The notes under the pieces: generated by a model
Seen by the model: only the letters and a program-made list of their open reading frames with translations
What the model was told of the DNA's origin: nothing
The model's database searches: none
Shown here: piece after piece, positions 1 to 64,000 of the stretch
Layout of the letters: every line of letters starts with the position of its first letter
Numbering within the stretch: position 1 is the first letter of the stretch
Program-made: the position numbers and the translations under genes
NCBI GenBank assembly: GCA_964593055.1
Contig: CAZQIG010000006.1
Span: 28,668 to 92,667 of the forward strand
Length of the DNA: 64,000 nucleotides
Origin: an uncultured Erysipelotrichia bacterium
GTDB taxonomy: Bacteria > Bacillota_I > Bacilli_A > JBKEDG01
Direction: 5' to 3'

Positions 1-444
1 AGTAGTGTAGCTTTTGCAGATAAATTCATTAATATTGCAACAGAAAATGATGAAGTTGTAAAAATTACTGTAGATGATGAAGAAAAGGCAGCTGTTGAAA
101 GTTCTTTTAGTCAAAAAGTTGCCGTACGAGTGGCAGAAATGACTGAAAATTATATAGGTGATTTTCCTTTTACACTCCGTTGTCAGAGTGAATTTGAATG
201 TCGAATTTATAGTGTTTTAAATCAGTTACCTAAAGATAGAGTAATTAATTTAAAAGAAATTATTCAAGAATTGGATTTAAAAAAAGGAAGTGTGGCAGTG
301 GGGAAAGTTTTACATAATTGTCCATATCAATTTATTTTTCCAATCCATAATATAAAAACTAATAATCGCTATATAGAAGTCTTTAATGGTAATAGTAAAT
401 TATCGGCATTTATGCAAGATAATTTAAACAGTAATGTGGTATAA
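1..444 (+). CDS. Alkyltransferase-like / MGMT-fold DNA-binding protein, 5'-partial; the frame is open from base 1
   Basis: Reading from position 1 in the frame of the 130..444 ORF gives no stop, so this is the C-terminus of a longer protein. It carries the MGMT C-terminal helix-turn-helix (VAVGKVLHNCPYQFIFPIHNI). The canonical PCHRV active-site Cys is replaced (P-I-H-N). Confidence 0.5.
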   Translation, partial: SSVAFADKFINIATENDEVVKITVDDEEKAAVESSFSQKVAVRVAEMTENYIGDFPFTLRCQSEFECRIYSVLNQLPKDRVINLKEIIQELDLKKGSVAVGKVLHNCPYQFIFPIHNIKTNNRYIEVFNGNSKLSAFMQDNLNSNVV

Positions 445-452
445 TAATTGCG

Positions 453-2375
453 GTGAATATTATGAGAAAAAAATTAAGCTTTAAAAATATTTTTAACAAA
501 AAAAAATTATGGAGTAAGTACTTACTGATTTCAACATTCCTTTTAATTATTGTGAATGATATTTTACTACGTATTTTATTAGGAACTAATTTTTTGATTT
601 TGAAACCGTTTATTGCAAATTTGTTATTTTTAGTCTTAATCTTAGTACCCGTTTTATTTATTCCTAGAATTTTTCAGAAAACATATTTTATTTTTACATG
701 GTGGTTTTTAACAGTTATTACAGCGTTAAATTTTTTGTATTATTCTTATTTTTCAAATTTTCTTTCTTTTTCTCAGTTGATCCAATTAAAGATTATTTCT
801 GATGTTGGTTCTAGTGTTGTTGATGCTTTTAATCCATTAGTTTTCTTTTTCTTAATAATGCCGATTTTGTTGACCGTTATTTTTAAAAAAAATCGTCATA
901 AAATCAATTTGACACCATTAAGAGGTGGGGTGTATTCAATTGCTTATGTTGCTTCAACATTATTGTTATTACTTCTATTAAATGGAGCAATTTTAACGAG
1001 AACTGATATTTCAAGGGTATTTAAAATGTGGAATCGTGAGAGTGTAGTCAGTACAGTTGGGGTGTATACTTATCAGTTATCAGATTTTTATAAAGTAGTT
1101 TCTACTAATTTCTTTAGTAATGCGAGCGATTTTGAAAAGACGCAGGAAGATTTTGATAATTTCTTTTCAGTTAAAAAGGCTCCTGAAAAAAATGAGTATT
1201 CAAATATTTTAGAAGGAAAAGATGTCTATTATATTCATTTTGAAAGTGCGCAGTCATTTGCTTTAGATATGCTTGATGAGAGTGGAAGTGAGATTACACC
1301 TAATTTAAATAAGTTAAAAAACAATTCATTATATTTTAGCAATTTTCATTCACAAGTTGGCTATGGAACGAGTAGTGATACGGAATTGAATTTGTCAACA
1401 GGTCTTTATTCTTTACAAATGGGTTCAGCTTTTTTGAATAATGCTCATAATAATTATACTTCTTTTGAAAAACTTTTGAAGGAAAAAGGTTATGACATCT
1501 ATGCTTTTCATGGAAATAAAGGTGCTTTCTGGAATCGTGAAGAAATGTATAAAAGTTTAGGATATGATGATTTTTACAGTTTAGAAGATTTTAATTATAC
1601 AGAGGATGTTTTATTAGGAGCAAGTGGGTTAAAAGGGTTAAATGATGAATACTTTTTTAAAGAGTCAGTTGCAGAGATTGCTAGATTAAAGCAAAGTAAT
1701 AATAATCCGCTATTTGCTAAGCTGATTACTTTATCACATCATCATCCTTTTACCGATTCAGCTGCTTTAGGTAACCTTAATTTAGAAGGAATGAAAGAAA
1801 AAGCACCTAGTTTGGAGAGATATTTACAATCTTTAAATTATGCTGATTATGCTTTAGGTATTTACTTAGAAGAAATGGAAAAAGCAGGTTTGTTAGATAA
1901 TGCAGCAATTGTTTTATATGGTGATCATGATGCGAAGTTAAATGCAAGTAATTATAAGTATTTAGAGAAGCAAAAAGGTGATGATACTTTAACTACATAT
2001 GATCATAAGATGTATAAAAAGGTTCCGTTGATGATTTATACAAAAGATGGAGACTTGAGTAAAGAAATTACTAATGTTACTGGAATGATTGATGTTTATG
2101 CAATTATGACAAATATGTTAAATATTTATAATCCGTATTCATTTTCTGTTGATACAACTGTTGATGAATCACCGATATTTTTTGTAAATGGTAGTATTTT
2201 AACTAATGATTACTATTTTGATGCTACTGAATCTATTTGGTATTATAATGGAGTAGTAGATGATGAAAGTAATGCACTAGAATTAAAGAGTTCTTTACTT
2301 GAGTTAAGAGATATTGAGTTAAATTTATCTTCAGATATTATTTTAAACGATTATTTTGCAATATTATTGCAATGA
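453..2375 (+). CDS. LtaS-family membrane sulfatase (lipoteichoic acid synthase / phosphoglycerol transferase-like)
   Basis: The N-terminal roughly 170 aa form five hydrophobic helices. A large extracytoplasmic sulfatase-type domain follows (HFESAQSF, GTSSDTE, LSHHHPF, YGDHD). This is the LtaS architecture. Confidence 0.6.
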   Translation: MNIMRKKLSFKNIFNKKKLWSKYLLISTFLLIIVNDILLRILLGTNFLILKPFIANLLFLVLILVPVLFIPRIFQKTYFIFTWWFLTVITALNFLYYSYFSNFLSFSQLIQLKIISDVGSSVVDAFNPLVFFFLIMPILLTVIFKKNRHKINLTPLRGGVYSIAYVASTLLLLLLLNGAILTRTDISRVFKMWNRESVVSTVGVYTYQLSDFYKVVSTNFFSNASDFEKTQEDFDNFFSVKKAPEKNEYSNILEGKDVYYIHFESAQSFALDMLDESGSEITPNLNKLKNNSLYFSNFHSQVGYGTSSDTELNLSTGLYSLQMGSAFLNNAHNNYTSFEKLLKEKGYDIYAFHGNKGAFWNREEMYKSLGYDDFYSLEDFNYTEDVLLGASGLKGLNDEYFFKESVAEIARLKQSNNNPLFAKLITLSHHHPFTDSAALGNLNLEGMKEKAPSLERYLQSLNYADYALGIYLEEMEKAGLLDNAAIVLYGDHDAKLNASNYKYLEKQKGDDTLTTYDHKMYKKVPLMIYTKDGDLSKEITNVTGMIDVYAIMTNMLNIYNPYSFSVDTTVDESPIFFVNGSILTNDYYFDATESIWYYNGVVDDESNALELKSSLLELRDIELNLSSDIILNDYFAILLQ

Positions 2376-2403
2376 AAAAGCCCTATGATAGGGCTTTTTT
2401 ATT
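2376..2403. terminator. Bidirectional rho-independent terminator between convergent genes
   Basis: AAAAAGCCCTATGATAGGGCTTTTTT is a perfect hairpin flanked by A and T runs. Confidence 0.6.
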
Positions 2404-2488
2404 TGTGTTTTTACAAGTATCTAGTATTTATAGTTGATTATTTTTTATTTTAAAGTTGACATCATGGATTGGAAAATCATAATAAAGC

Positions 2489-3208
2489 TTAATCATCTAA
2501 TGATTTATTATTGTTGTTTAAATGATTTCTTAATTGCCAGTAACCGTATGATCCAGCGATTAAAGCACCTACAGTTGCAAGGGCAAAGTCAGACATTGTA
2601 TCACTTAATCCAGGATCAACATACCTTCCTGTTTCTAAAATATAAGGTTCAAATTGTTCTGGTTCAATGATGTTGGGGTCTTCTAAGACAATACTTCGTT
2701 GCATATTTCCCCCTGTAATTTGGTCATAACCGTATTCGTAAAATTCCCAAAATACAGCAATTGATAGGCTAGTTAAAACACCCATTACAACAATAAAGAG
2801 AATTTCTTTAGAGTTTTTGCTTTTTCCAAAGTTAGTAACAATGAAAAAGTTGATAATAATAATACTTGTCAAACCTAATAGGATTCCTGATGAGAAGTGT
2901 AATAAAACATCCCACCATCCAAATAGTTCATAAAAATTTAAATAGCTTCCTAAGTATAATGAGAAAAAGGCAAAAATCATCGCTACGTAATAAAATGGGG
3001 CAGGGATGTTAAAACTTTGATTTTTAAAAACTTTTTCACTAACGATATATGCAATTAAAAATAGTGCAGTAATAATCGTATTTGAGAAATCAACATTATT
3101 AATACCACTTTTTAAAATAATAATCGTATTGATTATTAGTCCTACTGATATTATTAAGCTAAATGAACCTATTATTAAATAGTCAGTAAATTTTTCGATT
3201 TTTTTCAT
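2489..3208 (-). CDS. Integral membrane protein, function unknown
   Basis: A 239-aa ORF on the - strand with about six hydrophobic helices. It converges with the LtaS gene at the shared terminator. Confidence 0.4.
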   Translation of the reverse strand: MKKIEKFTDYLIIGSFSLIISVGLIINTIIILKSGINNVDFSNTIITALFLIAYIVSEKVFKNQSFNIPAPFYYVAMIFAFFSLYLGSYLNFYELFGWWDVLLHFSSGILLGLTSIIIINFFIVTNFGKSKNSKEILFIVVMGVLTSLSIAVFWEFYEYGYDQITGGNMQRSIVLEDPNIIEPEQFEPYILETGRYVDPGLSDTMSDFALATVGALIAGSYGYWQLRNHLNNNNKSLDD

Positions 3209-3298
3209 AATTTATCACCTATAGTAATACTAACATGTTATTTCTAAAAAGAAAAGGAAAATAGTCTAAATATTTGAATAGTTAGTAGAGGTGATTGA

Positions 3299-4012
3299 AT
3301 GTTGAAGATTTCAAATTTACATTATGCATATCTTAATAATAAAGTTCTTTATGGGGTAGAAATGTGCTTAGAAGATAGTAAAATATATTGTTTAGCTGGT
3401 CATAATGGTAGTGGGAAAACAACCATTATTAATTTATTGACTAATATTTTAAAGTTACAAGAAGGTAGTATTAATTATAATAATTTAGAGATGAATGATT
3501 TTTTAAAGCAAAGAGAGATTTATTATATTGCTAGTGATTTTTATTTACCGGAATATTTTAGTGGCCGAGAATATTTGAAATTTATGGCTTGTCTTTATCA
3601 AGTATCTTTTAAAGAAACAGAGGTTCAACAACTTTGTGAATTATTTAAAATTAAAAATCGTTTAAGTGATTTGATAAGTGAGTATTCTTATGGTATGAAA
3701 AGAAAGTTGCAATTAATTTGTGCATTTTTATTGAAAAGACAATTGCTAATTTTAGATGAAACATTAAGTGGTCTAGATTTAGAAGCTTTAATTATCACGA
3801 AAAAGCTTCTGCGAAGATATGTTAGAGGAGGAAAAGTTATTTTATTTGCAACACATGATTTACATTTAGCTGAGCAACTTTGTGATGAAGTGTTTATTTT
3901 ACGATCGGGAATTATTGTAGCTAATGGTACTATTGAGAAGTTAAAGTGTGAGTATAAAAGAAGTTTTGAAGAGTTGTTTTTATATTTATCAGGATTAAAT
4001 TATGTTAAATAG
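3299..4012 (+). CDS. ABC transporter ATP-binding protein
   Basis: Walker A is GHNGSGKTT, the ABC signature is YSYGMKRKL and Walker B is LLILDE. Confidence 0.8.
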   Translation: MLKISNLHYAYLNNKVLYGVEMCLEDSKIYCLAGHNGSGKTTIINLLTNILKLQEGSINYNNLEMNDFLKQREIYYIASDFYLPEYFSGREYLKFMACLYQVSFKETEVQQLCELFKIKNRLSDLISEYSYGMKRKLQLICAFLLKRQLLILDETLSGLDLEALIITKKLLRRYVRGGKVILFATHDLHLAEQLCDEVFILRSGIIVANGTIEKLKCEYKRSFEELFLYLSGLNYVK

Positions 4013-5414
4013 GGATTATTATTATTTAGGGTTAATGTTCTATCGATATTTTAAAAGAAAGTTAATCAACAACAATTTTTTCAAAAAGTGGGAAAATCGT
4101 CTAATGTTTTTTATTTGCTGCATTACAGCGTATTTTTTATTAATTTATAGTATTTATCTATTTTTAGAAAAAGCACAAAATATCCCATTTTTATATTTAA
4201 GAATGATTATTTTATCATATAATAATAATTTTGTTTTATTAACAATGCTCGTTTTTATCTCACTTAAATTTATTACTTTAAGTAGTATGAAATTTTTAGA
4301 ATATACGTATACGTTACCTATCTCTATGAATGTTCGTAATAAAAGTTTTTTATTATTTGAATGTGTTAGCGCTTTTATTATTTTACTTATTTTAAGTAGT
4401 ATTTTTATTTTACCGTTTATTATGGTGTTTAAGCTTAGTAGTTTTATAGAATTATTGTTACCTATTTTATTTAATGTCGTAACGATAATTTTATTTAGTA
4501 ATCTTTTATTCTACTTCATTATTACAAAAATTAAGCTTAAAATTTATTTTAAATATACACTTGTTTTTACGAGTTATTTTATGTTAATCATTTTAGGATA
4601 TACGTATGCTCAAGAGCTGGCTTTTTTTATAAATTCTCATGATGTAAAACTTAATATTTTCAATTATTATTTGTACTGTTATTATAACTACGGTCTATTA
4701 TCAATGATTTTATTATTTGTAATGATTATTTCTATAAATATCTTAGTCATTTTATTTTTAAAATTTGATGTATATATTTATTACAACGAATATTATAAGA
4801 TAGGAAACTTATTCACTTGTCAAAATCCGTTAATAATGTATTTGCAAAAAGGCTTGTTGAGAATTATTCGTCATTTTGTGAATTTAAATTTTTTAATAAC
4901 ACTTATTTTCCTCTCATTATTAATAATATTATTTAAAGGTAGATTTAGCATTCAAGGATTAATTATTCTAGTAACTTTATTGAGTTATGAAGGATATGCT
5001 AAAACATATTTAGAAAGGCCATTTATGTATGTTTATAATGTTAAGCGATACTATCAATTAGTAGAATATATTATTTCGCCATTGCTAATTTTAGGAGTTT
5101 TTTCTTGTTGGATTTTTTGTTTAAATACTTTGTTTTTTGAAGAAGTTATCAACAGTAAGTACTATTTGCTTTGCTTATGCAGTTTGATCTTAAATGTTTT
5201 GTTAGGAATAATTTTTCCAGCGTATGATAATAATCCTTTGAGTCCTATTTTTAGTATAATGTTGATTTTAGTATTAGCAGTTATTTTGAATTTTTGTTTA
5301 GCATTTTTTGAAATAACATATTTTTATCATTCAAGAGCACTTATGGTGTATATATTTTTAGGTATTGTGGGATGTTATTGTTTACTGTGGTATAAAGATT
5401 GGTGGTTAAAATGA
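4002..5414 (+). CDS. ABC-2-type polytopic permease, partner of the preceding ATPase
   Basis: Its start overlaps the ATPase stop. The protein is 470 aa and almost entirely hydrophobic helices. Confidence 0.5.
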   Translation: MLNRDYYYLGLMFYRYFKRKLINNNFFKKWENRLMFFICCITAYFLLIYSIYLFLEKAQNIPFLYLRMIILSYNNNFVLLTMLVFISLKFITLSSMKFLEYTYTLPISMNVRNKSFLLFECVSAFIILLILSSIFILPFIMVFKLSSFIELLLPILFNVVTIILFSNLLFYFIITKIKLKIYFKYTLVFTSYFMLIILGYTYAQELAFFINSHDVKLNIFNYYLYCYYNYGLLSMILLFVMIISINILVILFLKFDVYIYYNEYYKIGNLFTCQNPLIMYLQKGLLRIIRHFVNLNFLITLIFLSLLIILFKGRFSIQGLIILVTLLSYEGYAKTYLERPFMYVYNVKRYYQLVEYIISPLLILGVFSCWIFCLNTLFFEEVINSKYYLLCLCSLILNVLLGIIFPAYDNNPLSPIFSIMLILVLAVILNFCLAFFEITYFYHSRALMVYIFLGIVGCYCLLWYKDWWLK

Positions 5415-5680
5415 ATTTTAAAATGCGTTTATTTTGGACTTTTATTATAGTAGTGTTAACGTTACTGCTTTTGTTTGTTTTTCTGTTAGTTAAAAGTGAA
5501 CCACTCGGAAAGCATGAAATTTTATTTGCAACACTTTTTTTAGAAGCTATTAAAGTAGGTGATGTTGTCAGTGTAGAAGTAGGGATAGGTGATAAGTTCA
5601 TAAGAAATTTTATAATAATCAGCGCTATTAGTTTTTGCTTGACGTTTATAGTAGATTTAGGAAAGGTGGTGAGAAAGTGA
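5399..5680 (+). CDS. Small membrane protein (hypothetical)
   Basis: A 93-aa ORF with two predicted TM helices. It overlaps the next ORF in another frame, so it could be one gene split by a frameshift. Confidence 0.25.
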   Translation: MVVKMNFKMRLFWTFIIVVLTLLLLFVFLLVKSEPLGKHEILFATLFLEAIKVGDVVSVEVGIGDKFIRNFIIISAISFCLTFIVDLGKVVRK

Positions 5681-5913
5681 TGATTCGCGTATATGATAAT
5701 TTTATGTTGATGCCCATATTATTAAAAAATCCTAAATTGTTATTTGCAGAGGGATTTGTAACAGTATTACTTGCTGTAGTACTAGCTTTTGCAGTTGTAA
5801 TTACAACTGGTTTAGCTATTTGGTGTGTTGTTAGTCAAAATGGAGAAGTACTAGTTGATTGGAAGTGGAGTATTTATGGAGTTAAAATAAAAGCTGAATG
5901 TGCAACTATTTAA
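5635..5913 (+). CDS. Small membrane protein (hypothetical)
   Basis: A hydrophobic 92-aa ORF. Confidence 0.25.
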   Translation: MLDVYSRFRKGGEKVMIRVYDNFMLMPILLKNPKLLFAEGFVTVLLAVVLAFAVVITTGLAIWCVVSQNGEVLVDWKWSIYGVKIKAECATI

Positions 5914-6328
5914 GTTATATTTTATTTTATGGTTTTATTTATTGAGAAGATATCATTTATTTTTTATATTATTTTTAATTTGGGCTTCATTTATCCAAGT
6001 TAAAAGTCATCTGGCCATATTGCTAATTTTTCATTTAGTACACAGTTTTGTTATTCATGAGCTATCACATTATTTCGTTAGTAAATATCTATTGAAAATG
6101 CCGACGATAACTTTTTTTACAGCTCATAAAATTAAAGTAGTTTGTGTTAGTCAACTTTCAAACTATAAATTACTATTTTTTTATAGTAGTGGAGCACTAG
6201 GTAGTAGTTTTTTCGCAATTATATTTCCCTCATATGCTTTATTTTATATTGCACAACTAGTATTTTTATTACCTTGCTTTAAAGATGGATATAATTGTTT
6301 GATGATTATGAGGTCTTTTGTAAAATAA
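5900..6328 (+). CDS. Small polytopic membrane protein with an HExxH motif (possible mini intramembrane metalloprotease)
   Basis: VIHELSHYF sits inside a predicted TM helix and a later KDGYN motif follows. This resembles the HExxH...DG pattern of M50-like proteases. Confidence 0.3.
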   Translation: MQLFKLYFILWFYLLRRYHLFFILFLIWASFIQVKSHLAILLIFHLVHSFVIHELSHYFVSKYLLKMPTITFFTAHKIKVVCVSQLSNYKLLFFYSSGALGSSFFAIIFPSYALFYIAQLVFLLPCFKDGYNCLMIMRSFVK

Positions 6329-6346
6329 GGTATTTTCTGTTATAAT
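6318..6346 (+). promoter_or_regulatory. Sigma-A-like promoter upstream of pepA
   Basis: TTGTAA, then 17 nt, then TATAAT, sitting 30 nt upstream of the GGAAGGTG ribosome-binding site (RBS). Confidence 0.35.
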
Positions 6347-6376
6347 CAAGTAAATTCGATTAAGGAAGGTGAAATA

Positions 6377-7717
6377 ATGTTTGACAGTAAAAAAAGTATC
6401 ATTGTCCATTTGAATGAAGAAGTAGCTGAGTATTTTAAAGATTTTGCACAATATTTTCCAAAAGAAGAGGATTTTAAACAAGTTGCTACTTTAGGAAAGT
6501 ATGATTTTAGTTATATTTATTTTACTAATTTTAAAAGTACTAAAGAAAATTTTGCTAAGCTTTTTAAAACAGTTGAAGAAGATGTAAAGTTATTTACTGC
6601 TACTTATGATGATTATAGTGATGTTGTTTGGGCCAGTACTTTAGCTTTTGAACTTGTGAATTATCGTTTCGAAAAGTATAAGAGTGAAAAAGATGTGATT
6701 AATCATACATTAGAATTTGATATTTTAAATGATGAAGTTCATAAAGCACAAATTTATAGTCGAGGGATTAATAATACAAGAACACTTGTGAATGAACCTA
6801 GTAATAGTTTGACAGTAACTCAATTGAGTGAATATATGAAAAATTTGGCTAGTGATTGCTCGATGAGTTATGATGAAGTTACGTATGAAGAACTAGTAGA
6901 AATGAAAGCAGGAGGAATTTTAGCGGTAAATGCGGGTAGTTCTGAAAAAGCACGTATTTCAATTTTAAAGTATCAAGGAAAATCAACATTTGAAAAACCA
7001 ATCGCATTAGTAGGTAAAGGACTGATTTTTGATACTGGTGGCTATAGTTTAAAACCTACTACTGGAATTGTTGGGATGAAAACAGATATGGGTGGTGCAG
7101 CAACAATGCTTGGGGTAATTGAAATAATTGCCAAATTAAAGTTGCCTGTTAATATTATTTGTGCTATTCCAATTACTGATAATTTAATTAATGAGAAGGC
7201 ATATCGACCTGATGATGTTATAAAGATGTTAAATAAGAAGACTGTGGAAATTATTTCGACAGATGCTGAAGGTCGTTTGATTTTAGCAGATGCTTTAACA
7301 TATATTCAAAAGTATGATCCCCAATTAATTGTAGATGCTGCTACTTTAACAGGGGCAGTTTTAGTAGCGTTAGGAACTAAAACGGCTGGTGTTTTTTCTA
7401 ATGAGTATGAATTAGGACAGAAATTTGTAAAAACTTGTTTAACAAATTCTGAGTTGGCTTGGCAACTACCAATTAATGAAAATCATCGTAGTATGATTAA
7501 AGGGAAAATTGCTGATTTATCAAATTCAGGTGGTCGTTATGGTGGATCTTCAACGGCAGCAGCATTTTTAGAAAATTTTGTAGAAGATAAACCATGGATT
7601 CATTTAGATATAGCTGGAGTTGCTGCTAGTGAAAAGCCAACGAATTTAGGAATTAAGGGAGGCACTGGTGCAATTGTGCTATCATTAGTAAAATTTATCG
7701 AAGATTATGGCATTTAA
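6377..7717 (+). CDS. pepA: Leucyl aminopeptidase, M17 family
   Basis: The M17 signature NTDAEGRL is present, together with GKGLIFDTGG, MKTDMGGAA and NTRTLVNEP. Confidence 0.85.
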   Translation: MFDSKKSIIVHLNEEVAEYFKDFAQYFPKEEDFKQVATLGKYDFSYIYFTNFKSTKENFAKLFKTVEEDVKLFTATYDDYSDVVWASTLAFELVNYRFEKYKSEKDVINHTLEFDILNDEVHKAQIYSRGINNTRTLVNEPSNSLTVTQLSEYMKNLASDCSMSYDEVTYEELVEMKAGGILAVNAGSSEKARISILKYQGKSTFEKPIALVGKGLIFDTGGYSLKPTTGIVGMKTDMGGAATMLGVIEIIAKLKLPVNIICAIPITDNLINEKAYRPDDVIKMLNKKTVEIISTDAEGRLILADALTYIQKYDPQLIVDAATLTGAVLVALGTKTAGVFSNEYELGQKFVKTCLTNSELAWQLPINENHRSMIKGKIADLSNSGGRYGGSSTAAAFLENFVEDKPWIHLDIAGVAASEKPTNLGIKGGTGAIVLSLVKFIEDYGI

Positions 7718-7970
7718 GATATTAGTAAGTTATTTAATATTTATTAATATTATTGGTTTTATTTTTATGTATTATGATAAAAGAATGGCAATCAAAGGTA
7801 AGTGGCGTATTAAGGAAAAAACTTTACTCTTATTAGGTTTATTAGGTGCAGCACCATTAATGATATTAGCAATGAAAACTTTTAAGCATAAAGTTAATAA
7901 AATAAAATTTTTGCTTATCTTTATTTTTAGTATAATTATGTGGACTTGGATAACAACTATAGTCATTTGA
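7707..7970 (+). CDS. DUF1294-family small membrane protein
   Basis: YYDKRMAIKGKWRIKEKTLLLLGLLGAAP matches the DUF1294 pattern D(K/R)xxA...WRIxE...G(G/A). Confidence 0.55.
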   Translation: MAFKILVSYLIFINIIGFIFMYYDKRMAIKGKWRIKEKTLLLLGLLGAAPLMILAMKTFKHKVNKIKFLLIFIFSIIMWTWITTIVI

Positions 7971-7987
7971 CTGTAGTTGTTATTATT

Positions 7988-8030
7988 TGACAAAAATTAA
8001 CAGAAGGTGTATAATCGAACAAATGTTTGC
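7988..8030 (+). promoter_or_regulatory. Promoter with an overlapping LexA (Cheo/SOS) box for the Y-family polymerase operon
   Basis: TTGACA, then 17 nt, then TATAAT. CGAACAAATGTTTG follows immediately, a near-consensus Bacillus-type SOS box (CGAAC-N4-GTTCG). Confidence 0.45.
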
Positions 8031-8044
8031 TTCGGAGGTGAGTT

Positions 8045-9289
8045 ATGCATCGTCAAATTGTTTGTATTGATTTGAAAACGTTTTATGCTTCATGTGAATG
8101 TATTGATAGAGGTCTAAATCCCCATAAAACTTCTTTAGTAGTTACTGATATCAAACGTGGTGGTAATAGCAGTATTACTTTAGCAGTAACACCTTATTTG
8201 AAAAAATTAGGAGTTAAAAGTAGATGTCGAGTATTTGAATTACCCCGTATTTCTAATATTATTTATGTACGACCAAGAATGCGTTTTTATTTACAAAAAT
8301 CGATGGAAATTTTAAATATTTATTACGATTTTTTTAGTGAAGAAGATATTTATGTTTATTCTGTTGATGAAGTTTTTATTGATTTAACGCCTTATTTAAA
8401 GCTCTATAATAAGTCGAGTGTAGAGTTAATAAAAATGGTTATCAGTAAAATTTATGAGCAAACTAAATTAGAAGCTTGTGCTGGTATTGGTGAAAATATG
8501 GTCATTGCTAAATTAGCTTTAGATATTAAAGCCAAAAAGCATAAAAATAGTATTTGCTATTGGTCTTTACAAGATTTTCAAGATAATCTATGGCCTATGA
8601 AAGATTTACATAAAGTTTGGGGAATTGGTTTTGCAATGGAAAAAAGATTGAATTCTTTAGGTATTAAAACAATTGGAGAGCTTGCTATATATGATCGTAA
8701 CTTAATGAAAAAGCAATTAGGAATTTATGGTGTATCTTTAATTGATAAAGCTAATGGAATTGATTATGATGTTATTTCTCATAGTCATCATGAAATATTA
8801 CCAAAAAGTATTGGTCAAGCTCAAACTTTAATGACAATGTATCGTAAAGAAGAGATTCCTCTGTTGTTTAAAGAAATGGCAGAAGAACTTTGTATGAAAT
8901 TACGTATAAAAAACATTGGTGCTAAAACAGTACAATTTTTTGTGAGCTATGATCGAAAATCAAACTCTAAAGTCTTTAACAAAGCTTTTAGTTTAGATTT
9001 TACAACTGATTCAGTTGAAGATATTATGGAAGTTATTAATTTCTTCGTGCATGAGTACTGTCTAAATTATGGAATAAAGAAAGTTGGATTGTCATTAACT
9101 AATTTATCTTATCTAAAATCTAAGCAATTAAATTTATTTTACGATGTAATTGAAAATGAAAAAATAAATCAAACTAGGGATTTAATTAGAACTAAATATG
9201 GGAAAAATAGTTTAGGTTATGCAAGTAAGCTTTTAAGTCATTCAACAGCTTTAAAACGCAGTAAGTTGATAGGAGGTCATCATGAGTAA
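8045..9289 (+). CDS. Y-family translesion DNA polymerase (UmuC/DinB-like)
   Basis: The N-terminus VCIDLKTFYASCE matches the UmuC/ImpB motif (xxDxxSFYASCE). The length of 414 aa fits the family. It is followed by a YolD-like gene and preceded by an SOS box. Confidence 0.75.
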   Translation: MHRQIVCIDLKTFYASCECIDRGLNPHKTSLVVTDIKRGGNSSITLAVTPYLKKLGVKSRCRVFELPRISNIIYVRPRMRFYLQKSMEILNIYYDFFSEEDIYVYSVDEVFIDLTPYLKLYNKSSVELIKMVISKIYEQTKLEACAGIGENMVIAKLALDIKAKKHKNSICYWSLQDFQDNLWPMKDLHKVWGIGFAMEKRLNSLGIKTIGELAIYDRNLMKKQLGIYGVSLIDKANGIDYDVISHSHHEILPKSIGQAQTLMTMYRKEEIPLLFKEMAEELCMKLRIKNIGAKTVQFFVSYDRKSNSKVFNKAFSLDFTTDSVEDIMEVINFFVHEYCLNYGIKKVGLSLTNLSYLKSKQLNLFYDVIENEKINQTRDLIRTKYGKNSLGYASKLLSHSTALKRSKLIGGHHE

Positions 9290-9593
9290 GAAAATAAAAA
9301 ATAAGACACCTTTTTATGCATTAGAAAATTTGCTTGATACGATTGATAAAACTAGAACTTCTAGGAATAAGGTAGAAAAATTAATATTGAGTGAAGATAA
9401 ATTACAAGAAATCAATAAAACTATCGGTGAAGCTATTAAGTTATCACTTGATATTGAAATTGAATATTTTAATAATGGTATTATTGAAACTCTACAAGGT
9501 AAAATTGAAAAAGTTGATGTTTTTCAAAAATGTATTGTTTTAAATACGAAATCTTTACAATTTCAGAATATTTTAGATGTTAACTTTATTTAA
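9282..9593 (+). CDS. YolD-like protein (UmuD-surrogate partner of Gram-positive Y-family polymerases)
   Basis: A 103-aa ORF translationally coupled to the polymerase gene. This matches the yqjW-yqjX / uvrX-yolD arrangement. Confidence 0.45.
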   Translation: MSKKIKNKTPFYALENLLDTIDKTRTSRNKVEKLILSEDKLQEINKTIGEAIKLSLDIEIEYFNNGIIETLQGKIEKVDVFQKCIVLNTKSLQFQNILDVNFI

Positions 9594-9627
9594 ACCATAG
9601 TAGTTATTAGATTTAATGTAAAATCTA

Positions 9628-9656
9628 TTGCATTTATAATAGTGAAGTGATATAAT
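9628..9656 (+). promoter_or_regulatory. Promoter of tRNA-Leu
   Basis: TTGCAT, then 17 nt, then TATAAT, about 17 nt upstream of the tRNA 5' end. Confidence 0.35.
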
Positions 9657-9673
9657 TATTAGGCGTAAAGCAT

Positions 9674-9757
9674 GCGGGTGTGGCGGAATTGGTAGACGCA
9701 CTAGACTTAGGATCTAGCGCCTTTGGCGTGGGGGTTCGACTCCCTTCACCCGTACCA
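9674..9757 (+). tRNA. tRNA-Leu (anticodon UAG)
   Basis: A cloverleaf can be drawn. The acceptor is GCGGGTG/CACCCGT. The anticodon stem CTAGA/TCTAG carries the loop CTTAGGA, which puts TAG at the anticodon position. A long variable arm CGCC-TTT-GGCG is present, the T-loop is TTCGACT and the 3' CCA is encoded. Confidence 0.85.
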
Positions 9758-9998
9758 TTTATTTTTGAACTAGCCCCAATAATTGGAGAAAAGTTCAAAC
9801 ATAATTAAATTATAATCAGGTAAGTTGTAAACAACTCAATCCTGTCAACGGAGGCTTCACCGCCCTCGTCAGTTGGGACGCCAGAGCCGAAGACTGGCCG
9901 ACCCAAGGTCAAAGTGGATTTTTTAATAAAGGTGATAGACACGAGAATGTTATTCTCGTGTCTTTTTGCGTTCATTAATAATTTAGGAGGGTGAATAA
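9758..9998 (+). promoter_or_regulatory. Left end of the inserted element: a 241-bp leader repeated identically at 38666..38906
   Basis: It starts with a short inverted repeat (TTTTGAAC...GTTCAAA) and a TATAAT box near 9819. An unusually GC-rich segment of about 90 nt follows (9833..9920, roughly 60% GC) and ends in a T-run. A perfect intrinsic terminator lies 30 nt before the RBS of the next gene. Confidence 0.45.
9938..9968 (+). terminator. Attenuator-type intrinsic terminator inside the leader, upstream of the possible replication-initiator gene
   Basis: GACACGAGAAT-gtt-ATTCTCGTGTC is an 11-bp perfect stem followed by TTTTTG. Confidence 0.6.
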
Positions 9999-10877
9999 AT
10001 GAATTATAGAGCCAAAGATAAAAATAATATCTTCATCGAATTTAAACATATGCTAGATTATGAATTATCTGAAGATATTATTAAAGCAAGAATTTTTCAT
10101 AGCAATTTAGGTAATCAAAAATCAACAATCGATGCTAAGTTAAGAAAATATCAATTGATTGATAAATTAAATAGACGACAAGCTGTTAATAATCGAAGTG
10201 CTTATGTCTTTGATGTAATGTTACCGAGAAACTATTTGATAAATAAAAACATTGGTAAGTTAAAAAACTATATTACTGAACTTGTAAATGATTTTAAAAA
10301 TGATCATAACTTAAAATACTACGCTTACTTTATTAAAATAGGTAAAGCACGAATTTTAAGAATTGTTATTTTAAATAGAATAATCGATTTTTCTACTTTA
10401 AAGTTTTATGAAAAAGATGGAAAATTAATCTATGATAAACAGATTGTCTATATTAGTAATAAAATAAGGATTCCACATTTTGCAACTAGAACAAAGGGTT
10501 CAAAAGAAATTTTTCAAGCAACAATTGAAGAATATAAACTATTACTCATTCGCATATTAACGATAAAAGTCATTCAAGTAAATGACTTTATCAAAAAGGT
10601 GAGCTATAAGACATGCGTAAAAACCTATGAAGGATACACACATCTTTTAATTACACATAATTACTATAATCACCTCAAAAAACGGAAAATTAAGGCAATT
10701 AATACTTATATTGGTGCTATTAATGAACACTTGATATTGAACCAGGAACATTCTAAAACAATTATTAGAAATGCAAAAAATAAGATTAAATTCTATAAGG
10801 GGTTTAAAGTGAAAGACTTATTAAAGTTAGAAGCAGAAATAATTATTGAAATTGCTATTATCAAGCAAAAAAATTAA
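9999..10877 (+). CDS. Duplicated 292-aa protein, the first gene of the element; a replication-initiator or regulator role is only a hypothesis
   Basis: It lies directly downstream of the attenuator leader and ahead of parA-parB, the position a plasmid-type rep gene would occupy. A near-identical N-terminal two-thirds copy sits at 38907. I recognise no catalytic motif. Confidence 0.3.
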   Translation: MNYRAKDKNNIFIEFKHMLDYELSEDIIKARIFHSNLGNQKSTIDAKLRKYQLIDKLNRRQAVNNRSAYVFDVMLPRNYLINKNIGKLKNYITELVNDFKNDHNLKYYAYFIKIGKARILRIVILNRIIDFSTLKFYEKDGKLIYDKQIVYISNKIRIPHFATRTKGSKEIFQATIEEYKLLLIRILTIKVIQVNDFIKKVSYKTCVKTYEGYTHLLITHNYYNHLKKRKIKAINTYIGAINEHLILNQEHSKTIIRNAKNKIKFYKGFKVKDLLKLEAEIIIEIAIIKQKN

Positions 10878-10977
10878 AAATTTAATATATGCAAAGAACT
10901 TTGCGTATTTATAGGATTAGTAGGAGCACATTTATGTGTGACAACCTTTCCGCCCATCAAAATAGAAAGTAGGTGAA

Positions 10978-11499
10978 ATGATGAAAACAAAGTACAACTT
11001 TTCTAAATTAGAAGATTTAAAAAGAAGAAATCGAAAGATTTTTAAAATTAAGAGTCATTTAAGAAATAAAATAGTTATTGAATTAGTTGATCCTAGTCAA
11101 TATTTAAAGAAAAAAGGGTATCGAGTAATTCATTTAAACAGTTTTTATAGATTTTTAAACTATTTAGAAGTCCATAAAGATGAACAACTTTTTAAATCTT
11201 TAGGTATTGATAAAACTATTGTTGACTTCTATATTATTTTCAATGGCTTTCCTTTAGAAAATGGCTTTACAGATAAACAACTTCAAGAATTAAAGAAAGT
11301 TAGTGATGAAAAACTTTATACAGTAGATGATTTATGGTTAGAAATTAGAATTAGAGAGAATAACAAATATTTAGCTCCTGAAAAAATTTACATTAAAGTG
11401 TGGGAACAAATTAATCTAGCTTATTATAACTATTTATTGAGCTTAGATTATCAAGATACAGCAATTGGAAAGAATTTGAAGAGGAGGATCTTAAGGTGA
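10978..11499 (+). CDS. Hypothetical protein, paralogue of 39912..40421
   Basis: A 173-aa ORF with shared blocks YRFLNYLEV and LWLEIRIRENN...IYIKVWEQIN. Confidence 0.45.
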   Translation: MMKTKYNFSKLEDLKRRNRKIFKIKSHLRNKIVIELVDPSQYLKKKGYRVIHLNSFYRFLNYLEVHKDEQLFKSLGIDKTIVDFYIIFNGFPLENGFTDKQLQELKKVSDEKLYTVDDLWLEIRIRENNKYLAPEKIYIKVWEQINLAYYNYLLSLDYQDTAIGKNLKRRILR

Positions 11500-11969
11500 A
11501 AGAAGAGTCTAAGCCAAAAACTAAAAGAGAAAAGATGAACCGTAGTTGTCGAAATGTTGAGTATTTAAGAAAAATAATTTCTCAAAAAGAAGTCCGTGAA
11601 TTGACTTCAATTAATGAATTTTGTGAAAAAAATAATCTTAATAAAGAAACTGCACATAGATTTGCAACATATATTGATCCTAAGATAAGAACAAAGGGAT
11701 TTGATTATGGAATTGACTTAGATATTTTAAAATTTTATTTGTATTACATAGGTCACACTAAAAAAGTAGAAAGTACTAAAAGAGCAAGGGAACTCAGAAA
11801 ACTTTCAACTAAAAATACTTATAGTGATAATTTATTATGGATCGAAATTAAAACAATGGATCAAAACAAATCAATTTATTTAGCTAAATCACATCATAAA
11901 ATTACTAAATACATTAATGTTGGATACTATAGATATTTAGTAGAAAGAAAAATAATTAATAAAAAATAG
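11496..11969 (+). CDS. Hypothetical basic protein
   Basis: A 157-aa ORF. A truncated 47-codon relic sits at 40450..40593 (RSCRNVEYLRKIISQKEV versus RSCNIEYVMKRISEKKV). Confidence 0.4.
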   Translation: MKEESKPKTKREKMNRSCRNVEYLRKIISQKEVRELTSINEFCEKNNLNKETAHRFATYIDPKIRTKGFDYGIDLDILKFYLYYIGHTKKVESTKRARELRKLSTKNTYSDNLLWIEIKTMDQNKSIYLAKSHHKITKYINVGYYRYLVERKIINKK

Positions 11970-11984
11970 AGGGAGGATTTAATT

Positions 11985-12755
11985 ATGAAAGTTATAGCTA
12001 TTTACAATTTTAAAGGTGGAGTTGGAAAAACTACCACTACAAAGTTTCTAGCAAAGTATTTTGCTGAAAAGAGAGGAAAAAGAGTTTTACTTGTTGATAT
12101 GGATCCACAAGCAAATTTATCGAGTCAATTTATAATATCAAATGAAACTAATCGGACAACATATCATTTGTTATTAGAAGATAGTGCAAGTTTAAAGAAT
12201 TGTATTTCTAAAACTACGGATAAAAACATAGATATTATCATAAGTGATTTCAACTTATTAAAAGCTAATAATGAATTATTGCAAGAAGCCATTACAAAAC
12301 CACCTGCTGGAAGGTTAGCAAAGAAAATGGTATCAAATGATACCAAAGATTATGATTATATTTTAATTGATTGTCCACCAACAATGGATTTACTTGTGAC
12401 TAATTCTTTAGTGATAACCGATGAAATTATTATTCCAGTTAAAGCTGATAGATATTCAGTAGATGGACTAGAAATGATGTTAGAAAAAATTAATGAGATT
12501 AAAAACTCTTATAATGAAAATTTAAAAATCTCATCTATATTTCTAAATCAATACAAACACACAAACTTACATAAAGAACTATTCACATTACTAAATGAAC
12601 AGTTAGAATATATGAATGCAAATTATATTGGTGATTATTCAATTGTTTCTAGAGACACGGTATCAGATGATACCAAAATTGAAAAACATAAAATAACTGA
12701 ACAGTATGATAAATTATTTTCCTCGATTATGGATGAGATAAATGAATTTAACTAA
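11985..12755 (+). CDS. parA: ParA/Soj-family partition ATPase
   Basis: The deviant Walker A KGGVGKTT is at the N-terminus and D(M)DPQ is present. It is followed by a ParB-like gene. Confidence 0.8.
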   Translation: MKVIAIYNFKGGVGKTTTTKFLAKYFAEKRGKRVLLVDMDPQANLSSQFIISNETNRTTYHLLLEDSASLKNCISKTTDKNIDIIISDFNLLKANNELLQEAITKPPAGRLAKKMVSNDTKDYDYILIDCPPTMDLLVTNSLVITDEIIIPVKADRYSVDGLEMMLEKINEIKNSYNENLKISSIFLNQYKHTNLHKELFTLLNEQLEYMNANYIGDYSIVSRDTVSDDTKIEKHKITEQYDKLFSSIMDEINEFN

Positions 12756-13470
12756 TTTAGAAAATTTGAATAAGAAAATTACCATGAGTAATGAAAAAAC
12801 CATTGGTCGAATAGCAGAAGTAGAAATTAATAAGTTGATTAAGAATCCTATTAATTTTTATGATGAATATTATGATCTGGATAACTTAGTAGCTTCCATT
12901 AAAGAATTTGGGTTAATAGAACCTATTCAAATAACCGCTAACTATCTTGTTATTAGTGGACATAGGAGACTAGAAGCTTGTAAGAGAGCAAAGTTAAATC
13001 AAATTAAGGTTATTTTTGTTGAAAGTGAAGATAAAGAAAAATTAGCTATCAAACTAATTGAAGCTAATCGTCATCGTGAAAAGACATCTGAGGAAAGACA
13101 AAAAGAAATTGCAATTTTAGAAAAATACTATCAAAATTTACAAGCTAAAGGTCTTAAACCTAAAGGTCGAATCAGAACTTTAATTGCCAAAGACTTAGGT
13201 ATATCAGAAGCTACAGTTTCGAGGAACTTAAAAAAGGTATCAAATGATACCAATAACAAAGATAATGGATTAAAGAATTTTAGAAAGTTAGATAAGATAT
13301 TAAGATTATGCAAGAAAGATTTAACAGAAGAGAAAGTAATATCTACACAATCACTCGAAGTGATAATTGATACGTTATTTGAAAATTTAGATCTCAAGCT
13401 TTTAGAACAACTTAATGAAGAACAAAACAATCACAAACAGTTTACGATTGACGATTGTATTACTGAATAA
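12742..13470 (+). CDS. ParB/Srx-domain protein (partition or nuclease-like)
   Basis: A ParB N-terminal domain (IEPIQITANYLVISGHRRLEACKRA), then an HTH region (LIAKDLGISEATVSRNL). Confidence 0.6.
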   Translation: MNLTNLENLNKKITMSNEKTIGRIAEVEINKLIKNPINFYDEYYDLDNLVASIKEFGLIEPIQITANYLVISGHRRLEACKRAKLNQIKVIFVESEDKEKLAIKLIEANRHREKTSEERQKEIAILEKYYQNLQAKGLKPKGRIRTLIAKDLGISEATVSRNLKKVSNDTNNKDNGLKNFRKLDKILRLCKKDLTEEKVISTQSLEVIIDTLFENLDLKLLEQLNEEQNNHKQFTIDDCITE

Positions 13471-13498
13471 TAATAAAATTTCTGTATTCATTGTTGGT

Positions 13499-13546
13499 TG
13501 TATAGCATTGATTACTTTCCCCCTCTATTGTAGTCAATGCTATACA
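13499..13546. repeat. Perfect 13-bp inverted repeat with a 22-bp spacer immediately downstream of parB
   Basis: TGTATAGCATTGA at 13499..13511 pairs with TCAATGCTATACA at 13534..13546. Confidence 0.5.
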
Positions 13547-13598
13547 GCTAATAATGAGTAATGGTTAAAAACTTTAATAGAATGGCGATTAATAAGTA

Positions 13599-14543
13599 TT
13601 ATTTTTGAATATACCATCTATATATTTTTATGCTGAATGTCAAAATGAATGCAAATACAAATAATTGAATAATTGTATCATTCCATAAAATTAAGAAATG
13701 ATAATCAAAAAGTAGCAGTGGTTCATTTTCTAGTTCTATTGCAATAGATATTGCTTTGATTGATATGCTTATTGATGCAAATAAAGCCACAGTGTAGTGG
13801 AATTGTCGAACAAAATCAGTTCTAGTATAAATAAATATGTCACTTTTTCTCTTGTAAAATATTTTTGAGGTCACATTTGACATGTAAGTTTCACCAGGCT
13901 TATATGATTTTGTAAAAACAATTTTTGTTACAACAAATAAGTAGAATACTAAAAAAAATAATGAGCTGAATAAGATTGCATTAAATACATATTTTTCTGC
14001 ATTGTTCAAAATGATAGTTCGGCTTGTTTCTACTACAACGTTTAATTGAGTGAATAATATAAAAGGCAAGAAATAGCCTAGGGATATCAGTACTCCAATT
14101 ATCAAATAATATTCAATATTGAGATTCGTAATATTATTATGTTTGTAGTCTAAATATAGTACTGTTGTAAAGATGGAGATAATAAAAATAAAAACAAATG
14201 CTAAGCCATGCATAGGAGTAACTATTAGTGATGAGAAAATTGAAAAATTAATTTTTAATATTACAAAGCAAATGATTTGAATAATCAATATCCTTATTAT
14301 TTGAAATTTTTCTATTTTTGAATTATAACAAAACCAATATATAAAACTACTTATAGAAGTTGTGAAAGCAATGGAAATTAAGATCATAAAAAAAATTTTT
14401 GGTAAAATAAATTTTTCTGGAATAAAGAAACAAATTATGCATATCATGATGGTAAAGCTGAATCCAACGTGAATTTGAGTTTTGTCACATGAGTGAACAC
14501 TGCTTAGTATTGATTTTTTAGTAATTTCAACTAATTTTCTCAT
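13599..14543 (-). CDS. Polytopic membrane protein, function unknown (the only gene on the - strand inside the element)
   Basis: 314 aa with eight or more hydrophobic helices. Confidence 0.4.
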   Translation of the reverse strand: MRKLVEITKKSILSSVHSCDKTQIHVGFSFTIMICIICFFIPEKFILPKIFFMILISIAFTTSISSFIYWFCYNSKIEKFQIIRILIIQIICFVILKINFSIFSSLIVTPMHGLAFVFIFIISIFTTVLYLDYKHNNITNLNIEYYLIIGVLISLGYFLPFILFTQLNVVVETSRTIILNNAEKYVFNAILFSSLFFLVFYLFVVTKIVFTKSYKPGETYMSNVTSKIFYKRKSDIFIYTRTDFVRQFHYTVALFASISISIKAISIAIELENEPLLLFDYHFLILWNDTIIQLFVFAFILTFSIKIYRWYIQK

Positions 14544-14819
14544 ATAATACCTCCTAAAATCAATTCACTTAAATTATAACAAAATTAAAAAACGATATAA
14601 AGCAACATTATCACTCAATAATTATAAAACTATCAAATAGTTTTTATAATATAAATAAAAACTGAATAAATAAATTTTATATTTGTATGTGGATATGAAA
14701 TTGTAGAAATAGGTTACGTGTTCCTTTGTAAAAAGCACTTGACACATATGTATGATTATTTATTATTAAGATATGAAAAATATGTTATAATAAAACTAAT
14801 TAGTGATACAATTTGAGAG

Positions 14820-15695
14820 GTGATACTTATGAATATTATTAGAAAAATATTATTGATATTAATATCAATATGTTCAATAATAAGTATTTCTACACTTATT
14901 TATATTAGTGCATTTCAAAAGGTAAAAATAGGATTTGTGGCAGTAGAACAAACTGTTCAAATTCGTGATTATAAAAATTATAATACTTATGCTGATTTTA
15001 TTGAAGAATTAGATTTTGATGAGTTGATGTTAGCATACAGTATTGAAGAAGATAGTTATGATTACATTAACTTAGCAATTTCTTTTGATCGAGAAGTAAA
15101 TTTTTATAATCATAATCATCCTGAATACTCGATAGATGAGTTCTTAGAAAAGTTTGGCGATCAAAAAATTCAAGATGGAGCATTAGTTCATTTTGTTTAC
15201 TATAAAGAAATAGAAAGTGAACAAGTGGAAATTATAAAATATGAAAGTTTTGAAGAAAAAGATGAGACACTTGATAGCGGTAGTACAGAAATCAAAGTTG
15301 AAGGTATTGATGGTAAAACTATTACACCTAAGATAGAAGTTTATCGTAATGGAAAATTAATAGATACTATTATAGGAGAAACAGAAAGAATTGAACCAGT
15401 TAATGAAATTGTTTTGGTGGGAACTAAATTGTCAAGAAACTATAGTAGTTCATCAACTTCAAGTAATAGTAGCTCAAGTCACTCAACTACTAATAATTCT
15501 TCAAATGACTCTAATAATACTTCTCCATCCAATGAAGCTACGAAACCTGTTGAAAAAACTTGGTACTTACGTGTGACACCTTTTGGAGGAACTCAATATG
15601 TTGATTCTACGTATACTAGTGAAAGCTCATGCATATCTGCTGGTAAAGCATGGGGAAATAGCAATTCCGGTTCGTGGGGTTGCAAAGATTGGTAA
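14820..15695 (+). CDS. Secreted or membrane-anchored protein with a G5-like domain and a Ser/Asn-rich linker
   Basis: The N-terminus has a TM/signal segment. A G5-type block follows (IKVEGIDGKTITPKIEVYRNGKLIDTIIGETERIEPVNEIVLVGTK), then an S/N/T low-complexity linker, then a Cys-containing C-terminal module. Confidence 0.45.
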   Translation: MILMNIIRKILLILISICSIISISTLIYISAFQKVKIGFVAVEQTVQIRDYKNYNTYADFIEELDFDELMLAYSIEEDSYDYINLAISFDREVNFYNHNHPEYSIDEFLEKFGDQKIQDGALVHFVYYKEIESEQVEIIKYESFEEKDETLDSGSTEIKVEGIDGKTITPKIEVYRNGKLIDTIIGETERIEPVNEIVLVGTKLSRNYSSSSTSSNSSSSHSTTNNSSNDSNNTSPSNEATKPVEKTWYLRVTPFGGTQYVDSTYTSESSCISAGKAWGNSNSGSWGCKDW

Positions 15696-15700
15696 TAGTT

Positions 15701-15728
15701 AAACGGTATCAGTTGATACCGTTTTTAT
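15701..15728 (+). terminator. Intrinsic terminator
   Basis: AAACGGTATCAgttgaTACCGTTTTTAT. Confidence 0.5.
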
Positions 15729-15751
15729 ATTGAATATAAAAGGAGTAAAAT

Positions 15752-17683
15752 ATGAAAAAACAAGTTAAATACTTAGGAATTATTGTAATGCTTTTTGGAT
15801 TATTAAATCTAGAAAGTATTTTTTATGTAAAAAAAATTGAGGCACAAAACTTTGATACATATAAGATACCTAATTATAGTCAAGAAATAATTGATTTAGA
15901 AAAAGAAGAAGAAGATGTATATTACGCCAATGGTGAATTAAATGCATCTCCTGGGGAAATTCATTCTACAGAAGTTGAGTTACAAAACTTTGTAGATAAA
16001 TATGCTGATACTGATAATAATGGCACAGTAATTATTAAAAATGCAACTAGAGCAGGTAATACTTTAACAGTTGTATTTGAAGGTGATTACGTAGGGACAG
16101 GAAATGTTTCAAATTTTGGATTGGTTTATAAATTTAATCAATATACTAGCGGTAGGACAGCATACGCTAGATATTATATTGATGGTGTCTACTCACTATG
16201 TATTGAACCAGGAAGAAGTGTTAGTCCTGGAACATCATATAATGTTAGTGCAGTAAATGGAGATTTAGTAGTAGATTGGAGTGCAGGATACTTTGCTAGT
16301 TATCATTCTAAAACATCGGTATTAACTGCTAATGAATCTAAAAGATTGTCGAGAATGGTCTATTATGCAAGTACTAAAGTAGATTTATCTAAAAGTAGTG
16401 ATTTTGAAAAAGCATTACGTTTAATAGCTACACAGTATACAACTGATATAGATGTTACTTTTACATACAATAACAGTGAATATAGCAATATTGAAGATGA
16501 AGTGTCTATTTTACATAAGTATGCTGATGAATTTGAAATTGCACCTGTAATTGGTAATATGCCTAATGAGTTTTTAGTAGGAGAAACAATAAATTTAAAT
16601 ATTAACAATGCTAGTCAATGGACTCATATTAAAAGTACCGATAGTAACTTGAAGCTAGAAAGAACTAGTGATGGTATAAAAATAACACCTTTAAATAAAA
16701 GTGCTAATCTTTCACAAATAAAATTTACCAAAGGAAATGAAATTTCATCAAAATATAAGTTGTTTAGTAATAGTAATTCTCAAGATATGATTGCTTATAC
16801 TGAGTCAGATCCATTTAATTATTTTATGGATATAAATGTTAGGGAGGCTAGTGGAAGTCTAGAAGTTTATAAGACTGATACTATAGGTAATAAATTAGAA
16901 GGAGTTGAATTTCAAATACTAGATGGATTTTATAATGATGTAAGTAATTTAGTAACAAATGAAGAAGGATATGCAAGATTAGATAAGCTTCCACTAGGAA
17001 TTTATTATTTAGGTGAAATAAAGACATTAGATAATTTGATACTAAATAAAAATTTATTTCCTTTTGAGATAGATGAGGATGGTGCAAAGATTGTTATTAA
17101 TGTCTCGAATACAGAATATGCTAATTTAACAATATTTAAAACTGATGCAAAAACAAAGGAAAAGCTAGAAGGAGCCAAATTAAAACTAAAGTATTTTGAA
17201 GATGAAACAGGTAATTATGAATCATATTACCATGGACTAAGTAATGAATATTTGAGTGCCAATGCGATAGCATACGTTTTAACAGGTGAGTATGATGATA
17301 ATAGTTATCACATCATTGAAGATGAAACAGGAGTATTTCTTGTTGAAGATTCTACTGGAAACAAAGAACACATTGACAAGTCATATTTTGATAAAAAATA
17401 TGATAATGAATATATAACAACAGTTGATGGAATAAACCTCAACATACCTATTGGCTTATATCAAGTTTGTGAGATTAAAGCTCCAAATGGTTATTTATTG
17501 AGAAATGATTGTCTGGAATTTGAAGTTTTGGAAGGAGAAAATGAAATCAAGATTGAATTTGATAACTACGAGATAGAAACATTAGTTAAAACAGGTAGTA
17601 GAAATGAATTATGTATTTATTTTCTTGTAATAATAGTTTTCTTATTAATGAAGGCGGTAAATCGTTTTTACAAGACATGCTAA
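15752..17683 (+). CDS. Surface adhesin-like protein with two CnaB-type domains and a C-terminal sorting-signal-like tail
   Basis: The N-terminus is a signal peptide. Two CnaB-fold blocks are present (LEVYKTDTIGNKLEGVEFQILDG...LPLGIYYLGEIKTLDN and LTIFKTDAKTKEKLEGAKLKLK...YQVCEIKAPNGYLL). The C-terminus reads LVKTGS, then a hydrophobic stretch, then a basic tail (KAVNRFYK). Confidence 0.55.
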   Translation: MKKQVKYLGIIVMLFGLLNLESIFYVKKIEAQNFDTYKIPNYSQEIIDLEKEEEDVYYANGELNASPGEIHSTEVELQNFVDKYADTDNNGTVIIKNATRAGNTLTVVFEGDYVGTGNVSNFGLVYKFNQYTSGRTAYARYYIDGVYSLCIEPGRSVSPGTSYNVSAVNGDLVVDWSAGYFASYHSKTSVLTANESKRLSRMVYYASTKVDLSKSSDFEKALRLIATQYTTDIDVTFTYNNSEYSNIEDEVSILHKYADEFEIAPVIGNMPNEFLVGETINLNINNASQWTHIKSTDSNLKLERTSDGIKITPLNKSANLSQIKFTKGNEISSKYKLFSNSNSQDMIAYTESDPFNYFMDINVREASGSLEVYKTDTIGNKLEGVEFQILDGFYNDVSNLVTNEEGYARLDKLPLGIYYLGEIKTLDNLILNKNLFPFEIDEDGAKIVINVSNTEYANLTIFKTDAKTKEKLEGAKLKLKYFEDETGNYESYYHGLSNEYLSANAIAYVLTGEYDDNSYHIIEDETGVFLVEDSTGNKEHIDKSYFDKKYDNEYITTVDGINLNIPIGLYQVCEIKAPNGYLLRNDCLEFEVLEGENEIKIEFDNYEIETLVKTGSRNELCIYFLVIIVFLLMKAVNRFYKTC

Positions 17684-17731
17684 TAATATTAGAACTGTAA
17701 TAATATTATATTAAACTATGGAGGGAGATTA

Positions 17732-18814
17732 ATGTTTTATTTCATTATTTTTGTTATAATATTAATAGATATTAATATTAATAATGGAGAGGGTTTAATG
17801 AAAGCAATTGAGTGGTTAAAAAATCTTAGCATATTAAAGAGAATATCATTAGCAATAATTACCGTAGTTGGACTTATCGCTGGACTTCTTGTTAATACAT
17901 ACGGTGAAAGGGTAGTCAACTATTTTGACAATCTATGTGAAATAGAAGTAATAGCTATAGATGATCTCGTTGATGTTTACAGTTATGGTTATACAGATGC
18001 ATATTTTAAAACTGAAGAAGATAGTGTAGTTTTTATTCAAGAGACTAAAATTCCAACACCGTATATTAAAATTGAAAGTAGCAAAAATAAATGTGTTGCA
18101 GATGCCTTAGTAACTTCCTACACAAAAAATTATGAACTTGATGTACATGTTAAAGATAACGAATTTAATAAACTTGGATTTCCTTATAGTGAGAATAAAG
18201 GTGTTGGATTTACTGAGAGAAATTTAGTCACTTACTCAGATAATGATGAAAGAATGGTTATAGAAAGCGTAGTAAATGAGATGGATAGAGGTGGAACTGC
18301 TGCTTTGAATCTATATGAAGAAGAAAATATCGCCAATAGTAAAGAATGGTGTAAAGAGAAAGAATGTTATGTGGGTATATATAATACAGCCTATGATTCT
18401 GAAATATATTATGAAAGTCCTATTACTACTTTTGCTTATAATGTTCTTGAAATTCAGTTAAATAATAGAGATGATAAATATAGGAAGTATGTTGTCTTCC
18501 ATATTAACAATACTGAAACTAAGTATTCAAGAGTTTTTGTGGAAAATATTATGACTTATAATTCATCAACACTATTAAGTATAATTGAAGAAGTACAAGA
18601 AGACATTGACACGCATGAATTATGTGGAAATACAATTCAAAATGTACTTACAAATTCTTATTATAATTACTGTAACTTTTTTTATGATTCAGATATGAAA
18701 GAAGGGGTGTTATTAAGTAATTATTTGAATGAAAACCATAGTGGTGACTTTGAAATAAACTCAGAATATTATTCCGAATATAATAATACTTTATTGGAAA
18801 GGATAGAAGAATGA
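17732..18814 (+). CDS. Membrane-anchored extracytoplasmic protein (candidate T4SS accessory)
   Basis: An N-terminal TM helix is followed by a 300-aa soluble domain. I see no recognisable motif. Confidence 0.4.
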   Translation: MFYFIIFVIILIDININNGEGLMKAIEWLKNLSILKRISLAIITVVGLIAGLLVNTYGERVVNYFDNLCEIEVIAIDDLVDVYSYGYTDAYFKTEEDSVVFIQETKIPTPYIKIESSKNKCVADALVTSYTKNYELDVHVKDNEFNKLGFPYSENKGVGFTERNLVTYSDNDERMVIESVVNEMDRGGTAALNLYEEENIANSKEWCKEKECYVGIYNTAYDSEIYYESPITTFAYNVLEIQLNNRDDKYRKYVVFHINNTETKYSRVFVENIMTYNSSTLLSIIEEVQEDIDTHELCGNTIQNVLTNSYYNYCNFFYDSDMKEGVLLSNYLNENHSGDFEINSEYYSEYNNTLLERIEE

Positions 18815-18865
18815 GCTTTTATATAAGAGCTATTCAATTGACGGCTTAATAGAAGAGTAATTTAA

Positions 18866-18890
18866 GGAGAGCTAATTAGCTCTTTTTTAT
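18866..18890 (+). terminator. Intrinsic terminator
   Basis: AGAGCTAATTAGCTCT palindrome followed by TTTTTT. Confidence 0.5.
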
Positions 18891-18908
18891 TGTATTAAGG
18901 AGAAAAGA

Positions 18909-19109
18909 ATGAAAAATAAATTAAATAATTTAATTATGGAAGTACAAAATCAACTTGATACTACATATAAAAGAAATACACGAGAAATTCTTTTATGTCT
19001 AACAGAAACTGACAAATATTATATAGAGTTATGTAATCTTTATGGTTCTGATAATATAGATGATTGGTATGATAAGCTAGAAAGGGAAGTAGCACAGTAT
19101 GTTAGGTAG
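18909..19109 (+). CDS. Small hypothetical protein
   Basis: A 66-aa ORF with an RBS, translationally coupled to the next gene. Confidence 0.3.
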   Translation: MKNKLNNLIMEVQNQLDTTYKRNTREILLCLTETDKYYIELCNLYGSDNIDDWYDKLEREVAQYVR

Positions 19110-19956
19110 AAAAAACAGTTCAAGTGATGAAACATACATTATCGACGACTTTAAAGTTTTAAAAAACCAAAAGTTCTTACAAAGACTGATTAATGGATCA
19201 GTCTTTGTTTTTATCTTGTTTGGAGCAATATTTGGGTATACATCTTTAGTATCAGATGATAGCGAAAATGTAACCTATGAAGATGATAATGAATATATTA
19301 CAGAAAGAGTATTTATGGAAAACTTTTTAAATTATTACTTTTCTAGTGAGAAAACAGAAGAAATGATTAATTATTTAGATAATCACTCTGTGAATACTTT
19401 AAACAAATTTAATTGCCTAGAGAAATGTATAGTTCAAGAAGTGAAAATTGAAAGCATTGTTTCAGACAACAGAATAGAAGAGAATGAATTAATTTCTACA
19501 GGGTCATTAAAAATTAATGATATTTTTTATGAATTTGAAGTAATTAGTAAGGCAGATAAATTGATTATAAAAACAATTAGCTTATTTGAAATAGAGAAAA
19601 TTAATTATCTAGAAGAAGATTTAAGTAATGATATAAGTAGCCAATTTATCGATTTAGAACCAGTAACAAATGAAGAGTTATCACAAGCTTTAGAATTGCT
19701 TAAAATTTTCTTTAATACATATAATAGTGACTTTGAAAATTCAAAATATTTATATTCTGGAATATCTAAGCTTCATAATGGTGTTTATTATGATGTAGCA
19801 ACTTTAAATGTTGAAGAAAGTGGTAAAGATGCAAATGGTGTAAAGCTTTTAATTGCGATTGAAGAACATGTTGAGAACATTGGAAGTTTTAAAGTGAATA
19901 TGTTAATTGAGATTGATTTATCAAAAAATAAAATTATAAAGATTGAAATAAATTAA
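19099..19956 (+). CDS. Membrane-anchored hypothetical protein
   Basis: A single TM helix (residues about 35-55) followed by an acidic soluble domain. Confidence 0.4.
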   Translation: MLGRKNSSSDETYIIDDFKVLKNQKFLQRLINGSVFVFILFGAIFGYTSLVSDDSENVTYEDDNEYITERVFMENFLNYYFSSEKTEEMINYLDNHSVNTLNKFNCLEKCIVQEVKIESIVSDNRIEENELISTGSLKINDIFYEFEVISKADKLIIKTISLFEIEKINYLEEDLSNDISSQFIDLEPVTNEELSQALELLKIFFNTYNSDFENSKYLYSGISKLHNGVYYDVATLNVEESGKDANGVKLLIAIEEHVENIGSFKVNMLIEIDLSKNKIIKIEIN

Positions 19957-19966
19957 GGAGGAAAAG

Positions 19967-20290
19967 ATGATTAATTTATTAGTTTCAAGTGGCAAGATAA
20001 GTGCAATATTTGAAATACCTATTGTTGGTGTTTTAATAGATATTATATTGTATGTTGTTATTATTGTCGCTTTTTTTAAAACAATTAGTAAAATACCTTC
20101 AGAATATAAAAGCAAAGGACTTAAGGGAATTATTAATGAAATACTACTATTACTGCTTTGTATTGTCTTAATTGCTTCATTATTAACAGGTTTTCTGATT
20201 GATGTTATTGATTTAATAGAATATATTGTAGTGTTGGTATGGGACAAAATAAAAGAAAGTATCAAATGGATAGTTGACTTAATCTTATGA
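19967..20290 (+). CDS. Small two- to three-TM membrane protein (VirB3/TcpE-like position ahead of VirB4)
   Basis: 107 aa and hydrophobic, immediately upstream of the VirB4-like ATPase. Confidence 0.35.
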   Translation: MINLLVSSGKISAIFEIPIVGVLIDIILYVVIIVAFFKTISKIPSEYKSKGLKGIINEILLLLLCIVLIASLLTGFLIDVIDLIEYIVVLVWDKIKESIKWIVDLIL

Positions 20291-20709
20291 AAGCTTATAA
20301 TTATTCAATTGTTTTTCAAACAGAAGAAAAATTTGTAATACCTTTCACAAATTTTAAGATAAAAAATAAATTTTATTTAGTTATTAGTGTTACTGTAAGT
20401 TTGTTAATCGTTACACTATTCCTATTAATATTTAAGAGAGTTTTTTATGGCAGAATACTGCTATTTTTATCAATTGCAATATTTATGATGATTAATGCAA
20501 GTTTTGTTTTTATAATTACTTCTGTTAATAGTGAAACGCAAAACTTAAAGATCCAGGAGTTCTATTATCAAAATATTAGAAAATATAAAAATGTAGTTGA
20601 TAGACGAGGTCAACAACATTTTTTAATTGTTAGGAAGTATCAACGTAACTTAGTTTATTTAGGAGGTGAGTATTATAAATTATTTGGGATCAAACGTGAA
20701 GATGATTGA
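20287..20709 (+). CDS. Small two-TM membrane protein
   Basis: A 140-aa ORF coupled to its neighbours. Confidence 0.35.
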   Translation: MKAYNYSIVFQTEEKFVIPFTNFKIKNKFYLVISVTVSLLIVTLFLLIFKRVFYGRILLFLSIAIFMMINASFVFIITSVNSETQNLKIQEFYYQNIRKYKNVVDRRGQQHFLIVRKYQRNLVYLGGEYYKLFGIKREDD

Positions 20710-22987
20710 TGAAAATGTTTTTTACAGTAATGAGACAGTAGGCTATGTTTATAAATGTGAGATGATCAATACACTTTATAGTAATCATAATATTAGTGAC
20801 AGCTTCAGTGAGTTATTTAAAAAGATAAACATGCCTGCTAATATTTATATTGTTCCTAAACGTTTAGACACTAAGAAAATTTGGAAGAATTATAAAAAGC
20901 AGATTAAAACAGTAGATGGGTATGGTAGATTACAAAAGAGATACTTGAAACAAACTCAGAAATTAGTCAATAAATATAAATATTATAACTACGATATTTA
21001 CATAGTGTTTCTGGAATATCATAAGAAGGGTGGATTGGAGAAAAAGGAACGATTACAAATTTTTCAAAATGAGTATCAATTATCTAGTAAACAAATAAGG
21101 TTGTTAAATTTAATTAATGAAGAAATGACGAAAAAGAGTCAGACTATTTTTGGAGAAAAATTTAGAAAATCTAGCTTAAAAGATACAAAGTTTTTATTTG
21201 AGTATCTATGTTTACCGACAGATGAAATAGTTCAAAATTTTGTTTCTAAACCTTCAGCTAATCACATAGAATATATTTATGAAAAAAATGGAGTGACCAA
21301 AAAGCTTTATACAAGAAGCTTTATTGTGAAGAGTTTTCCTGAGAAAACAGCAGGATTTAATATTTTTAAAGAAGCTAAAAACTTAGGAATTCCAGTAGAA
21401 GTGATTGTCAAAACAGAACCTAATTTAAATAATTTTAAAATGCAAAATAAGATTAAAAAGCAGAAAAATCTTTTACGTAAATATTTACAGAAATATAAAA
21501 GAGATAATGAAATAAGTGATGATGATTATGAACAGGCAAATTATATGGCCAATATTGCTAATAATGAGATGAAAGACATGGATAAGATGATTATCGACAC
21601 ACAGATGATTATTAGGTTAAAAGGTGATAATTTAGAAACTTTAGAAAAATATTCTGAGAAAATTGTCATGAAATTTCTTTCTGAAAAGATTCAGTTAGTT
21701 TCATTATTAGGACTACAGCAGATTTGTCAAAAACATATTTTACCACAACATAATTTAATAGCGAATAATATTCATAATTTAGATAACAATTATTTTGATT
21801 TCTTTAATTTATTGGGTGGACTTAAAATAGGTGATGATGATGGAATAATTACAAACTACGTATTTCAAAATAAAAAGCCTGTTTTAGGATATGAATTTAA
21901 TCCATTGAAAGGGGTTACTAATGCTACTACCGCTAACATGCTGTATAGTGGTGTTAGTGGTAGTGGGAAAAGTCAATTAGCTAATGGCGACATTTTTAGG
22001 TTGTTATTATTTGAACAAGCTAAAACATTATTAATTGATCCTAAAGGAGATCGCAAAGGCTTTTCTAAAAAGATTAAAGATGCAGAATCATTAATAAATG
22101 AAATTGTGATTGGTAGTGATTTGAAATATAAAGGGTGTTTAGATGTTTTTAAGTCGCGTGACAATGATTCTGAAGTTCTAACAAAGTTGATAGATATAAT
22201 TATTAGTTTAGTTAGAGCGAGTAATGAAATAGTTGTAAAAACAGAACATATTACAAATGCTTATCATGAATATATTTCTAAAGATAGTACAAAGAAATGT
22301 TTTTGTGACTTCTTAGAAGTTTATAAGAAGTATGATGAGGATATTTATTATAACTTGAAGGCTTTAGAGAATGTTCAACATGCTAATTTGTTTTTTGGTG
22401 AACAAGCTTCAAATGAGTTTGATTTTTCAAAGAAATTTACAATTATTATTTTAGAGAAAGTGAATTTAAGTATGACAGATTCATTTACTAATAAATTAAT
22501 TAAAGTTGTGATGGATAATGTTGATAGTATTACTTATCAATTTATGAGAAAAGATGGTATTGAAAAGAAAGTTGTTGCTTTTGAAGAATATGAATACTTT
22601 AAAAATCTTATGAATTCAGCAGAAAAAATGGTTAATAGTATGATTAGATTAGTTAGAGGTTTTGGTGGACTATTAAAATTAATTACTCAACAATTTAGTG
22701 ATGTGTCAATTGCTATTTTAGATCAGATGGGGCAGTTTTATATTGGCAGAATGAAAAGTGTGAGTGAACTAAAGCTAGTATGTGAGTATTTTGATTTAAA
22801 TTTTGAAAAGTTCAAATTTTTGATTAAGAAAGATGACCAAGTAGAAACAGAACAAGAAAAATATAGATTCCTGTACGTAGATTATAATAATCGAAAAAGC
22901 ATTGTTAGACAACAATTTTTAGATATGTTTCAAACAGCATTTACTACTCATTTGAAAAGAGATGATGTTTATGAAAAACGTGTTTAA
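20666..22987 (+). CDS. VirB4-family conjugative T4SS ATPase
   Basis: 773 aa. Walker A GVSGSGKS sits in the C-terminal half and DE-type Walker B regions follow. Size and domain order match VirB4/TrsE/ConE. The exact start codon is uncertain (GTG at 20666 or ATG at 20702). Confidence 0.55.
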   Translation: MSIINYLGSNVKMIDENVFYSNETVGYVYKCEMINTLYSNHNISDSFSELFKKINMPANIYIVPKRLDTKKIWKNYKKQIKTVDGYGRLQKRYLKQTQKLVNKYKYYNYDIYIVFLEYHKKGGLEKKERLQIFQNEYQLSSKQIRLLNLINEEMTKKSQTIFGEKFRKSSLKDTKFLFEYLCLPTDEIVQNFVSKPSANHIEYIYEKNGVTKKLYTRSFIVKSFPEKTAGFNIFKEAKNLGIPVEVIVKTEPNLNNFKMQNKIKKQKNLLRKYLQKYKRDNEISDDDYEQANYMANIANNEMKDMDKMIIDTQMIIRLKGDNLETLEKYSEKIVMKFLSEKIQLVSLLGLQQICQKHILPQHNLIANNIHNLDNNYFDFFNLLGGLKIGDDDGIITNYVFQNKKPVLGYEFNPLKGVTNATTANMLYSGVSGSGKSQLANGDIFRLLLFEQAKTLLIDPKGDRKGFSKKIKDAESLINEIVIGSDLKYKGCLDVFKSRDNDSEVLTKLIDIIISLVRASNEIVVKTEHITNAYHEYISKDSTKKCFCDFLEVYKKYDEDIYYNLKALENVQHANLFFGEQASNEFDFSKKFTIIILEKVNLSMTDSFTNKLIKVVMDNVDSITYQFMRKDGIEKKVVAFEEYEYFKNLMNSAEKMVNSMIRLVRGFGGLLKLITQQFSDVSIAILDQMGQFYIGRMKSVSELKLVCEYFDLNFEKFKFLIKKDDQVETEQEKYRFLYVDYNNRKSIVRQQFLDMFQTAFTTHLKRDDVYEKRV

Positions 22988-24743
22988 GACTTGCTGTGTT
23001 TTACTTTTAACTTTAAATTTATCTAGTTCTGTTTTAGCAGAAGAACAACAAGATGATTGTGAAAATTCGGAATGGGAATGTTATGAAGAATACGCTACAG
23101 AACTTGATGAAACAGAAGCAAACTTTTTCTCTAAATCATTCATATCCAATGATGAAGAAATAAGAGAGTTAGAATTGGAAGAATTTTATGTGAAATATTT
23201 TTTTGAAACAGCAACAGTACCTTATCAAGCAGTTGATACATTTGGGGTTGATGTTGTTGAAAATTCCATCTTAACTATTATTATTGCTGCTGCAACTTTA
23301 TTAGAATTTGTGGGCTTGATGTTTACACTACTGATTATGATAGTTACTAACTTAGTAGAAAATAATTTCTTTGTAAATATAGTTATTGAAGGTGTTAACA
23401 GTTTGTTGGACATCGTATTTGATTTTGATAATCCTACAGGTACTTTTGCAATAATAGTTATTTTTATCACATTAATTAGTATTATTAGAGAAATTTTTAA
23501 GATTATTAGTAATAGTTTGCACCACTTCAACAAAGACTTTTTTATTAAGTCATTTAGAAAGATGATTATTGCTATTTTTATAGTTATTGGTTACACTTCG
23601 ATTTTGCCAATTTACAATGATATTAGTAATTCATTAGAAGAATTTATCATGACAACCATTTTTCAAAGTGAAGAAGAAATTGAGAATGAAACTCCGTATG
23701 AAATTACAGCTAAAAGAGAAATTTTTAATGCAATGCAATTCTATCCGTATATGCAGAAAAATTTTTGTGTGGCGACAATTGATGAACTTGCTGAGAAAGA
23801 TCAAATGAATATTGAAGAAACTAACAATAGAGTTACAGGAGTATTAGTCTTGGATGCAGGTGCTATCGGAAGAGAAGTGGATGATTATAATAATGAATGT
23901 ATTACACAGTCAGTTGCAACTGGATTTTTAAGTTTAGCTTTCTCATTAATATTCTTTATTCATAAACTCCTTTTCTTTGTATTAATCTTTATTTTGAAAA
24001 TTATGCTATTAATCATTAATTTGTTAGCAGAATTAGTCATCGTATTTTTATTCATTCCACTAATTCTTTTAATTTATGATAACAGTAGTAAAATTAGTAC
24101 TGTAATTATTAAGAGAATAGAATGGGTTTTAGCCTTAATAGTTGTTGAGGTTATTTTTACATTTATCATTACAATTTTATCGAGTATTGTTTTCAAGCTA
24201 TTATCTATCAATATGTTTTTATTACTAACGTTTGATATTACACTAATATTAATTGGTGTTCTAATTTATTCTAATCGTGAAGTTATTGCAGAATTTGCTT
24301 CTAAAATGATTGCTAATAATGCACTTAAAGGAATTTTAACAGGCAATTATTCTGTAAAAGAAGGATATAGTGATGTTAAAAGTGCAACTCTAAAAATTCA
24401 AGAAAATATCTCTAAAGTGTTCTCGCAAAAAACAGAAATTATTGACGAGGATGAAAAAACAAATGATAATGAAAGTACTTCTAATATAGAAAGTTTTGAT
24501 GAGAATTTGATGGTGAAAACTGAACATAACCAAAGAGATAATCATGATAAGGAGGATATGAAAGCTGAGAATACAAATGATGATTTGAATATAGTACAAG
24601 AAGAAGTTGATGATGTAGAAGATAACATTAAAATTGAAAATGATAATTTTTCTGCAGAGAATAATTTGGATATAAATGAAGACTTAGTTTTGAATGATGA
24701 GGAAACACATACTGGTGATAGTGATGAGGATGATAATTTATGA
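22962..24743 (+). CDS. VirB6-like polytopic membrane protein with an acidic C-terminal tail
   Basis: A signal peptide, six or more TM helices, then a D/E-rich C-terminus, lying between VirB4 and the cell-wall hydrolase. Confidence 0.45.
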   Translation: MMFMKNVFKTCCVLLLTLNLSSSVLAEEQQDDCENSEWECYEEYATELDETEANFFSKSFISNDEEIRELELEEFYVKYFFETATVPYQAVDTFGVDVVENSILTIIIAAATLLEFVGLMFTLLIMIVTNLVENNFFVNIVIEGVNSLLDIVFDFDNPTGTFAIIVIFITLISIIREIFKIISNSLHHFNKDFFIKSFRKMIIAIFIVIGYTSILPIYNDISNSLEEFIMTTIFQSEEEIENETPYEITAKREIFNAMQFYPYMQKNFCVATIDELAEKDQMNIEETNNRVTGVLVLDAGAIGREVDDYNNECITQSVATGFLSLAFSLIFFIHKLLFFVLIFILKIMLLIINLLAELVIVFLFIPLILLIYDNSSKISTVIIKRIEWVLALIVVEVIFTFIITILSSIVFKLLSINMFLLLTFDITLILIGVLIYSNREVIAEFASKMIANNALKGILTGNYSVKEGYSDVKSATLKIQENISKVFSQKTEIIDEDEKTNDNESTSNIESFDENLMVKTEHNQRDNHDKEDMKAENTNDDLNIVQEEVDDVEDNIKIENDNFSAENNLDINEDLVLNDEETHTGDSDEDDNL

Positions 24744-25303
24744 AAAATACTACTAAATTAGCAATTTTAATTAAACTATCACCAATAATTATTATTATAT
24801 CAATATTTTTGTTTGTACTTATTACAATTTCTTCAACAGTTATAAACAATCTTTATACAACAAGTCATAAGACAAATTATGATTCATATATTACCGATAG
24901 TGAAATCAATTTACCATTAAAGCAACTAGTAGTTACTTCTTCATACGGACAAAGATGGGGTAGACTTCATAAGGGAACAGACTATGATTGTGTGAATATT
25001 GCAGATGATGGAGCAAGAGAAGATGATTTAATATATGTAATTTTGCCGGGAAAGGTTACATATGTTAGAGATAGTGTTCAATATGGAAACATTATTAAAA
25101 TTGATCATGGAGTAGTAAATGGTAAACATTTAGAATCAATCTATATTCATATGTATAAAAACTTTGTTAGTGTTAGTGATAAAGTTGAAAAAGGGGAAGC
25201 ATTAGGAGTATGTGGAACAACTGGACGTTCTACTGGAACACATTTACATCTAGAATTAAAAGTTGATGGTGAATATGTTGATCCCCACAAATTTTTTGAA
25301 TGA
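24740..25303 (+). CDS. M23 (LytM-type) peptidoglycan endopeptidase, membrane anchored
   Basis: An N-terminal TM helix, then the M23 motifs HKGTDY and TGRSTGTHLHLE. This is the usual position of the conjugation-associated cell-wall hydrolase. Confidence 0.65.
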   Translation: MKNTTKLAILIKLSPIIIIISIFLFVLITISSTVINNLYTTSHKTNYDSYITDSEINLPLKQLVVTSSYGQRWGRLHKGTDYDCVNIADDGAREDDLIYVILPGKVTYVRDSVQYGNIIKIDHGVVNGKHLESIYIHMYKNFVSVSDKVEKGEALGVCGTTGRSTGTHLHLELKVDGEYVDPHKFFE

Positions 25304-25323
25304 TATAAGTAGAGGTAGGTGAT

Positions 25324-26067
25324 ATGATGATTGAACAATATCTCAAAAGAGAGCAGAAAAGATACTCTTTAATAAAAAAGGCTAGAATAATTATAGTTAT
25401 TCTGGTCTTTTTCATCTTTTTAGTTATAATCTATCTTAGGTTTGAAACTAGTGAAAAACATACCATATTTTTAGAATATGCAGGTGTAGAAGAAAAACTT
25501 AAATGTGATGAGGGTGTCTATCTAGAAAAATGCTTAATAGATAAAAATATTGAGAAATATGATTTATTATTTATTAATAATAAAGAAGCTACATATGATG
25601 AATTTATTTATTATCAATCAGAGGATACAATTAATGTTAAAGTCATAAAAGTAGATAAAGTATATGATTTTGAAACTGAGGTTATTAAGTTTCAAATTGA
25701 GGAGAAAAAAGATAATACATTGATGGAGGGAGAGACTAAACTAGATATAAAAGGAATAGACGGTGAGAAATTATTAATATATCAAGTAATTTATCATAAC
25801 GGTATATTATATGAAAAGGTTCAAATTAAGGAAAAAATAACTAATCCAACTAATCAAGTAGTTTTAGTAGGTACAAAAGTAGTTTCGACCACAAATAGTA
25901 TAAATGCTAGTGAAGTTAAAAGAAATGATTATAAAGCTAATAGTAAAAAATCAAATAGTGAATCAGATGAAAAAATAGACAATCCATCAAATACTATTCA
26001 TCAAGAAGAAACAATAGAAGAGAAGTGTACTATTACTATCAATGGTAAAGAATATGACTGTGATTGA
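25324..26067 (+). CDS. Membrane-anchored G5-domain protein
   Basis: An N-terminal TM helix and a G5-like block (LDIKGIDGEKLLIYQVIYHNGILYEKVQIKEKITNPTNQVVLVGTK). Confidence 0.4.
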   Translation: MMIEQYLKREQKRYSLIKKARIIIVILVFFIFLVIIYLRFETSEKHTIFLEYAGVEEKLKCDEGVYLEKCLIDKNIEKYDLLFINNKEATYDEFIYYQSEDTINVKVIKVDKVYDFETEVIKFQIEEKKDNTLMEGETKLDIKGIDGEKLLIYQVIYHNGILYEKVQIKEKITNPTNQVVLVGTKVVSTTNSINASEVKRNDYKANSKKSNSESDEKIDNPSNTIHQEETIEEKCTITINGKEYDCD

Positions 26068-26184
26068 ATTAAAAAGATAGATTAGAAATATTGTAAAAAA
26101 GTCAGCTTAATAATTTAAATGTATTTTACACTACCTATTATTATGATAAAATTGTATTATAAAGAACTTAAAGGGGAAATGATA

Positions 26185-27381
26185 ATGAACATTTTAAAAA
26201 AAATATTGATTGTTGGAAATGGATATGACCTTTGGTGTGGAATGAAAACAAGTTATGGAGATTATAAAGAATGGTTAGAGAACTATTTATATCAAAATAG
26301 TACTTATATTACCAATACTATTGTTAGAATTGCAGTAGATGAAGGGATATCTAGGGAAGTTTTTAGTAATGATAAAAGTGCGCTTGAATATGGACATAGC
26401 TTAAGATTGGCAGATTTTAAAAATAGATCGATAGTAAGATTATACCTTAATAAAGATAATGAAAGTGAATGGATATCAGCACTATATTCTTACAGTGTAT
26501 CTTTCTTTAAGTGTGAAAATTCAGAATTTGACTCAAAAATGACAAGAATAAATAATGAATTAGGATATACAACAGGTAAATCGGAATTAAATATTTTGTT
26601 TTTTTATTTTATGTTATTTTCAAACATTTCTTCAAAATATGGGTATACAAATGAAAGTTGGGGTTGTTTAGAGAGTAGTTTGAATCATTTTTATAATGAT
26701 AGTGAATTTCAAGCTTTAAAAACGTTTAGTAGTATAAGTTCGTATATTATTATTAGTTTTAAGCTATTTAAACAACATTTTGTTACTTATTTTATTGAAA
26801 GAGCCATTGCTCAAAGCTCTATTCAAAATCTAAATAAAAGACGTCCACATAACCTTAAAAATATGAATGATTATGTAGTCGTAGATTTTAACTATACAAA
26901 TAGATGGGAATTGTTCACGGATAGTTATTTAAAGATTCATGGAACAATTAAAGATAACTCAAATATTGTTTTTGGTGCAAATTTGAATATTAATAAAAAG
27001 GTAGACACTTTAAAACTAGTTTTGGATAAAAAGTATCAAAAAATGTTTTTGAAAAGTTCGGAAGCTAGAAATGATTTCTTGAATAAAATTACTGAAATAT
27101 ATACGCTAGGATTTAGCTTTTCACAAAACGATGACTATTTTATTCATGGAATACTCCATGCCAATCCAGAAATTAAAATAAATATAATTGACTTTGAAAA
27201 TGGGTATGATGAATCTGAGGATAGATTTGTCATTAATCAATTACAAGGATTGTATAGATCACTATCAGCATATGAGCATGATAAAAAAATATTAGAATTA
27301 AAAATATATCGAGATGAAATAAAAATAATTTCGGAACAAAATTTTGATAGAATGTTAAGAGGGAAAGAAATGATTTTATAA
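26185..27381 (+). CDS. AbiH-like abortive-infection family protein
   Basis: The N-terminus LIVGNGYDLWCGMKTSYGDYKEWL matches the AbiH N-terminal signature (IIGNGFDL..GL.TSY.dF). The start was moved to the ATG of MNILKK, which has better RBS spacing. Confidence 0.4.
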   Translation: MNILKKILIVGNGYDLWCGMKTSYGDYKEWLENYLYQNSTYITNTIVRIAVDEGISREVFSNDKSALEYGHSLRLADFKNRSIVRLYLNKDNESEWISALYSYSVSFFKCENSEFDSKMTRINNELGYTTGKSELNILFFYFMLFSNISSKYGYTNESWGCLESSLNHFYNDSEFQALKTFSSISSYIIISFKLFKQHFVTYFIERAIAQSSIQNLNKRRPHNLKNMNDYVVVDFNYTNRWELFTDSYLKIHGTIKDNSNIVFGANLNINKKVDTLKLVLDKKYQKMFLKSSEARNDFLNKITEIYTLGFSFSQNDDYFIHGILHANPEIKINIIDFENGYDESEDRFVINQLQGLYRSLSAYEHDKKILELKIYRDEIKIISEQNFDRMLRGKEMIL

Positions 27382-27409
27382 ATACAAAAAACTTTTGAGG
27401 GGGTTTAAT

Positions 27410-27919
27410 ATGAAAATATACTGTTGGTTTGATACGTCATTTGTAATAAATTTAATTACTATGAATGAAGAGCTATTTAAAAAATTTATTGATTTTTATA
27501 GCAATGATAGTTATGAAATAATAATATCAAGTATAGTAATAGATGAATTGAAAAGAAATAAGAAAAAGATTTTTTCCAAAAATTCAGAATATTTGAATTT
27601 AGATAGAGAAAAAAAAGCAATAACTTCGCTTACTGATAGTATGAAAAAAATAATAGTTCATTCTTGGCATTATGATACTGGAATTAGTGAAATATCATTT
27701 CGTGGACTAGTAATGAGCTTAGAAGATTGTGTAAGAATATGGAGTGAAAAAAATGATGTTCAATTGGATGAAAATCAAAAAAGTAATCAAAAAAACTATT
27801 ATGAATTTCTTAAATTTGTAAATGATTGTGTTTTGGAAATATCTGATTCTCAAAAAGTGAATTATTTTATAAAAGCACAAGCAAGATTAGAACTAAACAT
27901 ACCACCTGGTTATATATAA
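27410..27919 (+). CDS. PIN-like domain protein, possibly the N-terminal part of a frameshifted gene
   Basis: The D...E pattern MKIYCWFDTSFVIN...IIISSIVIDEL is PIN-like. The next ORF opens in another frame exactly where this one stops. Confidence 0.3.
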   Translation: MKIYCWFDTSFVINLITMNEELFKKFIDFYSNDSYEIIISSIVIDELKRNKKKIFSKNSEYLNLDREKKAITSLTDSMKKIIVHSWHYDTGISEISFRGLVMSLEDCVRIWSEKNDVQLDENQKSNQKNYYEFLKFVNDCVLEISDSQKVNYFIKAQARLELNIPPGYI

Positions 27920-27986
27920 AGATAGATCAAAGAAAACTGATACAAAGTATAATGATATAATAATATGGTTACAACTTATTGATTAT

Positions 27987-28529
27987 ATGAAAAACAAGGC
28001 TTGTTCTAAATTACTTATATTTACTAATGATATTAAAGATAAAGACGAAGAAAGACAAGTAAAAGAGCTTAGAGAAATTTCAAAATATAATAATGAAGTT
28101 ACATTTTATGATTCCAATACTGGTTACGAATCCATTTTAGGTGAATTAAAAGTGCCTAAATCTATTTGGGAAAAAATAAATCATGGTACTAGAGAAAACA
28201 TTGATAAAGAGATTTCTTCTGAAAAGGGGAGTATACTATATGATAAAATTTCTTATTCAGGTATTATGTTAGAGGAAGTTTTTTTTGAAGAAGAAAAAGA
28301 AGAAGGATATAATTTTCGATTTATGTCAAGTGCAGACATTGAAATAACATATGTAACAAAACTAAGGTATTATTATAAGTATACTACTGATTACTCTGAA
28401 TGTGGTAGCGGTTATATAAATGAAATTTTTAAGCTTAAATTTATTTATAATCGTGTTGAAGAAGTATATGTACTTTTAGATAAAGAAATTGATTTTAAAA
28501 TAGAGGAAGATAATAGTAATTTGAACTGA
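27987..28529 (+). CDS. Hypothetical protein, possibly the C-terminal part of the PIN-like gene
   Basis: Its frame is open from 27923, directly after the stop of the previous ORF. Confidence 0.3.
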   Translation: MKNKACSKLLIFTNDIKDKDEERQVKELREISKYNNEVTFYDSNTGYESILGELKVPKSIWEKINHGTRENIDKEISSEKGSILYDKISYSGIMLEEVFFEEEKEEGYNFRFMSSADIEITYVTKLRYYYKYTTDYSECGSGYINEIFKLKFIYNRVEEVYVLLDKEIDFKIEEDNSNLN

Positions 28530-28583
28530 TTATCTAAGTCAAATACAAAAAAGTTTATATGGAATAGATAGAAAGGAGTTTTA

Positions 28584-30632
28584 ATGTTAAGAATATTACT
28601 AAAAGATGATTACAAAACGGATGTAAGGAACTATAAATTGTTCTTAAATCAAATTCGAGCATTATTTGATAAAAGTTTTGTATCGATGTTTAAGAAGAAA
28701 ACAATTATCACCTATGTGATTAATTGTAATAAAGATAATGAAATAGAATTTTATTTTGATGTTAATAATGAGGATAAGAAAGAGTATTTAAAAGGGTTTT
28801 TAAAAACTCTTTTTTTTGATACAGAAATTATTGATGTTGATTTTAAAGATGAGTTTAGATATAGTAATGCTATTTCAAAATATAAATATGCTAAAGAATA
28901 TCAGTTATTAGATTTTGATCACACTTTGACAAAATATATTTTGAATAGTATGAGTAAGAACACAGCAATTGTTTTAAAGTATTATGTTGACCAGGATGAT
29001 AGTTATTTTTTGAGTGTTAATGTTGCAACTGATTATGAAGAGAGTTTGCAAGGTATTAAAAATATCTGTAGTACTGTTCAACAGACGACTGCTGCTGATG
29101 AAAGTGTTAGAGGCAAGAAGATAAAGTTATATGTTAAATATAATAGTCATAAAAATAATTATATGAAGTTAAGTGTTGAGGAAATACTTAACTTTTTATT
29201 TATACCTTATGATATGAAAAAGATTGCTACAATTGATAAGTATCAAATAATTTCTACAAATGAGCAAGGAATAGTTGTTGGAAGATCATTGCATCCATTA
29301 TCAAAAGATAAAGAGTTCAAAATACCTTTTGAAGTTATGCGAAAGCATGGTTTTTTATCTGGTCAAACAGGTAGTGGTAAGAGTTCTCTATTTGAAATGA
29401 TAGTTAAATCCGTTATTCAATGTAAGAGTGATGGAACTAATGTAGGATTTACTTTATATGACCCTAAAGGTGCATCATGTGTAGGAGTAGTCAATGCTAT
29501 TGAATATTTTTGTAATAAGGGACTTATTAAGAATAGAAATGAGTTTTATAAGAAAGTTCGTTATATTGATTTGAATTTGAAAAATACTTTGTTTTCAATT
29601 AATTTAATTGATAAGTCAACAGATGTAACTTTTTTAATTGATTTTTTTAGAAATGTATTTAATTCTAGTGGTGTAAGATTAGAAAGATACATTACTTCAG
29701 CAGTTGGCTTATTACATGCTGATGAAGATATTCATTATGTTGATGATATTTTAAAGTTATTTGATGATGAAGAATATCGAAGAAAAATAGTTCATAGAAA
29801 TTTAAACAAACCACATGCTAAGAGATTTATTACTGTTTTTCGTGATGTTAGCTTTAAAGAAGAAGAAATTGCACCAATTAGAAATAGATTAGAACCTTTT
29901 ATGAATACTTATAAAAAGGAATTGATGTTTAATTCTGGCCATGATTTACATGAAGTTAGAAAATGGATGGATGAAGGGTACATTGTTATTTTTAATTTAA
30001 ATGGATTTTCTAAAAATGAGATTGAATTGATTATAGGTTATATTACATTACAATATCATTTAAAGGCTAAAAAGCGACCTAATGGTGCTAATAGTCATTA
30101 TATGTTTATAGAAGAGGCTCACAATGTTCAATTAGATATAACTGAAAAGATTATTGCTGAAGATCGTAGTCAAGGTTTACATATTTTCCCAATGACTCAA
30201 TTTTTAGAACAGTATAAGAAAAATCTATTAGAATCGATTACTGGAAATGTTGCTAGTAAGATTGTTTTACAACAAGGTAATAGTAGTAGTTCTCGTGCAG
30301 GTGCAATTGTTGGAGTAAAAGCTAATATTTTGGAAAATATGAAAAAATTTCACGCCTATGTAGTAAGTGAGAATGATGAAGGTGAAGTTGTAACTTCATA
30401 TGTGAAAATAGATCCTCCGTATCGTTATGATAAAAAAGGGAATATTCTAGATTATGATATTTCTGATAAAAAGAAGATGTTTGAGATTCAAAAACGAGAG
30501 GAAGAATTGCTATTAATTTTAAAAGATAATATGCGAAAAAATTATCCAATGAAAAATGTAGTAGTAAATAATGATTCTGTTTCAAATATAATAAATCTTG
30601 ATAATGATATTTTTGTAAAGGATGGTGATTAA
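28584..30632 (+). CDS. FtsK/VirD4-like P-loop ATPase (candidate type IV coupling protein)
   Basis: Walker A GQTGSGKS and Walker B-like FIEEAH are present. It sits next to the putative relaxase. No N-terminal TM helix is obvious, so a HerA/TraC-like role is an alternative. Confidence 0.45.
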   Translation: MLRILLKDDYKTDVRNYKLFLNQIRALFDKSFVSMFKKKTIITYVINCNKDNEIEFYFDVNNEDKKEYLKGFLKTLFFDTEIIDVDFKDEFRYSNAISKYKYAKEYQLLDFDHTLTKYILNSMSKNTAIVLKYYVDQDDSYFLSVNVATDYEESLQGIKNICSTVQQTTAADESVRGKKIKLYVKYNSHKNNYMKLSVEEILNFLFIPYDMKKIATIDKYQIISTNEQGIVVGRSLHPLSKDKEFKIPFEVMRKHGFLSGQTGSGKSSLFEMIVKSVIQCKSDGTNVGFTLYDPKGASCVGVVNAIEYFCNKGLIKNRNEFYKKVRYIDLNLKNTLFSINLIDKSTDVTFLIDFFRNVFNSSGVRLERYITSAVGLLHADEDIHYVDDILKLFDDEEYRRKIVHRNLNKPHAKRFITVFRDVSFKEEEIAPIRNRLEPFMNTYKKELMFNSGHDLHEVRKWMDEGYIVIFNLNGFSKNEIELIIGYITLQYHLKAKKRPNGANSHYMFIEEAHNVQLDITEKIIAEDRSQGLHIFPMTQFLEQYKKNLLESITGNVASKIVLQQGNSSSSRAGAIVGVKANILENMKKFHAYVVSENDEGEVVTSYVKIDPPYRYDKKGNILDYDISDKKKMFEIQKREEELLLILKDNMRKNYPMKNVVVNNDSVSNIINLDNDIFVKDGD

Positions 30633-31488
30633 AATGGATATTAGGAATGTACCTATTATCTCAAATAGAGATAAACTGCTTTTTGAATATCTGAACGTTT
30701 TTAAATTATTAGATATCAATTTTGTGAAAAAACATATTTACAATCATCGTTCACAAACATATGTGTACTCCAGGATCAAACAATTAGAGTATCATGGTTA
30801 TATTAAATCAATTATATTATTTGAATTGAATAGTAGTAAAAATAATACTAATCAAAAGAAGATTATCTTTAATTCAAAGAATGCCGAAGAATTTTTAGAG
30901 TTTCACCTCTTTCATACAAATAAGGTTAATAATATTAGTAATCAAATTATTAATCACCAATTATTTTTAGCACATTCTTTAGTTTATTTTTATGATGAAG
31001 AGATTAGTGTTGCTAGTAATACTAATGTTCAAGTAGAAAGATTAGTTAGTGAAAATGAATTATCTTTAGCAAGAAAGGATTATTTAAGACCAGATGGGGG
31101 AGTTATTTTTTCCATCAATGATCAAAATATTTTAGTATTTGTAGAAGCAGAAAGAAGTTATGCTAAATTATCGGATGTTAGTAGGAAATTAGTTGATCAA
31201 TATGGAAATATTTTCAAGTATGCTAGTAAACTTAAAGTAGTTGAAGAAGAAGATATAAAAGCTTTAAGAATTATGTTTGTTAGTGAAAATAGAAATAAGA
31301 TGATGAATATTATTGAGAAAACAAATAATGTTATGAAAAGAAGAAAAGATTTTAGTTTAAGTAAAAACATTATTTTTACTTGTACTGAAGACATTGAAAA
31401 AATTATGAGAACTAATGGTAAAATATTATCGTTGTTATACTATACATTAAGTGGTTATCAAGTTAAGATCTATGAACCGATTGATTAA
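30622..31488 (+). CDS. Replication-relaxation (Replic_Relax) family protein, putative relaxase
   Basis: The N-terminal winged-helix block (ISNRDKLLFEYLNVFKLLDINFVKKHIY...YVYSRIKQLEYHGYI) is typical of Replic_Relax proteins. It is coupled to the ATPase gene. Confidence 0.4.
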   Translation: MVIKMDIRNVPIISNRDKLLFEYLNVFKLLDINFVKKHIYNHRSQTYVYSRIKQLEYHGYIKSIILFELNSSKNNTNQKKIIFNSKNAEEFLEFHLFHTNKVNNISNQIINHQLFLAHSLVYFYDEEISVASNTNVQVERLVSENELSLARKDYLRPDGGVIFSINDQNILVFVEAERSYAKLSDVSRKLVDQYGNIFKYASKLKVVEEEDIKALRIMFVSENRNKMMNIIEKTNNVMKRRKDFSLSKNIIFTCTEDIEKIMRTNGKILSLLYYTLSGYQVKIYEPID

Positions 31489-31685
31489 AATATAGGGGTG
31501 TAATTCAAGTAATAATTCGTGTATCTTTTCAAAGAAATGTAAAAGTAACTGAATTACACCTCAAAGATTAATAATAAATACTACTATATAACATTTTAAA
31601 TATTAAGATAATATCAAAAAAAACTTATTCATTCATTTATAAAATAACAACCTTTGTCTTTATCTTCTAAATTATTGAATAAGCA

Positions 31686-31757
31686 GTAACTAAATAACTA
31701 TACACGCATTAGTTACAAAATGGTTACAATGTAACTAAAATGTATTTATAATGTAAC
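31686..31757. repeat. GTAAC repeat cluster (candidate oriT or operator)
   Basis: GTAACTAA at 31686 pairs with TTAGTTAC at 31709 as an inverted repeat. GTTACAaTGTAAC at 31723 is a palindrome. AATGTAAC is repeated at 31750. Confidence 0.3.
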
Positions 31758-31871
31758 GAGGAAGATTTTGATTAAGTTTGCTGAATTAGTAAGTATTGTT
31801 CTAAGATATAAAAATATGTTATTATAAATGTATACAATGCGCTTATAAAATTAATAGTAGGGGGAATTCTA

Positions 31872-33338
31872 GTGGATGAAATGATTAATAGTGTAATGAT
31901 TTATAAAATTTGCGGAAGAGATTTAAACGATATTGAGGATATTTTACGTCGAGACAACTACGAAAAAACAGATTATGAATTCAATATCGAGGGTAATGAT
32001 TTATATATTTATCAAAAGCATATTACTCAACAAAATGATTATGCATTACCTTTTTTAAGTAATAATGTTAGTATTAAAAGGTATGTTTATATTATTTTGA
32101 TTCCAGATTTAGATAATGATAAAAACTTCTACTGGTTTAGAAGAGGGAGTGATAGGTCAAGGATAGATAGTTTTAAAAATAGCAATTTTGCATTTCATTA
32201 TCTTGCAAACTGTAGAGATCATGGAGAATATAATGTAGTAAGTAGTGGCAAAATAGAGTTTTCAACATTTTCGGGAGAATCTAGAACTTCTATTATCAAA
32301 GATAAAGATATGACTAAATTAAGTGATATTAAAAGTGAATTAAATACGTATAAAGAAAGTATAGATGATTTAGTATTGAAGGTGAAAAAAAATTCACAAA
32401 TATATGATGACTTGTGTATGGATAAAACTAGAGAAGTAAGAATTTCAAATGGAATAAAGGTCTATTTAGATATGAGTTCTGATGAATGTTTTAGAAAAGC
32501 TTTTAAAATCTGTAAAAATATTTCCAAGAGGCAAAGAAATGGTGAGAAAACAAACGTGTTTAGAAAAATTAGAAAATCAAATGTTGTTATTGATAGTGAA
32601 ATAAAGGTGATTAATTTGTTTGAACTCAAGAAATCGAGTGATTTAGATATAGAGTATGTTGAGAATTCTGCAAATATTTCAAGTGATAAAAATTATTTTG
32701 GTATTTTTTCAAAAGATGACATTTACTATTACATTAATATAAAGCAAGAAAAATATAAGATGGATTTTAATGAAGAAAAGCTTTCAGAAAAACTCAATAC
32801 GGAAGAGGAAAAAAGAATTTTAGAGTTGTTAAATGTGAATGAATACAAAAACGAAGCAGATTACATAGGTAAAATAAAAAATGTCAATAATGAGGATTGT
32901 TTGGTTCATGTTTTTCATCCTAAACACTATTGTCATACTAGCAAATCAAAATTTGAGTTGTGTGATGTATTATTATATGATAAGTCAAATGATAATTTAT
33001 ATTTAATTTTTATCAAGTATGAATTTTTAGCAAAAAGTTCTGAGGTTTTTTGGCAATCAACATTTGTCAAAGAATTTATATTAAAAGATAAACTAAGTCA
33101 AGATAAATTAGAGCGTTATTATGATAATGCTGGGTTTCGTTATTCTGATTATCGAAAAAAACTTTTTTTAGACAAAGCAAACTTTGTTAATATAATATTG
33201 CCTAGAGGTAACAACAGGAGTACAGATAATTTAGATCATGTCTATACATTAATTAAGCATATCGAAGGTAGAGAAAGACTTAAAATCATAGTTCCTGAGA
33301 CTACAAGTAATGGGAATAGCACAAGGATTGAAATTTAA
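31872..33338 (+). CDS. Hypothetical 488-aa protein
   Basis: A long ORF with a GGGGAA RBS. I recognise no motif. Confidence 0.4.
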   Translation: MDEMINSVMIYKICGRDLNDIEDILRRDNYEKTDYEFNIEGNDLYIYQKHITQQNDYALPFLSNNVSIKRYVYIILIPDLDNDKNFYWFRRGSDRSRIDSFKNSNFAFHYLANCRDHGEYNVVSSGKIEFSTFSGESRTSIIKDKDMTKLSDIKSELNTYKESIDDLVLKVKKNSQIYDDLCMDKTREVRISNGIKVYLDMSSDECFRKAFKICKNISKRQRNGEKTNVFRKIRKSNVVIDSEIKVINLFELKKSSDLDIEYVENSANISSDKNYFGIFSKDDIYYYINIKQEKYKMDFNEEKLSEKLNTEEEKRILELLNVNEYKNEADYIGKIKNVNNEDCLVHVFHPKHYCHTSKSKFELCDVLLYDKSNDNLYLIFIKYEFLAKSSEVFWQSTFVKEFILKDKLSQDKLERYYDNAGFRYSDYRKKLFLDKANFVNIILPRGNNRSTDNLDHVYTLIKHIEGRERLKIIVPETTSNGNSTRIEI

Positions 33339-33395
33339 GATAATTGCAACAATTTTTATTATTGAAACAAAAAATACTAATAAGGGGGAGTTAGA

Positions 33396-33818
33396 ATGAG
33401 AAAGAATATTCTTTTAGTTTTAATGTTTTTCATAACTATAAATTTGGTAGGATGCTTTAAATCAAATATTAAAGAAGAAGATGTAAAAAAAGAAATTGAG
33501 AATCAATTACAGCTAGAAAACATTGAATACGAATATAAAGAATTTGGTGATTTAAATTTCGAGTATTGGATTAGAGCATTTGCTGAGGAAAATGTTTCAT
33601 TAAGATATGAAGATTTTAATAGTGGTGGTTCATATGAAATGAATGAAGGAATTATATTTTATCTTGAAATAAATGATGATGATACACTAGCTCAAATGGA
33701 AGAAGCTTATTCTAAGTTTGAGTATGATCATCCAATGTGTTATAAAGATAGCTTTGCTGTTTATGTACAAGAGGGTGACTTCAGTAAATTAGTGGAAGAG
33801 TTATGTGATAATCTTTAA
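33396..33818 (+). CDS. Lipoprotein
   Basis: Signal peptide with the lipobox LVGC. Confidence 0.5.
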   Translation: MRKNILLVLMFFITINLVGCFKSNIKEEDVKKEIENQLQLENIEYEYKEFGDLNFEYWIRAFAEENVSLRYEDFNSGGSYEMNEGIIFYLEINDDDTLAQMEEAYSKFEYDHPMCYKDSFAVYVQEGDFSKLVEELCDNL

Positions 33819-33860
33819 AATAATACTTTTTAAGTAGCGATGATTTATATTTTAGAAAGT

Positions 33861-33887
33861 GTACTAGCGAAAGCTAGTACTTTTTTA
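33861..33887 (+). terminator. Intrinsic terminator
   Basis: GTACTAGC-gaaa-GCTAGTAC followed by TTTTTT. Confidence 0.5.
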
Positions 33888-34002
33888 TTGCAAAAATATA
33901 GCAATAAATTACCTAATCTTCTTTAGAAAACTTATAAATGTTAAACTATGTAAACTAATATATTGTACGAATATAAACATTATAGAAGTAAGAGGTGGAT
34001 TC

Positions 34003-35163
34003 ATGAAATTAAAAAAAGTTGCTGCATATGTAAGAGTATCAACAAATGAACAAGCTAAAAAAGGCTTTTCTATCGAAGGACAAAAAAGAGATATTGTTGA
34101 TTATTGTAATTATAAGCTTAAAGAGGGGTATAATATAGATTTTTTTGTAGATGAAGGAAAAAGTGCAAAAACTATGAATCGTAAGTCTTTAAAACAACTT
34201 ATGAATGAAGTTAATAATTATGATTATGTAGTTGCATGGAAAATTGATCGTATTGGTCGTGGAGTACTAAATAATGAAATATTTAGAAAAGAGGTTACTG
34301 GTAGAGGTGCTTGTTTATTGTTTGTATTAGACAATATTGATTTATCGACAGATTCAGGAGTTATGCAGTATCAAATTATATCAGCTGTAAGTGAAAATGA
34401 AATTGCAAACACAAGTACCAGGACAAAAATGGGATTGCTTCAAAAAGCACGTAAAGGTGAATATCCATATGGGAATAAGCCTCCAATTGGTTTTTCTAAA
34501 GATAAACATCATCGACTATATTACAATAATGAAATAGAAATAATTAGAGAACTTTATGACTTGTATGTTAACTACGGTTATAGTTTTGAGTTTATAGCCT
34601 ATTTATTTAGAGATAAGTATCCACAGTACAAGTGGGGGAAAAATTACCCTTGTGAATTATTGAAAAAAACAATTTATAGAGGATATTTAGAAGTGCAGGG
34701 AGAAAGGTTTGATTTGGTTGATCCTTTTTTTAGTGAAGAAGAAATTGAAAAACTAAAGTTTTTAGAAAATAGGAGTAGAGTTATAACTGATAACTTCTAT
34801 AAATATAAAGGTCTTATTTTTTATAAAAATCAAGAGATGTGTGCTTATACTAAAAATAAAAAAATGAAAGACGGCAAGATGAAAAAGTATGTTTATTATT
34901 ATGTTCGAATTAATGGTAAGAAAGTTATAAACATAGCTGAGAGTGTTATTGATAAAGAGGTATTTAAATATGAAAGAAGTGTTTTTCAAAGTAATATTGA
35001 TGCTAGACAAAAATTAATAAATAATTTAGAAATATTACTAAAACAAGGAAGGATTACCAATAAAAAGTATGATTATTTAGTGTCTCAAAAATCACATCGA
35101 CATTTTTCCATATCAAGAATAAATGTGATGGATAAAAATAGGATAATTATTGATTGGACTTAA
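34003..35163 (+). CDS. Large serine recombinase (integrase), a short 386-aa version
   Basis: The N-terminal resolvase catalytic domain has the AAYVRVSTNEQ nucleophile motif. A recombinase domain follows (YPYGNKPPIGF...KTIYRGY), with a degenerate zinc-ribbon region. Confidence 0.75.
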   Translation: MKLKKVAAYVRVSTNEQAKKGFSIEGQKRDIVDYCNYKLKEGYNIDFFVDEGKSAKTMNRKSLKQLMNEVNNYDYVVAWKIDRIGRGVLNNEIFRKEVTGRGACLLFVLDNIDLSTDSGVMQYQIISAVSENEIANTSTRTKMGLLQKARKGEYPYGNKPPIGFSKDKHHRLYYNNEIEIIRELYDLYVNYGYSFEFIAYLFRDKYPQYKWGKNYPCELLKKTIYRGYLEVQGERFDLVDPFFSEEEIEKLKFLENRSRVITDNFYKYKGLIFYKNQEMCAYTKNKKMKDGKMKKYVYYYVRINGKKVINIAESVIDKEVFKYERSVFQSNIDARQKLINNLEILLKQGRITNKKYDYLVSQKSHRHFSISRINVMDKNRIIIDWT

Positions 35164-35292
35164 CATATATTTATAATTTTATAAAAGTATTTAAAAACAG
35201 CTACACTTGGATATAGATAATTATTTTGATATAATATATTTGAGATGTATTGTAACTAATTGTAAAAAAGTTTTTTTAGAGGGGTGTTTTAA

Positions 35293-38200
35293 TTGAGTAT
35301 ATTTCATATAAAAGATTGCGTTATTGAAGATTTTGATTCAAAAGATTTTTTTAGTGGTAAAAAATATTCTAATACTTTGGCAAAAGCTATTGAAAATGAT
35401 GAAATAACATCAATTGCAGTATATGGTAAATGGGGAGTTGGAAAAACTACAATTGTAAGAAATGCATTAATTAATCAGAAAAAATATTCCGACAAGAATA
35501 TAGTTACTTATAATGCTTGGAAGTACAGTAAACATGATTTTATGCGTGATTTTTTGATTGAATGCTCAAAAAGAATTGAAGGTGAAGAAAAAGCAGCTAC
35601 TAGAGAAGAAAGATACTATTCTAATCAAGTAGATCAAATAGAAGCACAAAGCTTATTTGATAGTTCATTGGGAGTATGGATAAGAAAGAATTGGAAGTCC
35701 TTGAGTATATTTGTGGTTATTTATGTTATTGTAGTTGTTGCAACAATAGTAATTAATAACTATAAACCCAATTTGTATAGGGTTGGTGATATTCTTATTC
35801 CGCTAACAACAATTTTCTTTTCGTTGCTTATACCTGTCATAATCGCTAAGACAATTACTGTAAAAGCTGTGGATAAGATTTTTTCACCAGAACAATTTGA
35901 AAGACAGTTTAAAGAAATAATAGGTAAAAAAGAAGTCTTAATATTTATTGATGATATTGATAGATGTGAAGTAGACGATATGAAAACAACATTAGATACA
36001 ATTAAAACTTTTATTATTGATAATGAAAAACATAGTAGTAATGTAAAATTTATTATATCTATCGATCCAAATGTCATGTTGCCAAAATTAAAAAATACAT
36101 CAAGCGATTATTTTTTCAAAATATTTAATCATGTACTTTTAATAAAAAATTATGTAAATGTAGATTATGAAAAAATGAGAAAAGAAATTTTGAGTATGAT
36201 TAAGCAGTCAGAATATAAGTCGGTTGTTGATGATGGTTTAAAACTGGCGATTAATTATTATATTGATACACCTAGAAAATTAAAAATGTTTGCCAATGAG
36301 TTTATTAATGAGTTATATAATTATAAAATCGATGATATTAAAAGTTTTGGTGAATCATTCGCAAAAATTATTATTCTGAAAAATGAATATCCGGAGTTTT
36401 ACGATTGTTTATCAAAAAACTATAATAGAAATATAAAAAAAATGAATGACCAAATTGAAGATTATGAACGAGAAAGAAATCAAGAAGAGATATCCTTACC
36501 ATATTCTGAAGGGCTATTAAAATTTTTAAGTGAAACAAAAGATGTATCTTTGGAATGTTTTTCACTATACGCTTTAGGTATTAGTTATAGTCAATATATG
36601 CTTCAGGAATTTATTAAGAATCCAATCCCAAAAAATGCAATTGATAAGAAATCATCAGTTGATTTTGAATCAAACTTCTCTTTAATAAAAAAATCAATAA
36701 GAGATAATATAGTATACCCACTATCAGTTCGTAAGGAATATCAACCAGGGGATAGATTTACAAAGGTGATATTTTTATTGACAGAACTTGAAGATAAACT
36801 AAGTGAGGATAGTTTGAAATTGATTAAAGCGGAAATAATCAAAGTGTGGGATGAATTATTTAGAGATGAAAAATTGTTTCGTGAGATAGAAGATGATGAA
36901 GAATATTTTGAAGTTGTAGATTTTAGTTTTTTAAATGATACTATAAGAGAATATATGCTTAAACTTTTAGAAAAAAATTCTAATATTATTAATGATGCTA
37001 TTGTAAATAAGATATTAAGTTCTATTGATTCTTCAGAGAAAAAATCTATAGGATTTGATTTGAACTTCTTTTCATTTATTGATTTTTTTAAAAAACAAGA
37101 TGAACTTACTGAAAAAGCATTTATAAATATTATAAATAGTGCTATGAAAGATAACTTTGTGGTGTGTTTCAAACGCTTATCTTATTTATTTAGTAATGGA
37201 AATAAGTGTAATGAAAAGACATATGTGAAGAAGGTATTTGATAATTTAGGTGACGAAAAATTAGATGAAGAATATAAAAGTATTTCTACAAAATATATTG
37301 CAAATAGATATTCTGATGATAGGGGTCAAAATAATTTGATAATGGGATTAAACTCTATTTTTCCTCTTAAGGATGAAGATACTATTAACGAGTATATGTT
37401 TATTTTTGAGGTAATTGAGCGAATTATTCGTGTAAATACCTCAGATTATGAAAAAATAAAAGAATTAATATTAAATTTAATTGATTATTTTGATGTAGAC
37501 GAAACAATTGATAAATTGATTGTTAAAATACTTTTATCAGTAAAGTATTCGAAGAATTTTGATTCAAGTGATTATGAAGGTGTATTGAATCAAGTAGCTG
37601 ATAAATTTAATACTGCAAATTACGGAAGTGCTACTTTGAGCCGATACATTTCTCAATTAAATGAAGCAGAATTTAATAATTTTTTAAACTATAGTATAGA
37701 AGAGCACTATTATAATAATAGTAATATTATTTCTCAAAACAAAGGAATATTTGTTAATTTTCTAAAAGACAAAAATGTATTTTGTACATTAGCTAAGACT
37801 ATTGACAAAAATGAAGGTAGCATTACTTCTGATTTGATTGAAGATTATGGGTTTAGTTTAAAGTTTCATATTGATTCAATTAAATATTTAATAAGTACAG
37901 ATGTTGTTGGATACATTTATTTGCTTTCACCTTTTAGTTTTGGTGATATTAAGGATGTTAAATTAAACATTAGTGAAAATAATTATAATCAAATTGATTT
38001 TTCGCTCATAAAAGGCGATGCATTGTGGAAAAAAATAAAAGAAATTTACAAAAAGATTTCAGAAGAAATGTATAGTGATATCAAAGCCAATGAAGGTTCT
38101 GATATAAACATATTCCATGGATCTGTAAATAAATATATTGAATTTATAAAATTTTACTACAATAAACTGAATGTTGAAAATAAAAAAATTGATCACAGAT

Positions 38201-38382
38201 TATTATGGAAACATTTATTAGAAATTGAGGGAATTTATCGTATTAAAGGTGACATTAATCTGTATAAAAGGTATTTACAAGAAGACCAAGAATTTAGAAA
38301 TGTAATTAAAAATGGAAACTATAAAAAAAATCTAAATAAAAGTTCACTTAAAGAAACAATAAAATATTTAATTAATGATTAA
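35293..38382 (+). CDS. KAP-family P-loop NTPase (1029 aa)
   Basis: Walker A is IAVYGKWGVGKTT. Two TM helices are inserted in the P-loop domain, between the Walker A and Walker B motifs. The KAP signature FIDDIDRCE (DDxDRC) follows. Confidence 0.7.
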   Translation: MSIFHIKDCVIEDFDSKDFFSGKKYSNTLAKAIENDEITSIAVYGKWGVGKTTIVRNALINQKKYSDKNIVTYNAWKYSKHDFMRDFLIECSKRIEGEEKAATREERYYSNQVDQIEAQSLFDSSLGVWIRKNWKSLSIFVVIYVIVVVATIVINNYKPNLYRVGDILIPLTTIFFSLLIPVIIAKTITVKAVDKIFSPEQFERQFKEIIGKKEVLIFIDDIDRCEVDDMKTTLDTIKTFIIDNEKHSSNVKFIISIDPNVMLPKLKNTSSDYFFKIFNHVLLIKNYVNVDYEKMRKEILSMIKQSEYKSVVDDGLKLAINYYIDTPRKLKMFANEFINELYNYKIDDIKSFGESFAKIIILKNEYPEFYDCLSKNYNRNIKKMNDQIEDYERERNQEEISLPYSEGLLKFLSETKDVSLECFSLYALGISYSQYMLQEFIKNPIPKNAIDKKSSVDFESNFSLIKKSIRDNIVYPLSVRKEYQPGDRFTKVIFLLTELEDKLSEDSLKLIKAEIIKVWDELFRDEKLFREIEDDEEYFEVVDFSFLNDTIREYMLKLLEKNSNIINDAIVNKILSSIDSSEKKSIGFDLNFFSFIDFFKKQDELTEKAFINIINSAMKDNFVVCFKRLSYLFSNGNKCNEKTYVKKVFDNLGDEKLDEEYKSISTKYIANRYSDDRGQNNLIMGLNSIFPLKDEDTINEYMFIFEVIERIIRVNTSDYEKIKELILNLIDYFDVDETIDKLIVKILLSVKYSKNFDSSDYEGVLNQVADKFNTANYGSATLSRYISQLNEAEFNNFLNYSIEEHYYNNSNIISQNKGIFVNFLKDKNVFCTLAKTIDKNEGSITSDLIEDYGFSLKFHIDSIKYLISTDVVGYIYLLSPFSFGDIKDVKLNISENNYNQIDFSLIKGDALWKKIKEIYKKISEEMYSDIKANEGSDINIFHGSVNKYIEFIKFYYNKLNVENKKIDHRLLWKHLLEIEGIYRIKGDINLYKRYLQEDQEFRNVIKNGNYKKNLNKSSLKETIKYLIND

Positions 38383-38449
38383 TGAATTTTTAGACTAAAG
38401 AGGTATAATAACAGGTATAAAATAATTTTTCAAATTTCTATTTGTTATT

Positions 38450-38461
38450 AAAAAGTTCGAC
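38450..38461. repeat. AAAAAGTTCGAC half-site, recurring about 100 nt upstream of each small-RNA promoter
   Basis: Full palindromes of the same word occur at 45049..45076 and 56502..56530. A half-site occurs at 51155..51168. Confidence 0.3.
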
Positions 38462-38530
38462 ACTTAAATTTAATTAATAGAATATATTTATTGTTGAAAT
38501 AGCTAAATTATAACTACTTATATAAAAAAC

Positions 38531-38665
38531 TTGCAATAGTTTTCGGGATATGATATCATCAAGTTAATGAATAACACGTCAAGCGTGTCTATTTATTAAA
38601 AAATCCACAATACGCTACCAGTTTGCCTATCTATAGTTCGTAGTTAGTCAACGTGACTGGTACCA
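38531..38665 (+). ncRNA. Copy A of the conserved promoter plus structured small RNA / leader; its 3' terminator is replaced by the inserted element
   Basis: TTGCAA, then 17 nt, then TATCAT, then ATG exactly 8 nt later (MNNTSSVSIY, then stop). A hairpin ACACG/CGTGT follows, then CCAGT...ACTGG around an inner 7-bp stem, ending ...ACTGGTACCA at 38665. Confidence 0.45.
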
Positions 38666-38906
38666 TTTATTTTTGAACTAGCCCCAATAATTGGAGAAAA
38701 GTTCAAACATAATTAAATTATAATCAGGTAAGTTGTAAACAACTCAATCCTGTCAACGGAGGCTTCACCGCCCTCGTCAGTTGGGACGCCAGAGCCGAAG
38801 ACTGGCCGACCCAAGGTCAAAGTGGATTTTTTAATAAAGGTGATAGACACGAGAATGTTATTCTCGTGTCTTTTTGCGTTCATTAATAATTTAGGAGGGT
38901 GAATAA
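38666..38906 (+). promoter_or_regulatory. Second copy of the 241-bp leader (identical to 9758..9998), including the attenuator terminator at 38846..38876
   Basis: The copy is base-for-base identical by eye. The spacing to the downstream start codon (241 nt) is also identical. Confidence 0.5.
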
Positions 38907-39785
38907 ATGAATTATAGAGCCAAAGATAAAAATAATATCTTCATCGAATTTAAACATATGCTAGATTATGAATTATCTGAAGATATTATTAAAGCAAGAA
39001 TTTTTCATAGCAATTTAGGTAATCAAAAATCAACAATCGATGCTAAGTTAAGAAAATATCAATTGATTGATAAATTAAATAGACGACAAGCTGTTAATAA
39101 TCGAAGTGCTTATGTCTTTGATGTAATGTTACCGAGAAACTATTTGATAAATAAAAACATTGGTAAGTTAAAAAACTATATTACTGAACTTGTAAATGAT
39201 TTTAAAAATGATCATAACTTAAAATACTACGCTTACTTTATTAAAATAGGTAAAGCACGAATTTTAAGAATTGTTATTTTAAATAGAATAATCGATTTTT
39301 CTACTTTAAAGTTTTATGAAAAAGATGGAAAATTAATCTATGATAAACAGATTGTCTATATTAGTAATAAAATAAGGATTCCACATTTTGCAACTAGAAC
39401 AAAGGGTTCAAAAGAAATTTTTCAAGCAACAATTGAAGAATATAAACTATTACTCATTCGCATATTAACGATAAAAGTCATTCAAGTAAATGACTCTATC
39501 AAAAAGGTGAGCTACAAAACATGCATAAGAACGCATGAAGGATACACGCATCTACTAATGACACATACTTACTATAATCACCTCAAAAAACGGAAAATTA
39601 AGGCTATAAATACATATATAGGCGTCATAAACGAGTATTTAATATTCAATCAAAATAATTCAAAAGCAATCATTTCTAAAGCTAGAGACAAAATCAAGTT
39701 TTACAAAAGTTTCAAGGTGAAAGACTTGCTACCTTTAGAACAAGAAATAATCAACGAAATTAGCTTAATAAAGGGAAAAATATAA
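38907..39785 (+). CDS. Second copy of the 292-aa initiator-like protein; the C-terminal third has diverged
   Basis: It matches 9999..10877 through about residue 195 (DFIKK versus DSIKK) and diverges after that. Confidence 0.3.
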   Translation: MNYRAKDKNNIFIEFKHMLDYELSEDIIKARIFHSNLGNQKSTIDAKLRKYQLIDKLNRRQAVNNRSAYVFDVMLPRNYLINKNIGKLKNYITELVNDFKNDHNLKYYAYFIKIGKARILRIVILNRIIDFSTLKFYEKDGKLIYDKQIVYISNKIRIPHFATRTKGSKEIFQATIEEYKLLLIRILTIKVIQVNDSIKKVSYKTCIRTHEGYTHLLMTHTYYNHLKKRKIKAINTYIGVINEYLIFNQNNSKAIISKARDKIKFYKSFKVKDLLPLEQEIINEISLIKGKI

Positions 39786-39911
39786 AATTTTCAAAAAAAA
39801 CTTATATATGCAAAGAAATTTGCGTATTTATAAGATTAGTAGGAGCACATTTATGTGTGACAACCTTGTCATCCCAAAGTATTATATACAATTAAGTATA
39901 TAAGAAAGTAG

Positions 39912-40421
39912 GTGAAAGAAATGAAAAAAAGTCTTAATTTATTAAAAGATTCTGAATTGAGTAAATTAAAACTTAAAAATAGAAAAGTTACGGTAGCTAA
40001 GAAGTATTTTAATAGGAAAAAAGTTTTAAGTTTAGTTTCTCCTAGTGAATATTTAAAAGAAAATGGCTTTGAAGAGCTTGAAAAGTATGAAATTGATAAA
40101 TTTTACAGATTTCTAAGTTATTTAGAAGTAAGTTATGAAAAAAAGTTGTCAAGTAAGTTGATAGATAAAGATATTCTTGACTTTTACATTGATTATAACG
40201 GAATTCCAATTAGAAACGGATTTAATCAAAAACAGCTTGATGAAATAGAAAAAGCGTATGAAAAAAGAGGTGTTCAATGTAAAAAAAATTACACATGCGA
40301 GGACTTATGGATTGAAATTTGTGTGAGAGAGAATAATCGTAATTTAGGTACAAAAAAGCTTTACATCAAAGTGTGGGAACATATCAATATGTCCTATTAC
40401 TATTATCTAATCCAATTATAG
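39912..40421 (+). CDS. Hypothetical protein, paralogue of 10978..11499
   Basis: Shared blocks YRFLSYLEV and LWIEICVRENN...LYIKVWEHIN. Confidence 0.4.
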   Translation: MKEMKKSLNLLKDSELSKLKLKNRKVTVAKKYFNRKKVLSLVSPSEYLKENGFEELEKYEIDKFYRFLSYLEVSYEKKLSSKLIDKDILDFYIDYNGIPIRNGFNQKQLDEIEKAYEKRGVQCKKNYTCEDLWIEICVRENNRNLGTKKLYIKVWEHINMSYYYYLIQL

Positions 40422-40449
40422 AATCTAAAAATTGAAAGGGGATTTTAAA

Positions 40450-40593
40450 ATGAGAATGAGAAGAAATTTACAAAGAAAGAGTAGGAAAGATAGATTGGCT
40501 GAAAGGAGTTGTAACATTGAGTATGTTATGAAGCGGATTTCAGAAAAAAAAGTTAATAATACAACAACGATTGATGATCTCATTATTTTATAA
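40450..40593 (+). pseudogene. Truncated 47-codon relic of the 157-aa gene at 11496..11969
   Basis: MRMRRNLQRKSRKDRLAERSCNIEYVMKRISEKKV aligns with the N-terminus of the 157-aa protein and then stops. No parAB follow. Confidence 0.35.
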
Positions 40594-41165
40594 ATCTATC
40601 ACAAAGCATACATACAAAAAGCGTCCTTTGAATGGAATATATGCCAAATCACTTGTAACAACTTTTTTAAGCTTATTTTGTGTTAACTATAGTATCAACT
40701 CTTTGTTTAAAATCATATCTAATTTGTTGGTATGGTTTGTACTTTTTTGTTATACAATGAACTTATGCCATTTACCTTTTGCCTCCATAGATTTAAGTAC
40801 CTTATATGCTAATCAATATATCACTTTTTTATTAAACATGAACTGATTTTTTACTCTCATATATCAATCTTGAGGAGTTATATATCGCTTTTATTCGTTC
40901 ATTAATTCTCAGCTCTTCTTCAACGATTTTAACATCTACTACATTTTGTTTTAGCTTCAATAACTTGTAATAACATATTCTTGATATTTTCAGTAATTTG
41001 CACATTATTTTAATTTGATGCTTGTGTTTATTTGCGCTAATAACTATTTTTTATCCCATTTTCAGTCCATCTTATTTTTATAAATTAACAATATTTATTG
41101 ACTATTCTAAAAATTAATTATAAACTTATGATGTAAAAGATAAGTTGCTTGTAATCTTTTGCTAA

Positions 41166-41675
41166 CGGTAATGTTCAAAATTAACTTATTAGGAGGGAAT
41201 TTTATGAAAAAGAGATTTTTTGCTACAATTTTCATGGTATTTGTATTATTATTAACTACTTCTAGTGGAGAAAATGTTCATGCATATAGAGCATCAAAAA
41301 CTGTATCTTCAGTTACTTCAAAAGCTGATTTACCTTATTTTTCGGATTTTAGTGGTTGTGGTAAATACAAGGCTTATAGTTCTACATCAAGAAGTGGATT
41401 TAAAAATTTAGAACATCATGTTAGTTTTTATACAGTAGGTGGAAGTGTTTCATTTAAAGGGGCAGGCTTAAGTGGATCGTCAAGTAGTCCAGGTTATAGT
41501 AAATCTACTAGTAGTAAGTCATACTATTCATCAGGAAATGTTTGCGGTAGCTTTCTATCAGTATATCTTGGAATGTACACAACAACACATGTAAATTATT
41601 CTAGTAGAACATACACTGCAACCGCAAAAATTTAATTATTTAAAGTATTATAGTTATTAATTTTGAACATTACCG
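41166..41675. repeat. Perfect 19-bp inverted repeat bracketing the small secreted-protein gene
   Basis: CGGTAATGTTCAAAATTAA at 41166..41184 pairs with TTAATTTTGAACATTACCG at 41657..41675. Confidence 0.5.
41204..41635 (+). CDS. Small secreted Ser/Gly/Tyr-rich protein (bacteriocin-like candidate)
   Basis: The start was moved to MKKRFF, which has a GGAGGG RBS. A Sec signal ends at ...VHA. The mature part is about 118 aa with two Cys. Confidence 0.45.
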   Translation: MKKRFFATIFMVFVLLLTTSSGENVHAYRASKTVSSVTSKADLPYFSDFSGCGKYKAYSSTSRSGFKNLEHHVSFYTVGGSVSFKGAGLSGSSSSPGYSKSTSSKSYYSSGNVCGSFLSVYLGMYTTTHVNYSSRTYTATAKI

Positions 41676-41687
41676 AATAATCTTTAT

Positions 41688-43181
41688 GTGAGGAGAATTA
41701 GAATGGAATTCAAAAAAACATGCATAATAATTTGCTGTTTCATATCCCTCGTTGGTTGTAGTCACAAGAAGCAATATGGTGATATTTATAATGAGAATTT
41801 TAAGAACGCGCTTTCTTCAGGTGTGATTGAAATTGAAGGTGGAAGTTTTTTTGAAATTAAGGGGCAGTTTGAAACAACATCAGAATTAGCATCAATAATG
41901 GCTTATTATTATAGAACTGAAGTTGCAGAAGGAAAAGATTTAGGTGATTATAATTACAATTGCGAAGAGACTGTGAATAATTTTTATTGTGATATTGCTA
42001 TGACTTATTTAGAAAATGACTTTAAAATCGAAGTTTCTGAAATTGATAACATCAATTCTTTTTTAGATTTATATTTTGTTTATGAATTGTCTTTGAAAAT
42101 TAATGATTTAGAAGTATTATCTCTTTTGGAAGAGCAGTTTAGCAATATCAATATAAAATCTGATACAAATATTTTAGAAACAAGGTATTATGATATTTTA
42201 AACTATTATTTAAATAATGTGAAATTGAATTACACAATTTCAGATTTAAATGAAGAAATGAGCTTAGTAACACAGATTGATTTAATTGATTATGATCAAC
42301 CTTTTTACATATATTCCAATCTTGTAATAGGAAATATTTTGGAAGGGGATATAAACACTCGTAATTTAGAGAACTTATACGAATCAACGTCAGTTATTAA
42401 CTCATTAATATTGAATGAAGAATTAGTTTTTTTTATCAATATCAAGATATTAGAGAAACTGCACCAAAAAGAATCATATGTTAGTCAAAAGCTTATTGAT
42501 AAACTCCAAGAAGAGCCCGAAATATTTGAAGTATATTCATATAATTTAGAAGGGTTGCGTAATTTATACATGCTTGCAAATATTTTAAGCAAAAAAAACT
42601 ATGAGTATCACGAACTCGCACATGATACGTTGTTGAGATACTATTCTTCTTTAAATATAACAGATAAGGATATTTCTTGGCAAAATCAATATTATATAAG
42701 TATATTGAATTATTTTTTTGAAACAGAGTACTATATTATAGAACATAGTGAAACTAATTGTGAAAAGGAAGTACAACTTATTGAAAAGTATTACTGTGCA
42801 TTAATTAATGAGCAGGAAATTAGTTTTGAGAAAGAAAGTTTTGAAAATAATGATTTATATCTTAAAATTTTAGAATTAAGCACAAAAAAATCTCTTTCAG
42901 CGGATGATAAAAAAGAATTAGAAAATTTGTTCGAAGAAGTTTTAATGTATGATTCAAGTTTAGACTACATTACACAAAACATCTATATTCAGATGTTAAT
43001 TAATCATAATATTACATTTGATGGAAATAAAGTAGAAAAATTGATTGGAAGTTTTGAGTGTTCATTTGGCTATTGTGGTAAGGAAGGGAACTACGATGTA
43101 GAAAGAGGTATTTATTATAACAATATTTTAATATTATTGGATTATGAAGAGGGTGTTGAATATGCACAAAAGTTTAAATAA
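41688..43181 (+). CDS. Large lipoprotein
   Basis: Lipobox LVGC at the N-terminus. 497 aa. Confidence 0.45.
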   Translation: MRRIRMEFKKTCIIICCFISLVGCSHKKQYGDIYNENFKNALSSGVIEIEGGSFFEIKGQFETTSELASIMAYYYRTEVAEGKDLGDYNYNCEETVNNFYCDIAMTYLENDFKIEVSEIDNINSFLDLYFVYELSLKINDLEVLSLLEEQFSNINIKSDTNILETRYYDILNYYLNNVKLNYTISDLNEEMSLVTQIDLIDYDQPFYIYSNLVIGNILEGDINTRNLENLYESTSVINSLILNEELVFFINIKILEKLHQKESYVSQKLIDKLQEEPEIFEVYSYNLEGLRNLYMLANILSKKNYEYHELAHDTLLRYYSSLNITDKDISWQNQYYISILNYFFETEYYIIEHSETNCEKEVQLIEKYYCALINEQEISFEKESFENNDLYLKILELSTKKSLSADDKKELENLFEEVLMYDSSLDYITQNIYIQMLINHNITFDGNKVEKLIGSFECSFGYCGKEGNYDVERGIYYNNILILLDYEEGVEYAQKFK

Positions 43182-43824
43182 GATTGAAGCAAACAAATTA
43201 AATTTCAAATACGCTTCTAATCATGTTATTAAAAATTTGTCCATAAATATAGAGGGGAATGGAGTATTTGTTATTTACGGCGAGAGTGGATGCGGTAAGA
43301 CAACACTTTTGAATATACTTTCATTAATCAATAAATCTCAAGGAGAACTTTTTATTAACAATACATTGATTAATCACAATGATAGTATACAAATTGAGGA
43401 ATTGAGAAAAAATAAAATTGCATATTTTTTTCAAGATTTAAATCTAATTTCTTCATTAAGTGTTGTAGAAAATTTAGAAATAATCTCTTTAATTAAAGGA
43501 GAATTACTTGATTATAGTAAATTAGAATACTATTATAAATTACTTGATATTGAAAACTTAATAACAGTAGCAGTTGAGAACTTGTCTGGTGGTGAAAGGC
43601 AAAGGATTGCCTTACTTAAAACACTTGTATTTGATTATGAAATAATTTTGATAGATGAACCTACTAATAATCTTGATGATAAAAATATTGAAACTGTTTT
43701 AACGGTCTTGGAACATTTAGGTAATAAAGCAATAGTTATTGTTGTTTCTCATTCTAAGAAATTATATTCTATTGCTACTAAGTTAATTGATTTTAATGAA
43801 ATAAATGGTGATCAGAGTGAATAA
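43144..43824 (+). CDS. ABC transporter ATP-binding protein (MacB/FtsE-like)
   Basis: GESGCGKTT, LSGGERQRIAL and ILIDEPTNNLD. Confidence 0.8.
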   Translation: MKRVLNMHKSLNKIEANKLNFKYASNHVIKNLSINIEGNGVFVIYGESGCGKTTLLNILSLINKSQGELFINNTLINHNDSIQIEELRKNKIAYFFQDLNLISSLSVVENLEIISLIKGELLDYSKLEYYYKLLDIENLITVAVENLSGGERQRIALLKTLVFDYEIILIDEPTNNLDDKNIETVLTVLEHLGNKAIVIVVSHSKKLYSIATKLIDFNEINGDQSE

Positions 43825-44920
43825 GAGCATTTTTGAGTATATTATTACTAAGCATAGAAAACAAATTTTTAAATTAAAGATTTTAAATTATCTGATGTTA
43901 ATAGTTTTATTTTTCTCATTTTTAACAGTTCTTTTTTCTTTTTACAACATAAATGATAATCTTCTAAACAATTCGCAGTTAAAAATTATTTCGATAGATG
44001 GATATAACGATTTAGGTGAAGGGTATGAATATGATATAAATGAAATTAAAAAAATGGAAAATGTAGCAAGTGTATTTTATGATTATCCTTATGTTATATC
44101 CTTTGCTATCGATCAAGATATTGAAATGCTTACATGTTTACCCCTAAATGAAGTAACTGAGAGTACAATAAATTATTCTGGTGAATATGATGTGTTATTA
44201 CCAGAAAGCTATAAAAATCATGTTGTTAATATCATAGAACTTGAGAATTATCAAGAATACACAGTTGGATTTTATGAGGGAGAAGGTCAAATGTTTTTAA
44301 GGGATTACTGTTATGTTTCAGAAGATATTTACGATTATATTAGTCAATTTTATGTTGTTGGCGATAATTACATTAGTAATAAAAATCTTTTGGTGCTTGT
44401 TGATGAAACAGAACATATTGGAGACTTTGTTAAAACTTTTAACTTAAAATATGATGAAGAAGATGTTTTTATTTATTATCAATCTGCAGGATTAGAAAAC
44501 TTATTTTCTTCTTCAAAGATTTCACAGTATTTGATTATTGCATTTGAAGCTATTTTAATATTAAGTATTAGTGTGATATATCATAATGCTATTTCATCAC
44601 TATTTTCCATTTTGAATAAAGATATTGTTTCTTTATACTTGAATGGACTTTCAAGAAGTAAAATTGTTAGTAATCTTTCGAAAACAATTATTGCAATTAA
44701 TACCAAAAGTTATATAGTTGTATTTGTATTTAATTTATTTTTGAATTTATCTTTATACTTAAGCCCTTATAGTTTGTTTTCAAAAAAAATATTTATAATA
44801 ACTAATATATTTGTGTTTATAATAATCACAATCAATACTTTTTTAATTAGAAAATCAATTAAACGCTTAATGAAGAAAAACATGTCAAATACTAATATTA
44901 CTTCATATATAAAAAATTAA
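43805..44920 (+). CDS. FtsX-like ABC permease
   Basis: An N-terminal TM helix, a large extracellular loop, then three C-terminal TM helices. It is coupled to the ATPase. Confidence 0.45.
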   Translation: MVIRVNKSIFEYIITKHRKQIFKLKILNYLMLIVLFFSFLTVLFSFYNINDNLLNNSQLKIISIDGYNDLGEGYEYDINEIKKMENVASVFYDYPYVISFAIDQDIEMLTCLPLNEVTESTINYSGEYDVLLPESYKNHVVNIIELENYQEYTVGFYEGEGQMFLRDYCYVSEDIYDYISQFYVVGDNYISNKNLLVLVDETEHIGDFVKTFNLKYDEEDVFIYYQSAGLENLFSSSKISQYLIIAFEAILILSISVIYHNAISSLFSILNKDIVSLYLNGLSRSKIVSNLSKTIIAINTKSYIVVFVFNLFLNLSLYLSPYSLFSKKIFIITNIFVFIIITINTFLIRKSIKRLMKKNMSNTNITSYIKN

Positions 44921-45048
44921 TATGGATAAATTAAGTTAGTGTAACTCAGTCAAATATATTTTAAATAGTTATTTGTTAATCTAGAACAGTAGTGTGTAAA
45001 AAAATTACATTACATATAGACAGTGTAAAATTTAAAACAATCGCAAAA

Positions 45049-45076
45049 AATAGTCGAACTTTTTAGTTCGACTATT
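45049..45076. terminator. Palindromic hairpin ATAGTCGAAC-ttttt-GTTCGACTAT
   Basis: A perfect 10-bp stem. The same GTCGAAC word recurs upstream of every small-RNA copy. Confidence 0.4.
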
Positions 45077-45150
45077 TTACTATAAGGGTTAATCGATAAG
45101 CGTGAATTGTTAAAGAAAAGTTGAAAAATATCACAATTTTGAAATAAACC

Positions 45151-45343
45151 TTGCGAAATGATTGAAAGTATGTTAGTATGTGATTAATGAATAACACGCT
45201 TAGCGTGTCTATTTATTAAAAAATCCACAATCTGCCAGTTTGCCTATCTATAGTTCGTAGTTAGTCAACGTGACTGGTACCATAATTGAATGAAATGGCC
45301 CCAAAAGTTGGAAATAATATTCTAGCTTTTGGGGATTTTTATT
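45151..45343 (+). ncRNA. Copy B of the conserved promoter plus structured small RNA, with its own intrinsic terminator
   Basis: TTGCGA, then 17 nt, then TAGTAT, then ATG 8 nt downstream (MNNTLSVSIY, then stop). Hairpin ACACGC/GCGTGT follows. CCAGT...ACTGG encloses TTGCCTA...TAGTCAA, ending ...GGTACCA at 45282. The terminator GGCCCCAAAAG...CTTTTGGGGATTTTTATT is at 45297..45343. Confidence 0.5.
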
Positions 45344-45792
45344 ATGCACATATACAGTGGAAGGAGAGAAAAATTAAAAATGATATTCTGACTTTTTTTA
45401 GTGATTAAAAAGCATAGATTGATTTAAAAAATTAATCTTATTAAATAATTACTATTTTTTATAGAAATGTCAATAATGTTTATTTATTGAATTAAACCTT
45501 TACATTTAAAAAAAAAAATGTTAATCTGAAATGGACAGTATATAATTATACAAATATTATTTGAAAGAAATATCTTATTTAGAAGCTGTTGAGTTTTTCA
45601 TAGTTGTTACTGCTATTTATATTAGTTATAACTTATCTAAAAAGCAAGATTCAATTGTACTGTATTGAAAAAATGGTAATTATGTTGAAATATCATATTA
45701 TGCATATGATAAGAGAATATTGCTAAAAAAATTATTGTTAGATATATGAAATATAAACATGTTATTTACATAATTTTAGATTGGGGGAATCT

Positions 45793-46983
45793 ATGGAATC
45801 TTGCTTCATTTGTATTGGTGATCTCTCTGCTGGAGAGTATCAAATAATGTTCTCCTTTATTAAAAGTCTTGATTTAAAATCAATAAAAATCATAATTAAT
45901 GAAAATTATAAACATCTTGCATTTGATGTTAATATTAATTGTGAGTATGTTTCACCTAGAAATGATATTTTAGAAAATAAGAATATTATTTTTAGAAATG
46001 TGTCAGAAGCTGATAATGTTTTTTTATTTGACCCAAGTACTTTTAACTATTCTTCTAGCTGGAGCGGTGTTGCTTTTTTTGAACTTTTGAAAATGGGTAA
46101 AAAAATTATTGGATATGATGAGTTTGGTTACTCTTTATTCTCAAACACAAAGGATTACTATCCGAATGATATCATAACGCATCCACCATTTATAGCTTTT
46201 TGTGATTACGTTATTTTAAGCGCTTCTTATGCTAAAAAGAAAGAATATAAACAAATGTACGTTTATAACTCAAGCTTTTTATCAGGAGAAACATCATTTA
46301 TCAATAAAAGAAATACCGATACAAAAAAAATTTTGATTACCTTTTCTAAATGGGAAATTGAAGGTTCAAAAAATGAAGAATCTAAAATATTAGGTAAATT
46401 ATTATTACCGATGTTAATTTCACTTTTAGAGCTCGTTAACACAGATTTTGAGGTAATAATAGTAGGTGAGTGTGTTATCGATTTCTTGAAAGAAAAATCT
46501 AGATTGAAAATCATTCAATATGATCAATTGAAATCTGACGAATATACTCAATTACTAAGTAGCATTGATTTATATCTGACTTTTAATATTATGTCAGTGA
46601 CATTAAATAGGATGCTTGAACTTGGTATTCCTTCAATTGTTTTGAATAACTCAATGGATTTATTAATAGAAAATATTGATGAATTGTATAAAAAATATGT
46701 TGCTTTCAAAAAGGATTTGATTATAAAAAAGTTTTCAGCTAGTACATTTGGTTGGCACGATTTTATTATGAAACGTCAAGAAACAAAATATATGGAGTCA
46801 TTGTGTGTATTAGAATTTTTTGATAGTGATGAGATAGTTAAGACAGTTTTAAAAATTTTAAATTCGGAAAATACTTTTGATGATATACATCCAAAGTATT
46901 TAGAGTATGTTAGTTTTGTAGAAGGATTGGATGATGCACAAACAATTTATAATAATATTATAGAAAGGGGATATAAATGTTAA
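45793..46983 (+). CDS. Putative GT-B-fold glycosyltransferase-like protein
   Basis: The C-terminal half has a MurG/GT28-like pattern (KKILITFSKWE...EVIIVGE...LSSIDLYLTFNIMSVTLNRMLELGIPSIVL). The start was moved to the ATG at 45793, which has a GGGGGA RBS. Confidence 0.3.
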   Translation: MESCFICIGDLSAGEYQIMFSFIKSLDLKSIKIIINENYKHLAFDVNINCEYVSPRNDILENKNIIFRNVSEADNVFLFDPSTFNYSSSWSGVAFFELLKMGKKIIGYDEFGYSLFSNTKDYYPNDIITHPPFIAFCDYVILSASYAKKKEYKQMYVYNSSFLSGETSFINKRNTDTKKILITFSKWEIEGSKNEESKILGKLLLPMLISLLELVNTDFEVIIVGECVIDFLKEKSRLKIIQYDQLKSDEYTQLLSSIDLYLTFNIMSVTLNRMLELGIPSIVLNNSMDLLIENIDELYKKYVAFKKDLIIKKFSASTFGWHDFIMKRQETKYMESLCVLEFFDSDEIVKTVLKILNSENTFDDIHPKYLEYVSFVEGLDDAQTIYNNIIERGYKC

Positions 46984-47846
46984 TTGTAGAAAAATTATAC
47001 AAAAATTTTGGGACAGCAGAGGTTTTAAAAGACATTTCTCTTAATGTTGAGAAGAATAATATAGTTGCATTAATTGGTAAAAATGGTGCGGGTAAATCAA
47101 CTTTATTAGAAATTATTGAAGGATTAAGTGATTGTGATTCCGGTGATGTAAAAAGAAATTATAAAAGATTAGGAGCACAACTACAAAAAGGAGGATTACC
47201 TGCTGAATTTAGTGTTATGGAAGTTATTAAGCTTTTTTCGAATTTTAGAGATGAATATAGATACGATGAGGGTATTTTTGAGTTTTTTAAAATAAATGAG
47301 CTAAAAAATAAGAAAATAAAGTTTCTTTCAGTTGGAGAATACAGAAAAGTAATTTTAACACTTTGTTTTATAAACAAACCAGATTTTTTGATTCTAGATG
47401 AACCCACGGCAGGTTTAGATATTGAGACTAAAGTTGAATTATATGAAATAATACAGGAGTTAAAGAAAAATAATTATAGTATTTTATTTGCAACGCATGA
47501 TATGAATGAGGTTGTGAAACTTGCTGATTATGTTTATTTTATGGAAAATGGGGAAATTAAAAGAGGGTTATCAAAACATGAAGTGGAAGTAATCATTAAA
47601 AATAAGTTTGAAATTCATTTGTCAAATAATAGTGATAAATATGTTAAAAGAATTCAAGAGTACACTGATTCTTTTACAGTTTCAGATGAAAAAATAGTCG
47701 TAGAGAATATTGATTTGGAAACGAAAATTAAAATTTCAGAAGATTTTAAGGGAAAAATAATCAATGAAATAGAGTACAGTGTAGAAGAAATATTGCTTAA
47801 AGAGATTTTTGTAAATAAAAAGGGGGATAACAACTGTGAAAAGTAA
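46977..47846 (+). CDS. ABC transporter ATP-binding protein
   Basis: GKNGAGKST, LSVGEYRKVIL and LILDEPTAGLD. Confidence 0.75.
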   Translation: MLIVEKLYKNFGTAEVLKDISLNVEKNNIVALIGKNGAGKSTLLEIIEGLSDCDSGDVKRNYKRLGAQLQKGGLPAEFSVMEVIKLFSNFRDEYRYDEGIFEFFKINELKNKKIKFLSVGEYRKVILTLCFINKPDFLILDEPTAGLDIETKVELYEIIQELKKNNYSILFATHDMNEVVKLADYVYFMENGEIKRGLSKHEVEVIIKNKFEIHLSNNSDKYVKRIQEYTDSFTVSDEKIVVENIDLETKIKISEDFKGKIINEIEYSVEEILLKEIFVNKKGDNNCEK

Positions 47847-48639
47847 TTTGTTTTATTTGAAGTTTGAATTTTTATCGGTCATAAAGAAAGTTACGATGTT
47901 TTTCTTGATATATATATTTCCATTAATATTTGTATTAGTAGTTTCAGAAGTTTTAATTGTACAACACCCAGAAGCACAAAATTTTATTTTATACGGAATG
48001 ATGATATTTCCAGTTTTAGTTGTTGGTATGATTGTTCTCCCAGAGCATGTAGTTTTGTTGCGAAATACAGAGGTATATAAAAACTATAAACTATATGGTG
48101 CAAAAAAATATCAGATTATGTATACTCCTATTATAAGTTTATTAATACATCTTATTATTGTTGAGGTGATAATATTTATGTATTTTAAATTATTTAAAAC
48201 AGTTATTTTTCCAGAAAATATTGTTCTTTTTTGGGGATTGATAACATTTTGCATTCTATATTTTTTGGTATTAGGTGCATACATTGGGACTGTAATAAAA
48301 AATTCAAAACAAGCACTTATGATTGGATTGACTATTTTTGTTTTATCAATGTTAGTTGGAGGGATAACCGGTAATCTTTCTTCACTGGATGAAAATTTAT
48401 TGAAGTTTAGTCTAGCGATTCCGACATCACACTTTTCAAATATTTTCGGATATCTTTTTGAAAGCGAGAAAATTTTAAGTTTAACTGTTTCAGCTATTAT
48501 TTTAATGGCAACATTTATCACCACTTTATTCTGCTACAATTCTCTTTTTACATACGATGTAAGGAATGTAAAAAAAAGAGGTTTGTTGATATTGATAGTT
48601 ATCTTGGCTTCATTTATCTTAACTTTAGGAGGGAAATAA
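47836..48639 (+). CDS. ABC-2-type permease
   Basis: Six TM helices, coupled to the ATPase. Confidence 0.5.
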   Translation: MKSNLFYLKFEFLSVIKKVTMFFLIYIFPLIFVLVVSEVLIVQHPEAQNFILYGMMIFPVLVVGMIVLPEHVVLLRNTEVYKNYKLYGAKKYQIMYTPIISLLIHLIIVEVIIFMYFKLFKTVIFPENIVLFWGLITFCILYFLVLGAYIGTVIKNSKQALMIGLTIFVLSMLVGGITGNLSSLDENLLKFSLAIPTSHFSNIFGYLFESEKILSLTVSAIILMATFITTLFCYNSLFTYDVRNVKKRGLLILIVILASFILTLGGK

Positions 48640-48640
48640 A

Positions 48641-48901
48641 ATGAATGAAAGTACATACGAAAAAATAAAAGGGATATTAGAAAGATTAATTGTTGACAAA
48701 GATTACAAAGCTAGATTTCTAGCAAATAAAGATGAAGCACTTGAGGAATATGACTTGACTGATGCCCAAAAACTATTGTTTATGTCTTTAGATGAAAGCG
48801 AAATTAGTTCTTTAAATAAGGAGAATTTGGACGAATATTTTTCAGCTGATTCAGCTGTATATACTCCAGATATTGAAGATGAAGAGACAACTTATGAGTA
48901 G
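48641..48901 (+). CDS. Small acidic protein with a Nif11/NHLP-like leader-type N-terminus
   Basis: ERLIVDKDYKARFLANKDEALEEYDLTDAQ resembles NHLP/Nif11 leader helices. The C-terminus is acidic and lacks Cys. Confidence 0.3.
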   Translation: MNESTYEKIKGILERLIVDKDYKARFLANKDEALEEYDLTDAQKLLFMSLDESEISSLNKENLDEYFSADSAVYTPDIEDEETTYE

Positions 48902-49760
48902 AAAATACAAAATTGAAATGAAAAACAGGAAAAATGACGAATTGTCTGAACTAGTTATGTGGTATACCGTCATGAATAAAGGGTTTATTGATGATAACTG
49001 TATGCTACAAGAATTTTTAATCGAAAAAGTTATTTATAAGTGTGATGACTTAGAAAAGGAGTTTACCTTTATAAAGGATAAAACCTTTACAAACATTGAC
49101 TTTAGGATTGATAAGCATAATTTTAGAGAAAAATTTTCTAAAAATGGAAACATGTTTGATAGACAACAAGATCAACTACAAGTGGTTAAAGACTTAATAA
49201 AGCCATTATTAAAAACTCAGAGTACGTACTTGATTGTAATGCAAATTTTTGATATTTTACTATTTGAAACTGTCAAGTCACTTTCAAATTCTAAACAAGT
49301 TACTATTAGTGATAACTATTCCATTATCAAAGAGATGACAGACAAAAAAGTAGAAATAGGGGCAGGAATCTTTAGTGATGACAGTTTTTTTCTAAAGAAA
49401 GATTTCTATATGAAAAATAATGCTCATAATATAACAAATTTTTATTCTTTCAATAATGAATATGAATACAAAGTATATAAGGTCACTACTTCAAGTAGTG
49501 GAAGCAATAGATATAATTTAGCTACTAGAGGAAAAGTAATTAATTGGGCTCAATCTAAATTAGGTAGACCGTATGATAAAGGTTTTTCAAATAACAAAAA
49601 ATTTACTTCAAGTGAAGATGAAAAATACAATTGTTCTGAACTAGTATGGAAAGCGTGGAAATCAGAAGTTGGTCTTGACTTAGATAGCAATGGTGGATTA
49701 GGAGTTTATCCTAATAATATTACAAACTCTAGTAGAACAAAGTATGTAACTAAGGGGTAA
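48873..49760 (+). CDS. NlpC/P60-family (CHAP-like) cysteine peptidase domain protein
   Basis: The C-terminal block GRPYDKG...YNCSELVWKAW has the catalytic Cys in the NlpC/P60 context. Confidence 0.5.
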   Translation: MKMKRQLMSRKYKIEMKNRKNDELSELVMWYTVMNKGFIDDNCMLQEFLIEKVIYKCDDLEKEFTFIKDKTFTNIDFRIDKHNFREKFSKNGNMFDRQQDQLQVVKDLIKPLLKTQSTYLIVMQIFDILLFETVKSLSNSKQVTISDNYSIIKEMTDKKVEIGAGIFSDDSFFLKKDFYMKNNAHNITNFYSFNNEYEYKVYKVTTSSSGSNRYNLATRGKVINWAQSKLGRPYDKGFSNNKKFTSSEDEKYNCSELVWKAWKSEVGLDLDSNGGLGVYPNNITNSSRTKYVTKG

Positions 49761-49764
49761 ATTT

Positions 49765-51084
49765 ATGAAGAAAAAGCTATTAATTGTCCTTTCTGCATTA
49801 TTAGCAATAATATTAGTTGTTTCTATATATGTATACTTTCGTTTTTTCAACTATGATGAAAAAATTAAATTAGATGAAAACACGAGAATAATTATTACTT
49901 ATACAAATGGGAATAATGCAAGTGTTCCCTTTCCAGTCCCTGAAAGAGGTGAACTTTTTCAAATCGATAATAATGGTGAAGTAGCAGGTTTTACTGCTGT
50001 AAATAGTGTAATAAATCCTTATGCTATAAACTATGAAAATGGATTATTAGAAATTTTTACAAATGACAATGTATATTATGCTAGTAAAGATGGAAAAACA
50101 GAAACTATTAATAATCCAGATTTGAAAGGTGAGTATAGTCTTGCGAACAAAAATGGAAGAGATTTTGTAAATGACTATGCTTATATTGAAAAATACGATA
50201 CAAGTGTTAGAGTAGTTCCTCATGGACTTGCTTATGCTATAGAAGAGAAGGTTTTTTTTGACTTACTTGTCTTTAGTAATGAAGAAGAAGTTTACAATAT
50301 AGAAGTAGGTAGTGTGAATTATCGTGGTATGACAATAGATCAAGAAAGTGGAGACATAATATTAGTTGAAACAAGACCAATGGGTGAAGATTCAAATATC
50401 CCTATTGATTATATACCATACCATATATTGAGCTATAACGAAGATACACAAAGATATGAAACAAATAGATATGTTAATGTCCCTTATGAAGGGAGTGAGA
50501 TACCTGAAATTGTAGAAGGTAGGAAACAAGAAGACGGACTGTATGTAGCTAGTGTAGATGCATATTTTCATAACGGATTTTTATATAGCATTCAAAGTGT
50601 GACTGACCAAGAAGCTATGAAATATGGAGGTCGATACATTGAAAAAATCGATTTAAAGGAAGAGAAAATAGTATCTACACGTAAAATAGATGCGTCTGAG
50701 GATAGAATTAATCACGCATTTATGTATTACTATGAAATTGATGGAACAATATATATGTTTTCAGAGTTAATAGATAAAGATGAATATTACTATGACACAT
50801 ATAACATTGAAACCAATGTATATGAGGAGTATAAAATAGACTTTTTTGAAGAAAATGAATACATTGATGAATGCGAAGAAGCAAGCTCTTGCGGTGTTTA
50901 TTTTAAACTAAGCAATAATAAGATATATGCATTTCAATTTAATAGTGAGACACAAAAAGGAACAATTATAGATTTTGATTACCAAAACAATGAAACTCAT
51001 GGAGTTGTTTTAAATTTTGACATTCCAGATGTTAAGGGCATTGAATATGCATTTTTTAGTGACTTTGAAGTTATTGAGGATTAA
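49765..51084 (+). CDS. Membrane-anchored or secreted hypothetical protein
   Basis: An N-terminal TM/signal segment followed by 400 aa with no recognisable motif. Confidence 0.4.
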   Translation: MKKKLLIVLSALLAIILVVSIYVYFRFFNYDEKIKLDENTRIIITYTNGNNASVPFPVPERGELFQIDNNGEVAGFTAVNSVINPYAINYENGLLEIFTNDNVYYASKDGKTETINNPDLKGEYSLANKNGRDFVNDYAYIEKYDTSVRVVPHGLAYAIEEKVFFDLLVFSNEEEVYNIEVGSVNYRGMTIDQESGDIILVETRPMGEDSNIPIDYIPYHILSYNEDTQRYETNRYVNVPYEGSEIPEIVEGRKQEDGLYVASVDAYFHNGFLYSIQSVTDQEAMKYGGRYIEKIDLKEEKIVSTRKIDASEDRINHAFMYYYEIDGTIYMFSELIDKDEYYYDTYNIETNVYEEYKIDFFEENEYIDECEEASSCGVYFKLSNNKIYAFQFNSETQKGTIIDFDYQNNETHGVVLNFDIPDVKGIEYAFFSDFEVIED

Positions 51085-51256
51085 TGAAAATAGAGCAATA
51101 GAGCTAGATTAATAGCTCTATTTTTTAGTACTTCCTTTTCCCAAAAAATACAATAAAAAAGTTCGACCATTGATATTTTAATTGAAAATAGTATATCAAC
51201 ATTAAAAAACTATTATTGAGGAATTGTTAAGAATTATTATATTTACGTTATATTGC

Positions 51257-51466
51257 TTGCTGTAGCAAAATAAGTGTGTTAGTATGTTAGTAATGAATAG
51301 CACGCAAGACGTGTCTATTTATTAACATTTCATCAACACACTACCAGTTTGACCATCTATAGTTCCACCGTGGTCAACGTGACTGGTACCATAATTGTTT
51401 AAAGAATCTCCAAAAGTAAGTGATGGTATATTTATATATATCATGCTAACTTTTGGAGATTTTATA
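51257..51466 (+). ncRNA. Copy C of the conserved promoter plus structured small RNA, with terminator
   Basis: TTGCTG, then 17 nt, then TAGTAT, then ATG 8 nt downstream (MNSTQDVSIY, then stop). The hairpin GCACG/CGTGT has a different loop. CCAGT...ACTGG encloses a perfect TTGACCA/TGGTCAA stem, compensatory relative to copy B. It ends ...GGTACCA at 51391. The terminator ATCTCCAAAAGT...ACTTTTGGAGATTTTAT is at 51405..51466. Confidence 0.5.
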
Positions 51467-51726
51467 TATTTTAACACTAATATAAAAGTGTATTATTCAA
51501 AAACCAATAATCTTAAGTTGTATAAAATCATTATAAGATATAAAAAAATATTGTAGTTTTCTTTGTATGAGATAATAACTTGTTTAATTATGATCAGCTT
51601 TAAACAAAACATTGAATTTTATATTTACATATGTTATTATAAAAATATATTGAATTATATTTAAGTATATTTAATAATAGGATAACATTTATTTAGTATA
51701 AACAACTTCAATTGAGGAGGAATATT

Positions 51727-52149
51727 ATGAAAAAAGTAATTTTAGCAACTGGAGTGTCAATTTTTTTATTTTTAAGTATTGCAAACCAAGTAAGTGCAGC
51801 TGATCATAATCATGAATTTGTATTTAAAATCAAAGGTTACTATCAAAATTCATATTCTAGTCAAAGATATCGTCAAACTGGTTCAAAGGATAATCCATGG
51901 AAAGCGAATCTCGTAACGTCTAGTGAAGGTAGCGGAACGAAAATGCATTTTTGGTTAGATGCACCAGGAAATGTTATTAGCAGCCCAGTAGCTTCTAAAG
52001 TTTATAAAGTAACACAAGGGACTGGAGCAAATTATTATCCTGCTTATAGTCGTGCTAACAAAAGAAATGTACGTCTAGGATCAGAAAATAATAACTATAG
52101 TACACGTGCATATACTATCTCAGGATTTTGGGATGAGGAAACTTGGTAA
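51727..52149 (+). CDS. Small secreted protein, candidate lactococcin-972-like bacteriocin
   Basis: A Sec signal ends at ...VSA. The mature part is about 115 aa, Ser/Tyr/Asn-rich, and ends ...GFWDEETW. An ABC plus membrane-protein immunity-like operon follows. The start was moved to MKKV, which has a GAGGAGG RBS. Confidence 0.35.
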   Translation: MKKVILATGVSIFLFLSIANQVSAADHNHEFVFKIKGYYQNSYSSQRYRQTGSKDNPWKANLVTSSEGSGTKMHFWLDAPGNVISSPVASKVYKVTQGTGANYYPAYSRANKRNVRLGSENNNYSTRAYTISGFWDEETW

Positions 52150-52227
52150 GATTTAACGTTATAATAGTATCTTAGTTTAATGCAAACATCAATAAATGTT
52201 ATCCACTTTTAAAGTGAGGGGTATATT

Positions 52228-52971
52228 ATGAAAGCACAGCTATATAGAATCAATATTGGAAGAGCTAAATATATTACACTTGTATACTTTATGGTACTAG
52301 CTATTTATGATTCTATTTTAATTTTGAGTAATAACGATATTTTTTTTGGTGATCGATATTTTTATGGGAACTATCTATTTATCCAATCAGGGTTAATAGG
52401 CCATTTTGCAATTTTCTTCTTTTTTCTTACATTTCCAATAATATTTTATATTCTATTTTTTAGGCATCTTAGTACAGACAGTAAAAACAATATTTTGTAT
52501 ACACAAATATCAAGGATGAAAATCGCTAAATATATTTATCGTAACTATATCGTTATTTCTTTATCTACTTTTATTATTATGATGATGTTTCAAATTGTAA
52601 ATATATTTATTGTTTGGACGCTGTTTTATATAGGAGGACTAGAGTTAGATATTCCATTGGAATCTATGTATATTTTCAAGAAAATTGTAATTCACACTTT
52701 AATGTTTTCAACAGTTATTACTTTATATAATACTTTGTTTACAGGGGTATATTTATTAAAGATTAATCAATATATTTCTTTGGCTGTGACTATAGGATAT
52801 GTCTATATCGCACAAATGGTTTTTAATTTAGGAAATATTTTACAGCCATTTACAGAATATTCTTCAGAGTATGTTTTAAAAAACTTTTCATCATTCGCAA
52901 TTTTCAATTTACTTTTAATAATAATGTTCATAATTTATAATGTAAATAAGAAAGACTTTTTAAATGAGTAG
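52228..52971 (+). CDS. Polytopic membrane protein (ABC-2 / immunity-type permease)
   Basis: 247 aa with six TM helices. Confidence 0.45.
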   Translation: MKAQLYRINIGRAKYITLVYFMVLAIYDSILILSNNDIFFGDRYFYGNYLFIQSGLIGHFAIFFFFLTFPIIFYILFFRHLSTDSKNNILYTQISRMKIAKYIYRNYIVISLSTFIIMMMFQIVNIFIVWTLFYIGGLELDIPLESMYIFKKIVIHTLMFSTVITLYNTLFTGVYLLKINQYISLAVTIGYVYIAQMVFNLGNILQPFTEYSSEYVLKNFSSFAIFNLLLIIMFIIYNVNKKDFLNE

Positions 52972-53677
52972 AAGACAGATCATAAAATATTTAATATTAT
53001 TATGTAGTATTGAAGTAATTATAGCAATTATTTCAAATTTTTCCATTTATAGTTCTAAACTAGGTGAATTTGATAAAGTATTATCTGTAGTTACTTCAGG
53101 GATAGGCTATAATTCTTTTCTTTTTTATTCTTTCATTGTAGTATTATGTTATTTGATTCTGATAAACAAATCTTTAATAAATGATAATAAAATTGTAATA
53201 AGATATGGACGAAAAAAAATAAATGTTAATAACTTAAAAAAAGTTGTTATGTGGGCTATAATCTTTGGTTTTTCAAATATAATGGGTACTTTTTTTACTA
53301 TAGCAATTTTGTACGGTCATACTTATTATAGTATTGAATATTTATTCTTTGTTTTGGTTAATTTCTTATTTTACAGCAGTATCCTTTGTGTTTGGGGACT
53401 CTTGCTGATAATGGTGAAAAGGTATACTGGATCTATACAATCCATTTTAATACTAATTATATCCAGTAGCTCTATTTATATTTCTTTAAAATATAGTGAA
53501 CACTATTATTTGTATGAATATTTAAATTTTACTAGGTTTTATTGGGCTATGCAGAATGACATTACTATTAGCATTAACATGATAAACTTAGCTTATCATT
53601 TATCATCATTGTTTTTAATAATATATGTACTATACTCATTTTCCAAAAAGGTGGTTTATACACATGATTATTACTAA
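52964..53677 (+). CDS. Polytopic membrane protein
   Basis: 237 aa with six TM helices. Its start overlaps the preceding gene. Confidence 0.45.
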   Translation: MSRRQIIKYLILLCSIEVIIAIISNFSIYSSKLGEFDKVLSVVTSGIGYNSFLFYSFIVVLCYLILINKSLINDNKIVIRYGRKKINVNNLKKVVMWAIIFGFSNIMGTFFTIAILYGHTYYSIEYLFFVLVNFLFYSSILCVWGLLLIMVKRYTGSIQSILILIISSSSIYISLKYSEHYYLYEYLNFTRFYWAMQNDITISINMINLAYHLSSLFLIIYVLYSFSKKVVYTHDYY

Positions 53678-54332
53678 AGATAGAGTAATTCTAATAATAA
53701 TGATTCTATTGATAACATTTGTACAGGCACTTTCACATGGGTTTTTCACAGATTCGAATGAATTTATATTTTTGACTAAATTGTTCATTGAATCTCCCAT
53801 AATTATGTCATCACAATTAATAATGTTTGTTGTTTTGATAATATCATTTAAGGGATATTTAAAAAGTATGTTTTTAAATATTGAATTACTAAACTTTGTT
53901 AGACAAGATAGAATTTATAAAGTATTAATAAAATATTTATTAAGGTTAGTAGTTTCATTGATAATATATCTTGCCTTACATTTAGTGCTATATCAACTTT
54001 TTTGTAATATATTTGGATATAGTGAGGGAATTATTTTCTTTAACAATATAACTTTTGTAGAATTGATTAATTACAATTTATGCATTTTACTTTATCTTCT
54101 GTCTTCTAATCTCTTACTATGTTTATTTCGAACACATATTTTTGATGTAATTATAATTGCTGCTATAATATTAGAAAACATCAGAGTAATTAGTACAAAT
54201 GCTGACTTTAGTATAATACCATTGTGGAATGCTAATATAATCGAGCTTCCTTATTTAATAATTATGATTATATCGCTTATTGTAGCAACTTATTTTTTTA
54301 TAAAAAAAGGAGATAAATTAAATGACTATTAA
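53625..54332 (+). CDS. Polytopic membrane protein
   Basis: 235 aa with six TM helices. Confidence 0.45.
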   Translation: MYYTHFPKRWFIHMIITKDRVILIIMILLITFVQALSHGFFTDSNEFIFLTKLFIESPIIMSSQLIMFVVLIISFKGYLKSMFLNIELLNFVRQDRIYKVLIKYLLRLVVSLIIYLALHLVLYQLFCNIFGYSEGIIFFNNITFVELINYNLCILLYLLSSNLLLCLFRTHIFDVIIIAAIILENIRVISTNADFSIIPLWNANIIELPYLIIMIISLIVATYFFIKKGDKLNDY

Positions 54333-54957
54333 AGTAGAGAATTATAGTAAAACAATAAAAAAAAATCAAGTTTTAAAGAATATTAATGCTACTTTTGAAA
54401 GTGGTAAAATTTATGGTTTAATTGGACATAATGGAAGTGGTAAAACAATGCTGTTAAGAGCTATAACAGGTTTAATATGTCCAACTAAAGGTAAAATATA
54501 TTTAGATAACAAGGAAATGTTTAAAGATTTTGATATTATGCCAGATGTTGGTATTATTATCAATAATCAAGAAATGATTCCTTCCCTTACTGCCAAAGAA
54601 AATATGGAATATTTACGCAAAATTAACCTTAAAGTTCAACCTGAAAGGATTTTGGAGGTTTTAAAAAGAGTTGGCTTAGAAAGACAAATAAATAATAAGG
54701 TGAAAAATTTTTCATTAGGTATGAAGCAACGTTTAAACATTGCACAAGCTATTTTTGAAGATCAAAAAGTTATTTTGTTAGATGAACCTACAAATGCTAT
54801 AGATAGTGAAGGAATTATAGATATATTAGAGTTGTTGAAAGAACTGAAAAGTGAAGATAAAATAATTATTATCGCAACACATGATACAGGATATTTCAAA
54901 GAAGTGTTTGATGAAATTATCAAATTAAAGGAGGGAGAACTTGTTGAAGTTTCTTAA
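54322..54957 (+). CDS. ABC transporter ATP-binding protein
   Basis: GHNGSGKTM, LSLGMKQRLNIA and ILLDEPTNAID. Confidence 0.8.
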   Translation: MTIKVENYSKTIKKNQVLKNINATFESGKIYGLIGHNGSGKTMLLRAITGLICPTKGKIYLDNKEMFKDFDIMPDVGIIINNQEMIPSLTAKENMEYLRKINLKVQPERILEVLKRVGLERQINNKVKNFSLGMKQRLNIAQAIFEDQKVILLDEPTNAIDSEGIIDILELLKELKSEDKIIIIATHDTGYFKEVFDEIIKLKEGELVEVS

Positions 54958-55555
54958 GAGTTGGATTTTAACTATAATTTTAATATGCATACTAGTTGTT
55001 TCTTTGTTTGTGTATTATAATAATATGATTTTATCTTATAGTGATAGGAACATCATCGATGAATTTTATGCTGAATTTGAAAATATGACACTTATAGTTG
55101 GTGAAGATATATCAAAAGGTTTTTACGATATTCAGTTAAATGATGGTACAATAATATTGCATAACGATATTTTGGAATATCGTAATTATGTTAGAAGTGT
55201 TCCTTTAAATAATGGAGATAGTTTAAAAATTGAGGGTCAAGCTGTAATTAGAAATCATCAAAAGCGTGAAAGAACAGATGATGTTACAGAATCAGGTTAT
55301 TATCTTATTGAAGAGGATCTTTTCACTCTAGATGATGAGTTAGGAAATACATATAGCGTTTATAGTGAGTCTCTAAATTGTGCTTTTTCACTTATAACAT
55401 TTCAAAATTTTGGATTAATCTTTTACAGCGATATTTATGAACAATACTATTCAAATGGTTATGCAAAGGTTGTTCCATTTACTACTAAGGATGCAGTACT
55501 TTATATAAAAAATGATAATGAATGTCAATTAACTACATCTAGGGGGCTTAAATGA
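54941..55555 (+). CDS. Membrane-anchored hypothetical protein
   Basis: An N-terminal TM helix and a soluble domain. Confidence 0.35.
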   Translation: MLKFLKSWILTIILICILVVSLFVYYNNMILSYSDRNIIDEFYAEFENMTLIVGEDISKGFYDIQLNDGTIILHNDILEYRNYVRSVPLNNGDSLKIEGQAVIRNHQKRERTDDVTESGYYLIEEDLFTLDDELGNTYSVYSESLNCAFSLITFQNFGLIFYSDIYEQYYSNGYAKVVPFTTKDAVLYIKNDNECQLTTSRGLK

Positions 55556-56010
55556 TAAGAAATATAATTTTAGTATTAATGATAGCTTTTCTCATAATAA
55601 TGTACTTTGTTTATCCACTTCCTAGTGAATATGCATCAAATATTTCTTATGTAAAAAAAGACTTTAATATCATTCAAGAGGAACAAAATGACTATTTTGT
55701 ACTGAAGTATAATGAAGACTACTCTTTGTTTATCACAGCAGATCTAAGCAATAATATCAAGATTAGCGTTGCTATATTAGATGCATATACAGGAAATTTA
55801 ATAAAAGAGCTTGCTTCAGACATTACATATGAGCTATATCGTGAAAAAGAATTAATTAATTATGAATTTTTATATGACGATTCAAAAAATTGTGTAAGTG
55901 AAGGATTAGAATTGAAAATTATTTATAATGATGATTTTGAAAATCCAAACACAATAAATATTGGCCTAGATTTAGATGATGATTTTTGTGGAAATGAGGC
56001 AAATTTATGA
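55552..56010 (+). CDS. Membrane-anchored hypothetical protein
   Basis: An N-terminal TM helix. Confidence 0.35.
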   Translation: MIRNIILVLMIAFLIIMYFVYPLPSEYASNISYVKKDFNIIQEEQNDYFVLKYNEDYSLFITADLSNNIKISVAILDAYTGNLIKELASDITYELYREKELINYEFLYDDSKNCVSEGLELKIIYNDDFENPNTINIGLDLDDDFCGNEANL

Positions 56011-56465
56011 AAAAAAATTTACAATATATAGCTATTGTATTTTCAATTGTATTATCAGGATGTAATAGAAGTCCCGAAGAGGAACTAGACTATGGAAACG
56101 AATTTTCAGATATGGGTGAAGTTGAGCATGTGGTTGATAATAATATTAGTGTAATTTTTCACAAAAAATTTGATACAGAAAAATATGAGCTTAAGATAGC
56201 ATATTTTGATAGAAAGACTAACAAAAAGGTAAAGGAATTTGATTTTTTAATAGTTGATACACTTGGAGATGATGAGTTATTATATTCAATAAATGGCGGA
56301 GGGTTAACTGTTAAGCCAATCTATAATGCTAATACACAATGCTATACTACAGAAATGGATATTACTATTGCATATGCTAAAGACAATAAACTATTTGAGA
56401 CAAAAGATATAACAGTTGATCAAACAAATGATGGATATCCATTTATATATTGTATAGATAAATAA
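56007..56465 (+). CDS. Lipoprotein
   Basis: Lipobox LSGC. Confidence 0.45.
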   Translation: MKKNLQYIAIVFSIVLSGCNRSPEEELDYGNEFSDMGEVEHVVDNNISVIFHKKFDTEKYELKIAYFDRKTNKKVKEFDFLIVDTLGDDELLYSINGGGLTVKPIYNANTQCYTTEMDITIAYAKDNKLFETKDITVDQTNDGYPFIYCIDK

Positions 56466-56501
56466 GGATGATTTAAAAATATTCAATTATTATGATTGAT
56501 T

Positions 56502-56530
56502 AAAAAGTCGAACTTTTCAGTTCGGCTTTT
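56502..56530 (+). terminator. Intrinsic terminator using the GTCGAAC hairpin word
   Basis: AAAAAGTCGAAC-ttttca-GTTCGGCTTTT. Confidence 0.45.
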
Positions 56531-56602
56531 ACAATGAGTAGTATTATTATAGAGAAAATGATAATGAAAATAGATTTTTTTATAACAAATTACATATAAT
56601 AC

Positions 56603-56675
56603 TTGCATGCGTATTTTGAAAATGTTATTATGTGATTGATGAATAACACGTTAAGAGTGTCTATTTATTAAAAAT
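56603..56675 (+). ncRNA. Copy D of the conserved promoter plus 5' part of the small RNA, with a divergent 3' half
   Basis: TTGCAT, then 17 nt, then TATTAT, then ATG 8 nt downstream (MNNTLRVSIY, then stop). Only the first hairpin and the A-run are conserved. Confidence 0.4.
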
Positions 56676-57007
56676 ACGTCATTTACAGTAGTTGATAACC
56701 GATTAGGACTTAAAGGTTGTTAAATTGAAAGATAAAAACTATTGCAACGGACAGTTGAACAAAAATTGTATAGAACTGTATGTAACTAATTATTATAAAT
56801 AAAATATATTGCAAAGTTTAAAAGAGTGCTAGTAAGATAAGAACTAGCACTCTTTTTGTTTGCAATAATATAACAGTAATTTAGTGATTCGTTAAATAAT
56901 GTTAAGAAAATGTATAATAGAAAATGCAGGGATTTAGTTACTATATTTTGTATTAAAAAAAATTAAAACTAATTTTTAAATATATCGCACATAAGGGGTG
57001 GTTTAAC

Positions 57008-58180
57008 TTGAAGAAAGATAGTAAAAAGATTTATGGATATATACGTGCATCTACAGAAGATCAAAAAAAGCATGGATATAGTGCTGAGGAACAAAAACGT
57101 AAAATAAAAGGCTATTGTGAATTACACTATGATAGTTATGAGCTAATCATAATTGATGATTCAGGATACTCTGCGTGGAAGAAGAACGTAAATAGACCAG
57201 GAATGACAAAAGTGATGAAAGAGGTAGATGAAATTGATATTTTTATCTTTTATGACATTGATAGGTTTTCAAGATAAATTTTAGATGGTCTAACTTTTTT
57301 TACAAAACTTCAATCAGCTAATGTTAAGATAATTTCATTAGTAGAAGAATTGAATTTAGATACAGCAGATGGAATGGCATTTGCACAGATTAAACTTGTG
57401 CTTTCACAATATAAATCATCCAAGATATCAGAAAAAACTAGATTTGGACTTTTAGGAAAAGCAAAAAAAGGTCAGTACCCCTTTGGTAACAAACCACTCA
57501 TAGGTATTTCAAAGGACGAGAATGATATCTTATATTATGATGATGAAATTCATATTGTACGTGAAATTTATGAGTTGTATGTTAATTGCGAATATAGTTC
57601 TGAATTCATAGCGTACTTATTTAGAGAAAAATATCCGCAGTATAGTTGAGGAAAGAACTATCCACTTGTATTGCTTAGAAAAACTATTTATAGAGGCTAT
57701 ATTATGATTTCTGATGAAAAAATTTATTTAATTGAGCCAATATTTAGTGAGGAAGAAATTGAAAATTTAAAAAGTATTCAAAATAATGAAAGGTTTATTA
57801 CGAACAATAACTATAAGTATAAAGTCAATGTTTATTATAAAAACAAAAAGATGCATGTATATTCAAAAAGTAAAAAAATGAGTAATGGTAAAATAAAGAA
57901 TTATGCATATTATTATGCACGTGAAAATGGAGAGAAGATATTGAATATACCTGAGAGCAAAATCGACAAAGAAGTTTTAAAACATCAAGTCATAGCAAAA
58001 CGTAAAAATATTGAAGAAAGATTGAAAACCCTAAATCATGCTGATAAGTTATTGAAACAAGGAAAGATAACAAAAGAAAAGTATGCCTATATTGCGAAGA
58101 TCAATTCTAAAAATAAAAATAGCACAATGAAAATAATTGTTAAAAGCAAAGATTTGATAGTTATAGAAGAAAATCAGTGA
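57008..58180 (+). pseudogene. Serine recombinase pseudogene in three frame fragments, paralogue of 34003..35163
   Basis: The first fragment has IYGYIRASTEDQ. Fragments 2 and 3 align with the intact recombinase (KAKKGQYPFGNKPLIGISKD... and KTIYRGY...KNYAYYYAREN). There is an in-frame stop at 57278 and a stop/frameshift near 57650. Confidence 0.6.
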
Positions 58181-58207
58181 TGTCCATTTTGTTTAACAAT
58201 TCTATTA

Positions 58208-58236
58208 TTGACAGACTTTGTTTGAAATAATATACT
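58208..58236 (+). promoter_or_regulatory. Consensus-like promoter TTGACA, 17 nt, TATACT
   Basis: The hexamers and spacing are near consensus. It reads into the IS remnant, towards the rSAM cluster. Confidence 0.3.
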
Positions 58237-58251
58237 CATGTTATAAAATAA

Positions 58252-58407
58252 CAATACTTATTTAAAAAGCTGATTAAAAGTAATTATAAATCCATTGAGG
58301 AATTAGAAGTGGATGCAGAGTTTGTAAATAACTATAATTACTTTAGAACACATGCGACACTTAATTATCGATTACCTGCTGGATATAGGTTAAATAATAT
58401 TAGATAG
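58252..58407 (+). pseudogene. C-terminal relic of an IS3-family (DDE) transposase
   Basis: The open frame with no start codon reads ...SIEELEVDAEFVNNYNYFRTHATLNYRLPAGYRLNN. This matches the IS3 OrfB tail (IEELE...YI.YYN..R.H..L.Y.SP..Y). Confidence 0.35.
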
Positions 58408-58605
58408 AATAAAATATCAACTAATTACTTGAAAGTTTAGAATTGCACAATTGTAGCATTTTTAATTTGAATTATTCTTTGTAATGTTTCATTTGGTTCG
58501 CCTACTATGATTTTATTTTATCATAGAATTTCTTGATTACTTTATTTTAATTAATTCAATATTGCTAAATTCACAAAATATTATATATTAAAAAGAGGGG
58601 GAAGT

Positions 58606-59772
58606 ATGAAAAGAGAAATTGAATGGTATACACAAGAATATTTAAGAGTAAATAATAATTCCAAGTATGAAAGAAAAAATAAAATATCTAAAGAAAACTT
58701 TGTCAGAATGATAGAGGATAATACTTGTATAAATGGAAGTCAAGCCTTAAATACACCTGTAAAAATTGAATGGCACATCACAAAAAAATGCAATTTAAAA
58801 TGCAAGTTTTGTTATTCTTCTGCTATTGAAAAAAAAGTTGATGAATTAAGTAGAAATGAAATTGATAAAGTTATCAATGATATTCATAAAAATAATGTAT
58901 TAGAAGTTCAAATTGAAGGAGGTGAGCCTTTTTTACATTCGGAACTTACATACATATTGAAAAGATTGAAGGAAAATCATATTAGGGTTAGGTTATTAAC
59001 AAATGGAACTGTGGTAAATGAAAGCGTCTTAAAAACTGTAAAGGAATTGTTTGATGAAAATGATGTATTACAAGTCAGTCTTCATGGTCACGATAGTGAA
59101 ACTCATGATAATATTGTTGGACTAAAAGGTTCATTTCAAAACGTTATCAGATTCTTTGAAAAAACAGAAGAACTTAATATAGCAACTAGAGTGAGTTGTG
59201 TTGTATCAACTAAAAATATTCAGTATTTGAGAGAAATGATAGAATTACTTTTAAACTATAAAAATATTGTAACATTTGTTACACAACCTATAATACCTAT
59301 TGGAAGAGCTGAGAAGAAAGAAACTGTTCCCAAACATGATTTACTGAAAGCTTATTATGATTTGAGAGATCTATCTAATTCTATCCATCTAGCATTGTTG
59401 TTAGGTCATGCTTATGAAATAGAGTTATTAGCAGAGTACATGCTAAAATTTGGTAAAAAACAAGACCGCACTTATTGTGCTGCAGGAAGAGCAAGGCTAC
59501 ATATTGATGAGTCAGGAAATATATATCCATGTCATTTTTTGGTCGATGAGGAATTTCATTTAGGAAATATAAGAAAAGATAGTTTTGCTAAAGTTTGGCA
59601 TGGCGAAAAAATCCAGATTATTAGAAATGGAAGAAGTGAAGATAATTATTGTTCAAAGTGTAAATTGAAGAAAAATTGTACAAGAAAAGGGTTATGTACC
59701 TCATATGTAAACGGTGGAATAAACAATAAGCCGATAAACTGTAATATTAATGAAAATATGATTATTAAATAG
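58606..59772 (+). CDS. Radical SAM / SPASM-domain enzyme, the first RiPP maturase
   Basis: The CxxxCxxC motif (CNLKCKFC) is at residues 62-69, after a 55-aa N-terminal extension. A Cys-rich SPASM-type C-terminus follows (CAAGRARLHIDESGNIYPCHF...CSKCKLKKNCTRKGLC). Confidence 0.8.
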   Translation: MKREIEWYTQEYLRVNNNSKYERKNKISKENFVRMIEDNTCINGSQALNTPVKIEWHITKKCNLKCKFCYSSAIEKKVDELSRNEIDKVINDIHKNNVLEVQIEGGEPFLHSELTYILKRLKENHIRVRLLTNGTVVNESVLKTVKELFDENDVLQVSLHGHDSETHDNIVGLKGSFQNVIRFFEKTEELNIATRVSCVVSTKNIQYLREMIELLLNYKNIVTFVTQPIIPIGRAEKKETVPKHDLLKAYYDLRDLSNSIHLALLLGHAYEIELLAEYMLKFGKKQDRTYCAAGRARLHIDESGNIYPCHFLVDEEFHLGNIRKDSFAKVWHGEKIQIIRNGRSEDNYCSKCKLKKNCTRKGLCTSYVNGGINNKPINCNINENMIIK

Positions 59773-59781
59773 GGAGGAAAT

Positions 59782-60843
59782 ATGCAAAATATATTAGCTG
59801 ATTGGTTAGATAATCATAATAAAACTAGAATTTTAACATCATCTGAAACTACATATGATAAAATGGTGCATGATAAAAAATGGAACAAAATGTATTTAGA
59901 TAATTCGAAAGGAATTTTTAGACCACTAACTCCACAAGAACCGATAAATTGGCAAAAAAAAGTATTCATCGAACTATATAAAGATAAAATATCAAAGTGT
60001 GGGATAAATCCAGTAGTACTTGATATAGGATCAGGTTCAGGATATCCTTCAATCAGTGTTTGTGATATTGCCAAAAAGGTTTATTCAGTAGATTTTTCAA
60101 AAGAGTTACAAAAAATTGCTAAAAAAAATATTTTGGAATTTGAAAAAAAGAATATTGAAGTCGTGCATGCGAGGGGTGAGAATCTACCTTTTGAAGATAA
60201 TGTATTTGATTGTGTAATTGCTTCACATTTTATTGAATTTTCAAAAGATGCGAACAAGTGCATGCAAGAAATTTCTAGAGTTTTAAAAAAAGGAGGATCT
60301 TTTGTATCGCTTACTAGTAATTGGGATATGGCTTTGAATTCTAGTTTTGGATATTTAGATGGTGAAAGAATTTTATATCCTGCATTAAGAGCAGAAAAAG
60401 TTTCGATTAAAGGTGTAGAATATTTAAAGTATAGAGTGTGTAGTAAGGAACCGATGCTTGAAAATACATACTATGTACTTCTAGGTGATAATGAATATAT
60501 TGATGTGTTAGTAAAAATCATAAATAATGGTTATTTGAATCTTGCAATCGAAACGTTAAACAAAATTGAGATCAAACAGATTGATAATGCAAGGTGTCAT
60601 CAATATAATGAGAAAAGCATTGTAAATTTATTTAATGATAATAATTTTGCGATTGAATCAATGCATGGGGTTAGAATTCCTATATATGAGTTTATAAAAA
60701 AATTGATGGATAATAAAGACTTTGATTTTAGTTTTTTTGAAAAAAACTATGAATTATTATCAAAAGAAATGATAAACATCGTGAGAACAACTTCACCAAT
60801 ACTTGGATTTGATATGTTCATAAGTTCAATAAATAATAAATAA
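59782..60843 (+). CDS. Class I SAM-dependent methyltransferase
   Basis: Motif I is VLDIGSGSGYPS and the post-I motifs are VYSVDFS and FDCVIAS. It sits between two rSAM genes. Confidence 0.7.
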   Translation: MQNILADWLDNHNKTRILTSSETTYDKMVHDKKWNKMYLDNSKGIFRPLTPQEPINWQKKVFIELYKDKISKCGINPVVLDIGSGSGYPSISVCDIAKKVYSVDFSKELQKIAKKNILEFEKKNIEVVHARGENLPFEDNVFDCVIASHFIEFSKDANKCMQEISRVLKKGGSFVSLTSNWDMALNSSFGYLDGERILYPALRAEKVSIKGVEYLKYRVCSKEPMLENTYYVLLGDNEYIDVLVKIINNGYLNLAIETLNKIEIKQIDNARCHQYNEKSIVNLFNDNNFAIESMHGVRIPIYEFIKKLMDNKDFDFSFFEKNYELLSKEMINIVRTTSPILGFDMFISSINNK

Positions 60844-60846
60844 CTG

Positions 60847-62151
60847 ATGGATGGTGAGAAAATGAACTTAAGATTAAACAAGAGGGCACAGCTAATTGAA
60901 GGAGAAGATAGTGCTGTTTTAAACATTATCAAAAAAAATTACAATTATACTTATAAAATAAATAAATCTTTTTATAAAATTTTAATTTTTTTACTGACAA
61001 ATAATGATTATAAAAAAATTATTAATGAATTAGTACAAAGAAGCGATATGGTGAGTGCTAAATTTCTTGAAGAGATTAATGAAATGATTGATAAAGAAAT
61101 TTTAATTGAAACTGAGGAATTAGTTTATGATCAATATCAAATCAAAAAATATGATAGCCATGTGGGTATTTCAAGAATATTTTTTGAAGTCACAAATGAT
61201 TGTAATATGAAGTGTATCCATTGCTATAATGAACGCAATCAAGATAATAAGTATCTGGATTTAAATATTTTAGAAAAATTATTAATGGAAGCACATGAAT
61301 TAGGAGTTTGTTTTGTAGATGTTACTGGAGGAGAAGCAACTCTACATCCACAAATTAGAGATATTTTACTTCTTTTTACGAAGTATGGTATGTTTATAAA
61401 TCTTTATACAAATGGATTATTATTAGATGAAAAATTTTTACTTTTTTTAGAAAAAGAATGTAGACTATCAAGCATAATTTCAAGTATAGATAGTATAAAT
61501 CCTGAGGTTTACAATAACTTTAGAAAAACAGAAAAAGCTTATGAAGTAGTAGTTGATAATTTAAAAGTAATCAAAGATATAGATATTGATTTACGTATTA
61601 ATGTTACTATACATGAAGAAAATATAGGTGAAATTGTAGAAATTGCGAAATATGCAAATGATATATTGGGGGCTGAGTCAGTAGTAATTGCTCCAATAGT
61701 ACAGGCTGGCAATGGTAAGTTAACATCTACTGCAGAAATTGATAAAAATGAAATCTTAGATGCACAATTTGAAGCATATAAGAAGCTTGATTTTGAGACA
61801 ATTAATAATATAAACCTTGGAACAAATACAAGGTGTGGAGTATTTGAAAGCATGATTTATTTCTCACCTGAATTCGAAGCTTATGTTTGTCCGACACTTA
61901 CGAAATACGAGAGTGATGAATTTATTTTAGGAAAATACCCTAAAGACAATCTCTTAAAAATTTTTAGAAGTCTTTTGGATAGAGAACATAATTATGTTTG
62001 TGAAGAATATGATAATTGTAAATATTCAAAACTTTGTATGAGTGGTTGTAGAAGTAGAGCATTCTTAGAAACGAGTAAAATTAATGGTATTGACAAATAT
62101 ATGTGCGAATTTTACGAGCATTTATCAAAAAAATATCCGAACCTTTTCTAA
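60847..62151 (+). CDS. Radical SAM / SPASM enzyme with an N-terminal RRE-like (PqqD-like) domain
   Basis: The N-terminal 110 aa have a winged-helix-like pattern (KSFYKILIFLLTNNDYKKIINELVQRSDMVSAKFLEEINEMIDKEILIE). CNMKCIHC follows, then the SPASM Cys cluster (C...CPT...CKYSKLCMSGCRSRA). Only 60 nt separate it from the precursor gene. Confidence 0.8.
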   Translation: MDGEKMNLRLNKRAQLIEGEDSAVLNIIKKNYNYTYKINKSFYKILIFLLTNNDYKKIINELVQRSDMVSAKFLEEINEMIDKEILIETEELVYDQYQIKKYDSHVGISRIFFEVTNDCNMKCIHCYNERNQDNKYLDLNILEKLLMEAHELGVCFVDVTGGEATLHPQIRDILLLFTKYGMFINLYTNGLLLDEKFLLFLEKECRLSSIISSIDSINPEVYNNFRKTEKAYEVVVDNLKVIKDIDIDLRINVTIHEENIGEIVEIAKYANDILGAESVVIAPIVQAGNGKLTSTAEIDKNEILDAQFEAYKKLDFETINNINLGTNTRCGVFESMIYFSPEFEAYVCPTLTKYESDEFILGKYPKDNLLKIFRSLLDREHNYVCEEYDNCKYSKLCMSGCRSRAFLETSKINGIDKYMCEFYEHLSKKYPNLF

Positions 62152-62212
62152 TTTTGTCACATGCTTTTCCTTGTTATGTCAATTAAGAAGAATGTTGAAG
62201 GGATGATTAATT

Positions 62213-62368
62213 ATGAATAATAAAAAAATTGATAAAGAAATAGAAAAATTAATATCTGATTTAAAGATTGAAATTACTCCTGAAGTTTTAGAAGTAGTAG
62301 AAATAAGTCCTGATATTCCATCTGGTGGAACTAGTCATTGTTCAGGAACAAGTACAAGTGTTTATTAA
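62213..62368 (+). CDS. 51-aa RiPP precursor peptide candidate, not in the supplied ORF track
   Basis: Translated by hand: MNNKKIDKEIEKLISDLKIEITPEVLEVVEISPDIPSGGTSHCSGTSTSVY, then stop. The RBS is GAAGGGA. The leader-like part is acidic and helical and ends in GG. The core is Ser/Thr/Gly-rich with one Cys. Confidence 0.55.
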   Translation: MNNKKIDKEIEKLISDLKIEITPEVLEVVEISPDIPSGGTSHCSGTSTSVY

Positions 62369-62447
62369 ACAGTTTAAGTAATATAGATTAAGCACTTAGA
62401 TATAATGTGTGAAAAGCATGTGCTAAAGTTAAAGAAAAGGGGATTAT

Positions 62448-63596
62448 ATGGTTTTTTGTGAAATAACATTATTGTGTAATTTGAATTGTGACTTTTGCTA
62501 TAATATAAAGTCAGAAAGTTATTTAATGAATAACAAGATATTTGAAAGAATACTTGATATATTGAAAGAAACAGATTTACTACTCCATATTACAGGTGGA
62601 GAGCCAACGATACATCCTAAATTAAAGGAATATATTTCTTTGTGTAAGAAAAACAGTTTAAAATATAGTATTAGTAGTAATGGTACTAGTGTTTCAAAAA
62701 TTATTAATGTTTTAGAAAAATATAAGCCAATTTCAATACATTTAAGTCTTGATGGTAATGAACAATATCATGATAATATAAGAAGTTCAACTGGACTATA
62801 TAAAAATAATATGCAAATTATTAATTGTGCTAATATCAATGGTATAGAAGTTGGGGTTCAATTTACTGTAACGAGTAAAAATGTTTCTATGCTTGAATCT
62901 GAAGTATTAAACATGTGCAATAATTTGAATGTAAATACAATTAAAATTACCAAGAACTGTTATATAGGAAATGAAATATTTGATAATGATATTATTAATG
63001 CTGTTAAATCGACTCACGGTAATAATAAATATAATATTAATGTATGTACTGAAGTAATGAATAATCAGCAACTTAAATATCATGTAAATAAATTAATTAA
63101 TAGTCAATCAATGATTGTGTTTAAGCCTAATGGATACATTCATCCGTATTTTGGTTTATCCTCTGACTGGGATTATATTCATGTAGATGATATTAACGAT
63201 ATCTCTTTGATTGATAAGTATTTTAAATATATTTTTTTGATAATTTTGTCTAAAAATAATGAAGTTTTTAATTTTGAAACAGTTGATTTTAATAAAGTTC
63301 TTTATGATGGATATATTGATTTAAAAAATAAAAAAGCAAAATACAAACTCAATTCAAGATACATAATTAGATATGATTTTGTTTCGTATCTATATGACTG
63401 CGAAATGAAAAGTGTTTTAAAAATAAGTAATGTATTAGGAGCAGTTCTAGATTATTGCAGAGAGGGATGGAGAGATGATTTAGAAATACTTTATTATTTA
63501 ATGCAAAAATGTTATGATGTAGACTATGAAGATGTACAAAAAATATTAAAAATTTTGCGATATAAAAACTTTATTACAACGAATTTAATTGATTAG
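62448..63596 (+). CDS. Radical SAM enzyme (third) with no clear SPASM cluster
   Basis: CNLNCDFC is at residues 10-17. HITGGEPT is the SAM-binding GGE motif. Confidence 0.7.
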   Translation: MVFCEITLLCNLNCDFCYNIKSESYLMNNKIFERILDILKETDLLLHITGGEPTIHPKLKEYISLCKKNSLKYSISSNGTSVSKIINVLEKYKPISIHLSLDGNEQYHDNIRSSTGLYKNNMQIINCANINGIEVGVQFTVTSKNVSMLESEVLNMCNNLNVNTIKITKNCYIGNEIFDNDIINAVKSTHGNNKYNINVCTEVMNNQQLKYHVNKLINSQSMIVFKPNGYIHPYFGLSSDWDYIHVDDINDISLIDKYFKYIFLIILSKNNEVFNFETVDFNKVLYDGYIDLKNKKAKYKLNSRYIIRYDFVSYLYDCEMKSVLKISNVLGAVLDYCREGWRDDLEILYYLMQKCYDVDYEDVQKILKILRYKNFITTNLID

Positions 63597-63606
63597 GGGT
63601 TGTGAA

Positions 63607-64000
63607 ATGATAAAAATTAAGAATATGACATTTGCTTACGAAGAAAAAAATATTTTTGAAAATTTGGATTTAGATATCAAAAATGGTGAAAAGGTTGCAC
63701 TTTTAGGTCATAATGGTGCAGGGAAAACAACTTTAGTTAAGTTAATTGCTAAGTTATTAAAACCACAATATACTGATAAATTTAATACTTACGATAGTAT
63801 TTCTGTAGTTTTTAATAGTAATCAATTATATGATGATTTAACTGTGTTAGATAATTTGAAATTGTTTGCTCACTTGTATAAAAAGAATGTTAGCGATGAT
63901 TTTATTCAAAAATATTTAATACAAGTTGGAATACAAAAATATATTGATGCAACTGTTGGTTCACTGTCTACTGGATATAAACAGAGAGTTAATATTGCTA
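63607..64000 (+). CDS. ABC transporter ATP-binding protein, 3'-partial, probable exporter or immunity component of the cluster
   Basis: Walker A GHNGAGKTT. No N-terminal C39 peptidase domain is present. Confidence 0.75.
   Translation, partial: MIKIKNMTFAYEEKNIFENLDLDIKNGEKVALLGHNGAGKTTLVKLIAKLLKPQYTDKFNTYDSISVVFNSNQLYDDLTVLDNLKLFAHLYKKNVSDDFIQKYLIQVGIQKYIDATVGSLSTGYKQRVNIA

Follow-up and report, generated by a model that had tools for sequence, protein, structure and literature searches.

In a 64,000-nucleotide stretch of DNA from an uncultured Erysipelotrichia bacterium (the window, to whose positions all coordinates refer unless noted), the DNA that lies 3' of a tRNA-Leu gene (…CCGTACCA, ending at 9757) is the same as the DNA that lies 3' of a small-RNA gene, copy A (…TGGTACCA, ending at 38665). 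The first-pass annotation of this stretch had proposed that one element end was inserted twice at tRNA-like 3' ends, and the question that the locus raises is whether the two joints record two insertions or an arrangement of another kind. The reading that we favour, with moderate confidence, is that the 3' end of tRNA-Leu is followed by two related integrative elements, E1 and E2, in head-to-tail order, and that the apparent second insertion is the right end of E1 abutting E2. As a case of insertion at tRNA-like ends the locus is less remarkable, being mostly a matter of tandem elements at a tRNA site together with gene conversion.

Results

The two joints and the 836-bp repeat

The tRNA-Leu end (...CACCCGTACCA) and the end of copy A (...GTGACTGGTACCA, 38665) are both followed by TTTATTTTTGAACTAGCCCC..., and the two regions are identical, ungapped and at 100%, over 836 bp (9752-10587 and 38660-39495), opening with a common GTACCA. 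The features concerned are:

9674..9757, plus strand: tRNA-Leu(TAG) gene with CCA encoded (ARAGORN; Rfam tRNA, 55.8 bits); left (attB-side) boundary
9752..9757, plus strand: GTACCA core, common with the small-RNA ends; the repeat starts here on the left in all assemblies examined
9752..10587, plus strand: repeat copy 1 (core, leader and first 196 codons of rep1), 100% identical to 38660-39495
38660..39495, plus strand: repeat copy 2, left end of E2
9999..10877, plus strand: rep1, encoding a 292-aa orphan protein; first gene of E1
38907..39785, plus strand: rep2, 92% identical to rep1, with the first 196 residues identical and the C-terminus diverged

The earlier observation that the same bases follow both joints is thus real, and so is the 241-bp leader (9758-9998) preceding a 292-aa ORF in both copies. 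The motif itself had been read one base too long: the two ends have GTACCA (6 nt) in common and not GGTACCA, the tRNA having C at 9751. The chance of six additional upstream matches beside the identity block is ~2e-4, and, read directly, the tRNA and the small RNA agree at just 4 of the 14 positions left of the core. With 14 sites in the window where 10.7 would be expected, GTACCA shows no enrichment; its five plus-strand occurrences are at the tRNA end, at small-RNA copies A, B and C, and inside the recombinase gene SR1, and E1 is flanked by two of them (9752 and 38660). A dyad-symmetry scan found no symmetry centred on GGTACC, the sole notable palindrome being the junction hairpin 24 nt downstream.

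As a footprint of insertion the long identity finds no support. Perfect identity over the 836 bp is found only in this assembly, sibling assemblies differing within the block, and beyond the block the mismatches between copies 1 and 2 fall mostly at third codon positions. A sibling contig that is 99.85% identical to the window has 29 of its 33 differences within 9867-10136, and three assemblies differ in how the alternative allele blocks, W (that of the window leader) and V (that of sibling strains), are shared out between copies 1 and 2. Breaks in sibling contigs fall at the repeat or within it: one contig ends exactly at 10587, where the identity stops, and another ends in copy 2 at 38949. 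Because the sibling assemblies carry mosaic alleles in the block, the identity reads as the product of recombination or gene conversion between the copies. The mosaic alleles could in part be chimeras of short-read assembly.

Gene content of E1

The DNA between the two joints carries a gene set for conjugation and partition:

9758..38665, plus strand: E1, integrative conjugative element, 28,908 bp (28.9 kb)
E1 genes from the left: rep1, ParA (11985), ParB (12742), SpaA adhesin (15752), VirB4-like protein (20666), M23 peptidase (24740), AbiH (26119), PIN (27395), coupling protein (28584), candidate nicking relaxase (30622)
E1 right part: serine integrase (34003), KAP NTPase (35293), small RNA A
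34003..35163, plus strand: SR1, integrase-type serine recombinase of 386 aa; the only recombinase in E1

Protein 20666 matches AAA_10 (8e-18) and, weakly, the VirB4 family of mycoplasma integrative conjugative elements, while the coupling protein 28584 has DUF87 and TraG-D_C matches. For the candidate relaxase 30622 the one match, a weak one (7e-4), is to phrog_9381, 'replication initiation by nicking', and Pfam gave none. A VirB4-like ATPase with a coupling protein, and an integrase of its own with flanking direct repeats, are the features of an integrative conjugative element of the Firmicutes type, and E1 is, to judge by its gene content, apparently an intact conjugative element. The genes on its left flank (LtaS, M17 peptidase) look chromosomal, and a yolD gene lies near 9500. 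The host belongs to an AT-rich Bacillota lineage that has no close relative in public genome collections.

SR1 aligns with the phrog_95 integrase profile over residues 2-345 (9e-53) and has an N-terminal resolvase-type catalytic domain (PF00239, 3e-29) that is closest to the TP901-1 integrase (1e-13), with CcrB/CcrC-like matches. The Recombinase domain (PF07508) and the zinc-ribbon/coiled-coil domain (PF13408) gave no Pfam match in SR1 at E<=0.01; the homologues found all carry Recombinase and zinc-ribbon domains, and the closest are only 26-31% identical. No tyrosine recombinase was found among the E1 ORFs scanned. The suggestion that the recombinase at 34003 serves the element thus holds in that it is the sole recombinase of E1 and of the integrase type, with a role in integration that we infer; the accompanying idea that it recognises a tRNA-like structure is not supported. 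Elements with serine recombinases have very short flanking repeats (PMC5704250), which the 6-bp common core fits. Serine recombinases usually use sites within genes and not tRNA ends (PMC5704250; PMC4383910).

The protein encoded by rep1 has no family match in Pfam, PHROGs or NCBIfam. Searches found 2 homologues in 5.8 billion proteins and 8 in 1.84 billion representatives, the 8 all lacking annotation, and the contigs of four of these relatives (1.0-5 kb) include at most ~120 bp upstream of the gene and no Pfam domain. The AlphaFold model of Rep is poor (pLDDT 47), too low for a fold search. A rolling-circle reading, with insertion 3' of a short target by a subterminal hairpin as in IS91, IS200/IS605 or Helitron-like elements, was considered and rejected: Rep has neither an HUH motif nor a family match, and an integrase-type serine recombinase is kept in both elements.

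Small RNAs and the resemblance to tRNA

Copy A belongs to a family of five paralogous small-RNA genes:

38531..38665, plus strand: copy A (promoter TTGCAA-17-TGnTATCAT, hairpin 1, linker 38592-38608, hairpin 2, CCA), without a terminator of its own; right end of E1
45184..45345, plus strand: copy B, with its own intrinsic terminator
51290..51455, plus strand: copy C, with its own intrinsic terminator
56636..56705, plus strand: copy D, hairpin 1 and linker intact, hairpin 2 degenerate
L003:13677-13781, ~2.2 kb past the window: copy E, the fifth, with a different terminator

The first-pass annotation suggested, as a speculation, that the small-RNA 3' hairpin loosely mimics the T-arm and acceptor end of a tRNA. 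Neither copy A nor copy B matched tRNA models at E<=10, ARAGORN found a single tRNA (tRNA-Leu), and the tRNA was the only Rfam match in the whole window at the gathering threshold and in the leader and copies A and B at E<=10. The AGTTCG motif on which the mimicry rested is missing from copies C and E and lies 6 nt out of register with a tRNA T-loop. What copies A, B, C and E do keep is a 7-8 bp stem (UACCAGU/ACUGGUA, with one G-U change) followed by CCA, and the resemblance to tRNA goes no further than this terminal stem and CCA.

In copies B and C, ACCA is followed by TAATTG and a terminator, as had been noted; ACCA is nevertheless not a clean break in copy A, as homology between A and B resumes in register from +8 to +30 past ACCA (18/22 matches, p ~0.003). 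The 5' part of the junction hairpin likewise shows homology with the terminators of copies B and C, over their 5' half. Because the A/B match keeps its register out to 30 nt past ACCA, copy A and the start of the leader would represent one ancestral unit and the tRNA joint the recombinant one.

These observations bear directly on the proposal of the first-pass annotation, that one element end inserted independently into tRNA-Leu and into a once-intact copy A (...GTACCA), its recombinase reading an acceptor-like stem and CCA. Both joints do begin directly after ACCA, the stem with CCA is kept in four copies, and B, C and E look uninterrupted, with terminators. We nevertheless consider the proposal improbable: apart from the A/B homology past ACCA, a displaced 3' half of the copy-A terminator was searched for in the window and none was found, two independent insertions would leave E1 with no right-end repeat except copy A itself, tRNA models show zero similarity and AGTTCG is not conserved, and only 4 of 14 positions agree left of the core. 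Serine recombinases, moreover, work on duplex DNA and not on RNA-like folds. Copy A finds no support as a second, independent target: it is the sole GTACCA-bearing right boundary of E1, it is homologous to B for 30 nt past ACCA, and it forms a predicted regulatory pair with the next leader. It is most likely E1's own right end (an attP arm), adjoining a second related element.

A predicted antisense pair across the joint

The leader that follows both joints contains the following features:

9758..9804, plus strand: junction hairpin (TTTATTTTTGAACT...AGTTCAAACATAA); second copy at 38666-38712
9817..9910, plus strand: G+C-rich structured part of the leader, with no Rfam family match
9914..9930, plus strand: leader segment GTGGATTTTTTAATAAA, perfectly complementary over 17 nt to the small-RNA A and B linker; second copy at 38822-38838
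9937..9968, plus strand: intrinsic terminator (attenuator) just 5' of the rep ribosome-binding site (span also given as 9937-9963); second copy at 38845-38876

In sibling strains, two base pairs of the hairpin at 9900-9910 have changed in a compensatory way. When the leader is reverse-complemented it aligns to the small RNA over the 5' half of the latter; the complementarity, 17 + 8 bp in extent, is allele-specific. Over 17 nt the A/B linker is perfectly complementary to the window leader allele (W), and the copy D linker (56664-56680) is so, over the same length, to the sibling-strain leader allele (V); the cross pairs (A/B with V, D with W) reach 11 nt at most, and 17 nt was reached by 0 of 500 shuffles. 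The complement overlaps the 5' strand of the leader terminator, so that pairing could regulate in either direction, and the read-through transcript folds with a small RNA/leader helix (z = -6.2). No consensus promoter was found at the right position on the minus strand of the leader for a countertranscript; the small RNA is encoded by separate genes on the same strand, lying either upstream in cis or in trans. Complementarity and folding accordingly predict that small RNA and rep leader form an antisense pair. For the linkers of copies C and E no targets were found in the window.

E2 and the proposed tandem arrangement

E2 starts at 38666 and probably ends at copy E, ~2.2 kb past the window, which would make it ~27.6 kb long. 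A C39-like peptidase gene lies downstream of copy E. It has in common with E1 the rep gene (92%), the next ORF (~47%) and a recombinase pseudogene (46%):

57023..58168, plus strand: SR2, serine-recombinase pseudogene with 2 stops, 46% identical to SR1

By its broken serine-recombinase gene E2 is recognised as a relative of E1 that has decayed. Accretion of integrative elements in tandem is documented (PMC5704250), and its hallmarks are found here: homologous end modules (rep, ORF2 and recombinase) and an internal joint of right end, core and left end.

We propose the following scheme. The attachment site of the family would lie between the small-RNA gene (right end: promoter, two hairpins, ...ACUGGUACCA) and the rep leader (left end). 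SR1 would most likely be the enzyme that recombines this site with the tRNA end at the 6-bp core GTACCA, placing leader and rep beside the tRNA on the left and leaving the small RNA at the right end. Because E1 adjoins E2, its right end (copy A) would stand against the left end of E2 and recreate an attP-like joint, and the joint between copy A and the leader is best read as such a boundary between tandem elements and not as a second target. Recombination of attP with attL is, to our knowledge, not a reaction of canonical large serine integrases, so that a tandem requires homologous recombination or a non-canonical enzyme. E1 would probably have entered, or later exchanged, by homologous recombination in the common leader/rep 5' region, which would account for the 836-bp identity. 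Since the small RNA and the leader are a predicted antisense pair, integration would split a riboregulatory unit that circularisation or a tandem neighbour would rejoin.

Of the original suggestion of a site-specific integrating element, what stands is a mobile element with an integrase-type serine recombinase adjoining the 3' CCA end of tRNA-Leu; copy A as a second target and the tRNA mimicry are not supported. Against the tandem reading itself count the shortness of SR1 (386 aa), its lack of a Recombinase or zinc-ribbon match and the distance of its homologues. Also against it stand the usual choice of sites within genes by serine recombinases, the missing dyad symmetry on GGTACC, the attP-attL restriction, the possible assembly chimeras among the mosaic alleles, and the searches described below that turned up no empty attB, excised circle or second host. 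Copies B, C and D within E2 are left unexplained by two elements. Position 72 of tRNA-Leu is T (G1.U72) and is C in the tRNA-Leu(TAG) of Bacillus and C. difficile; a T72 derived from the element would put the crossover to the left of it, in conflict with copy E as the matching attR unless T72 is native.

No empty site was found in related strains, all four related assemblies or runs sharing one layout, and accessible assemblies and public data yielded no empty attB, excised circle or second host. Relatives identified by M17 peptidase synteny are 37-43% identical, mostly Bacillaceae, and too distant for synteny to locate an empty site. A search of a plasmid collection with 9600-11000 matched the tRNA alone, and a 21-nt leader segment gave 5 matches in metagenomes, all to unrelated G+C-rich coding sequence. 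Exact-pattern scans for the small-RNA 5' hairpin (TGAATARCACGN6GTGTCTATTTAT) gave 0 matches each in species-representative genomes, JGI metagenomes and IMG/VR.

Discussion

Among the alternatives to two tandem elements, the one that survives best dispenses with site-specific recombination: a plasmid-like E1 would have entered a resident E2 by Campbell-type homologous recombination in leader/rep, and the joint between tRNA and leader would have arisen once, by illegitimate recombination or deletion through GTACCA microhomology. The 836-bp identity and the W/V mosaics that vary by assembly speak for active homologous exchange, ParA/ParB together with a regulated rep-like gene hint at a plasmid-like way of life, and the core is just 6 bp. 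We regard this history as unlikely, since the joint falls exactly at the tRNA CCA end, a classical kind of attachment site (PMC4383910), an integrase-type serine recombinase is kept in E1 with a remnant in E2, and copy E has the same ...ACTGGTACCA end beside a different flank, as an attR would. We think it improbable that the DNA from tRNA-Leu as far as copy E was built up in series from four or five cassettes or elements, each ending in a small-RNA module and the newest lying by the tRNA, with the post-ACCA sequences of A, B and C as homologous left arms and the flank of copy E as the original tRNA terminator. Each small-RNA module does lie between plus-strand operons, every one of which has an ABC-transporter ATPase, A and B have the +8 to +30 motif in common, decay grows with distance from the tRNA, and the terminator flank of copy E is unrelated; yet the segments after B and C lack rep and recombinase, B, C and E have predicted intrinsic terminators directly after ACCA as in ordinary small-RNA genes, serine recombinase, cargo and small RNA follow one another at the D-to-E end as they do at the right end of E1, which points to one E2 of ~27.6 kb, and no cassette presence/absence variation is seen among the assemblies.

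Returning to two tandem elements, we offer as a speculation, with a small chance of being right, that the attachment site lies within the riboregulatory unit, that a short, non-canonical serine recombinase integrates the element at the tRNA-Leu CCA end, and that rep control signals the state of the element (integrated, circular or tandem). The paralogous small RNAs, A/B for allele W and D for allele V, would then act as trans incompatibility or immunity determinants, and their conserved hairpin-GGTACCA ends would double as secondary docking sites that build the downstream cassette array.

If the favoured reading were confirmed, a conjugative element would dock by a serine recombinase at a tRNA end without damage to the gene, a niche normally credited to tyrosine integrases, and the attachment site would part an antisense RNA from its target, giving a physical switch between the integrated and the free state. 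Two matched RNA/leader specificity pairs among near-identical strains amount to a natural compensatory-mutation experiment. The first gene of E1, the leader RNA and the small-RNA family are all unclassified.

Comparison with known systems

The displaced tRNA fragment of tDNA islands is typically tens of bp long. Islander-type islands at tRNA and tmRNA genes resemble E1 in that the element adjoins the tRNA 3' end and the tRNA stays intact. They have tyrosine integrases and a displaced tRNA fragment (PMC4383910), whereas here no tyrosine integrase was seen among the E1 ORFs scanned and GTACCA alone (6 bp) is repeated. Large serine recombinases, such as TndX of Tn5397, TnpX of Tn4451, Ccr of SCCmec and the TP901-1 integrase, are alike in the catalytic domain, that of SR1 being nearest TP901-1 with CcrB/CcrC-like matches, and in very short flanking identity. 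SR1 differs from them in its 386 aa with no Recombinase or zinc-ribbon domain detected, and in having a tRNA CCA end, not the interior of a protein gene, as its apparent target.

In plasmids such as pT181 (RNAI/II), pIP501 (RNAIII) and pAMbeta1, rep genes are controlled by countertranscript-driven attenuation. The likeness extends to a rep-like gene, a structured leader, a terminator before the ribosome-binding site and a complementary small RNA whose allele-specific pairing recalls an incompatibility determinant; in contrast to these plasmids, the small RNA here does not come from the opposite strand of the leader and is encoded by separate genes on the same strand, and Rep is an orphan without a family. 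Elements of the Tn916 type activate genes across the joint of the excised, circular element. By analogy, a promoter at one end of E1 would read into the genes of the other end only once the ends join; here, unlike in Tn916, the rejoined piece would also be the RNA partner of the leader and not a promoter alone.

The closest parallels to the locus as a whole are ICESt1/ICESt3 and the CIMEs of Streptococcus thermophilus, together with streptococcal ICE-IME composites, in which related elements lie head to tail at one site, one intact and one decayed, with an internal joint of right end and left end (PMC5704250). Theirs are tyrosine integrases and longer repeats, whereas this locus has as its only recombinase a short one of the serine type and a core of 6 bp, and the two left ends, with 836 bp in common, appear to be undergoing homogenisation by homologous exchange.

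The tRNA-Leu junction

A single tRNA-Leu(TAG) gene with an encoded CCA (9674-9757; ARAGORN and Rfam) ends in ...CACCCGTACCA, and copy A, one of a set of paralogous small-RNA genes, ends at 38665 in ...GTGACTGGTACCA; TTTATTTTTGAACTAGCCCC lies directly 3' of both. Ungapped comparison confirmed that the same sequence follows the two ends, 9752-10587 (copy 1) and 38660-39495 (copy 2) being 100% identical over 836 bp. Past this segment, the two 292-codon ORFs, rep1 and rep2, differ mostly at third codon positions, and their proteins are 92% identical. To the left, identity ends after GTACCA, where the preceding base is C in the tRNA and G in the small RNA, so that the core is 6 nt rather than the GGTACCA of the first-pass annotation. 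At 14 sites versus 10.7 expected, GTACCA shows no enrichment in the window; of its five plus-strand occurrences, one is the tRNA end and three belong to small-RNA copies A, B and C. The repeated junction sequence is real and beyond chance.

At position 72 (window 9753) the tRNA has T, so that its acceptor stem is topped by a G1.U72 wobble; tRNA-Leu(TAG) of Bacillus and C. difficile has C there. T72 may be element-derived or native. Were it from the element, the crossover would lie to its left, and a fifth small-RNA copy, E, would mismatch as the matching attR; this misfit points either to a T72 native to an AT-rich organism or to a more complex history. Directly upstream of the tRNA (8045-9593) are genes for a Y-family polymerase (ImpB/UmuC-like) and a YolD-like protein. 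Such pairs frequently travel on mobile elements, so this flank may not be wholly chromosomal.

The small RNA had also been proposed to mimic a tRNA and to offer a tRNA-like target. No tRNA model matched it even at E<=10, AGTTCG is unconserved in copies C and E and 6 nt out of register with the T-loop, the left flanks of the core match at only 4 of 14 positions, and no dyad symmetry is centred on GGTACC. All that the small RNA shares with a tRNA acceptor end is a terminal stem of 7-8 bp with CCA after it, and the mimicry is unsupported.

Element E1

The 28,908 bp between the two joints (9758-38665) constitute E1, which from its gene content is a putative integrative conjugative element.

Genes of E1
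9999-10877, rep1, orphan, first gene
26119-28529, AbiH and PIN-like nuclease, defence-type cargo
34003, SR1, serine recombinase of 386 aa, sole recombinase
35293-38382, KAP-family NTPase of 1029 aa, defence-type cargo
Also in E1: ParA and ParB; SpaA-type surface protein; VirB4-like AAA_10 ATPase; M23 peptidase and G5-domain proteins; DUF87/TraG-type coupling protein; candidate nicking relaxase (weak)

SR1 matches the phage integrase family phrog_95 (9e-53) as well as CcrB/CcrC models, and the TP901-1 integrase catalytic domain is its nearest solved structure. Recombinase and zinc-ribbon domains were not detected in SR1, and its closest homologues are only 26-31% identical.

Neither rep1 nor rep2 (38907-39785) has a match in Pfam, PHROGs or NCBIfam, and the initiator role first suggested for this orphan is unsupported. 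A search of 5.8 billion proteins yielded 2 relatives and one of 1.84 billion representatives 8, all without an annotated domain. The contigs of four hold almost no sequence upstream of the gene; in two with ~120 nt upstream, a terminator again precedes the start codon. The AlphaFold model of Rep is poor (pLDDT 47).

Predicted pairing of the small RNA with the leader

Every small-RNA copy has a strong promoter (TTGCAA-17-TGnTAnnAT), a 16-bp 5' hairpin of invariant sequence but for one stem A/G position and the loop, a variable linker, and a second hairpin closed by UACCAGU/ACUGGUA and followed by CCA. The terminator reported after ACCA in the uninterrupted copies B and C is indeed present, and copy E also has an intrinsic terminator there. 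Copy A lacks one, so its transcript should continue into the 241-bp leader preceding rep. The leader comprises a G+C-rich structured RNA or DNA segment (9817-9910; ~60% in a genome of 26% G+C) and an intrinsic terminator (9937-9963) just before the rep ribosome-binding site. Its hairpin at 9900-9910 carries two compensatory pair changes in sibling strains (9901/9902 with 9908/9909). Rfam gave no match for the leader or for small-RNA copies A and B even at E<=10.

When reverse-complemented, the leader aligns with the small RNA's 5' half, and the two are homologous. The linker shared by copies A (38592-38608) and B (45209-45225), TTTATTAAAAAATCCAC, is a perfect 17-nt complement of leader 9914-9930 and of the second leader at 38822-38838, with a further 8 bp extending into the 5' strand of the leader terminator. 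In sibling strains the leader variant GACGTATTTTTAATAAA (L001:9916-9932) complements the copy D linker (56664-56680) perfectly over 17 nt. Crossed pairs of linkers and leader alleles reach 11 nt at most, and none of 500 shuffles reaches 17. Five substitutions and one indel in the RNA are thus matched by changes in its target, defining two specificity pairs: A/B with the window allele, and D with that of the sibling strains. The predicted fold of the copy A read-through transcript contains the long-range small-RNA/leader helix (z = -6.2).

The 5' hairpin of all copies also contains a conserved 10-codon ORF, ATGAATA(A/G)CACG......GTGTCTATTTATTAA, encoding MN(N/S)T..VSIY* (38569-38601, 45189-45221, 51295-51327, 56639-56671 and L003:13682-13714). 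It starts ~7 nt past the -10 box and so would be leaderless, and no ribosome-binding site precedes it; it may be either a peptide gene or merely RNA structure. A conserved hairpin, GTCGAAC-loop-GTTCGAC, lies ~90-120 nt upstream of copies B, D and E (45048-45075, 56500-56527 and L003:13537-13560) and is reduced to its 3' half before copies A and C. Its conservation indicates that the repeated module exceeds the small RNA itself.

Copy A as the probable boundary of E1

Copy A had been read as a second insertion target. No displaced half of its terminator occurs elsewhere in the window. Past ACCA, copies A and B become homologous anew and in register from +8 to +30 (18 of 22 matches, p ~0.003), with the motif TGAAnTnGCCCCAAnAnTTGGA confined to these sites, so copy A and the first 30 nt of the leader form one ancestral stretch. 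Downstream of a GTACCA inside the SR1 gene, that of copy A is the only plus-strand GTACCA in E1 and must therefore be its right boundary. Together with the predicted functional pairing of small RNA and leader, these observations argue against a second target. In the simplest reading, attP of the family has the small-RNA gene on one side and the leader on the other; the tRNA|leader joint would be a recombinant attL, and the A|leader joint the boundary of two tandem elements.

Element E2

From 38666 lies E2, a decayed relative of E1. After rep2 comes an ORF ~47% identical to the second ORF of E1, followed by several plus-strand operons, each with an ABC-transporter ATPase, and by a serine-recombinase pseudogene (57023-58168; two stop codons, 46% identical to SR1). 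The small RNAs were used to build a covariance model, which found copies A, B, C and, in degenerate form, D in the window and copy E in a sibling contig (L003:13677-13781), ~2.2 kb past the window end, with the 3' end ...CGACTGGTACCA and an unrelated terminator. If copy E is its right end, E2 would be ~27.6 kb, near the size of E1, and the right ends of both run recombinase - cargo - small RNA.

Operons and clusters of E2
45781-51084, small-RNA module in front; DUF6365 protein, ABC-2 transporter, C92 amidase-like protein
51712-56465, small-RNA module in front; DUF2712 protein, ABC ATPase, several unknown small membrane proteins
58606-63596 to L003:13367, three radical-SAM enzymes (one with a SPASM domain) and a methyltransferase; ABC transporter downstream

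The last, located past the broken recombinase, resembles a cargo locus for modified-peptide biosynthesis.

Sibling assemblies and the 836-bp identity

All four related data sets (three assemblies and two Logan runs) share at least 99.8% identity with the window. Contig L001 differs from it at 33 positions over 20.9 kb, 29 of them within 9867-10136, where they form two blocks.

Alleles of the two blocks in repeat copies 1 and 2 (W, window; V, sibling strain)
Window; copy 1 W-W; copy 2 W-W
GCA_019826185.1 (L001, L088); copy 1 V-V; copy 2 not seen
GCA_019826165.1 (L003, L006, L089); copy 1 W-V; copy 2 starts with V
Other related contigs: GCA_019826105.1 (L091); two Logan runs (L007, L090)

Sibling contig breaks fall at or inside the repeat, one exactly at 10587, where identity ends, and another at 38949 in copy 2. 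With the mosaic alleles, this indicates that the 836-bp identity reflects recent homologous exchange between the copies, or is partly an assembly effect, rather than an insertion footprint. The left limit, GTACCA, is constant across assemblies. To our knowledge, recombination of attP with attL is not a reaction of canonical large serine integrases. It is therefore probable that homologous recombination in the shared segment brought E1 in beside E2, or has since moved it in and out.

Near-identical relatives occur only in the three assemblies (>10,000 contigs) and two sequencing runs, suggesting that the bacterium is host-associated. The source, an AT-rich (~26% G+C) Bacillota lineage with nearly all genes on one strand, is unrepresented in the public collections searched: the 185,579 species representatives include no close relative, and the M17 peptidases nearest to its own share 37-43% identity and come mostly from Bacillaceae. 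The small-RNA pattern had no match in species-representative genomes, metagenomes or viral contigs. Empty sites, which the first-pass annotation had hoped to find in related strains, excised circles and independent insertions were absent from the data searched, all four data sets having the same layout, and the mechanism is thus drawn from anatomy alone.

Proposed mechanism and comparison with known systems

The explanation that we favour, with somewhat better than even confidence, is that a serine-integrase conjugative element and a decayed relative accreted in tandem at tRNA-Leu. The junction behind the earlier proposal of a site-specific element at a tRNA 3' end is confirmed, and the proposal itself is supported in part; its second, tRNA-like target is unsupported. 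An antisense small-RNA gene and the leader that it targets would flank attP, and the shared left ends of E1 and E2 would be undergoing homogenisation by homologous exchange. Integration into the tRNA would split the regulatory unit, and circularisation or a tandem neighbour would rejoin it. The allele-specific pairing, rather than the supposed tRNA-like target, is the most interesting part.

This pairing resembles the countertranscript control of plasmid rep genes. Unlike in those systems, the sign of regulation cannot be deduced here, and the antisense RNA comes from separate genes on the same strand. The tandem arrangement proposed for E1 and E2 is the same as that known from the accretion of streptococcal ICEs and IMEs (PMC5704250).

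Follow-up and report, generated by a model that had tools for sequence, protein, structure and literature searches.

Within the 64,000-nucleotide stretch analysed here (the window), the segment from 9752/9758 to 38659/38665 is very probably a single integrative conjugative element of 28,908 bp (E1), apparently intact. A conjugative element at tRNA-Leu had been proposed in a sequence-only reading of this DNA, and the gene set recognised by profile searches, the repeats at the ends and the collinear relatives now agree with that proposal. E1 directly abuts the 3' end of a tRNA-Leu(UAG) gene on the chromosome, which is left intact, and its left flank is chromosomal (infC-rpmI-rplT, ltaS and pepA). 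Feature coordinates are collected in Table 1.

The extent of E1 is set by a direct repeat of 836 nt, in which positions 9752-10587 and 38660-39495 are 100% identical, falling to about 75% identity beyond. The first bases of this repeat, GTACCA (9752-9757), are the last 6 nt of the tRNA gene. Because the repeat restarts at GTACCA (38660), the right boundary is fixed there, in agreement with an earlier guess of 38.4-38.67 kb, before a second leader copy; GTACCA at 38660-38665 marks the junction with a neighbouring element, E2. The 20-mer GTCAACGTGACTGGTACCAT is found again at 38647, 45264 and 51373, in direct orientation throughout and with 0 chance matches expected, and direct GTACCA-containing sites number four (9752, 38660, 45278 and 51387). 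These four sites could be taken to delimit a composite mobile unit larger than E1, which would begin at tRNA-Leu and run at least as far as the last att-like site (51392), a precedent being the documented transfer of streptococcal CIME-ICE tandems (PMC5704250). We consider this improbable, however: transfer genes occur in E1 only, the distal segments contain no backbone genes, and the cognate pair of right-end unit and leader described below flanks E1 alone. A proposed compositional comparison of E1 with its flanks gave no distinguishing signal (GC 26.0 vs 27.0%, tetranucleotide r = 0.97). Neither an unoccupied site nor a circular junction was found; every available assembly of the host species carries E1, at the identical site, and the species is not among the 185,579 GTDB species genomes scanned.

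Table 1. Features of E1, its integration target and the adjoining left end of E2
Feature	Position	Strand	Evidence
tRNA-Leu(UAG), integration target	9674..9757	+	ARAGORN; Rfam RF00005 55.8 bits
Left-end leader (type A)	9758..9998	+	sequence, RNA fold, terminator scan
ORF292, first gene of E1	9999..10877	+	ORF call
ORF173 (10978-11499) and ORF157 (11496-11969), paralogue pair	10978..11969	+	mutual 28% identity
ParA	11985-12755	+	Pfam AAA_31 1.4e-51
ParB	12742-13470	+	Pfam ParB_N 5.4e-10
314-aa polytopic membrane protein	13599..14543	-	ORF list
G5-domain protein	14820-15695	+	Pfam G5 1.9e-08
SpaA/CnaB-type adhesin	15752-17683	+	Pfam SpaA 2.4e-27
ORF360, ORF66, ORF285, ORF107, ORF140	17732..20709	+	ORF calls, synteny
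VirB4/TcpF-type conjugation ATPase	20666..22987	+	Pfam AAA_10 8.3e-18
VirB6/TcpH-like polytopic membrane protein	22962..24743	+	homology to syntenic proteins
M23 peptidoglycan hydrolase	24740-25303	+	Pfam 1.3e-19
Second G5 protein	25324-26067	+	Pfam 4.5e-15
AbiH-like, cargo slot 1	26119-27381	+	Pfam AbiH 1e-17
PIN-like, cargo slot 1	27395-27919	+	Pfam PIN_8 4.9e-08
ORF180, cargo slot 1	27987-28529	+	ORF call
FtsK/HerA-type (TcpA-like) coupling protein	28584..30632	+	Pfam DUF87 8e-07, TraG-D_C 5.2e-05
Divergent MOBC-type (Replic_Relax) relaxase candidate, 288 aa	30622..31488	+	homologues, AF2 model
383-nt intergenic region behind relaxase gene	31489..31871	.	repeat search
ORF488, cargo slot 2	31872-33338	+	ORF call
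140-aa lipoprotein, cargo slot 2	33396-33818	+	ORF call
386-aa serine recombinase	34003..35163	+	Pfam Resolvase 2.9e-29
1029-aa KAP-family P-loop NTPase, cargo slot 3	35293..38382	+	Pfam KAP_NTPase 8.1e-22
Right-end unit (type A), promoter + sRNA-like	38450..38665	+	sequence, terminator scan, RNA fold
Left end of second, decayed related element (E2)	38666..40593	+	leader copy + diverged ORF copies
ORF292' of E2	38907-39785	+	diverged copy of ORF292
ORF169' of E2	39912-40421	+	48% identical to ORF173 (tblastn)
Truncated ORF157 homologue of E2	40432-40593	+	diverged copy

The gene content supports a complete conjugation set, comprising a VirB4-type ATPase, a coupling protein, a relaxase candidate, a VirB6-like protein and a cell-wall hydrolase, and the transfer apparatus of the family is Gram-positive and Tcp/Tn916-like (MPF_FA-type). 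Pfam matches confirm the earlier assignments of the VirB4-like protein, the M23 hydrolase and the FtsK/VirD4-like ATPase, as well as those of ParA, ParB, the CnaB adhesin, the serine recombinase, the domains of the AbiH-like, PIN-like and KAP NTPase genes, and the G5 protein, of which E1 has two. The VirB4-type ATPase is 27-30% identical to syntenic ATPases of relatives and is weakly matched by the NCBIfam model of the Mycoplasma ICE VirB4, while the coupling protein shares 41-44% identity with its syntenic counterparts in the related loci L010 and L099. The VirB6-like protein has no Pfam match; every relative encodes a homologue of it directly after VirB4 (E = 3e-24 to 3e-53). Upstream of VirB4, the small transmembrane proteins ORF107 and ORF140 are kept in L010, L101 and L104, and ORF285 occupies the TcpC/VirB8 position; the L104 protein at that position matches PF12642 TcpC, direct similarity between the two being not significant (E = 0.22). 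The M23 hydrolase and G5 protein are also paired in L010 and L099, and the adhesin, which has a C-terminal LVKTG-like anchor and a transmembrane segment, has counterparts at this position in L099, L101 and L104.

The proposal of a Replic_Relax relaxase stands in part. On its own the 288-aa protein falls below the Pfam threshold for Replic_Relax (E = 0.081, 13.4 bits), and it is assigned to that family only because its homologues match PF13814, the MobC class of CONJscan (PMC5357655): in an alignment of the query, itself without a family match, and its 21 HMMER homologues, 14 of the 22 members match, the best at 2.1e-14. The fold is in keeping with the assignment, the AF2 model (pLDDT 90.7) combining a wHTH with a restriction-endonuclease-like (PD-(D/E)XK) fold whose top PDB matches are FokI, MspJI and PadR; P157, D158, E175, E177, R178 and K189 are among the invariant or nearly invariant residues of the alignment. 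The intergenic region behind this gene contains inverted repeats (31497-31507/31550-31560 and 31624-31647/31660-31683), the equivalent position in L099 has hairpins and 37-nt tandem repeats, and we infer the region to be a candidate oriT. NCBIfam also gives a small-terminase match for the relaxase candidate, weak and well short of the cut-off (E = 0.0048), and AbiH, PIN and KAP genes and serine recombinases occur on prophages too. Nevertheless, the probability that the region is a prophage or phage-plasmid is negligible, and we reject it on gene content: the T4SS set is full, and no ORF matches a capsid, portal, tail or large-terminase protein in Pfam or PHROGs.

Comparison with relatives showed that L010-16, L099/L100, L101 and L104 share the backbone in collinear order and carry other cargo. 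These loci include two "Mollicutes bacterium LVI" chromosomes and several metagenome contigs, L099/L100 being chromosomes of 2.0 Mb from 'Mollicutes bacterium LVI A0039' and a second genome. The backbone comprises ParA-ParB (42% and 29% identical in L099), the adhesin, two small transmembrane proteins, the VirB4/TcpF-type ATPase, the VirB6/TcpH-like protein, the M23 hydrolase, a G5 protein, the coupling protein, the MOBC relaxase and, near the right end, a serine recombinase of ~390 aa. The family is rare and poorly sampled. Cargo of E1, including the putative defence genes of the earlier reading, lies in three variable slots: (i) the AbiH/PIN/ORF180 genes, without a PADLOC match and replaced by other genes in relatives; (ii) ORF488 and the lipoprotein, without family matches in profile searches or PADLOC and not kept in relatives; and (iii) the KAP NTPase, with weak PADLOC matches to QatA and PifA and missing from L010. 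All genes had been described as co-directional, which holds for all but one: the sole minus-strand gene, encoding the 314-aa membrane protein, is also called in other assemblies, has no homologue in the relatives compared, and is cargo.

No second recombinase gene was found in E1, and the serine recombinase is presumed to be the integrase/excisionase of the element. It shows N-terminal similarity to CcrB/CcrC (NCBIfam), the PDB entry that matches it best is the catalytic domain of the TP901-1 integrase, and a 392-aa homologue (35% identical) lies close to the right end of L010. The protein is short: the Pfam Recombinase domain is below threshold (0.011), only one Cys was seen by eye in the C-terminal part, and the CxxC zinc-ribbon motif seems, from the sequence, to be absent. 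Elements with serine recombinases usually insert within genes, tRNA 3' ends being typical for tyrosine integrases (PMC5704250), and the combination found here therefore counts against the ICE reading. A doubtful alternative, somewhat less remote than the composite unit, is that E1 is an integrated conjugative plasmid, a ParA/ParB circular replicon that entered by a single Campbell crossover with the left end of E2 and whose recombinase is a multimer resolvase. The small recombinase is in keeping with this, as are ParA/ParB, the attenuator-type leader ahead of a possible replication gene, the perfect 836-nt flanking repeat, which far exceeds any att core, and the left copy in GCA_019826185.1, which is the product expected from a crossover within 10137-10587. 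Yet the catalytic domain most resembles those of large serine integrases, among them TP901-1 and CcrB; the recombinase is kept near the element end in L010; location is chromosomal in all family members where it can be determined (L099, L100); no Rep family was recognised in profile searches; the repeat starts exactly at the GTACCA common to the tRNA end and three further direct-orientation units; and the original joining of some family element to the tRNA end must have been non-homologous. We retain the integrative conjugative element as the preferred reading. The initiator-like label given earlier to ORF292 is not confirmed, the protein having no match in Pfam, NCBIfam, PHROGs or PDB, a poor AlphaFold model (pLDDT 47) and homologues in only 2 clusters among 5.8 billion proteins; profile searches gave no family matches for ORF173 and ORF157.

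The sequence-only reading had overlooked that E1 belongs to a tandem array, in which it lies nearest the tRNA gene and in which E2, related but decayed, begins with the second leader copy. Because ORF292', ORF169' and the truncated ORF157 homologue are diverged copies, E1 and E2 are two distinct elements. Behind the truncated gene a non-coding decayed stretch extends to about 41100. Farther to the right the E1 right-end unit recurs in three stand-alone copies, and a recombinase pseudogene (57008-58180; 46% identical, two in-frame stops) points to further decayed relatives. The leader type (A or B) at each repeat copy varies between strains, the E2 copy having a type B leader in GCA_019826165.1 (L102) and the left copy in GCA_019826185.1 consisting of leader B and patch B followed by the E1 body; the two repeats therefore recombine. 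A fixed, no-longer-mobile ICE-derived island retained for its cargo would be consistent with these demonstrably decayed neighbours, with the fully ameliorated composition and with the identical site in every available assembly. Such immobility is unlikely, given that each of the 12 backbone genes has its full length and keeps the order seen in relatives, both flanking repeats are intact, and the strain variation in leader type points to ongoing recombination.

The attenuator leader and its second copy, noted previously, are both real: they lie within the 836-nt repeat, and each contains a 12-bp terminator hairpin (9937-9963 and 38845-38871), the one in the second copy being called in a terminator scan. 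The type A leader contains a hairpin at 9769-9798 and a GC-rich structured core (about 9845-9912), with its intrinsic terminator ~35 nt upstream of the ORF292 start. Other strains carry a type B leader with a compensatory change in the leader hairpin (GAC/GTC to GTG/CAC), and in L017 a 34%-identical ORF292 homologue is preceded by a similar U-rich segment and terminator. At the opposite end we observed a promoter/sRNA-like unit that had escaped notice, along with its complementarity to the leader. It consists of a promoter (38531-38559), a hairpin (38574-38588), a segment complementary to the leader (38584-38608) and a minihelix (38617-38661) that ends in ACCA and, in the copy at 51.3 kb, has changed in a compensatory way. 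Right-end unit A and leader A (9914-9930) are cognate, with a perfect 17-nt complement, and the unit is therefore attributed to E1; leader B is matched in the same way, by a perfect 17-nt complement within the unit at 56.6 kb, whereas non-cognate pairs share only 9-11 complementary nt. The complementarity includes the 5' half of the leader terminator. The fused 351-nt RNA gives z = -7.2, and a transcript cut before the terminator 3' half folds into the antiterminator helix; speaking against a switch, the leader at full length favours the terminator fold over the antiterminator fold by 9 kcal/mol. As read from the sequence, the complementarity suggests excision-coupled antitermination.

In the life cycle that we propose, recombination between the direct repeats would release a 28,908-bp circle, either site-specifically at the shared GTACCA through the serine recombinase or by a RecA-dependent route over the 836-bp perfect repeat. 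Circularization would fuse the right-end promoter/sRNA-like unit to the left-end leader and ORF292, and the 25-nt complementary segment of the unit could tie up the terminator's 5' half in the leader, such that ORF292 would be switched on only after excision. The relaxase would then nick a putative oriT, the coupling protein and T4SS would transfer the strand, and the recombinase would return the element to tRNA-Leu or to an att-like site in a relative already resident there. The array at this tRNA gene looks like the product of tandem accretion.

Sequence evidence supports the reading of E1, the 28,908-bp segment at the 3' end of tRNA-Leu(UAG), as an apparently intact integrative conjugative element (ICE) standing in tandem with decayed relatives: a VirB4-type ATPase, a coupling protein, a serine recombinase, a chromosomal flank and repeated ends all uphold the conjugative element proposed from the sequence alone. 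The window has about 26% GC and nearly every gene lies on the plus strand. To the left of E1 are the chromosomal genes infC-rpmI-rplT, ltaS, an M17 aminopeptidase and a Y-family polymerase with YolD; since this last pair is often carried by mobile elements, the chromosomal left edge may lie further upstream than the tRNA gene. The genes of E1 had been described as co-directional, which holds for 25 of the 26 ORFs in 9758-38382, the remaining one being on the minus strand. Profile searches mostly bore out the proposed list of partition, adhesin, defence-type, transfer and recombinase genes, confirming ParA, ParB, two G5 proteins, a SpaA/CnaB-type adhesin, an M23 peptidase, AbiH, PIN and a KAP NTPase, together with an AAA_10 VirB4-type ATPase, a DUF87/TraG-D_C coupling protein and a Resolvase-domain recombinase. 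The three left-end ORFs (ORF292, ORF173 and ORF157) had no match in Pfam, NCBIfam, PHROGs or PDB, and the AlphaFold2 model of ORF292 was unusable (pLDDT 47); on these grounds the label of replication initiator, earlier attached to ORF292, is dropped. A pair of the ORF173/ORF157 type is kept at the left end both of E1 and of E2, the second, decayed element to its right. The cargo of E1 (Abi, PIN and KAP genes) is ordinary; PADLOC assigned no defence system to these genes and returned just weak KAP matches to QatA and PifA. The suggested comparison of GC skew and k-mer usage between 9.7-38.7 kb and the flanks brought out no contrast: base composition, GC skew and tetranucleotides failed to discriminate E1 from its surroundings. 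Positions of the features discussed here are collected in the table.

Positions of features in and around E1 (window coordinates, except the last line)
Feature	Position	Strand	Remarks
Y-family DNA polymerase (IMS) and YolD-like gene	8045-9593		Directly upstream of tRNA-Leu
tRNA-Leu(UAG)	9674-9757		Single tRNA gene in the window
E1	9752/9758-38659/38665		28,908 bp
Direct repeat, first and second copy	9752-10587 and 38660-39495		836 nt at 100% identity
Leader	9758-9998		Left-end segment before ORF292
Type B allele	9867-10136		31 differences in 270 nt (against same-species loci L018/L005 and L102)
ORF292	9999-10877		First gene of E1
ORF173 and ORF157	10978-11969		Mutual paralogues, 28% identity
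Inverted repeat	13485-13560		31 nt, imperfect, 84% complementary, between convergent parB and ORF314; candidate bidirectional terminator or parS-like site
Minus-strand ORF of E1	13599-14543	-	
Region after relaxase gene in E1	31489-31871		Inverted repeats only
Right-end unit	38450-38665		
Pairing segment of right-end unit	38584-38608		CGTGTCTA then TTTATTAAAAAATCCAC
Hairpin downstream of GGTACC	38671-38706		Symmetric
E2, left end	38660/38666 onward		
E2 counterparts of ORF173 and ORF157	39912-40593		
Decayed stretch	40594-41100		Non-coding, truncates E2
Accessory island	41159-56465 and 58606-63596		ABC transporters, DUF6365, a Peptidase_C92-like protein, DUF2712 with ABC components, two radical SAM enzymes (one SPASM), a methyltransferase
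Stand-alone unit	45125-45345		Type A seed; minihelix ending ACCA
Stand-alone unit	51265-51470		Type C seed; minihelix ending ACCA
Stand-alone unit	56577-56858		Type B seed
Second serine-recombinase gene	57008-58180		Full length, 46% identical to the E1 enzyme; in-frame TAA at 57275 and TGA at 57647; pseudogene under code 11
Equivalent region in a relative (L099, CP136953.1)	21700-22325		Directly after the relaxase gene; hairpin of GGTAACTCCGAA repeats and at least nine tandem copies of a 37-nt unit; possibly an oriT or iteron region

The transfer apparatus accounts for much of this assignment. VirB4 and the coupling protein, both named in the sequence-only reading, were matched by Pfam profiles, the former by AAA_10 (8.3e-18) and the latter by DUF87 and TraG-D_C, with a weak FtsK_SpoIIIE match and the Walker A motif GQTGSGKS. 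In four relatives the VirB4-type ATPase is syntenic with the VirB6-like protein, the hydrolase and small TM proteins, and the coupling protein is 41-44% identical to syntenic proteins of relatives; the hydrolase of the module matches Peptidase_M23 (1.3e-19, Pfam). The VirB6-like protein found no match in Pfam; in every relative its homologue directly follows VirB4. ORF285, at the TcpC position, likewise had no Pfam match; its comparison with a TcpC-matching protein of the related locus L104 was not significant (E 0.22), and it agrees with TcpC-type proteins solely in position and N-terminal TM topology. Because that L104 protein, encoded at the expected place, directly before the small TM proteins and VirB4, matches Pfam TcpC, the apparatus of the E1 family appears to group with the Tcp/Tn916-type (MPF_FA) systems of Gram-positive bacteria. 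The gene order of E1 is that of the Tcp locus of Clostridium perfringens pCW3 and of the Tn916, ICEBs1 and ICESt3 modules (TcpC-position protein, small TM proteins, AAA_10 VirB4-type ATPase, VirB6-like protein, cell-wall hydrolase, FtsK-like coupling protein), and a surface adhesin encoded beside the module is a further likeness. E1 differs from these systems in its hydrolase, which is of the M23 type and precedes a G5 protein, in its apparent integration by a serine recombinase at a tRNA end, and in its MOBC/Replic_Relax-like relaxase, unlike the tyrosine-recombinase-like relaxase of pCW3 and the MobT of Tn916, ICEBs1 and ICESt3 (PMC5704250). With the Mycoplasma ICEs (ICEA, ICEM), whose hosts are related (Mollicutes-like), E1 shares a VirB4 that weakly matches the NCBIfam model of the Mbov_0397 ICE ATPase (5.4e-07; 27.7 bits against a cut-off of 590 bits). 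The Mycoplasma elements rely on a DDE transposase, an enzyme absent from E1, and their insertion is not site-specific.

The 288-aa protein proposed as a Replic_Relax relaxase presents a mixed case. Its own score against PF13814 (13.4 bits, E 0.081) falls below the Pfam gathering threshold of 25.3, and to this extent the assignment did not hold; at the level of the family it did, in that 14 of 22 aligned sequences (the query and its homologues) match Replic_Relax, the best at 2.1e-14, and the fold is consistent. Those homologues number just 21 among 1.84 billion representatives interrogated in an exhaustive HMMER search. The AlphaFold model built from their alignment (pLDDT 90.7) indicates a winged helix joined to a restriction-endonuclease-like (PD-(D/E)XK) domain; its top PDB matches are FokI, MspJI and PadR, with weak E-values of 5e-3 and above. 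Both predicted parts, the N-terminal winged helix and the nuclease-like domain, are shared with the MOBC relaxases (PF13814), of which TraX of pAD1 is an example. Across the family P157, E175 and E177 are invariant, and D158, R178 and K189 nearly so. PF13814 represents the MobC class of CONJscan (PMC5357655) and falls within the PD-(D/E)XK superfamily (PMC3424549). Because the homologues match PF13814 and the model combines winged-helix and nuclease-like domains, we regard the 288-aa protein as a candidate divergent MOBC-like relaxase, on transitive and structural evidence only.

Homologues of E1 genes are very rare. A collinear backbone was found in metagenome contigs (L010-L016, L101 and L104) and in two 2.0-Mb chromosomes (L099 and L100), one of them that of 'Mollicutes bacterium LVI A0039'. 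Comparison by tblastn showed ParA, ParB, the adhesin, two small TM proteins, VirB4, the VirB6-like protein, M23, G5, the coupling protein (41-44% identity), the relaxase (44-46%) and the serine recombinase (35%) to be conserved in the same order. AbiH, PIN, ORF180, ORF488, a lipoprotein, the KAP NTPase, ORF314 and ORF360 fall outside this conserved set, and their slots are filled by other genes in the relatives; a conserved backbone with swapped cargo reads as the pattern of a mobile element. When a plasmid database was searched with VirB4, the nearest proteins were Bacillus megaplasmid ATPases, just 22% identical. The family is rare and divergent, with almost no match to reference plasmids or ICEs.

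The boundaries first proposed, 9758 and 38665, proved essentially right: a direct repeat begins at 9752 with GTACCA, the last six bases of the tRNA, and begins again at 38660, a spacing of 28,908. Beyond the perfect 836 nt the two copies fall abruptly to about 75% identity. The second copy is followed by ORF292', ORF169' (48% identical to ORF173) and a truncated homologue of ORF157, and because these diverged copies of E1 genes then give way to a non-coding decayed stretch, we consider the second copy to be the left end of the decayed relative E2. An IS3-type transposase fragment, read by eye from short minus-strand frames at 40.6-41.0 kb that resemble its N-terminal part, was not confirmed by Pfam and has been downgraded to decayed stretch. 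Before 38660 the sequence forms a unit of some 215 nt with promoter, hairpin and a minihelix that ends in GGTACCA; further copies are found at 45.1-45.3 kb and 51.3-51.4 kb, and a partial one at 56.6 kb. The 20-mer GTCAACGTGACTGGTACCAT is present three times against zero expected by chance, and att-like sites are directly repeated as these three copies and the tRNA end. Up to GTACCA the sequences of the tRNA and the right-end unit differ, and beyond it they are identical, so that E1 was joined to the tRNA by a crossover at or just to the right of this hexamer.

Comparison among same-species assemblies bears on the origin of the long repeat, whose leader exists in two sequence variants, types A and B. 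In GCA_019826165.1 the tRNA-proximal copy has a type A leader and the copy after E1 a type B leader (loci L006 and L102); in GCA_019826185.1 the tRNA-proximal copy is of type B, with a type-B patch that extends to 10136 and is followed by the body of E1. Type B sits in the tRNA-proximal or the distal copy depending on the strain, and these mosaics indicate gene conversion or reciprocal crossover between the E1 and E2 repeats. Since the same-species assemblies show the two repeats recombining, the 836-nt perfect repeat arose by gene conversion or crossover between two originally different elements and is not an insertion footprint. An exact look-up of the ORF292' protein, seeking the reciprocal recombinant in other strains, returned no record.

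Further to the right the window resembles a graveyard of related elements, for which the second serine-recombinase gene, with its two in-frame stops, offers additional evidence. Its TGA aligns exactly with a Trp of the E1 protein, a position notable given the Mollicutes-like relatives. The island is otherwise full of accessory operons of a sort typical for peptide-bacteriocin or RiPP production and immunity. As a whole the locus matches the accretion of ICEs with decayed relatives that has been described for streptococci (PMC5704250). As in the ICESt1/ICESt3 family and the tRNA-Lys islands of S. agalactiae, a functional-looking ICE lies beside decayed relatives (CIMEs) at one tRNA gene, and E1 and the remnants are separated by directly repeated att-like sites. 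Those systems, in contrast, use tyrosine integrases, and the E1/E2 repeat is distinguished from them by its homogenisation over 836 nt and by a mosaic that differs among strains.

The sole recombinase found in E1 is a 386-aa serine recombinase (PF00239, 2.9e-29; motif AYVRVSTNEQ); neither a tyrosine integrase (Phage_integrase) nor a DDE transposase appeared among the Pfam results for ORFs at 9.7-38.7 kb. Its catalytic domain is closest to CcrB/CcrC among NCBIfam models and to the TP901-1 integrase, the best PDB match. The Recombinase domain PF07508 scored 16.4 bits, below its cut-off of 21.1, and no zinc ribbon was matched, a single C-terminal Cys being visible by eye and the motif seemingly absent. 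Large serine recombinases typically have 450-700 aa, whereas the E1 enzyme has just 386, a size kept in the related locus L010 (392 aa) and similar in the 57-kb pseudogene. A catalytic domain with the YVRVSTxEQ motif is common to E1 and to the elements Tn5397 (TndX), Tn4451 (TnpX) and SCCmec (CcrB/CcrC); E1 departs from them in its apparent target, a tRNA 3' end, with the tRNA left intact. Such a target is unusual for the enzyme class because serine-recombinase elements normally insert within genes (PMC5704250). We infer that the 386-aa recombinase integrates and excises E1 at GTACCA sites. Dyad symmetry around GGTACC was sought, as expected of serine-integrase att sites, and the result was uninformative, just the downstream hairpin being symmetric. 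Homologous recombination of the Campbell type, dependent on RecA and running through the long repeat, is a viable rival, and the mosaic in GCA_019826185.1 is exactly the product expected of a crossover in 10137-10587. As to the reading of E1 as an integrated plasmid, ParA and ParB are present, and no recognisable replication initiator was found among the three left-end ORFs in the four libraries searched. Every available assembly of the host species carries E1; an empty site sought through the flanking M17 peptidase in GTDB species genomes yielded best relatives of at most 43% identity (Bacillaceae), without usable synteny. A metagenome scan with the circular-junction sequence gave no matches, and a second, which used the recombinase alignment, brought up just remote serine recombinases, no more than 35% identical over more than 100 residues, mostly in the catalytic domain.

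Excision would bring together two non-coding segments of E1. The leader occupies 240 nt between the tRNA and ORF292 and has a GC-rich core conspicuous against the 26%-GC genome. Its small hairpin carries a double compensatory change, from GAC/GTC in type A to GTG/CAC in type B, and a 12-bp intrinsic terminator lies about 35 nt ahead of the ORF292 start codon; the same U-rich segment and terminator precede the ribosome-binding site of a 34%-identical homologue from another sample. The pairing segment of the right-end unit is complementary to leader GTGGATTTTTTAATAAA, a 5-nt bulge and TAGACACG, a target that takes in the 5' half of the terminator stem. Compared with shuffled controls, the fused 351-nt unit-leader RNA has a strong excess of structure (z = -7.2). 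Truncated immediately ahead of the 3' half of the terminator, the transcript folds at minimum energy into a long-range helix that sequesters the terminator arm; with the full-length leader, the terminator fold is better by 9 kcal/mol. The pairing segments co-vary, 17 nt being shared by leader A with type A units and by leader B with the 56.6-kb unit, against just 9-11 nt in non-cognate pairs. Whole-unit RNA duplex energies left cognate and non-cognate partners of leader B unseparated, and only seed complementarity separates them. The three stand-alone, sRNA-like units each have a promoter, a hairpin, a 17-nt variable seed and their own terminator, and each heads a different accessory operon. 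The type A seed is complementary to the E1 leader and the type B seed to the leader variant of other strains; the 45.2-kb and 51.3-kb copies, with their own terminators and an unpaired seed, resemble stand-alone sRNA genes. Within the sequence examined, units of the right-end type are confined to the island. Rfam searches of both leader copies and the unit, at gathering and permissive thresholds, returned nothing but tRNA. As we read these data, ORF292 would be transcribed from the tRNA promoter and then terminated while E1 is integrated, and excision would fuse the right-end promoter and antiterminator segment to the leader. Alternatively, the paired segments may be binding sites for an element-specific DNA-binding protein, which would equally explain their co-variation.

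We tentatively propose, while holding it rather improbable, that the att site of the E1 family is embedded in a split riboregulator sensing the excised state. Its right half would combine a promoter with an sRNA-like module some 100 nt long (hairpin, 17-nt specificity segment and tRNA-like minihelix ending ACCA), and its left half would be the leader targeted by this module, with the terminator that holds back the first gene. In the integrated state the real tRNA-Leu would take the place of the minihelix. Pairing of the module with the leader (17 bp plus 8 bp) would cover the 5' half of the terminator and relieve termination, an interaction possible only after excision or in trans from the stand-alone sRNA copies. 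The rep genes of pT181, pIP501 and pAMbeta1 are under antisense-RNA/attenuation control, and transcription of Tn916 depends on circularisation. The proposed riboregulator would resemble the former in its terminator just upstream of the first gene and control by RNA-RNA pairing, and the latter in an end promoter that reads across the joint into genes of the other end only in the circle. In contrast to rep attenuation, the pairing partner would be a sense-strand upstream segment or an sRNA and not a countertranscript, and pairing would prevent rather than cause termination; a further difference lies in the stand-alone copies with different specificity segments (A, B and C) seen in the array.

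In general kind E1 is already known, with its MPF_FA-type apparatus, MOBC-like relaxase and serine recombinase, and without the split riboregulator it is an ordinary ICE. New in kind could be the att-spanning leader/sRNA arrangement and a short serine recombinase using a tRNA 3' end. E1 represents an intact-looking conjugative family in a barely sampled, AT-rich, Mollicutes-like lineage, whose relaxase and first gene would escape standard profile thresholds, and its locus shows in clean natural form how elements accrete in tandem and undergo gene conversion with their neighbours. If the proposal is true, E1 would sense its own excised state, and types A, B and C would be element-specific keys for cross-talk or immunity between tandem relatives. 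A functional split leader/sRNA across the att site would be a new way to couple expression to excision, and it would also exemplify the use of a tRNA 3' end by a serine recombinase.

Follow-up and report, generated by a model that had tools for sequence, protein, structure and literature searches.

What kind of genetic unit is formed by a promoter and a structured RNA that recur together along one contig is the question raised by a stretch of 64,000 nucleotides (the whole of the DNA analysed, referred to as the window) from an uncultured Erysipelotrichia bacterium, a representative of a host lineage that has a GC content of 26% and is very poorly sampled. In an earlier note on this DNA, four copies of a conserved promoter driving an RNA of about 100 nt were described, and a cis-acting leader/attenuator of downstream gene cassettes, or a small RNA, was proposed. 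The general class of regulator named there is retained in the present reading; the cassette context and the structural basis given for it are not.

The repeated module

All four copies are present on the + strand, at positions 38531-38665 (copy A), 45151-45282 with a terminator to 45343 (copy B), 51257-51391 with a terminator to about 51466 (copy C), and 56603-56680 (copy D). The repetition of the module is far above chance level; the motif GTGTCTATTTATTAA occurs exactly four times, CAACGTGACTGGTACCA occurs three times versus 0.02 expected, and pairwise BLAST comparisons between copies give E-values of 1e-15 to 1e-41. A covariance model of the module detects no further copy inside the window and recovers a fifth one, copy E (63.5 bits), at positions 13645-13778 of strain contig L028, about 2 kb beyond the window end. 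Copy D has only the promoter, the first hairpin, and an A-tract in common with the others; its 3' domain is unrelated to theirs and is followed by a terminator at 56823-56857. All comparisons refer to five paralogous copies of one lineage, those on the contigs of other strains being 100% identical to the copies found here.

The view that the RNA belongs to no known Rfam family is borne out by a search of Rfam 15, in which, both at gathering thresholds and at E<=10, tRNA was the sole match. Homologues of the module outside the present lineage were not found in the collections searched: copy B has no BLASTN match in plasmid and phage collections, and exact-pattern scans with the 5' and 3' motifs in genome, viral, and metagenome collections returned chance matches only, located in GC-rich or unrelated DNA.

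The conserved promoter is confirmed by its pattern of conservation. The -35 element TTGC, the TG at -15/-14, and the -10 element TAnnAT are invariant in five copies, and the spacer is always 17 nt long, yet just 48% identical among copies, so that the module promoter can be written as TTGC-17-TGnTAnnAT. It is located at 38531-38559 in copy A (TTGCAA, 17-nt spacer, TG-n-TATCAT), at 45151-45179 in copy B, at 51257-51285 in copy C, and at 56603-56631 in copy D. About 80-100 nt 5' of the -35 element lies an upstream terminator motif that is confined to four modules. It forms a complete hairpin at copies B (45051-45074) and D (56505-56528) and is half-sized at copies A and C (51157-51167), the relic half of copy A (AAAAGTTCGAC, + strand, 38451-38461) being part of the module.

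Hairpin 1 is a 32-nt stem-loop whose first base is the predicted +1. Its existence had been noted correctly; according to folding, its stem, AAUGAAUAACACG/CGUGU(C)UAUUUAUU, is longer than claimed, comprising 13-14 bp and starting 7 nt past the -10 hexamer. The statement that the loop varies and the stem is kept holds, with arms 92-95% identical and a loop 40% identical. Folding energies range from -7.4 to -11.1 kcal/mol across copies; in copy A the hairpin (38566-38597) starts from the predicted +1 and reaches -9.7 kcal/mol, and the counterparts are found at 45186-45217 (B), 51292-51323 (C), and 56638-56669 (D). Hairpin 2 is present with an 8-bp outer stem in copies A, B, C, and E, and is missing or unrecognisable in copy D. 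In copy A it spans 38616-38665, with the outer stem at 38616-38623/38655-38662 and CCA at the 3' end; in copies B and C it is found at 45233-45279 and 51342-51388. Its inner stem, described earlier as a conserved structure, is not kept in copy E.

Fold z-scores of the module are about -3.5 to -4.2, decreasing to -8 when terminators are included, and in each copy folding is stronger for the + strand than for the - strand. Of six stem substitutions, five retain pairing on the + strand via G-U. The compensatory base changes on which the structural argument had been built amount to a single double change, a value reached in 182 of 500 shuffles. Covariation within the module is thus one pair, which is not significant and too weak to carry a structural claim.

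Hairpin 1 also coincides with a leaderless mini-ORF of ten codons (MNNTxxVSIY*), with its AUG at +2 and its UAA at the end of the hairpin. The mini-ORF is intact and of the same length in all five copies, which might suggest a leader peptide; this is judged most improbable because the codon differences are all non-synonymous and all fall into the hairpin loop (codons 5-6). There is no SD sequence, the AUG is buried in the 13-14-bp stem, and the constant length is explained equally well by the hairpin. The possibility that the module derives from tRNA-Leu by degeneration, or is itself a tRNA-like gene, was considered as well and rejected. ARAGORN finds tRNA-Leu alone, an Rfam tRNA match is absent between 38400 and 57000 at E<=10, and the module is without similarity to tRNA-Leu, its likeness to an acceptor end being limited to a 7-8-bp stem that is followed by A-CCA.

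The tRNA-Leu gene and the array of elements

The tRNA-Leu(UAG) gene is located on the + strand at 9674-9757 (Rfam tRNA, 55.8 bits; ARAGORN agrees), and an array of elements is bounded on its left by the final six bases of this gene, GTACCA (9752-9757; attL core). Following copy A, 300 nt are 100% identical to the sequence that follows tRNA-Leu, starting exactly from the GTACCA at 9752, with a direct-repeat period of 28,908 nt. The segment so delimited, element E1 (9758-38665, + strand), is, according to Pfam and PHROG matches, a putative integrative conjugative element of 28,908 bp that ends in module A. It carries genes for ParA/ParB, a SpaA adhesin, a VirB4-like ATPase (about 22% identical to Bacillus plasmid ATPases), an M23 peptidase, AbiH, PIN, a HerA-like protein, a KAP NTPase, and a serine integrase of 386 amino acids (34003-35163, + strand; PF00239, E=2.9e-29; phrog_95 "integrase", E=9e-53, residues 2-345). 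Downstream of copy D lies a pseudogene of a paralogous serine integrase (57008-58180, + strand), which shares 46% identity with the E1 integrase and is interrupted by in-frame TAA and TGA stops.

At the junction between E1 and element E2, the core GTACCA occupies 38660-38665. The left end of E2 (38666-38821, + strand), which contains the P' arm hairpin and a structured, GC-rich domain of the leader, is identical to the left end of E1 at 9758-9913, and the homology of the two left ends extends across 1.74 kb. The first gene of E2 encodes a protein of 292 amino acids (38907-39785, + strand), which is 92% identical to the E1 copy (9999-10877). This protein has no sequence match in the PDB, and its AlphaFold model has a pLDDT of 46.7; protein searches with the integrase, the 292-amino acid protein, and its profile returned near-identical strain copies and one 34% homologue on a 1.6-kb contig only. 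The contig of a relative in SRR13488699 breaks off within the leader.

Copy B is the right end of the decayed element E2 and copy C that of E3, with the core GTACCA at 45277-45282 and 51386-51391, respectively. They are followed by the left ends of the next elements, namely, the P' arm of E3 (45283-45343, + strand; terminator 45299-45334) and the left end of E4 (51392-51466, + strand; terminator at about 51403-51463). The P' arms after copies A, B, and C are mutually homologous, and the three junctions have P arm, core, and P' arm in common. The terminators behind B and C, earlier taken to be independent and non-homologous, are these homologous left ends, with 5' arms that have homology to one another as well as to what follows copy A and the tRNA. 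Likewise, the UACCA with which the RNA had been said to end is the recombination junction, that is, the crossover site GTACCA, which also forms the 3' end of tRNA-Leu. Copy E, which ends in GACTGGTACCA, is directly followed by a sequence with 84% identity to the DNA flanking a relic 3' end of tRNA-Leu; this copy is therefore the attR of the whole array, the distal end of which is located outside the window.

Judged from these boundaries, the module is the right end of mobile elements that accreted in tandem at tRNA-Leu. Its copy number and positions are explained by this arrangement, in which every copy marks the right end of an integrated element, and it belongs to the preceding element instead of standing at the head of a cassette of secreted-protein and ABC transporter genes. 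An intact tRNA boundary, an att-derived repeat at each internal junction, and a native-type distal flank are all found, and integrase and transfer genes reside in one member, the others being decayed. E1 is located at the same tRNA boundary in three other assemblies. An empty attB was found in none of the assemblies examined, nor was a circular junction; a 28.5-kb contig bounded on both sides by the 292-amino acid gene fits the tandem and the circular form alike. Tandem accretion at stable-RNA genes is known from ICEs, IMEs, and CIMEs of the ICESt1/ICESt3 type (PMC5704250) and, with serine recombinases, from the ssrA islands of Dehalococcoides (PMC3146451). As in those arrays, one functional and several decayed elements lie behind a stable-RNA gene, an att-derived repeat marks each junction, and a serine recombinase is present. 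Unlike there, where the 3' end of the target gene is repeated over 20 bp or more, here GTACCA alone is shared with the tRNA, and what recurs is the element's own promoter-plus-RNA module, more than 200 bp long. Regardless of any mechanism, an apparent four-copy, riboswitch-like family becomes the map of a 56-kb accretion array with its att sites located.

Complementarity of module and first-gene leader

The leader of the 292-amino acid gene of E2 contains a terminator with a 12-bp stem (38845-38871) and a T-run, followed by AGGAGGG and the ATG at 38907. This terminator is overlapped by region 3 of the leader, GTGGATTTTTTAATAAA-GGTGA-TAGACACG (38822-38876, + strand), which is present in identical form after the tRNA (9914-9968, with the terminator copy at 9937-9963). 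The 3' arm of hairpin 1 together with the A-tract is complementary (17+8 nt) to a tract at and inside the terminator. In copy A, this region 2 of the module, CGTGTCTA-TTTATTAAAAAATCCAC, referred to as type 1 (38584-38608, + strand), is complementary to leader positions 38822-38851; CGUGUCUA pairs with UAGACACG, and the adjacent tract adds 17 nt more. There are 17 matches out of 17 (E about 5e-4), the duplex between module and leader is calculated at -38 to -40 kcal/mol (z about -7 to -8), and 0 of 300 shuffles are as good. This long-range pairing is a stronger signal than the covariation inside the module, and the same complementarity is equally a subterminal inverted repeat at the DNA level.

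Two allelic pairs of module and leader, types 1 and 2, co-vary. Type-1 region 2 is also found in copy B (45204-45228); the type-2 tract, TTTATTAAAAATACGTC, is found in copy D (56664-56680, + strand), and the type-2 leader, known from strains 165 and 185, is complementary to module D at 17 of 17 positions. Duplex energies are -28 to -31 kcal/mol for cognate versus -14.5 to -19 kcal/mol for non-cognate pairs, and the hairpin formed by the leader patch differs by two compensatory pairs (GACC/GGTC to GTGC/GCAC). Strain 165 has a type-2 leader downstream of its type-1 module A, and strain 185 has a type-2 leader next to the tRNA; therefore, the matching of alleles in cis is not always kept. A cis partner was found for none of the copies B, C, D, and E, and the region 2 alleles of C and E have no partner in any available sequence.

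When module A and the leader are folded together, the 17-bp helix closes a central domain, whose 213 nt form about five separate hairpins in a multiloop and no single long stem. The minimum free energy structure (-97.1 kcal/mol) retains the 12-bp terminator beside the 17-bp helix; a second conformation in which the terminator is formed reaches -95.9 kcal/mol, and the full antiterminator -91.7 kcal/mol. Disruption of the terminator is not favoured thermodynamically; any effect on it would need kinetics or the assistance of a factor.

A proposed divided attenuator and its alternatives

The reading preferred here, to which a probability of roughly 60% is given, is that the module is an outward-reading leader forming, together with the leader of the first gene, a zipper-type attenuator that is split by the att site on accreted integrative elements. 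In this scenario, a family comprising one intact element of 28.9 kb and several decayed ones would insert at the GTACCA of the tRNA-Leu 3' end, most likely by means of the elements' own serine integrase, and would have been arranged in tandem over about 56 kb. The module would be an outward transcription unit composed of a relic terminator, a predicted sigma-A promoter with extended -10 element, a stem-loop at +1, an A-rich linker, and a second hairpin, the 3' strand of which, with CCA, would be the crossover site. Transcripts from the module would cross the junction into whatever lies rightward. At copy A, or on circularised E1, this would be the leader of the element's first gene, and the 3' arm of hairpin 1 with the linker could pair over 8+17 nt with a tract that borders the leader terminator and extends into its 5' arm; the two halves of the attenuator would be separated by the att site. 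Transcripts entering from the tRNA-Leu promoter would lack the upstream half and should terminate; those from the module promoter would carry that half and may read through. At copies B, C, and E, a terminator 12-19 nt downstream would yield an RNA of about 140-175 nt with no partner in cis.

Should this hold, the transfer and replication genes of an integrated element would be silenced in a compact manner behind a host tRNA promoter and switched on only after excision or tandem joining, through a two-part attenuator flanking the recombination site. The natural allelic pairs, types 1 and 2, would make the pairing directly testable by swaps. A more far-reaching version, which is advanced tentatively and held to be less probable than the attenuator as such, is an excision-sensing, split riboregulator, in which attP lies inside the attenuator and the halves, namely, the antiterminator strand of the right end and the terminator of the left end, would share a transcript only upon joining of the element ends; a specificity patch would provide element-specific control and, for orphan copies, action in trans.

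Most of the weight that is withheld from the divided attenuator falls on two other readings, both unlikely. The somewhat better one is that copies B, C, D, and E encode free-standing, trans-acting sRNAs of about 140-225 nt, as copy A might also do following processing. Each of B, C, D, and E has a promoter and a downstream terminator, the promoter and the arms of hairpin 1 are invariant even in the orphan copies, and the gap between cognate and non-cognate duplexes is about 10-12 kcal/mol; moreover, each leader allele has a perfectly matching module allele in every genome examined, even where the module in cis is mismatched. Against this reading, the alleles of C and E are without a target in available sequence, half of the pairing tract is locked in hairpin 1, and positive regulation in trans from decayed relics has no obvious logic. 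As seen from the sRNA side, the A-rich tract, being exposed, would pair in an allele-specific manner with the first-gene leader and modulate its termination or stability, giving cross-talk or immunity of resident relics towards the active element. Still a little less probable is a purely DNA-level feature, such as an attP P-arm with accessory sites, an oriT, or binding sites of a regulator, for which the complementarity would be a protein-bound subterminal inverted repeat and promoter and hairpins would be incidental or secondary. The crossover site coincides with the 3' strand of hairpin 2, TGGTACCA is palindromic, and the halves of the inverted repeat lie within E1, at 51-93 bp and 157-200 bp from its ends; the complementarity is all Watson-Crick, which cannot separate RNA from DNA, and the arms of hairpin 1 are conserved by sequence and do not co-vary. 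However, conservation reaches more than 200 bp from the core, far past the att site of a serine integrase, the promoter hexamers are conserved with a free spacer, and hairpin 1 begins exactly at +1. The left repeat is a canonical intrinsic terminator directly 5' of the SD sequence, the two repeats differ in the spacing of their sub-motifs (0 versus 5 nt) and in the distance between the ACACG/CGTGT half-sites (5 versus 13 nt), and the G-U-tolerant substitutions described above keep pairing on the + strand.

Two further explanations are considerably less probable than these. A processive antiterminator RNA of the put, EAR, or canT type, acting in cis on RNA polymerase so that it passes the immediate and the internal operon terminators, would suit a structured, promoter-proximal module with terminators right behind it. 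Several internal + strand terminators are predicted in E1 (15702-15723, 18866-18885, 19179-19208, 25375-25412, and 33861-33880), and canT of Tn916 is a precedent (PMC11658703). The module bears no resemblance to any Rfam antiterminator, though, ConAn1 (PF17362), which in the conAn system is the product of the first gene behind the leader, is absent from the 292-, 173-, and 157-amino acid proteins and the other E1 proteins scanned, and the allele-specific complementarity to the leader would be left unexplained; this reading is considered improbable. Still less probable is the original one, a ligand- or signal-sensing leader/attenuator of the downstream secreted-protein/ABC transporter cassettes. 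The module does lie upstream of cassettes, and terminators follow B and C, but it is part of the preceding element, and at B and C the first ORF is reached only behind a strong terminator and 250-440 nt in which other promoter-like sites occur. The cassettes differ and the module is constant, copy A precedes a different type of gene, and a riboswitch-type alternative pairing of the module with the terminators of B, C, and D was rejected (z about 0).

For the divided attenuator, parallels can be drawn to several known systems. Countertranscript-driven attenuation of rep genes is known in pT181 and pIP501/pAMbeta1, where, as here, a leader with a terminator lies directly before the first gene, RNA-RNA pairing decides on termination, and patches are allele-specific; there, same-locus antisense RNAs induce termination, whereas here a sense-strand partner, upstream or in trans, would oppose it. 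Close in architecture is the zipper-type transcription attenuator cATT of the pLS20-family conjugative plasmids (Gonzalez-Alvarez et al., NAR 2026, PMC13401043). Either system belongs to the 5' leader that precedes the opening gene of a long operon of conjugation type and has an intrinsic terminator immediately before the SD sequence. [quoted passage not shown] The halves differ in being 213 nt apart here, with the att core between them, and the center consists of several hairpins in place of the one long, imperfect, zipper-nucleating stem of pLS20 (ext-SL-3). Furthermore, the 17-bp helix misses the terminator, which is overlapped by the 8-nt extension only, ConAn1/ConAn2 are lacking, and the host is an integrative element, not a plasmid.

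In Tn916, the left-end insulator terminator T1 and the cis antiterminator canT act after circularisation (Wirachman & Grossman 2024, PMC11658703). As with T1, the left-end terminator would shield element genes from host read-through, the host promoter being that of tRNA-Leu; at the sequence level, a right-end promoter would likewise read across the joint only once the element is circularised, and a cis RNA encoded by the element is proposed to be needed for passing the terminator. In contrast, canT, a region of 452 nt, is located far away from the joint and acts processively whichever terminator follows, whereas sequence-specific pairing with one terminator is envisaged here; Tn916 also has a tyrosine integrase and no tRNA target. 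If true, the present proposal would extend the recent experimental findings on Tn916 T1/canT (2024) and on the pLS20 zipper attenuator (2025-26) to a serine-integrase ICE. From the viewpoint of the split riboregulator, it may be added that attP would lie at the 3' end of a structured, promoter-driven RNA encoded by the element and ending in a tRNA-like stem-A-CCA, mirroring attB at the 3' end of tRNA-Leu, and that the specificity patch would comprise 6-7 nt, with types 1 and 2 and further alleles in copies C and E.

The repeated module: promoter signature and predicted RNA fold

Sequence retrieval and pairwise BLAST bear out the four related copies that the earlier note had placed in the window, termed A to D (starting at 38531, 45151, 51257, and 56603), with E-values of 1e-15 to 1e-41. 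The 15-mer GTGTCTATTTATTAA occurs exactly four times and the 17-mer CAACGTGACTGGTACCA three times versus 0.02 expected; in copy D, what is shared with the others is limited to promoter, hairpin 1, and A-rich tract. The proposed promoter was likewise recovered upon alignment of the copies on the predicted start site, which revealed a classic signature: -35 TTGC, TG at -15/-14, and -10 TAnnAT are invariant among the copies, and the spacer is always 17 nt long at an identity of just 48%. The same kind of promoter is found at the tRNA-Leu gene of the window (TTGCAT-17-TGATATAAT). About 80-100 nt upstream of each module promoter lies the hairpin GTCGAAC-TTTTT-GTTCGAC; B and D have it in full, A and C at half size, and it is absent from the rest of the window. 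The module is thereby longer than 200 bp.

Hairpin 1 is present, but its stem had been drawn too short. It comprises 13-14 bp (AAUGAAUAACACG/CGUGU(C)UAUUUAUU) and starts 7 nt past the -10 hexamer, at the expected +1; identity between copies is 92-95% in the arms and 40% in the loop. Hairpin 2 is composed of an 8-bp outer stem (U(A/G)CCAGU(U/C)/GACUGGUA), a 3' bulge, and an inner stem, followed by CCA. Module folds are more stable than those of shuffled sequences (z about -4; -6 to -8 with terminators included), the + strand folding better than the - strand in every copy. As had been presumed, the module belongs to no known Rfam family, with no match at the gathering threshold or at E<=10.

Compensatory base changes had been put forward as evidence of selection on RNA structure, which they fail to provide: covariation within the module consists of one U-A to C-G double substitution and one mismatch repair (A/B versus C), a level that 182 of 500 shuffles also reached (three distinct full-length sequences). 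In copy E, a fifth module beyond the window end, hairpin 1 is kept and hairpin 2 has its outer stem, around an interior that is unrelated to the other copies and not alignable by the model. Over all copies, five of the six substitutions at stem positions preserve + strand pairing via G-U or new G-C pairs, which is no more than suggestive. At its 3' end, hairpin 2 has a 7-8-bp stem and then A-CCA; in B and E, the pairs G1-U72 and C2-G71 are those of the tRNA-Leu acceptor end. This likeness gives no more than a lead, and the module is not recognised by tRNA models.

The tRNA-Leu junction and the element array

The tRNA-Leu(UAG) gene (9674-9757) has the 3' end ...CACCCGTACCA, that of copy A being ...GACTGGTACCA. 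Starting at the G of GTACCA, 300 nt are 100% identical between the two loci (9752-10051 and 38660-38959; period 28,908 nt). Past this stretch, the two left ends stay homologous across 1.74 kb, including a 292-aa ORF with 92% protein identity between its two copies. The 28.9 kb between the repeats, termed E1 (9758-38665), are coding nearly entirely on the + strand, with genes for ParA/ParB, G5 and SpaA surface proteins, a VirB4-like ATPase, an M23 peptidase, a HerA/FtsK-like ATPase, and a serine integrase (phrog_95, E=9e-53), and a weak "replication initiation by nicking" match. E1 also carries defence genes; the defence-type cargo of the conjugative element (26119-30632 and 35293-38382) comprises AbiH, a PIN-domain protein, a HerA/DUF87 ATPase, and a 1029-aa KAP-family NTPase. 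From the GTACCA-bounded identity and the gene content of E1 it is concluded that UACCA, formerly read as the RNA end, is instead the recombination core of a putative integrative conjugative element. As judged from this arrangement, copy A is the right end of E1, joined to the left end of a decayed second element, E2.

Copies B and C match A in layout, with a P arm, GTACCA, and a homologous P' arm. Their terminators are not independent and non-homologous, as had been claimed, because an alignment can be made between their 5' arms, GGCCCCAAAAGTTGGA and ATCTCCAAAAGTAAG, and also with GCCCCAATAATTGGAG, the sequence 3' of both copy A and the tRNA. The two terminators lie in the P' arm at the position of the native tRNA terminator in the attB flank, so that neither the tRNA nor the module RNA would ever be left without a terminator by recombination. 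A paralogous integrase pseudogene 3' of D (57008-58180), 46% identical to the E1 integrase, contains the in-frame stops TAA (57275) and TGA (57647, in place of a Trp codon). Two short ORFs, 40832-41005 (-) and 58309-58407 (+), which by eye resemble IS-family transposase fragments, sit where the decayed elements lose homology to E1.

The sister-strain contig L028 runs past the window end and contains copy E with its terminator at 13645-13815, about 2 kb beyond that end (~66.1 kb window-equivalent). Besides the two conserved stems, E includes TTGCTA-17-TATCAT, a linker of yet another allele, and the end ...GACTGGTACCA, with a native-type tRNA terminator directly 3'. The sequence 3' of E (AAAACGACAAAAAACGGCTTTATTTAGCCGTTTTT...) is 84% identical over ~190 nt to the flank of a relic tRNA-Leu 3' end (CCCTTCACCCGTACTA) 2.6 kb beyond E, behind which the tRNA downstream flank occurs a second time (L028 16398-16600); the flank terminator stems of the two loci differ by compensatory changes. 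Since the flank after E is homologous to the tRNA flank, E, the core, and the native tRNA flank constitute the attR of the whole array, whose extent is ~56 kb. The stretch between E and the relic is either another small island or the product of an old duplication of the tRNA locus. Such accretion matches the pattern of ICE/IME/CIME tandems (PMC5704250) and of serine-recombinase islands at ssrA (PMC3146451). Unlike in those cases, the target gene is not what is repeated here; the module lacks similarity to tRNA-Leu, and only GTACCA is common to both.

Long-range pairing and a proposed split attenuator

When module A is folded together with the leader, the stretch 5' of the 292-aa first gene of E1/E2, UUUAUUAAAAAAUCCAC (38592-38608) is perfectly paired with GUGGAUUUUUUAAUAAA (38822-38838) in the MFE structure. 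This helix closes the entire central region, which forms no single long stem. Past a 5-nt bulge, complementarity resumes between CGUGUCUA of the hairpin 1 3' arm and UAGACACG, the 5' arm of a strong terminator (38845-38871, plus U-run) directly 5' of the SD and ATG of the 292-aa gene. In RNAduplex, A or B against this leader reached -38 to -40 kcal/mol (z -7 to -8; 0/300 shuffles as good), and B, C, and D against their own downstream regions gave no pairing signal (z ~0). Sister-strain leaders differ from that of the window solely in one ~20-nt patch, where GACGTA replaces GTGGAT; the 17-mer that results is complementary to TTTATTAAAAATACGTC of module D at every position. Also within the patch is a small hairpin in which two pairs have changed in a compensatory way (GACC/GGTC to GTGC/GCAC). 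Cognate module/leader duplexes have energies of -28 to -31 kcal/mol, non-cognate ones of -14.5 to -19. The single distant homologue of the 292-aa gene (34% identity, SRR13488699) keeps GATTTTTT..AATAAGGT and the terminator upstream; the contig ends there. Between the att junction and the leader terminator lies a GC-rich domain of ~95 nt (38728-38821, equal to 9820-9913) in a genome of 26% GC. It recurs at L003 14725-14820 and L006 1-120, its compensatory-pair hairpin differing between strains; it has no Rfam match and may represent a structured RNA of its own, an oriT, or an sso.

The best-supported mechanism is an attenuator, its regulatory outcome being inferred. Region 1 would be the hairpin 1 5' arm, region 2 the 3' arm with the A-tract, region 3 the leader tract with the terminator 5' arm, and region 4 the terminator 3' arm, the att core lying between regions 2 and 3. 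In a single integrated element, the leader would be transcribed from the tRNA-Leu promoter only, and the terminator should insulate, as this transcript lacks region 2; in a circularised or tandem element, the module promoter would provide region 2 in cis. A close parallel is the zipper-type attenuator of pLS20-family conjugation operons, in which the 3' strand of a weak, highly conserved upstream stem-loop anneals to the terminator 5' strand (PMC13401043). Experiments on Tn916 have demonstrated the same logic, there with terminator T1 and canT, a cis antiterminator (PMC11658703).

The MFE structure of -97.1 kcal/mol retains the terminator, the full antiterminator being computed at -91.7. In strain 165, a type-1 module (types 1 and 2 being alleles of the pairing patch) is located 5' of a type-2 leader, and in strain 185 a type-2 leader adjoins the tRNA; these distributions fit a role of the modules as trans-acting sRNAs at least as well as one in cis. 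For B, C, D, and E, which have no cis pairing partner, RNAs of ~140-225 nt would be predicted, the terminator following the core after 12-19 nt in B, C, and E and after ~140 nt in D. Module/leader complementarity can also be read at the DNA level, as a subterminal inverted repeat. A processive antitermination component is conceivable, at low probability, given the several predicted internal terminators in E1; no ConAn1 domain is present in the E1 proteins scanned.

Scope, novelty, and cargo

The lineage is extremely poorly sampled, sources being just three highly fragmented assemblies (GCA_019826105.1, GCA_019826165.1, and GCA_019826185.1) and a few SRA runs. Searches of protein and DNA collections yielded essentially no homologue of E1, its integrase, or its first gene; a collection of 5.8 billion proteins contains no close relative of the integrase, the 292-aa protein, or housekeeping proteins (M17 peptidase, DinB). 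As the module copies are, in addition, identical in all strains, the evidence comes from five paralogues of the module and two alleles of the leader. Systems of these kinds were already known, namely accretion arrays, zipper attenuators, and insulation as in Tn916; new is the proposed variant, an attenuator with allelic pairing patches that is split by the att site of a serine integrase, this site lying at the 3' end of an RNA encoded by the element.

Three cargo cassettes (41159-44920, 45781-51084, and 51712-56465) each encode small secreted or uncharacterised proteins (DUF2712, DUF6365, C92-type amidase), multi-pass membrane proteins, and an ABC ATPase, and may be bacteriocin/immunity-like or export modules. 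A RiPP-like cluster (58606-63596) contains three radical-SAM/SPASM enzymes, a methyltransferase, and a 51-aa candidate precursor (62213-62368) with the C-terminus SGGTSHCSGTSTSVY; past this cluster, ABC transporter genes are found in L028.
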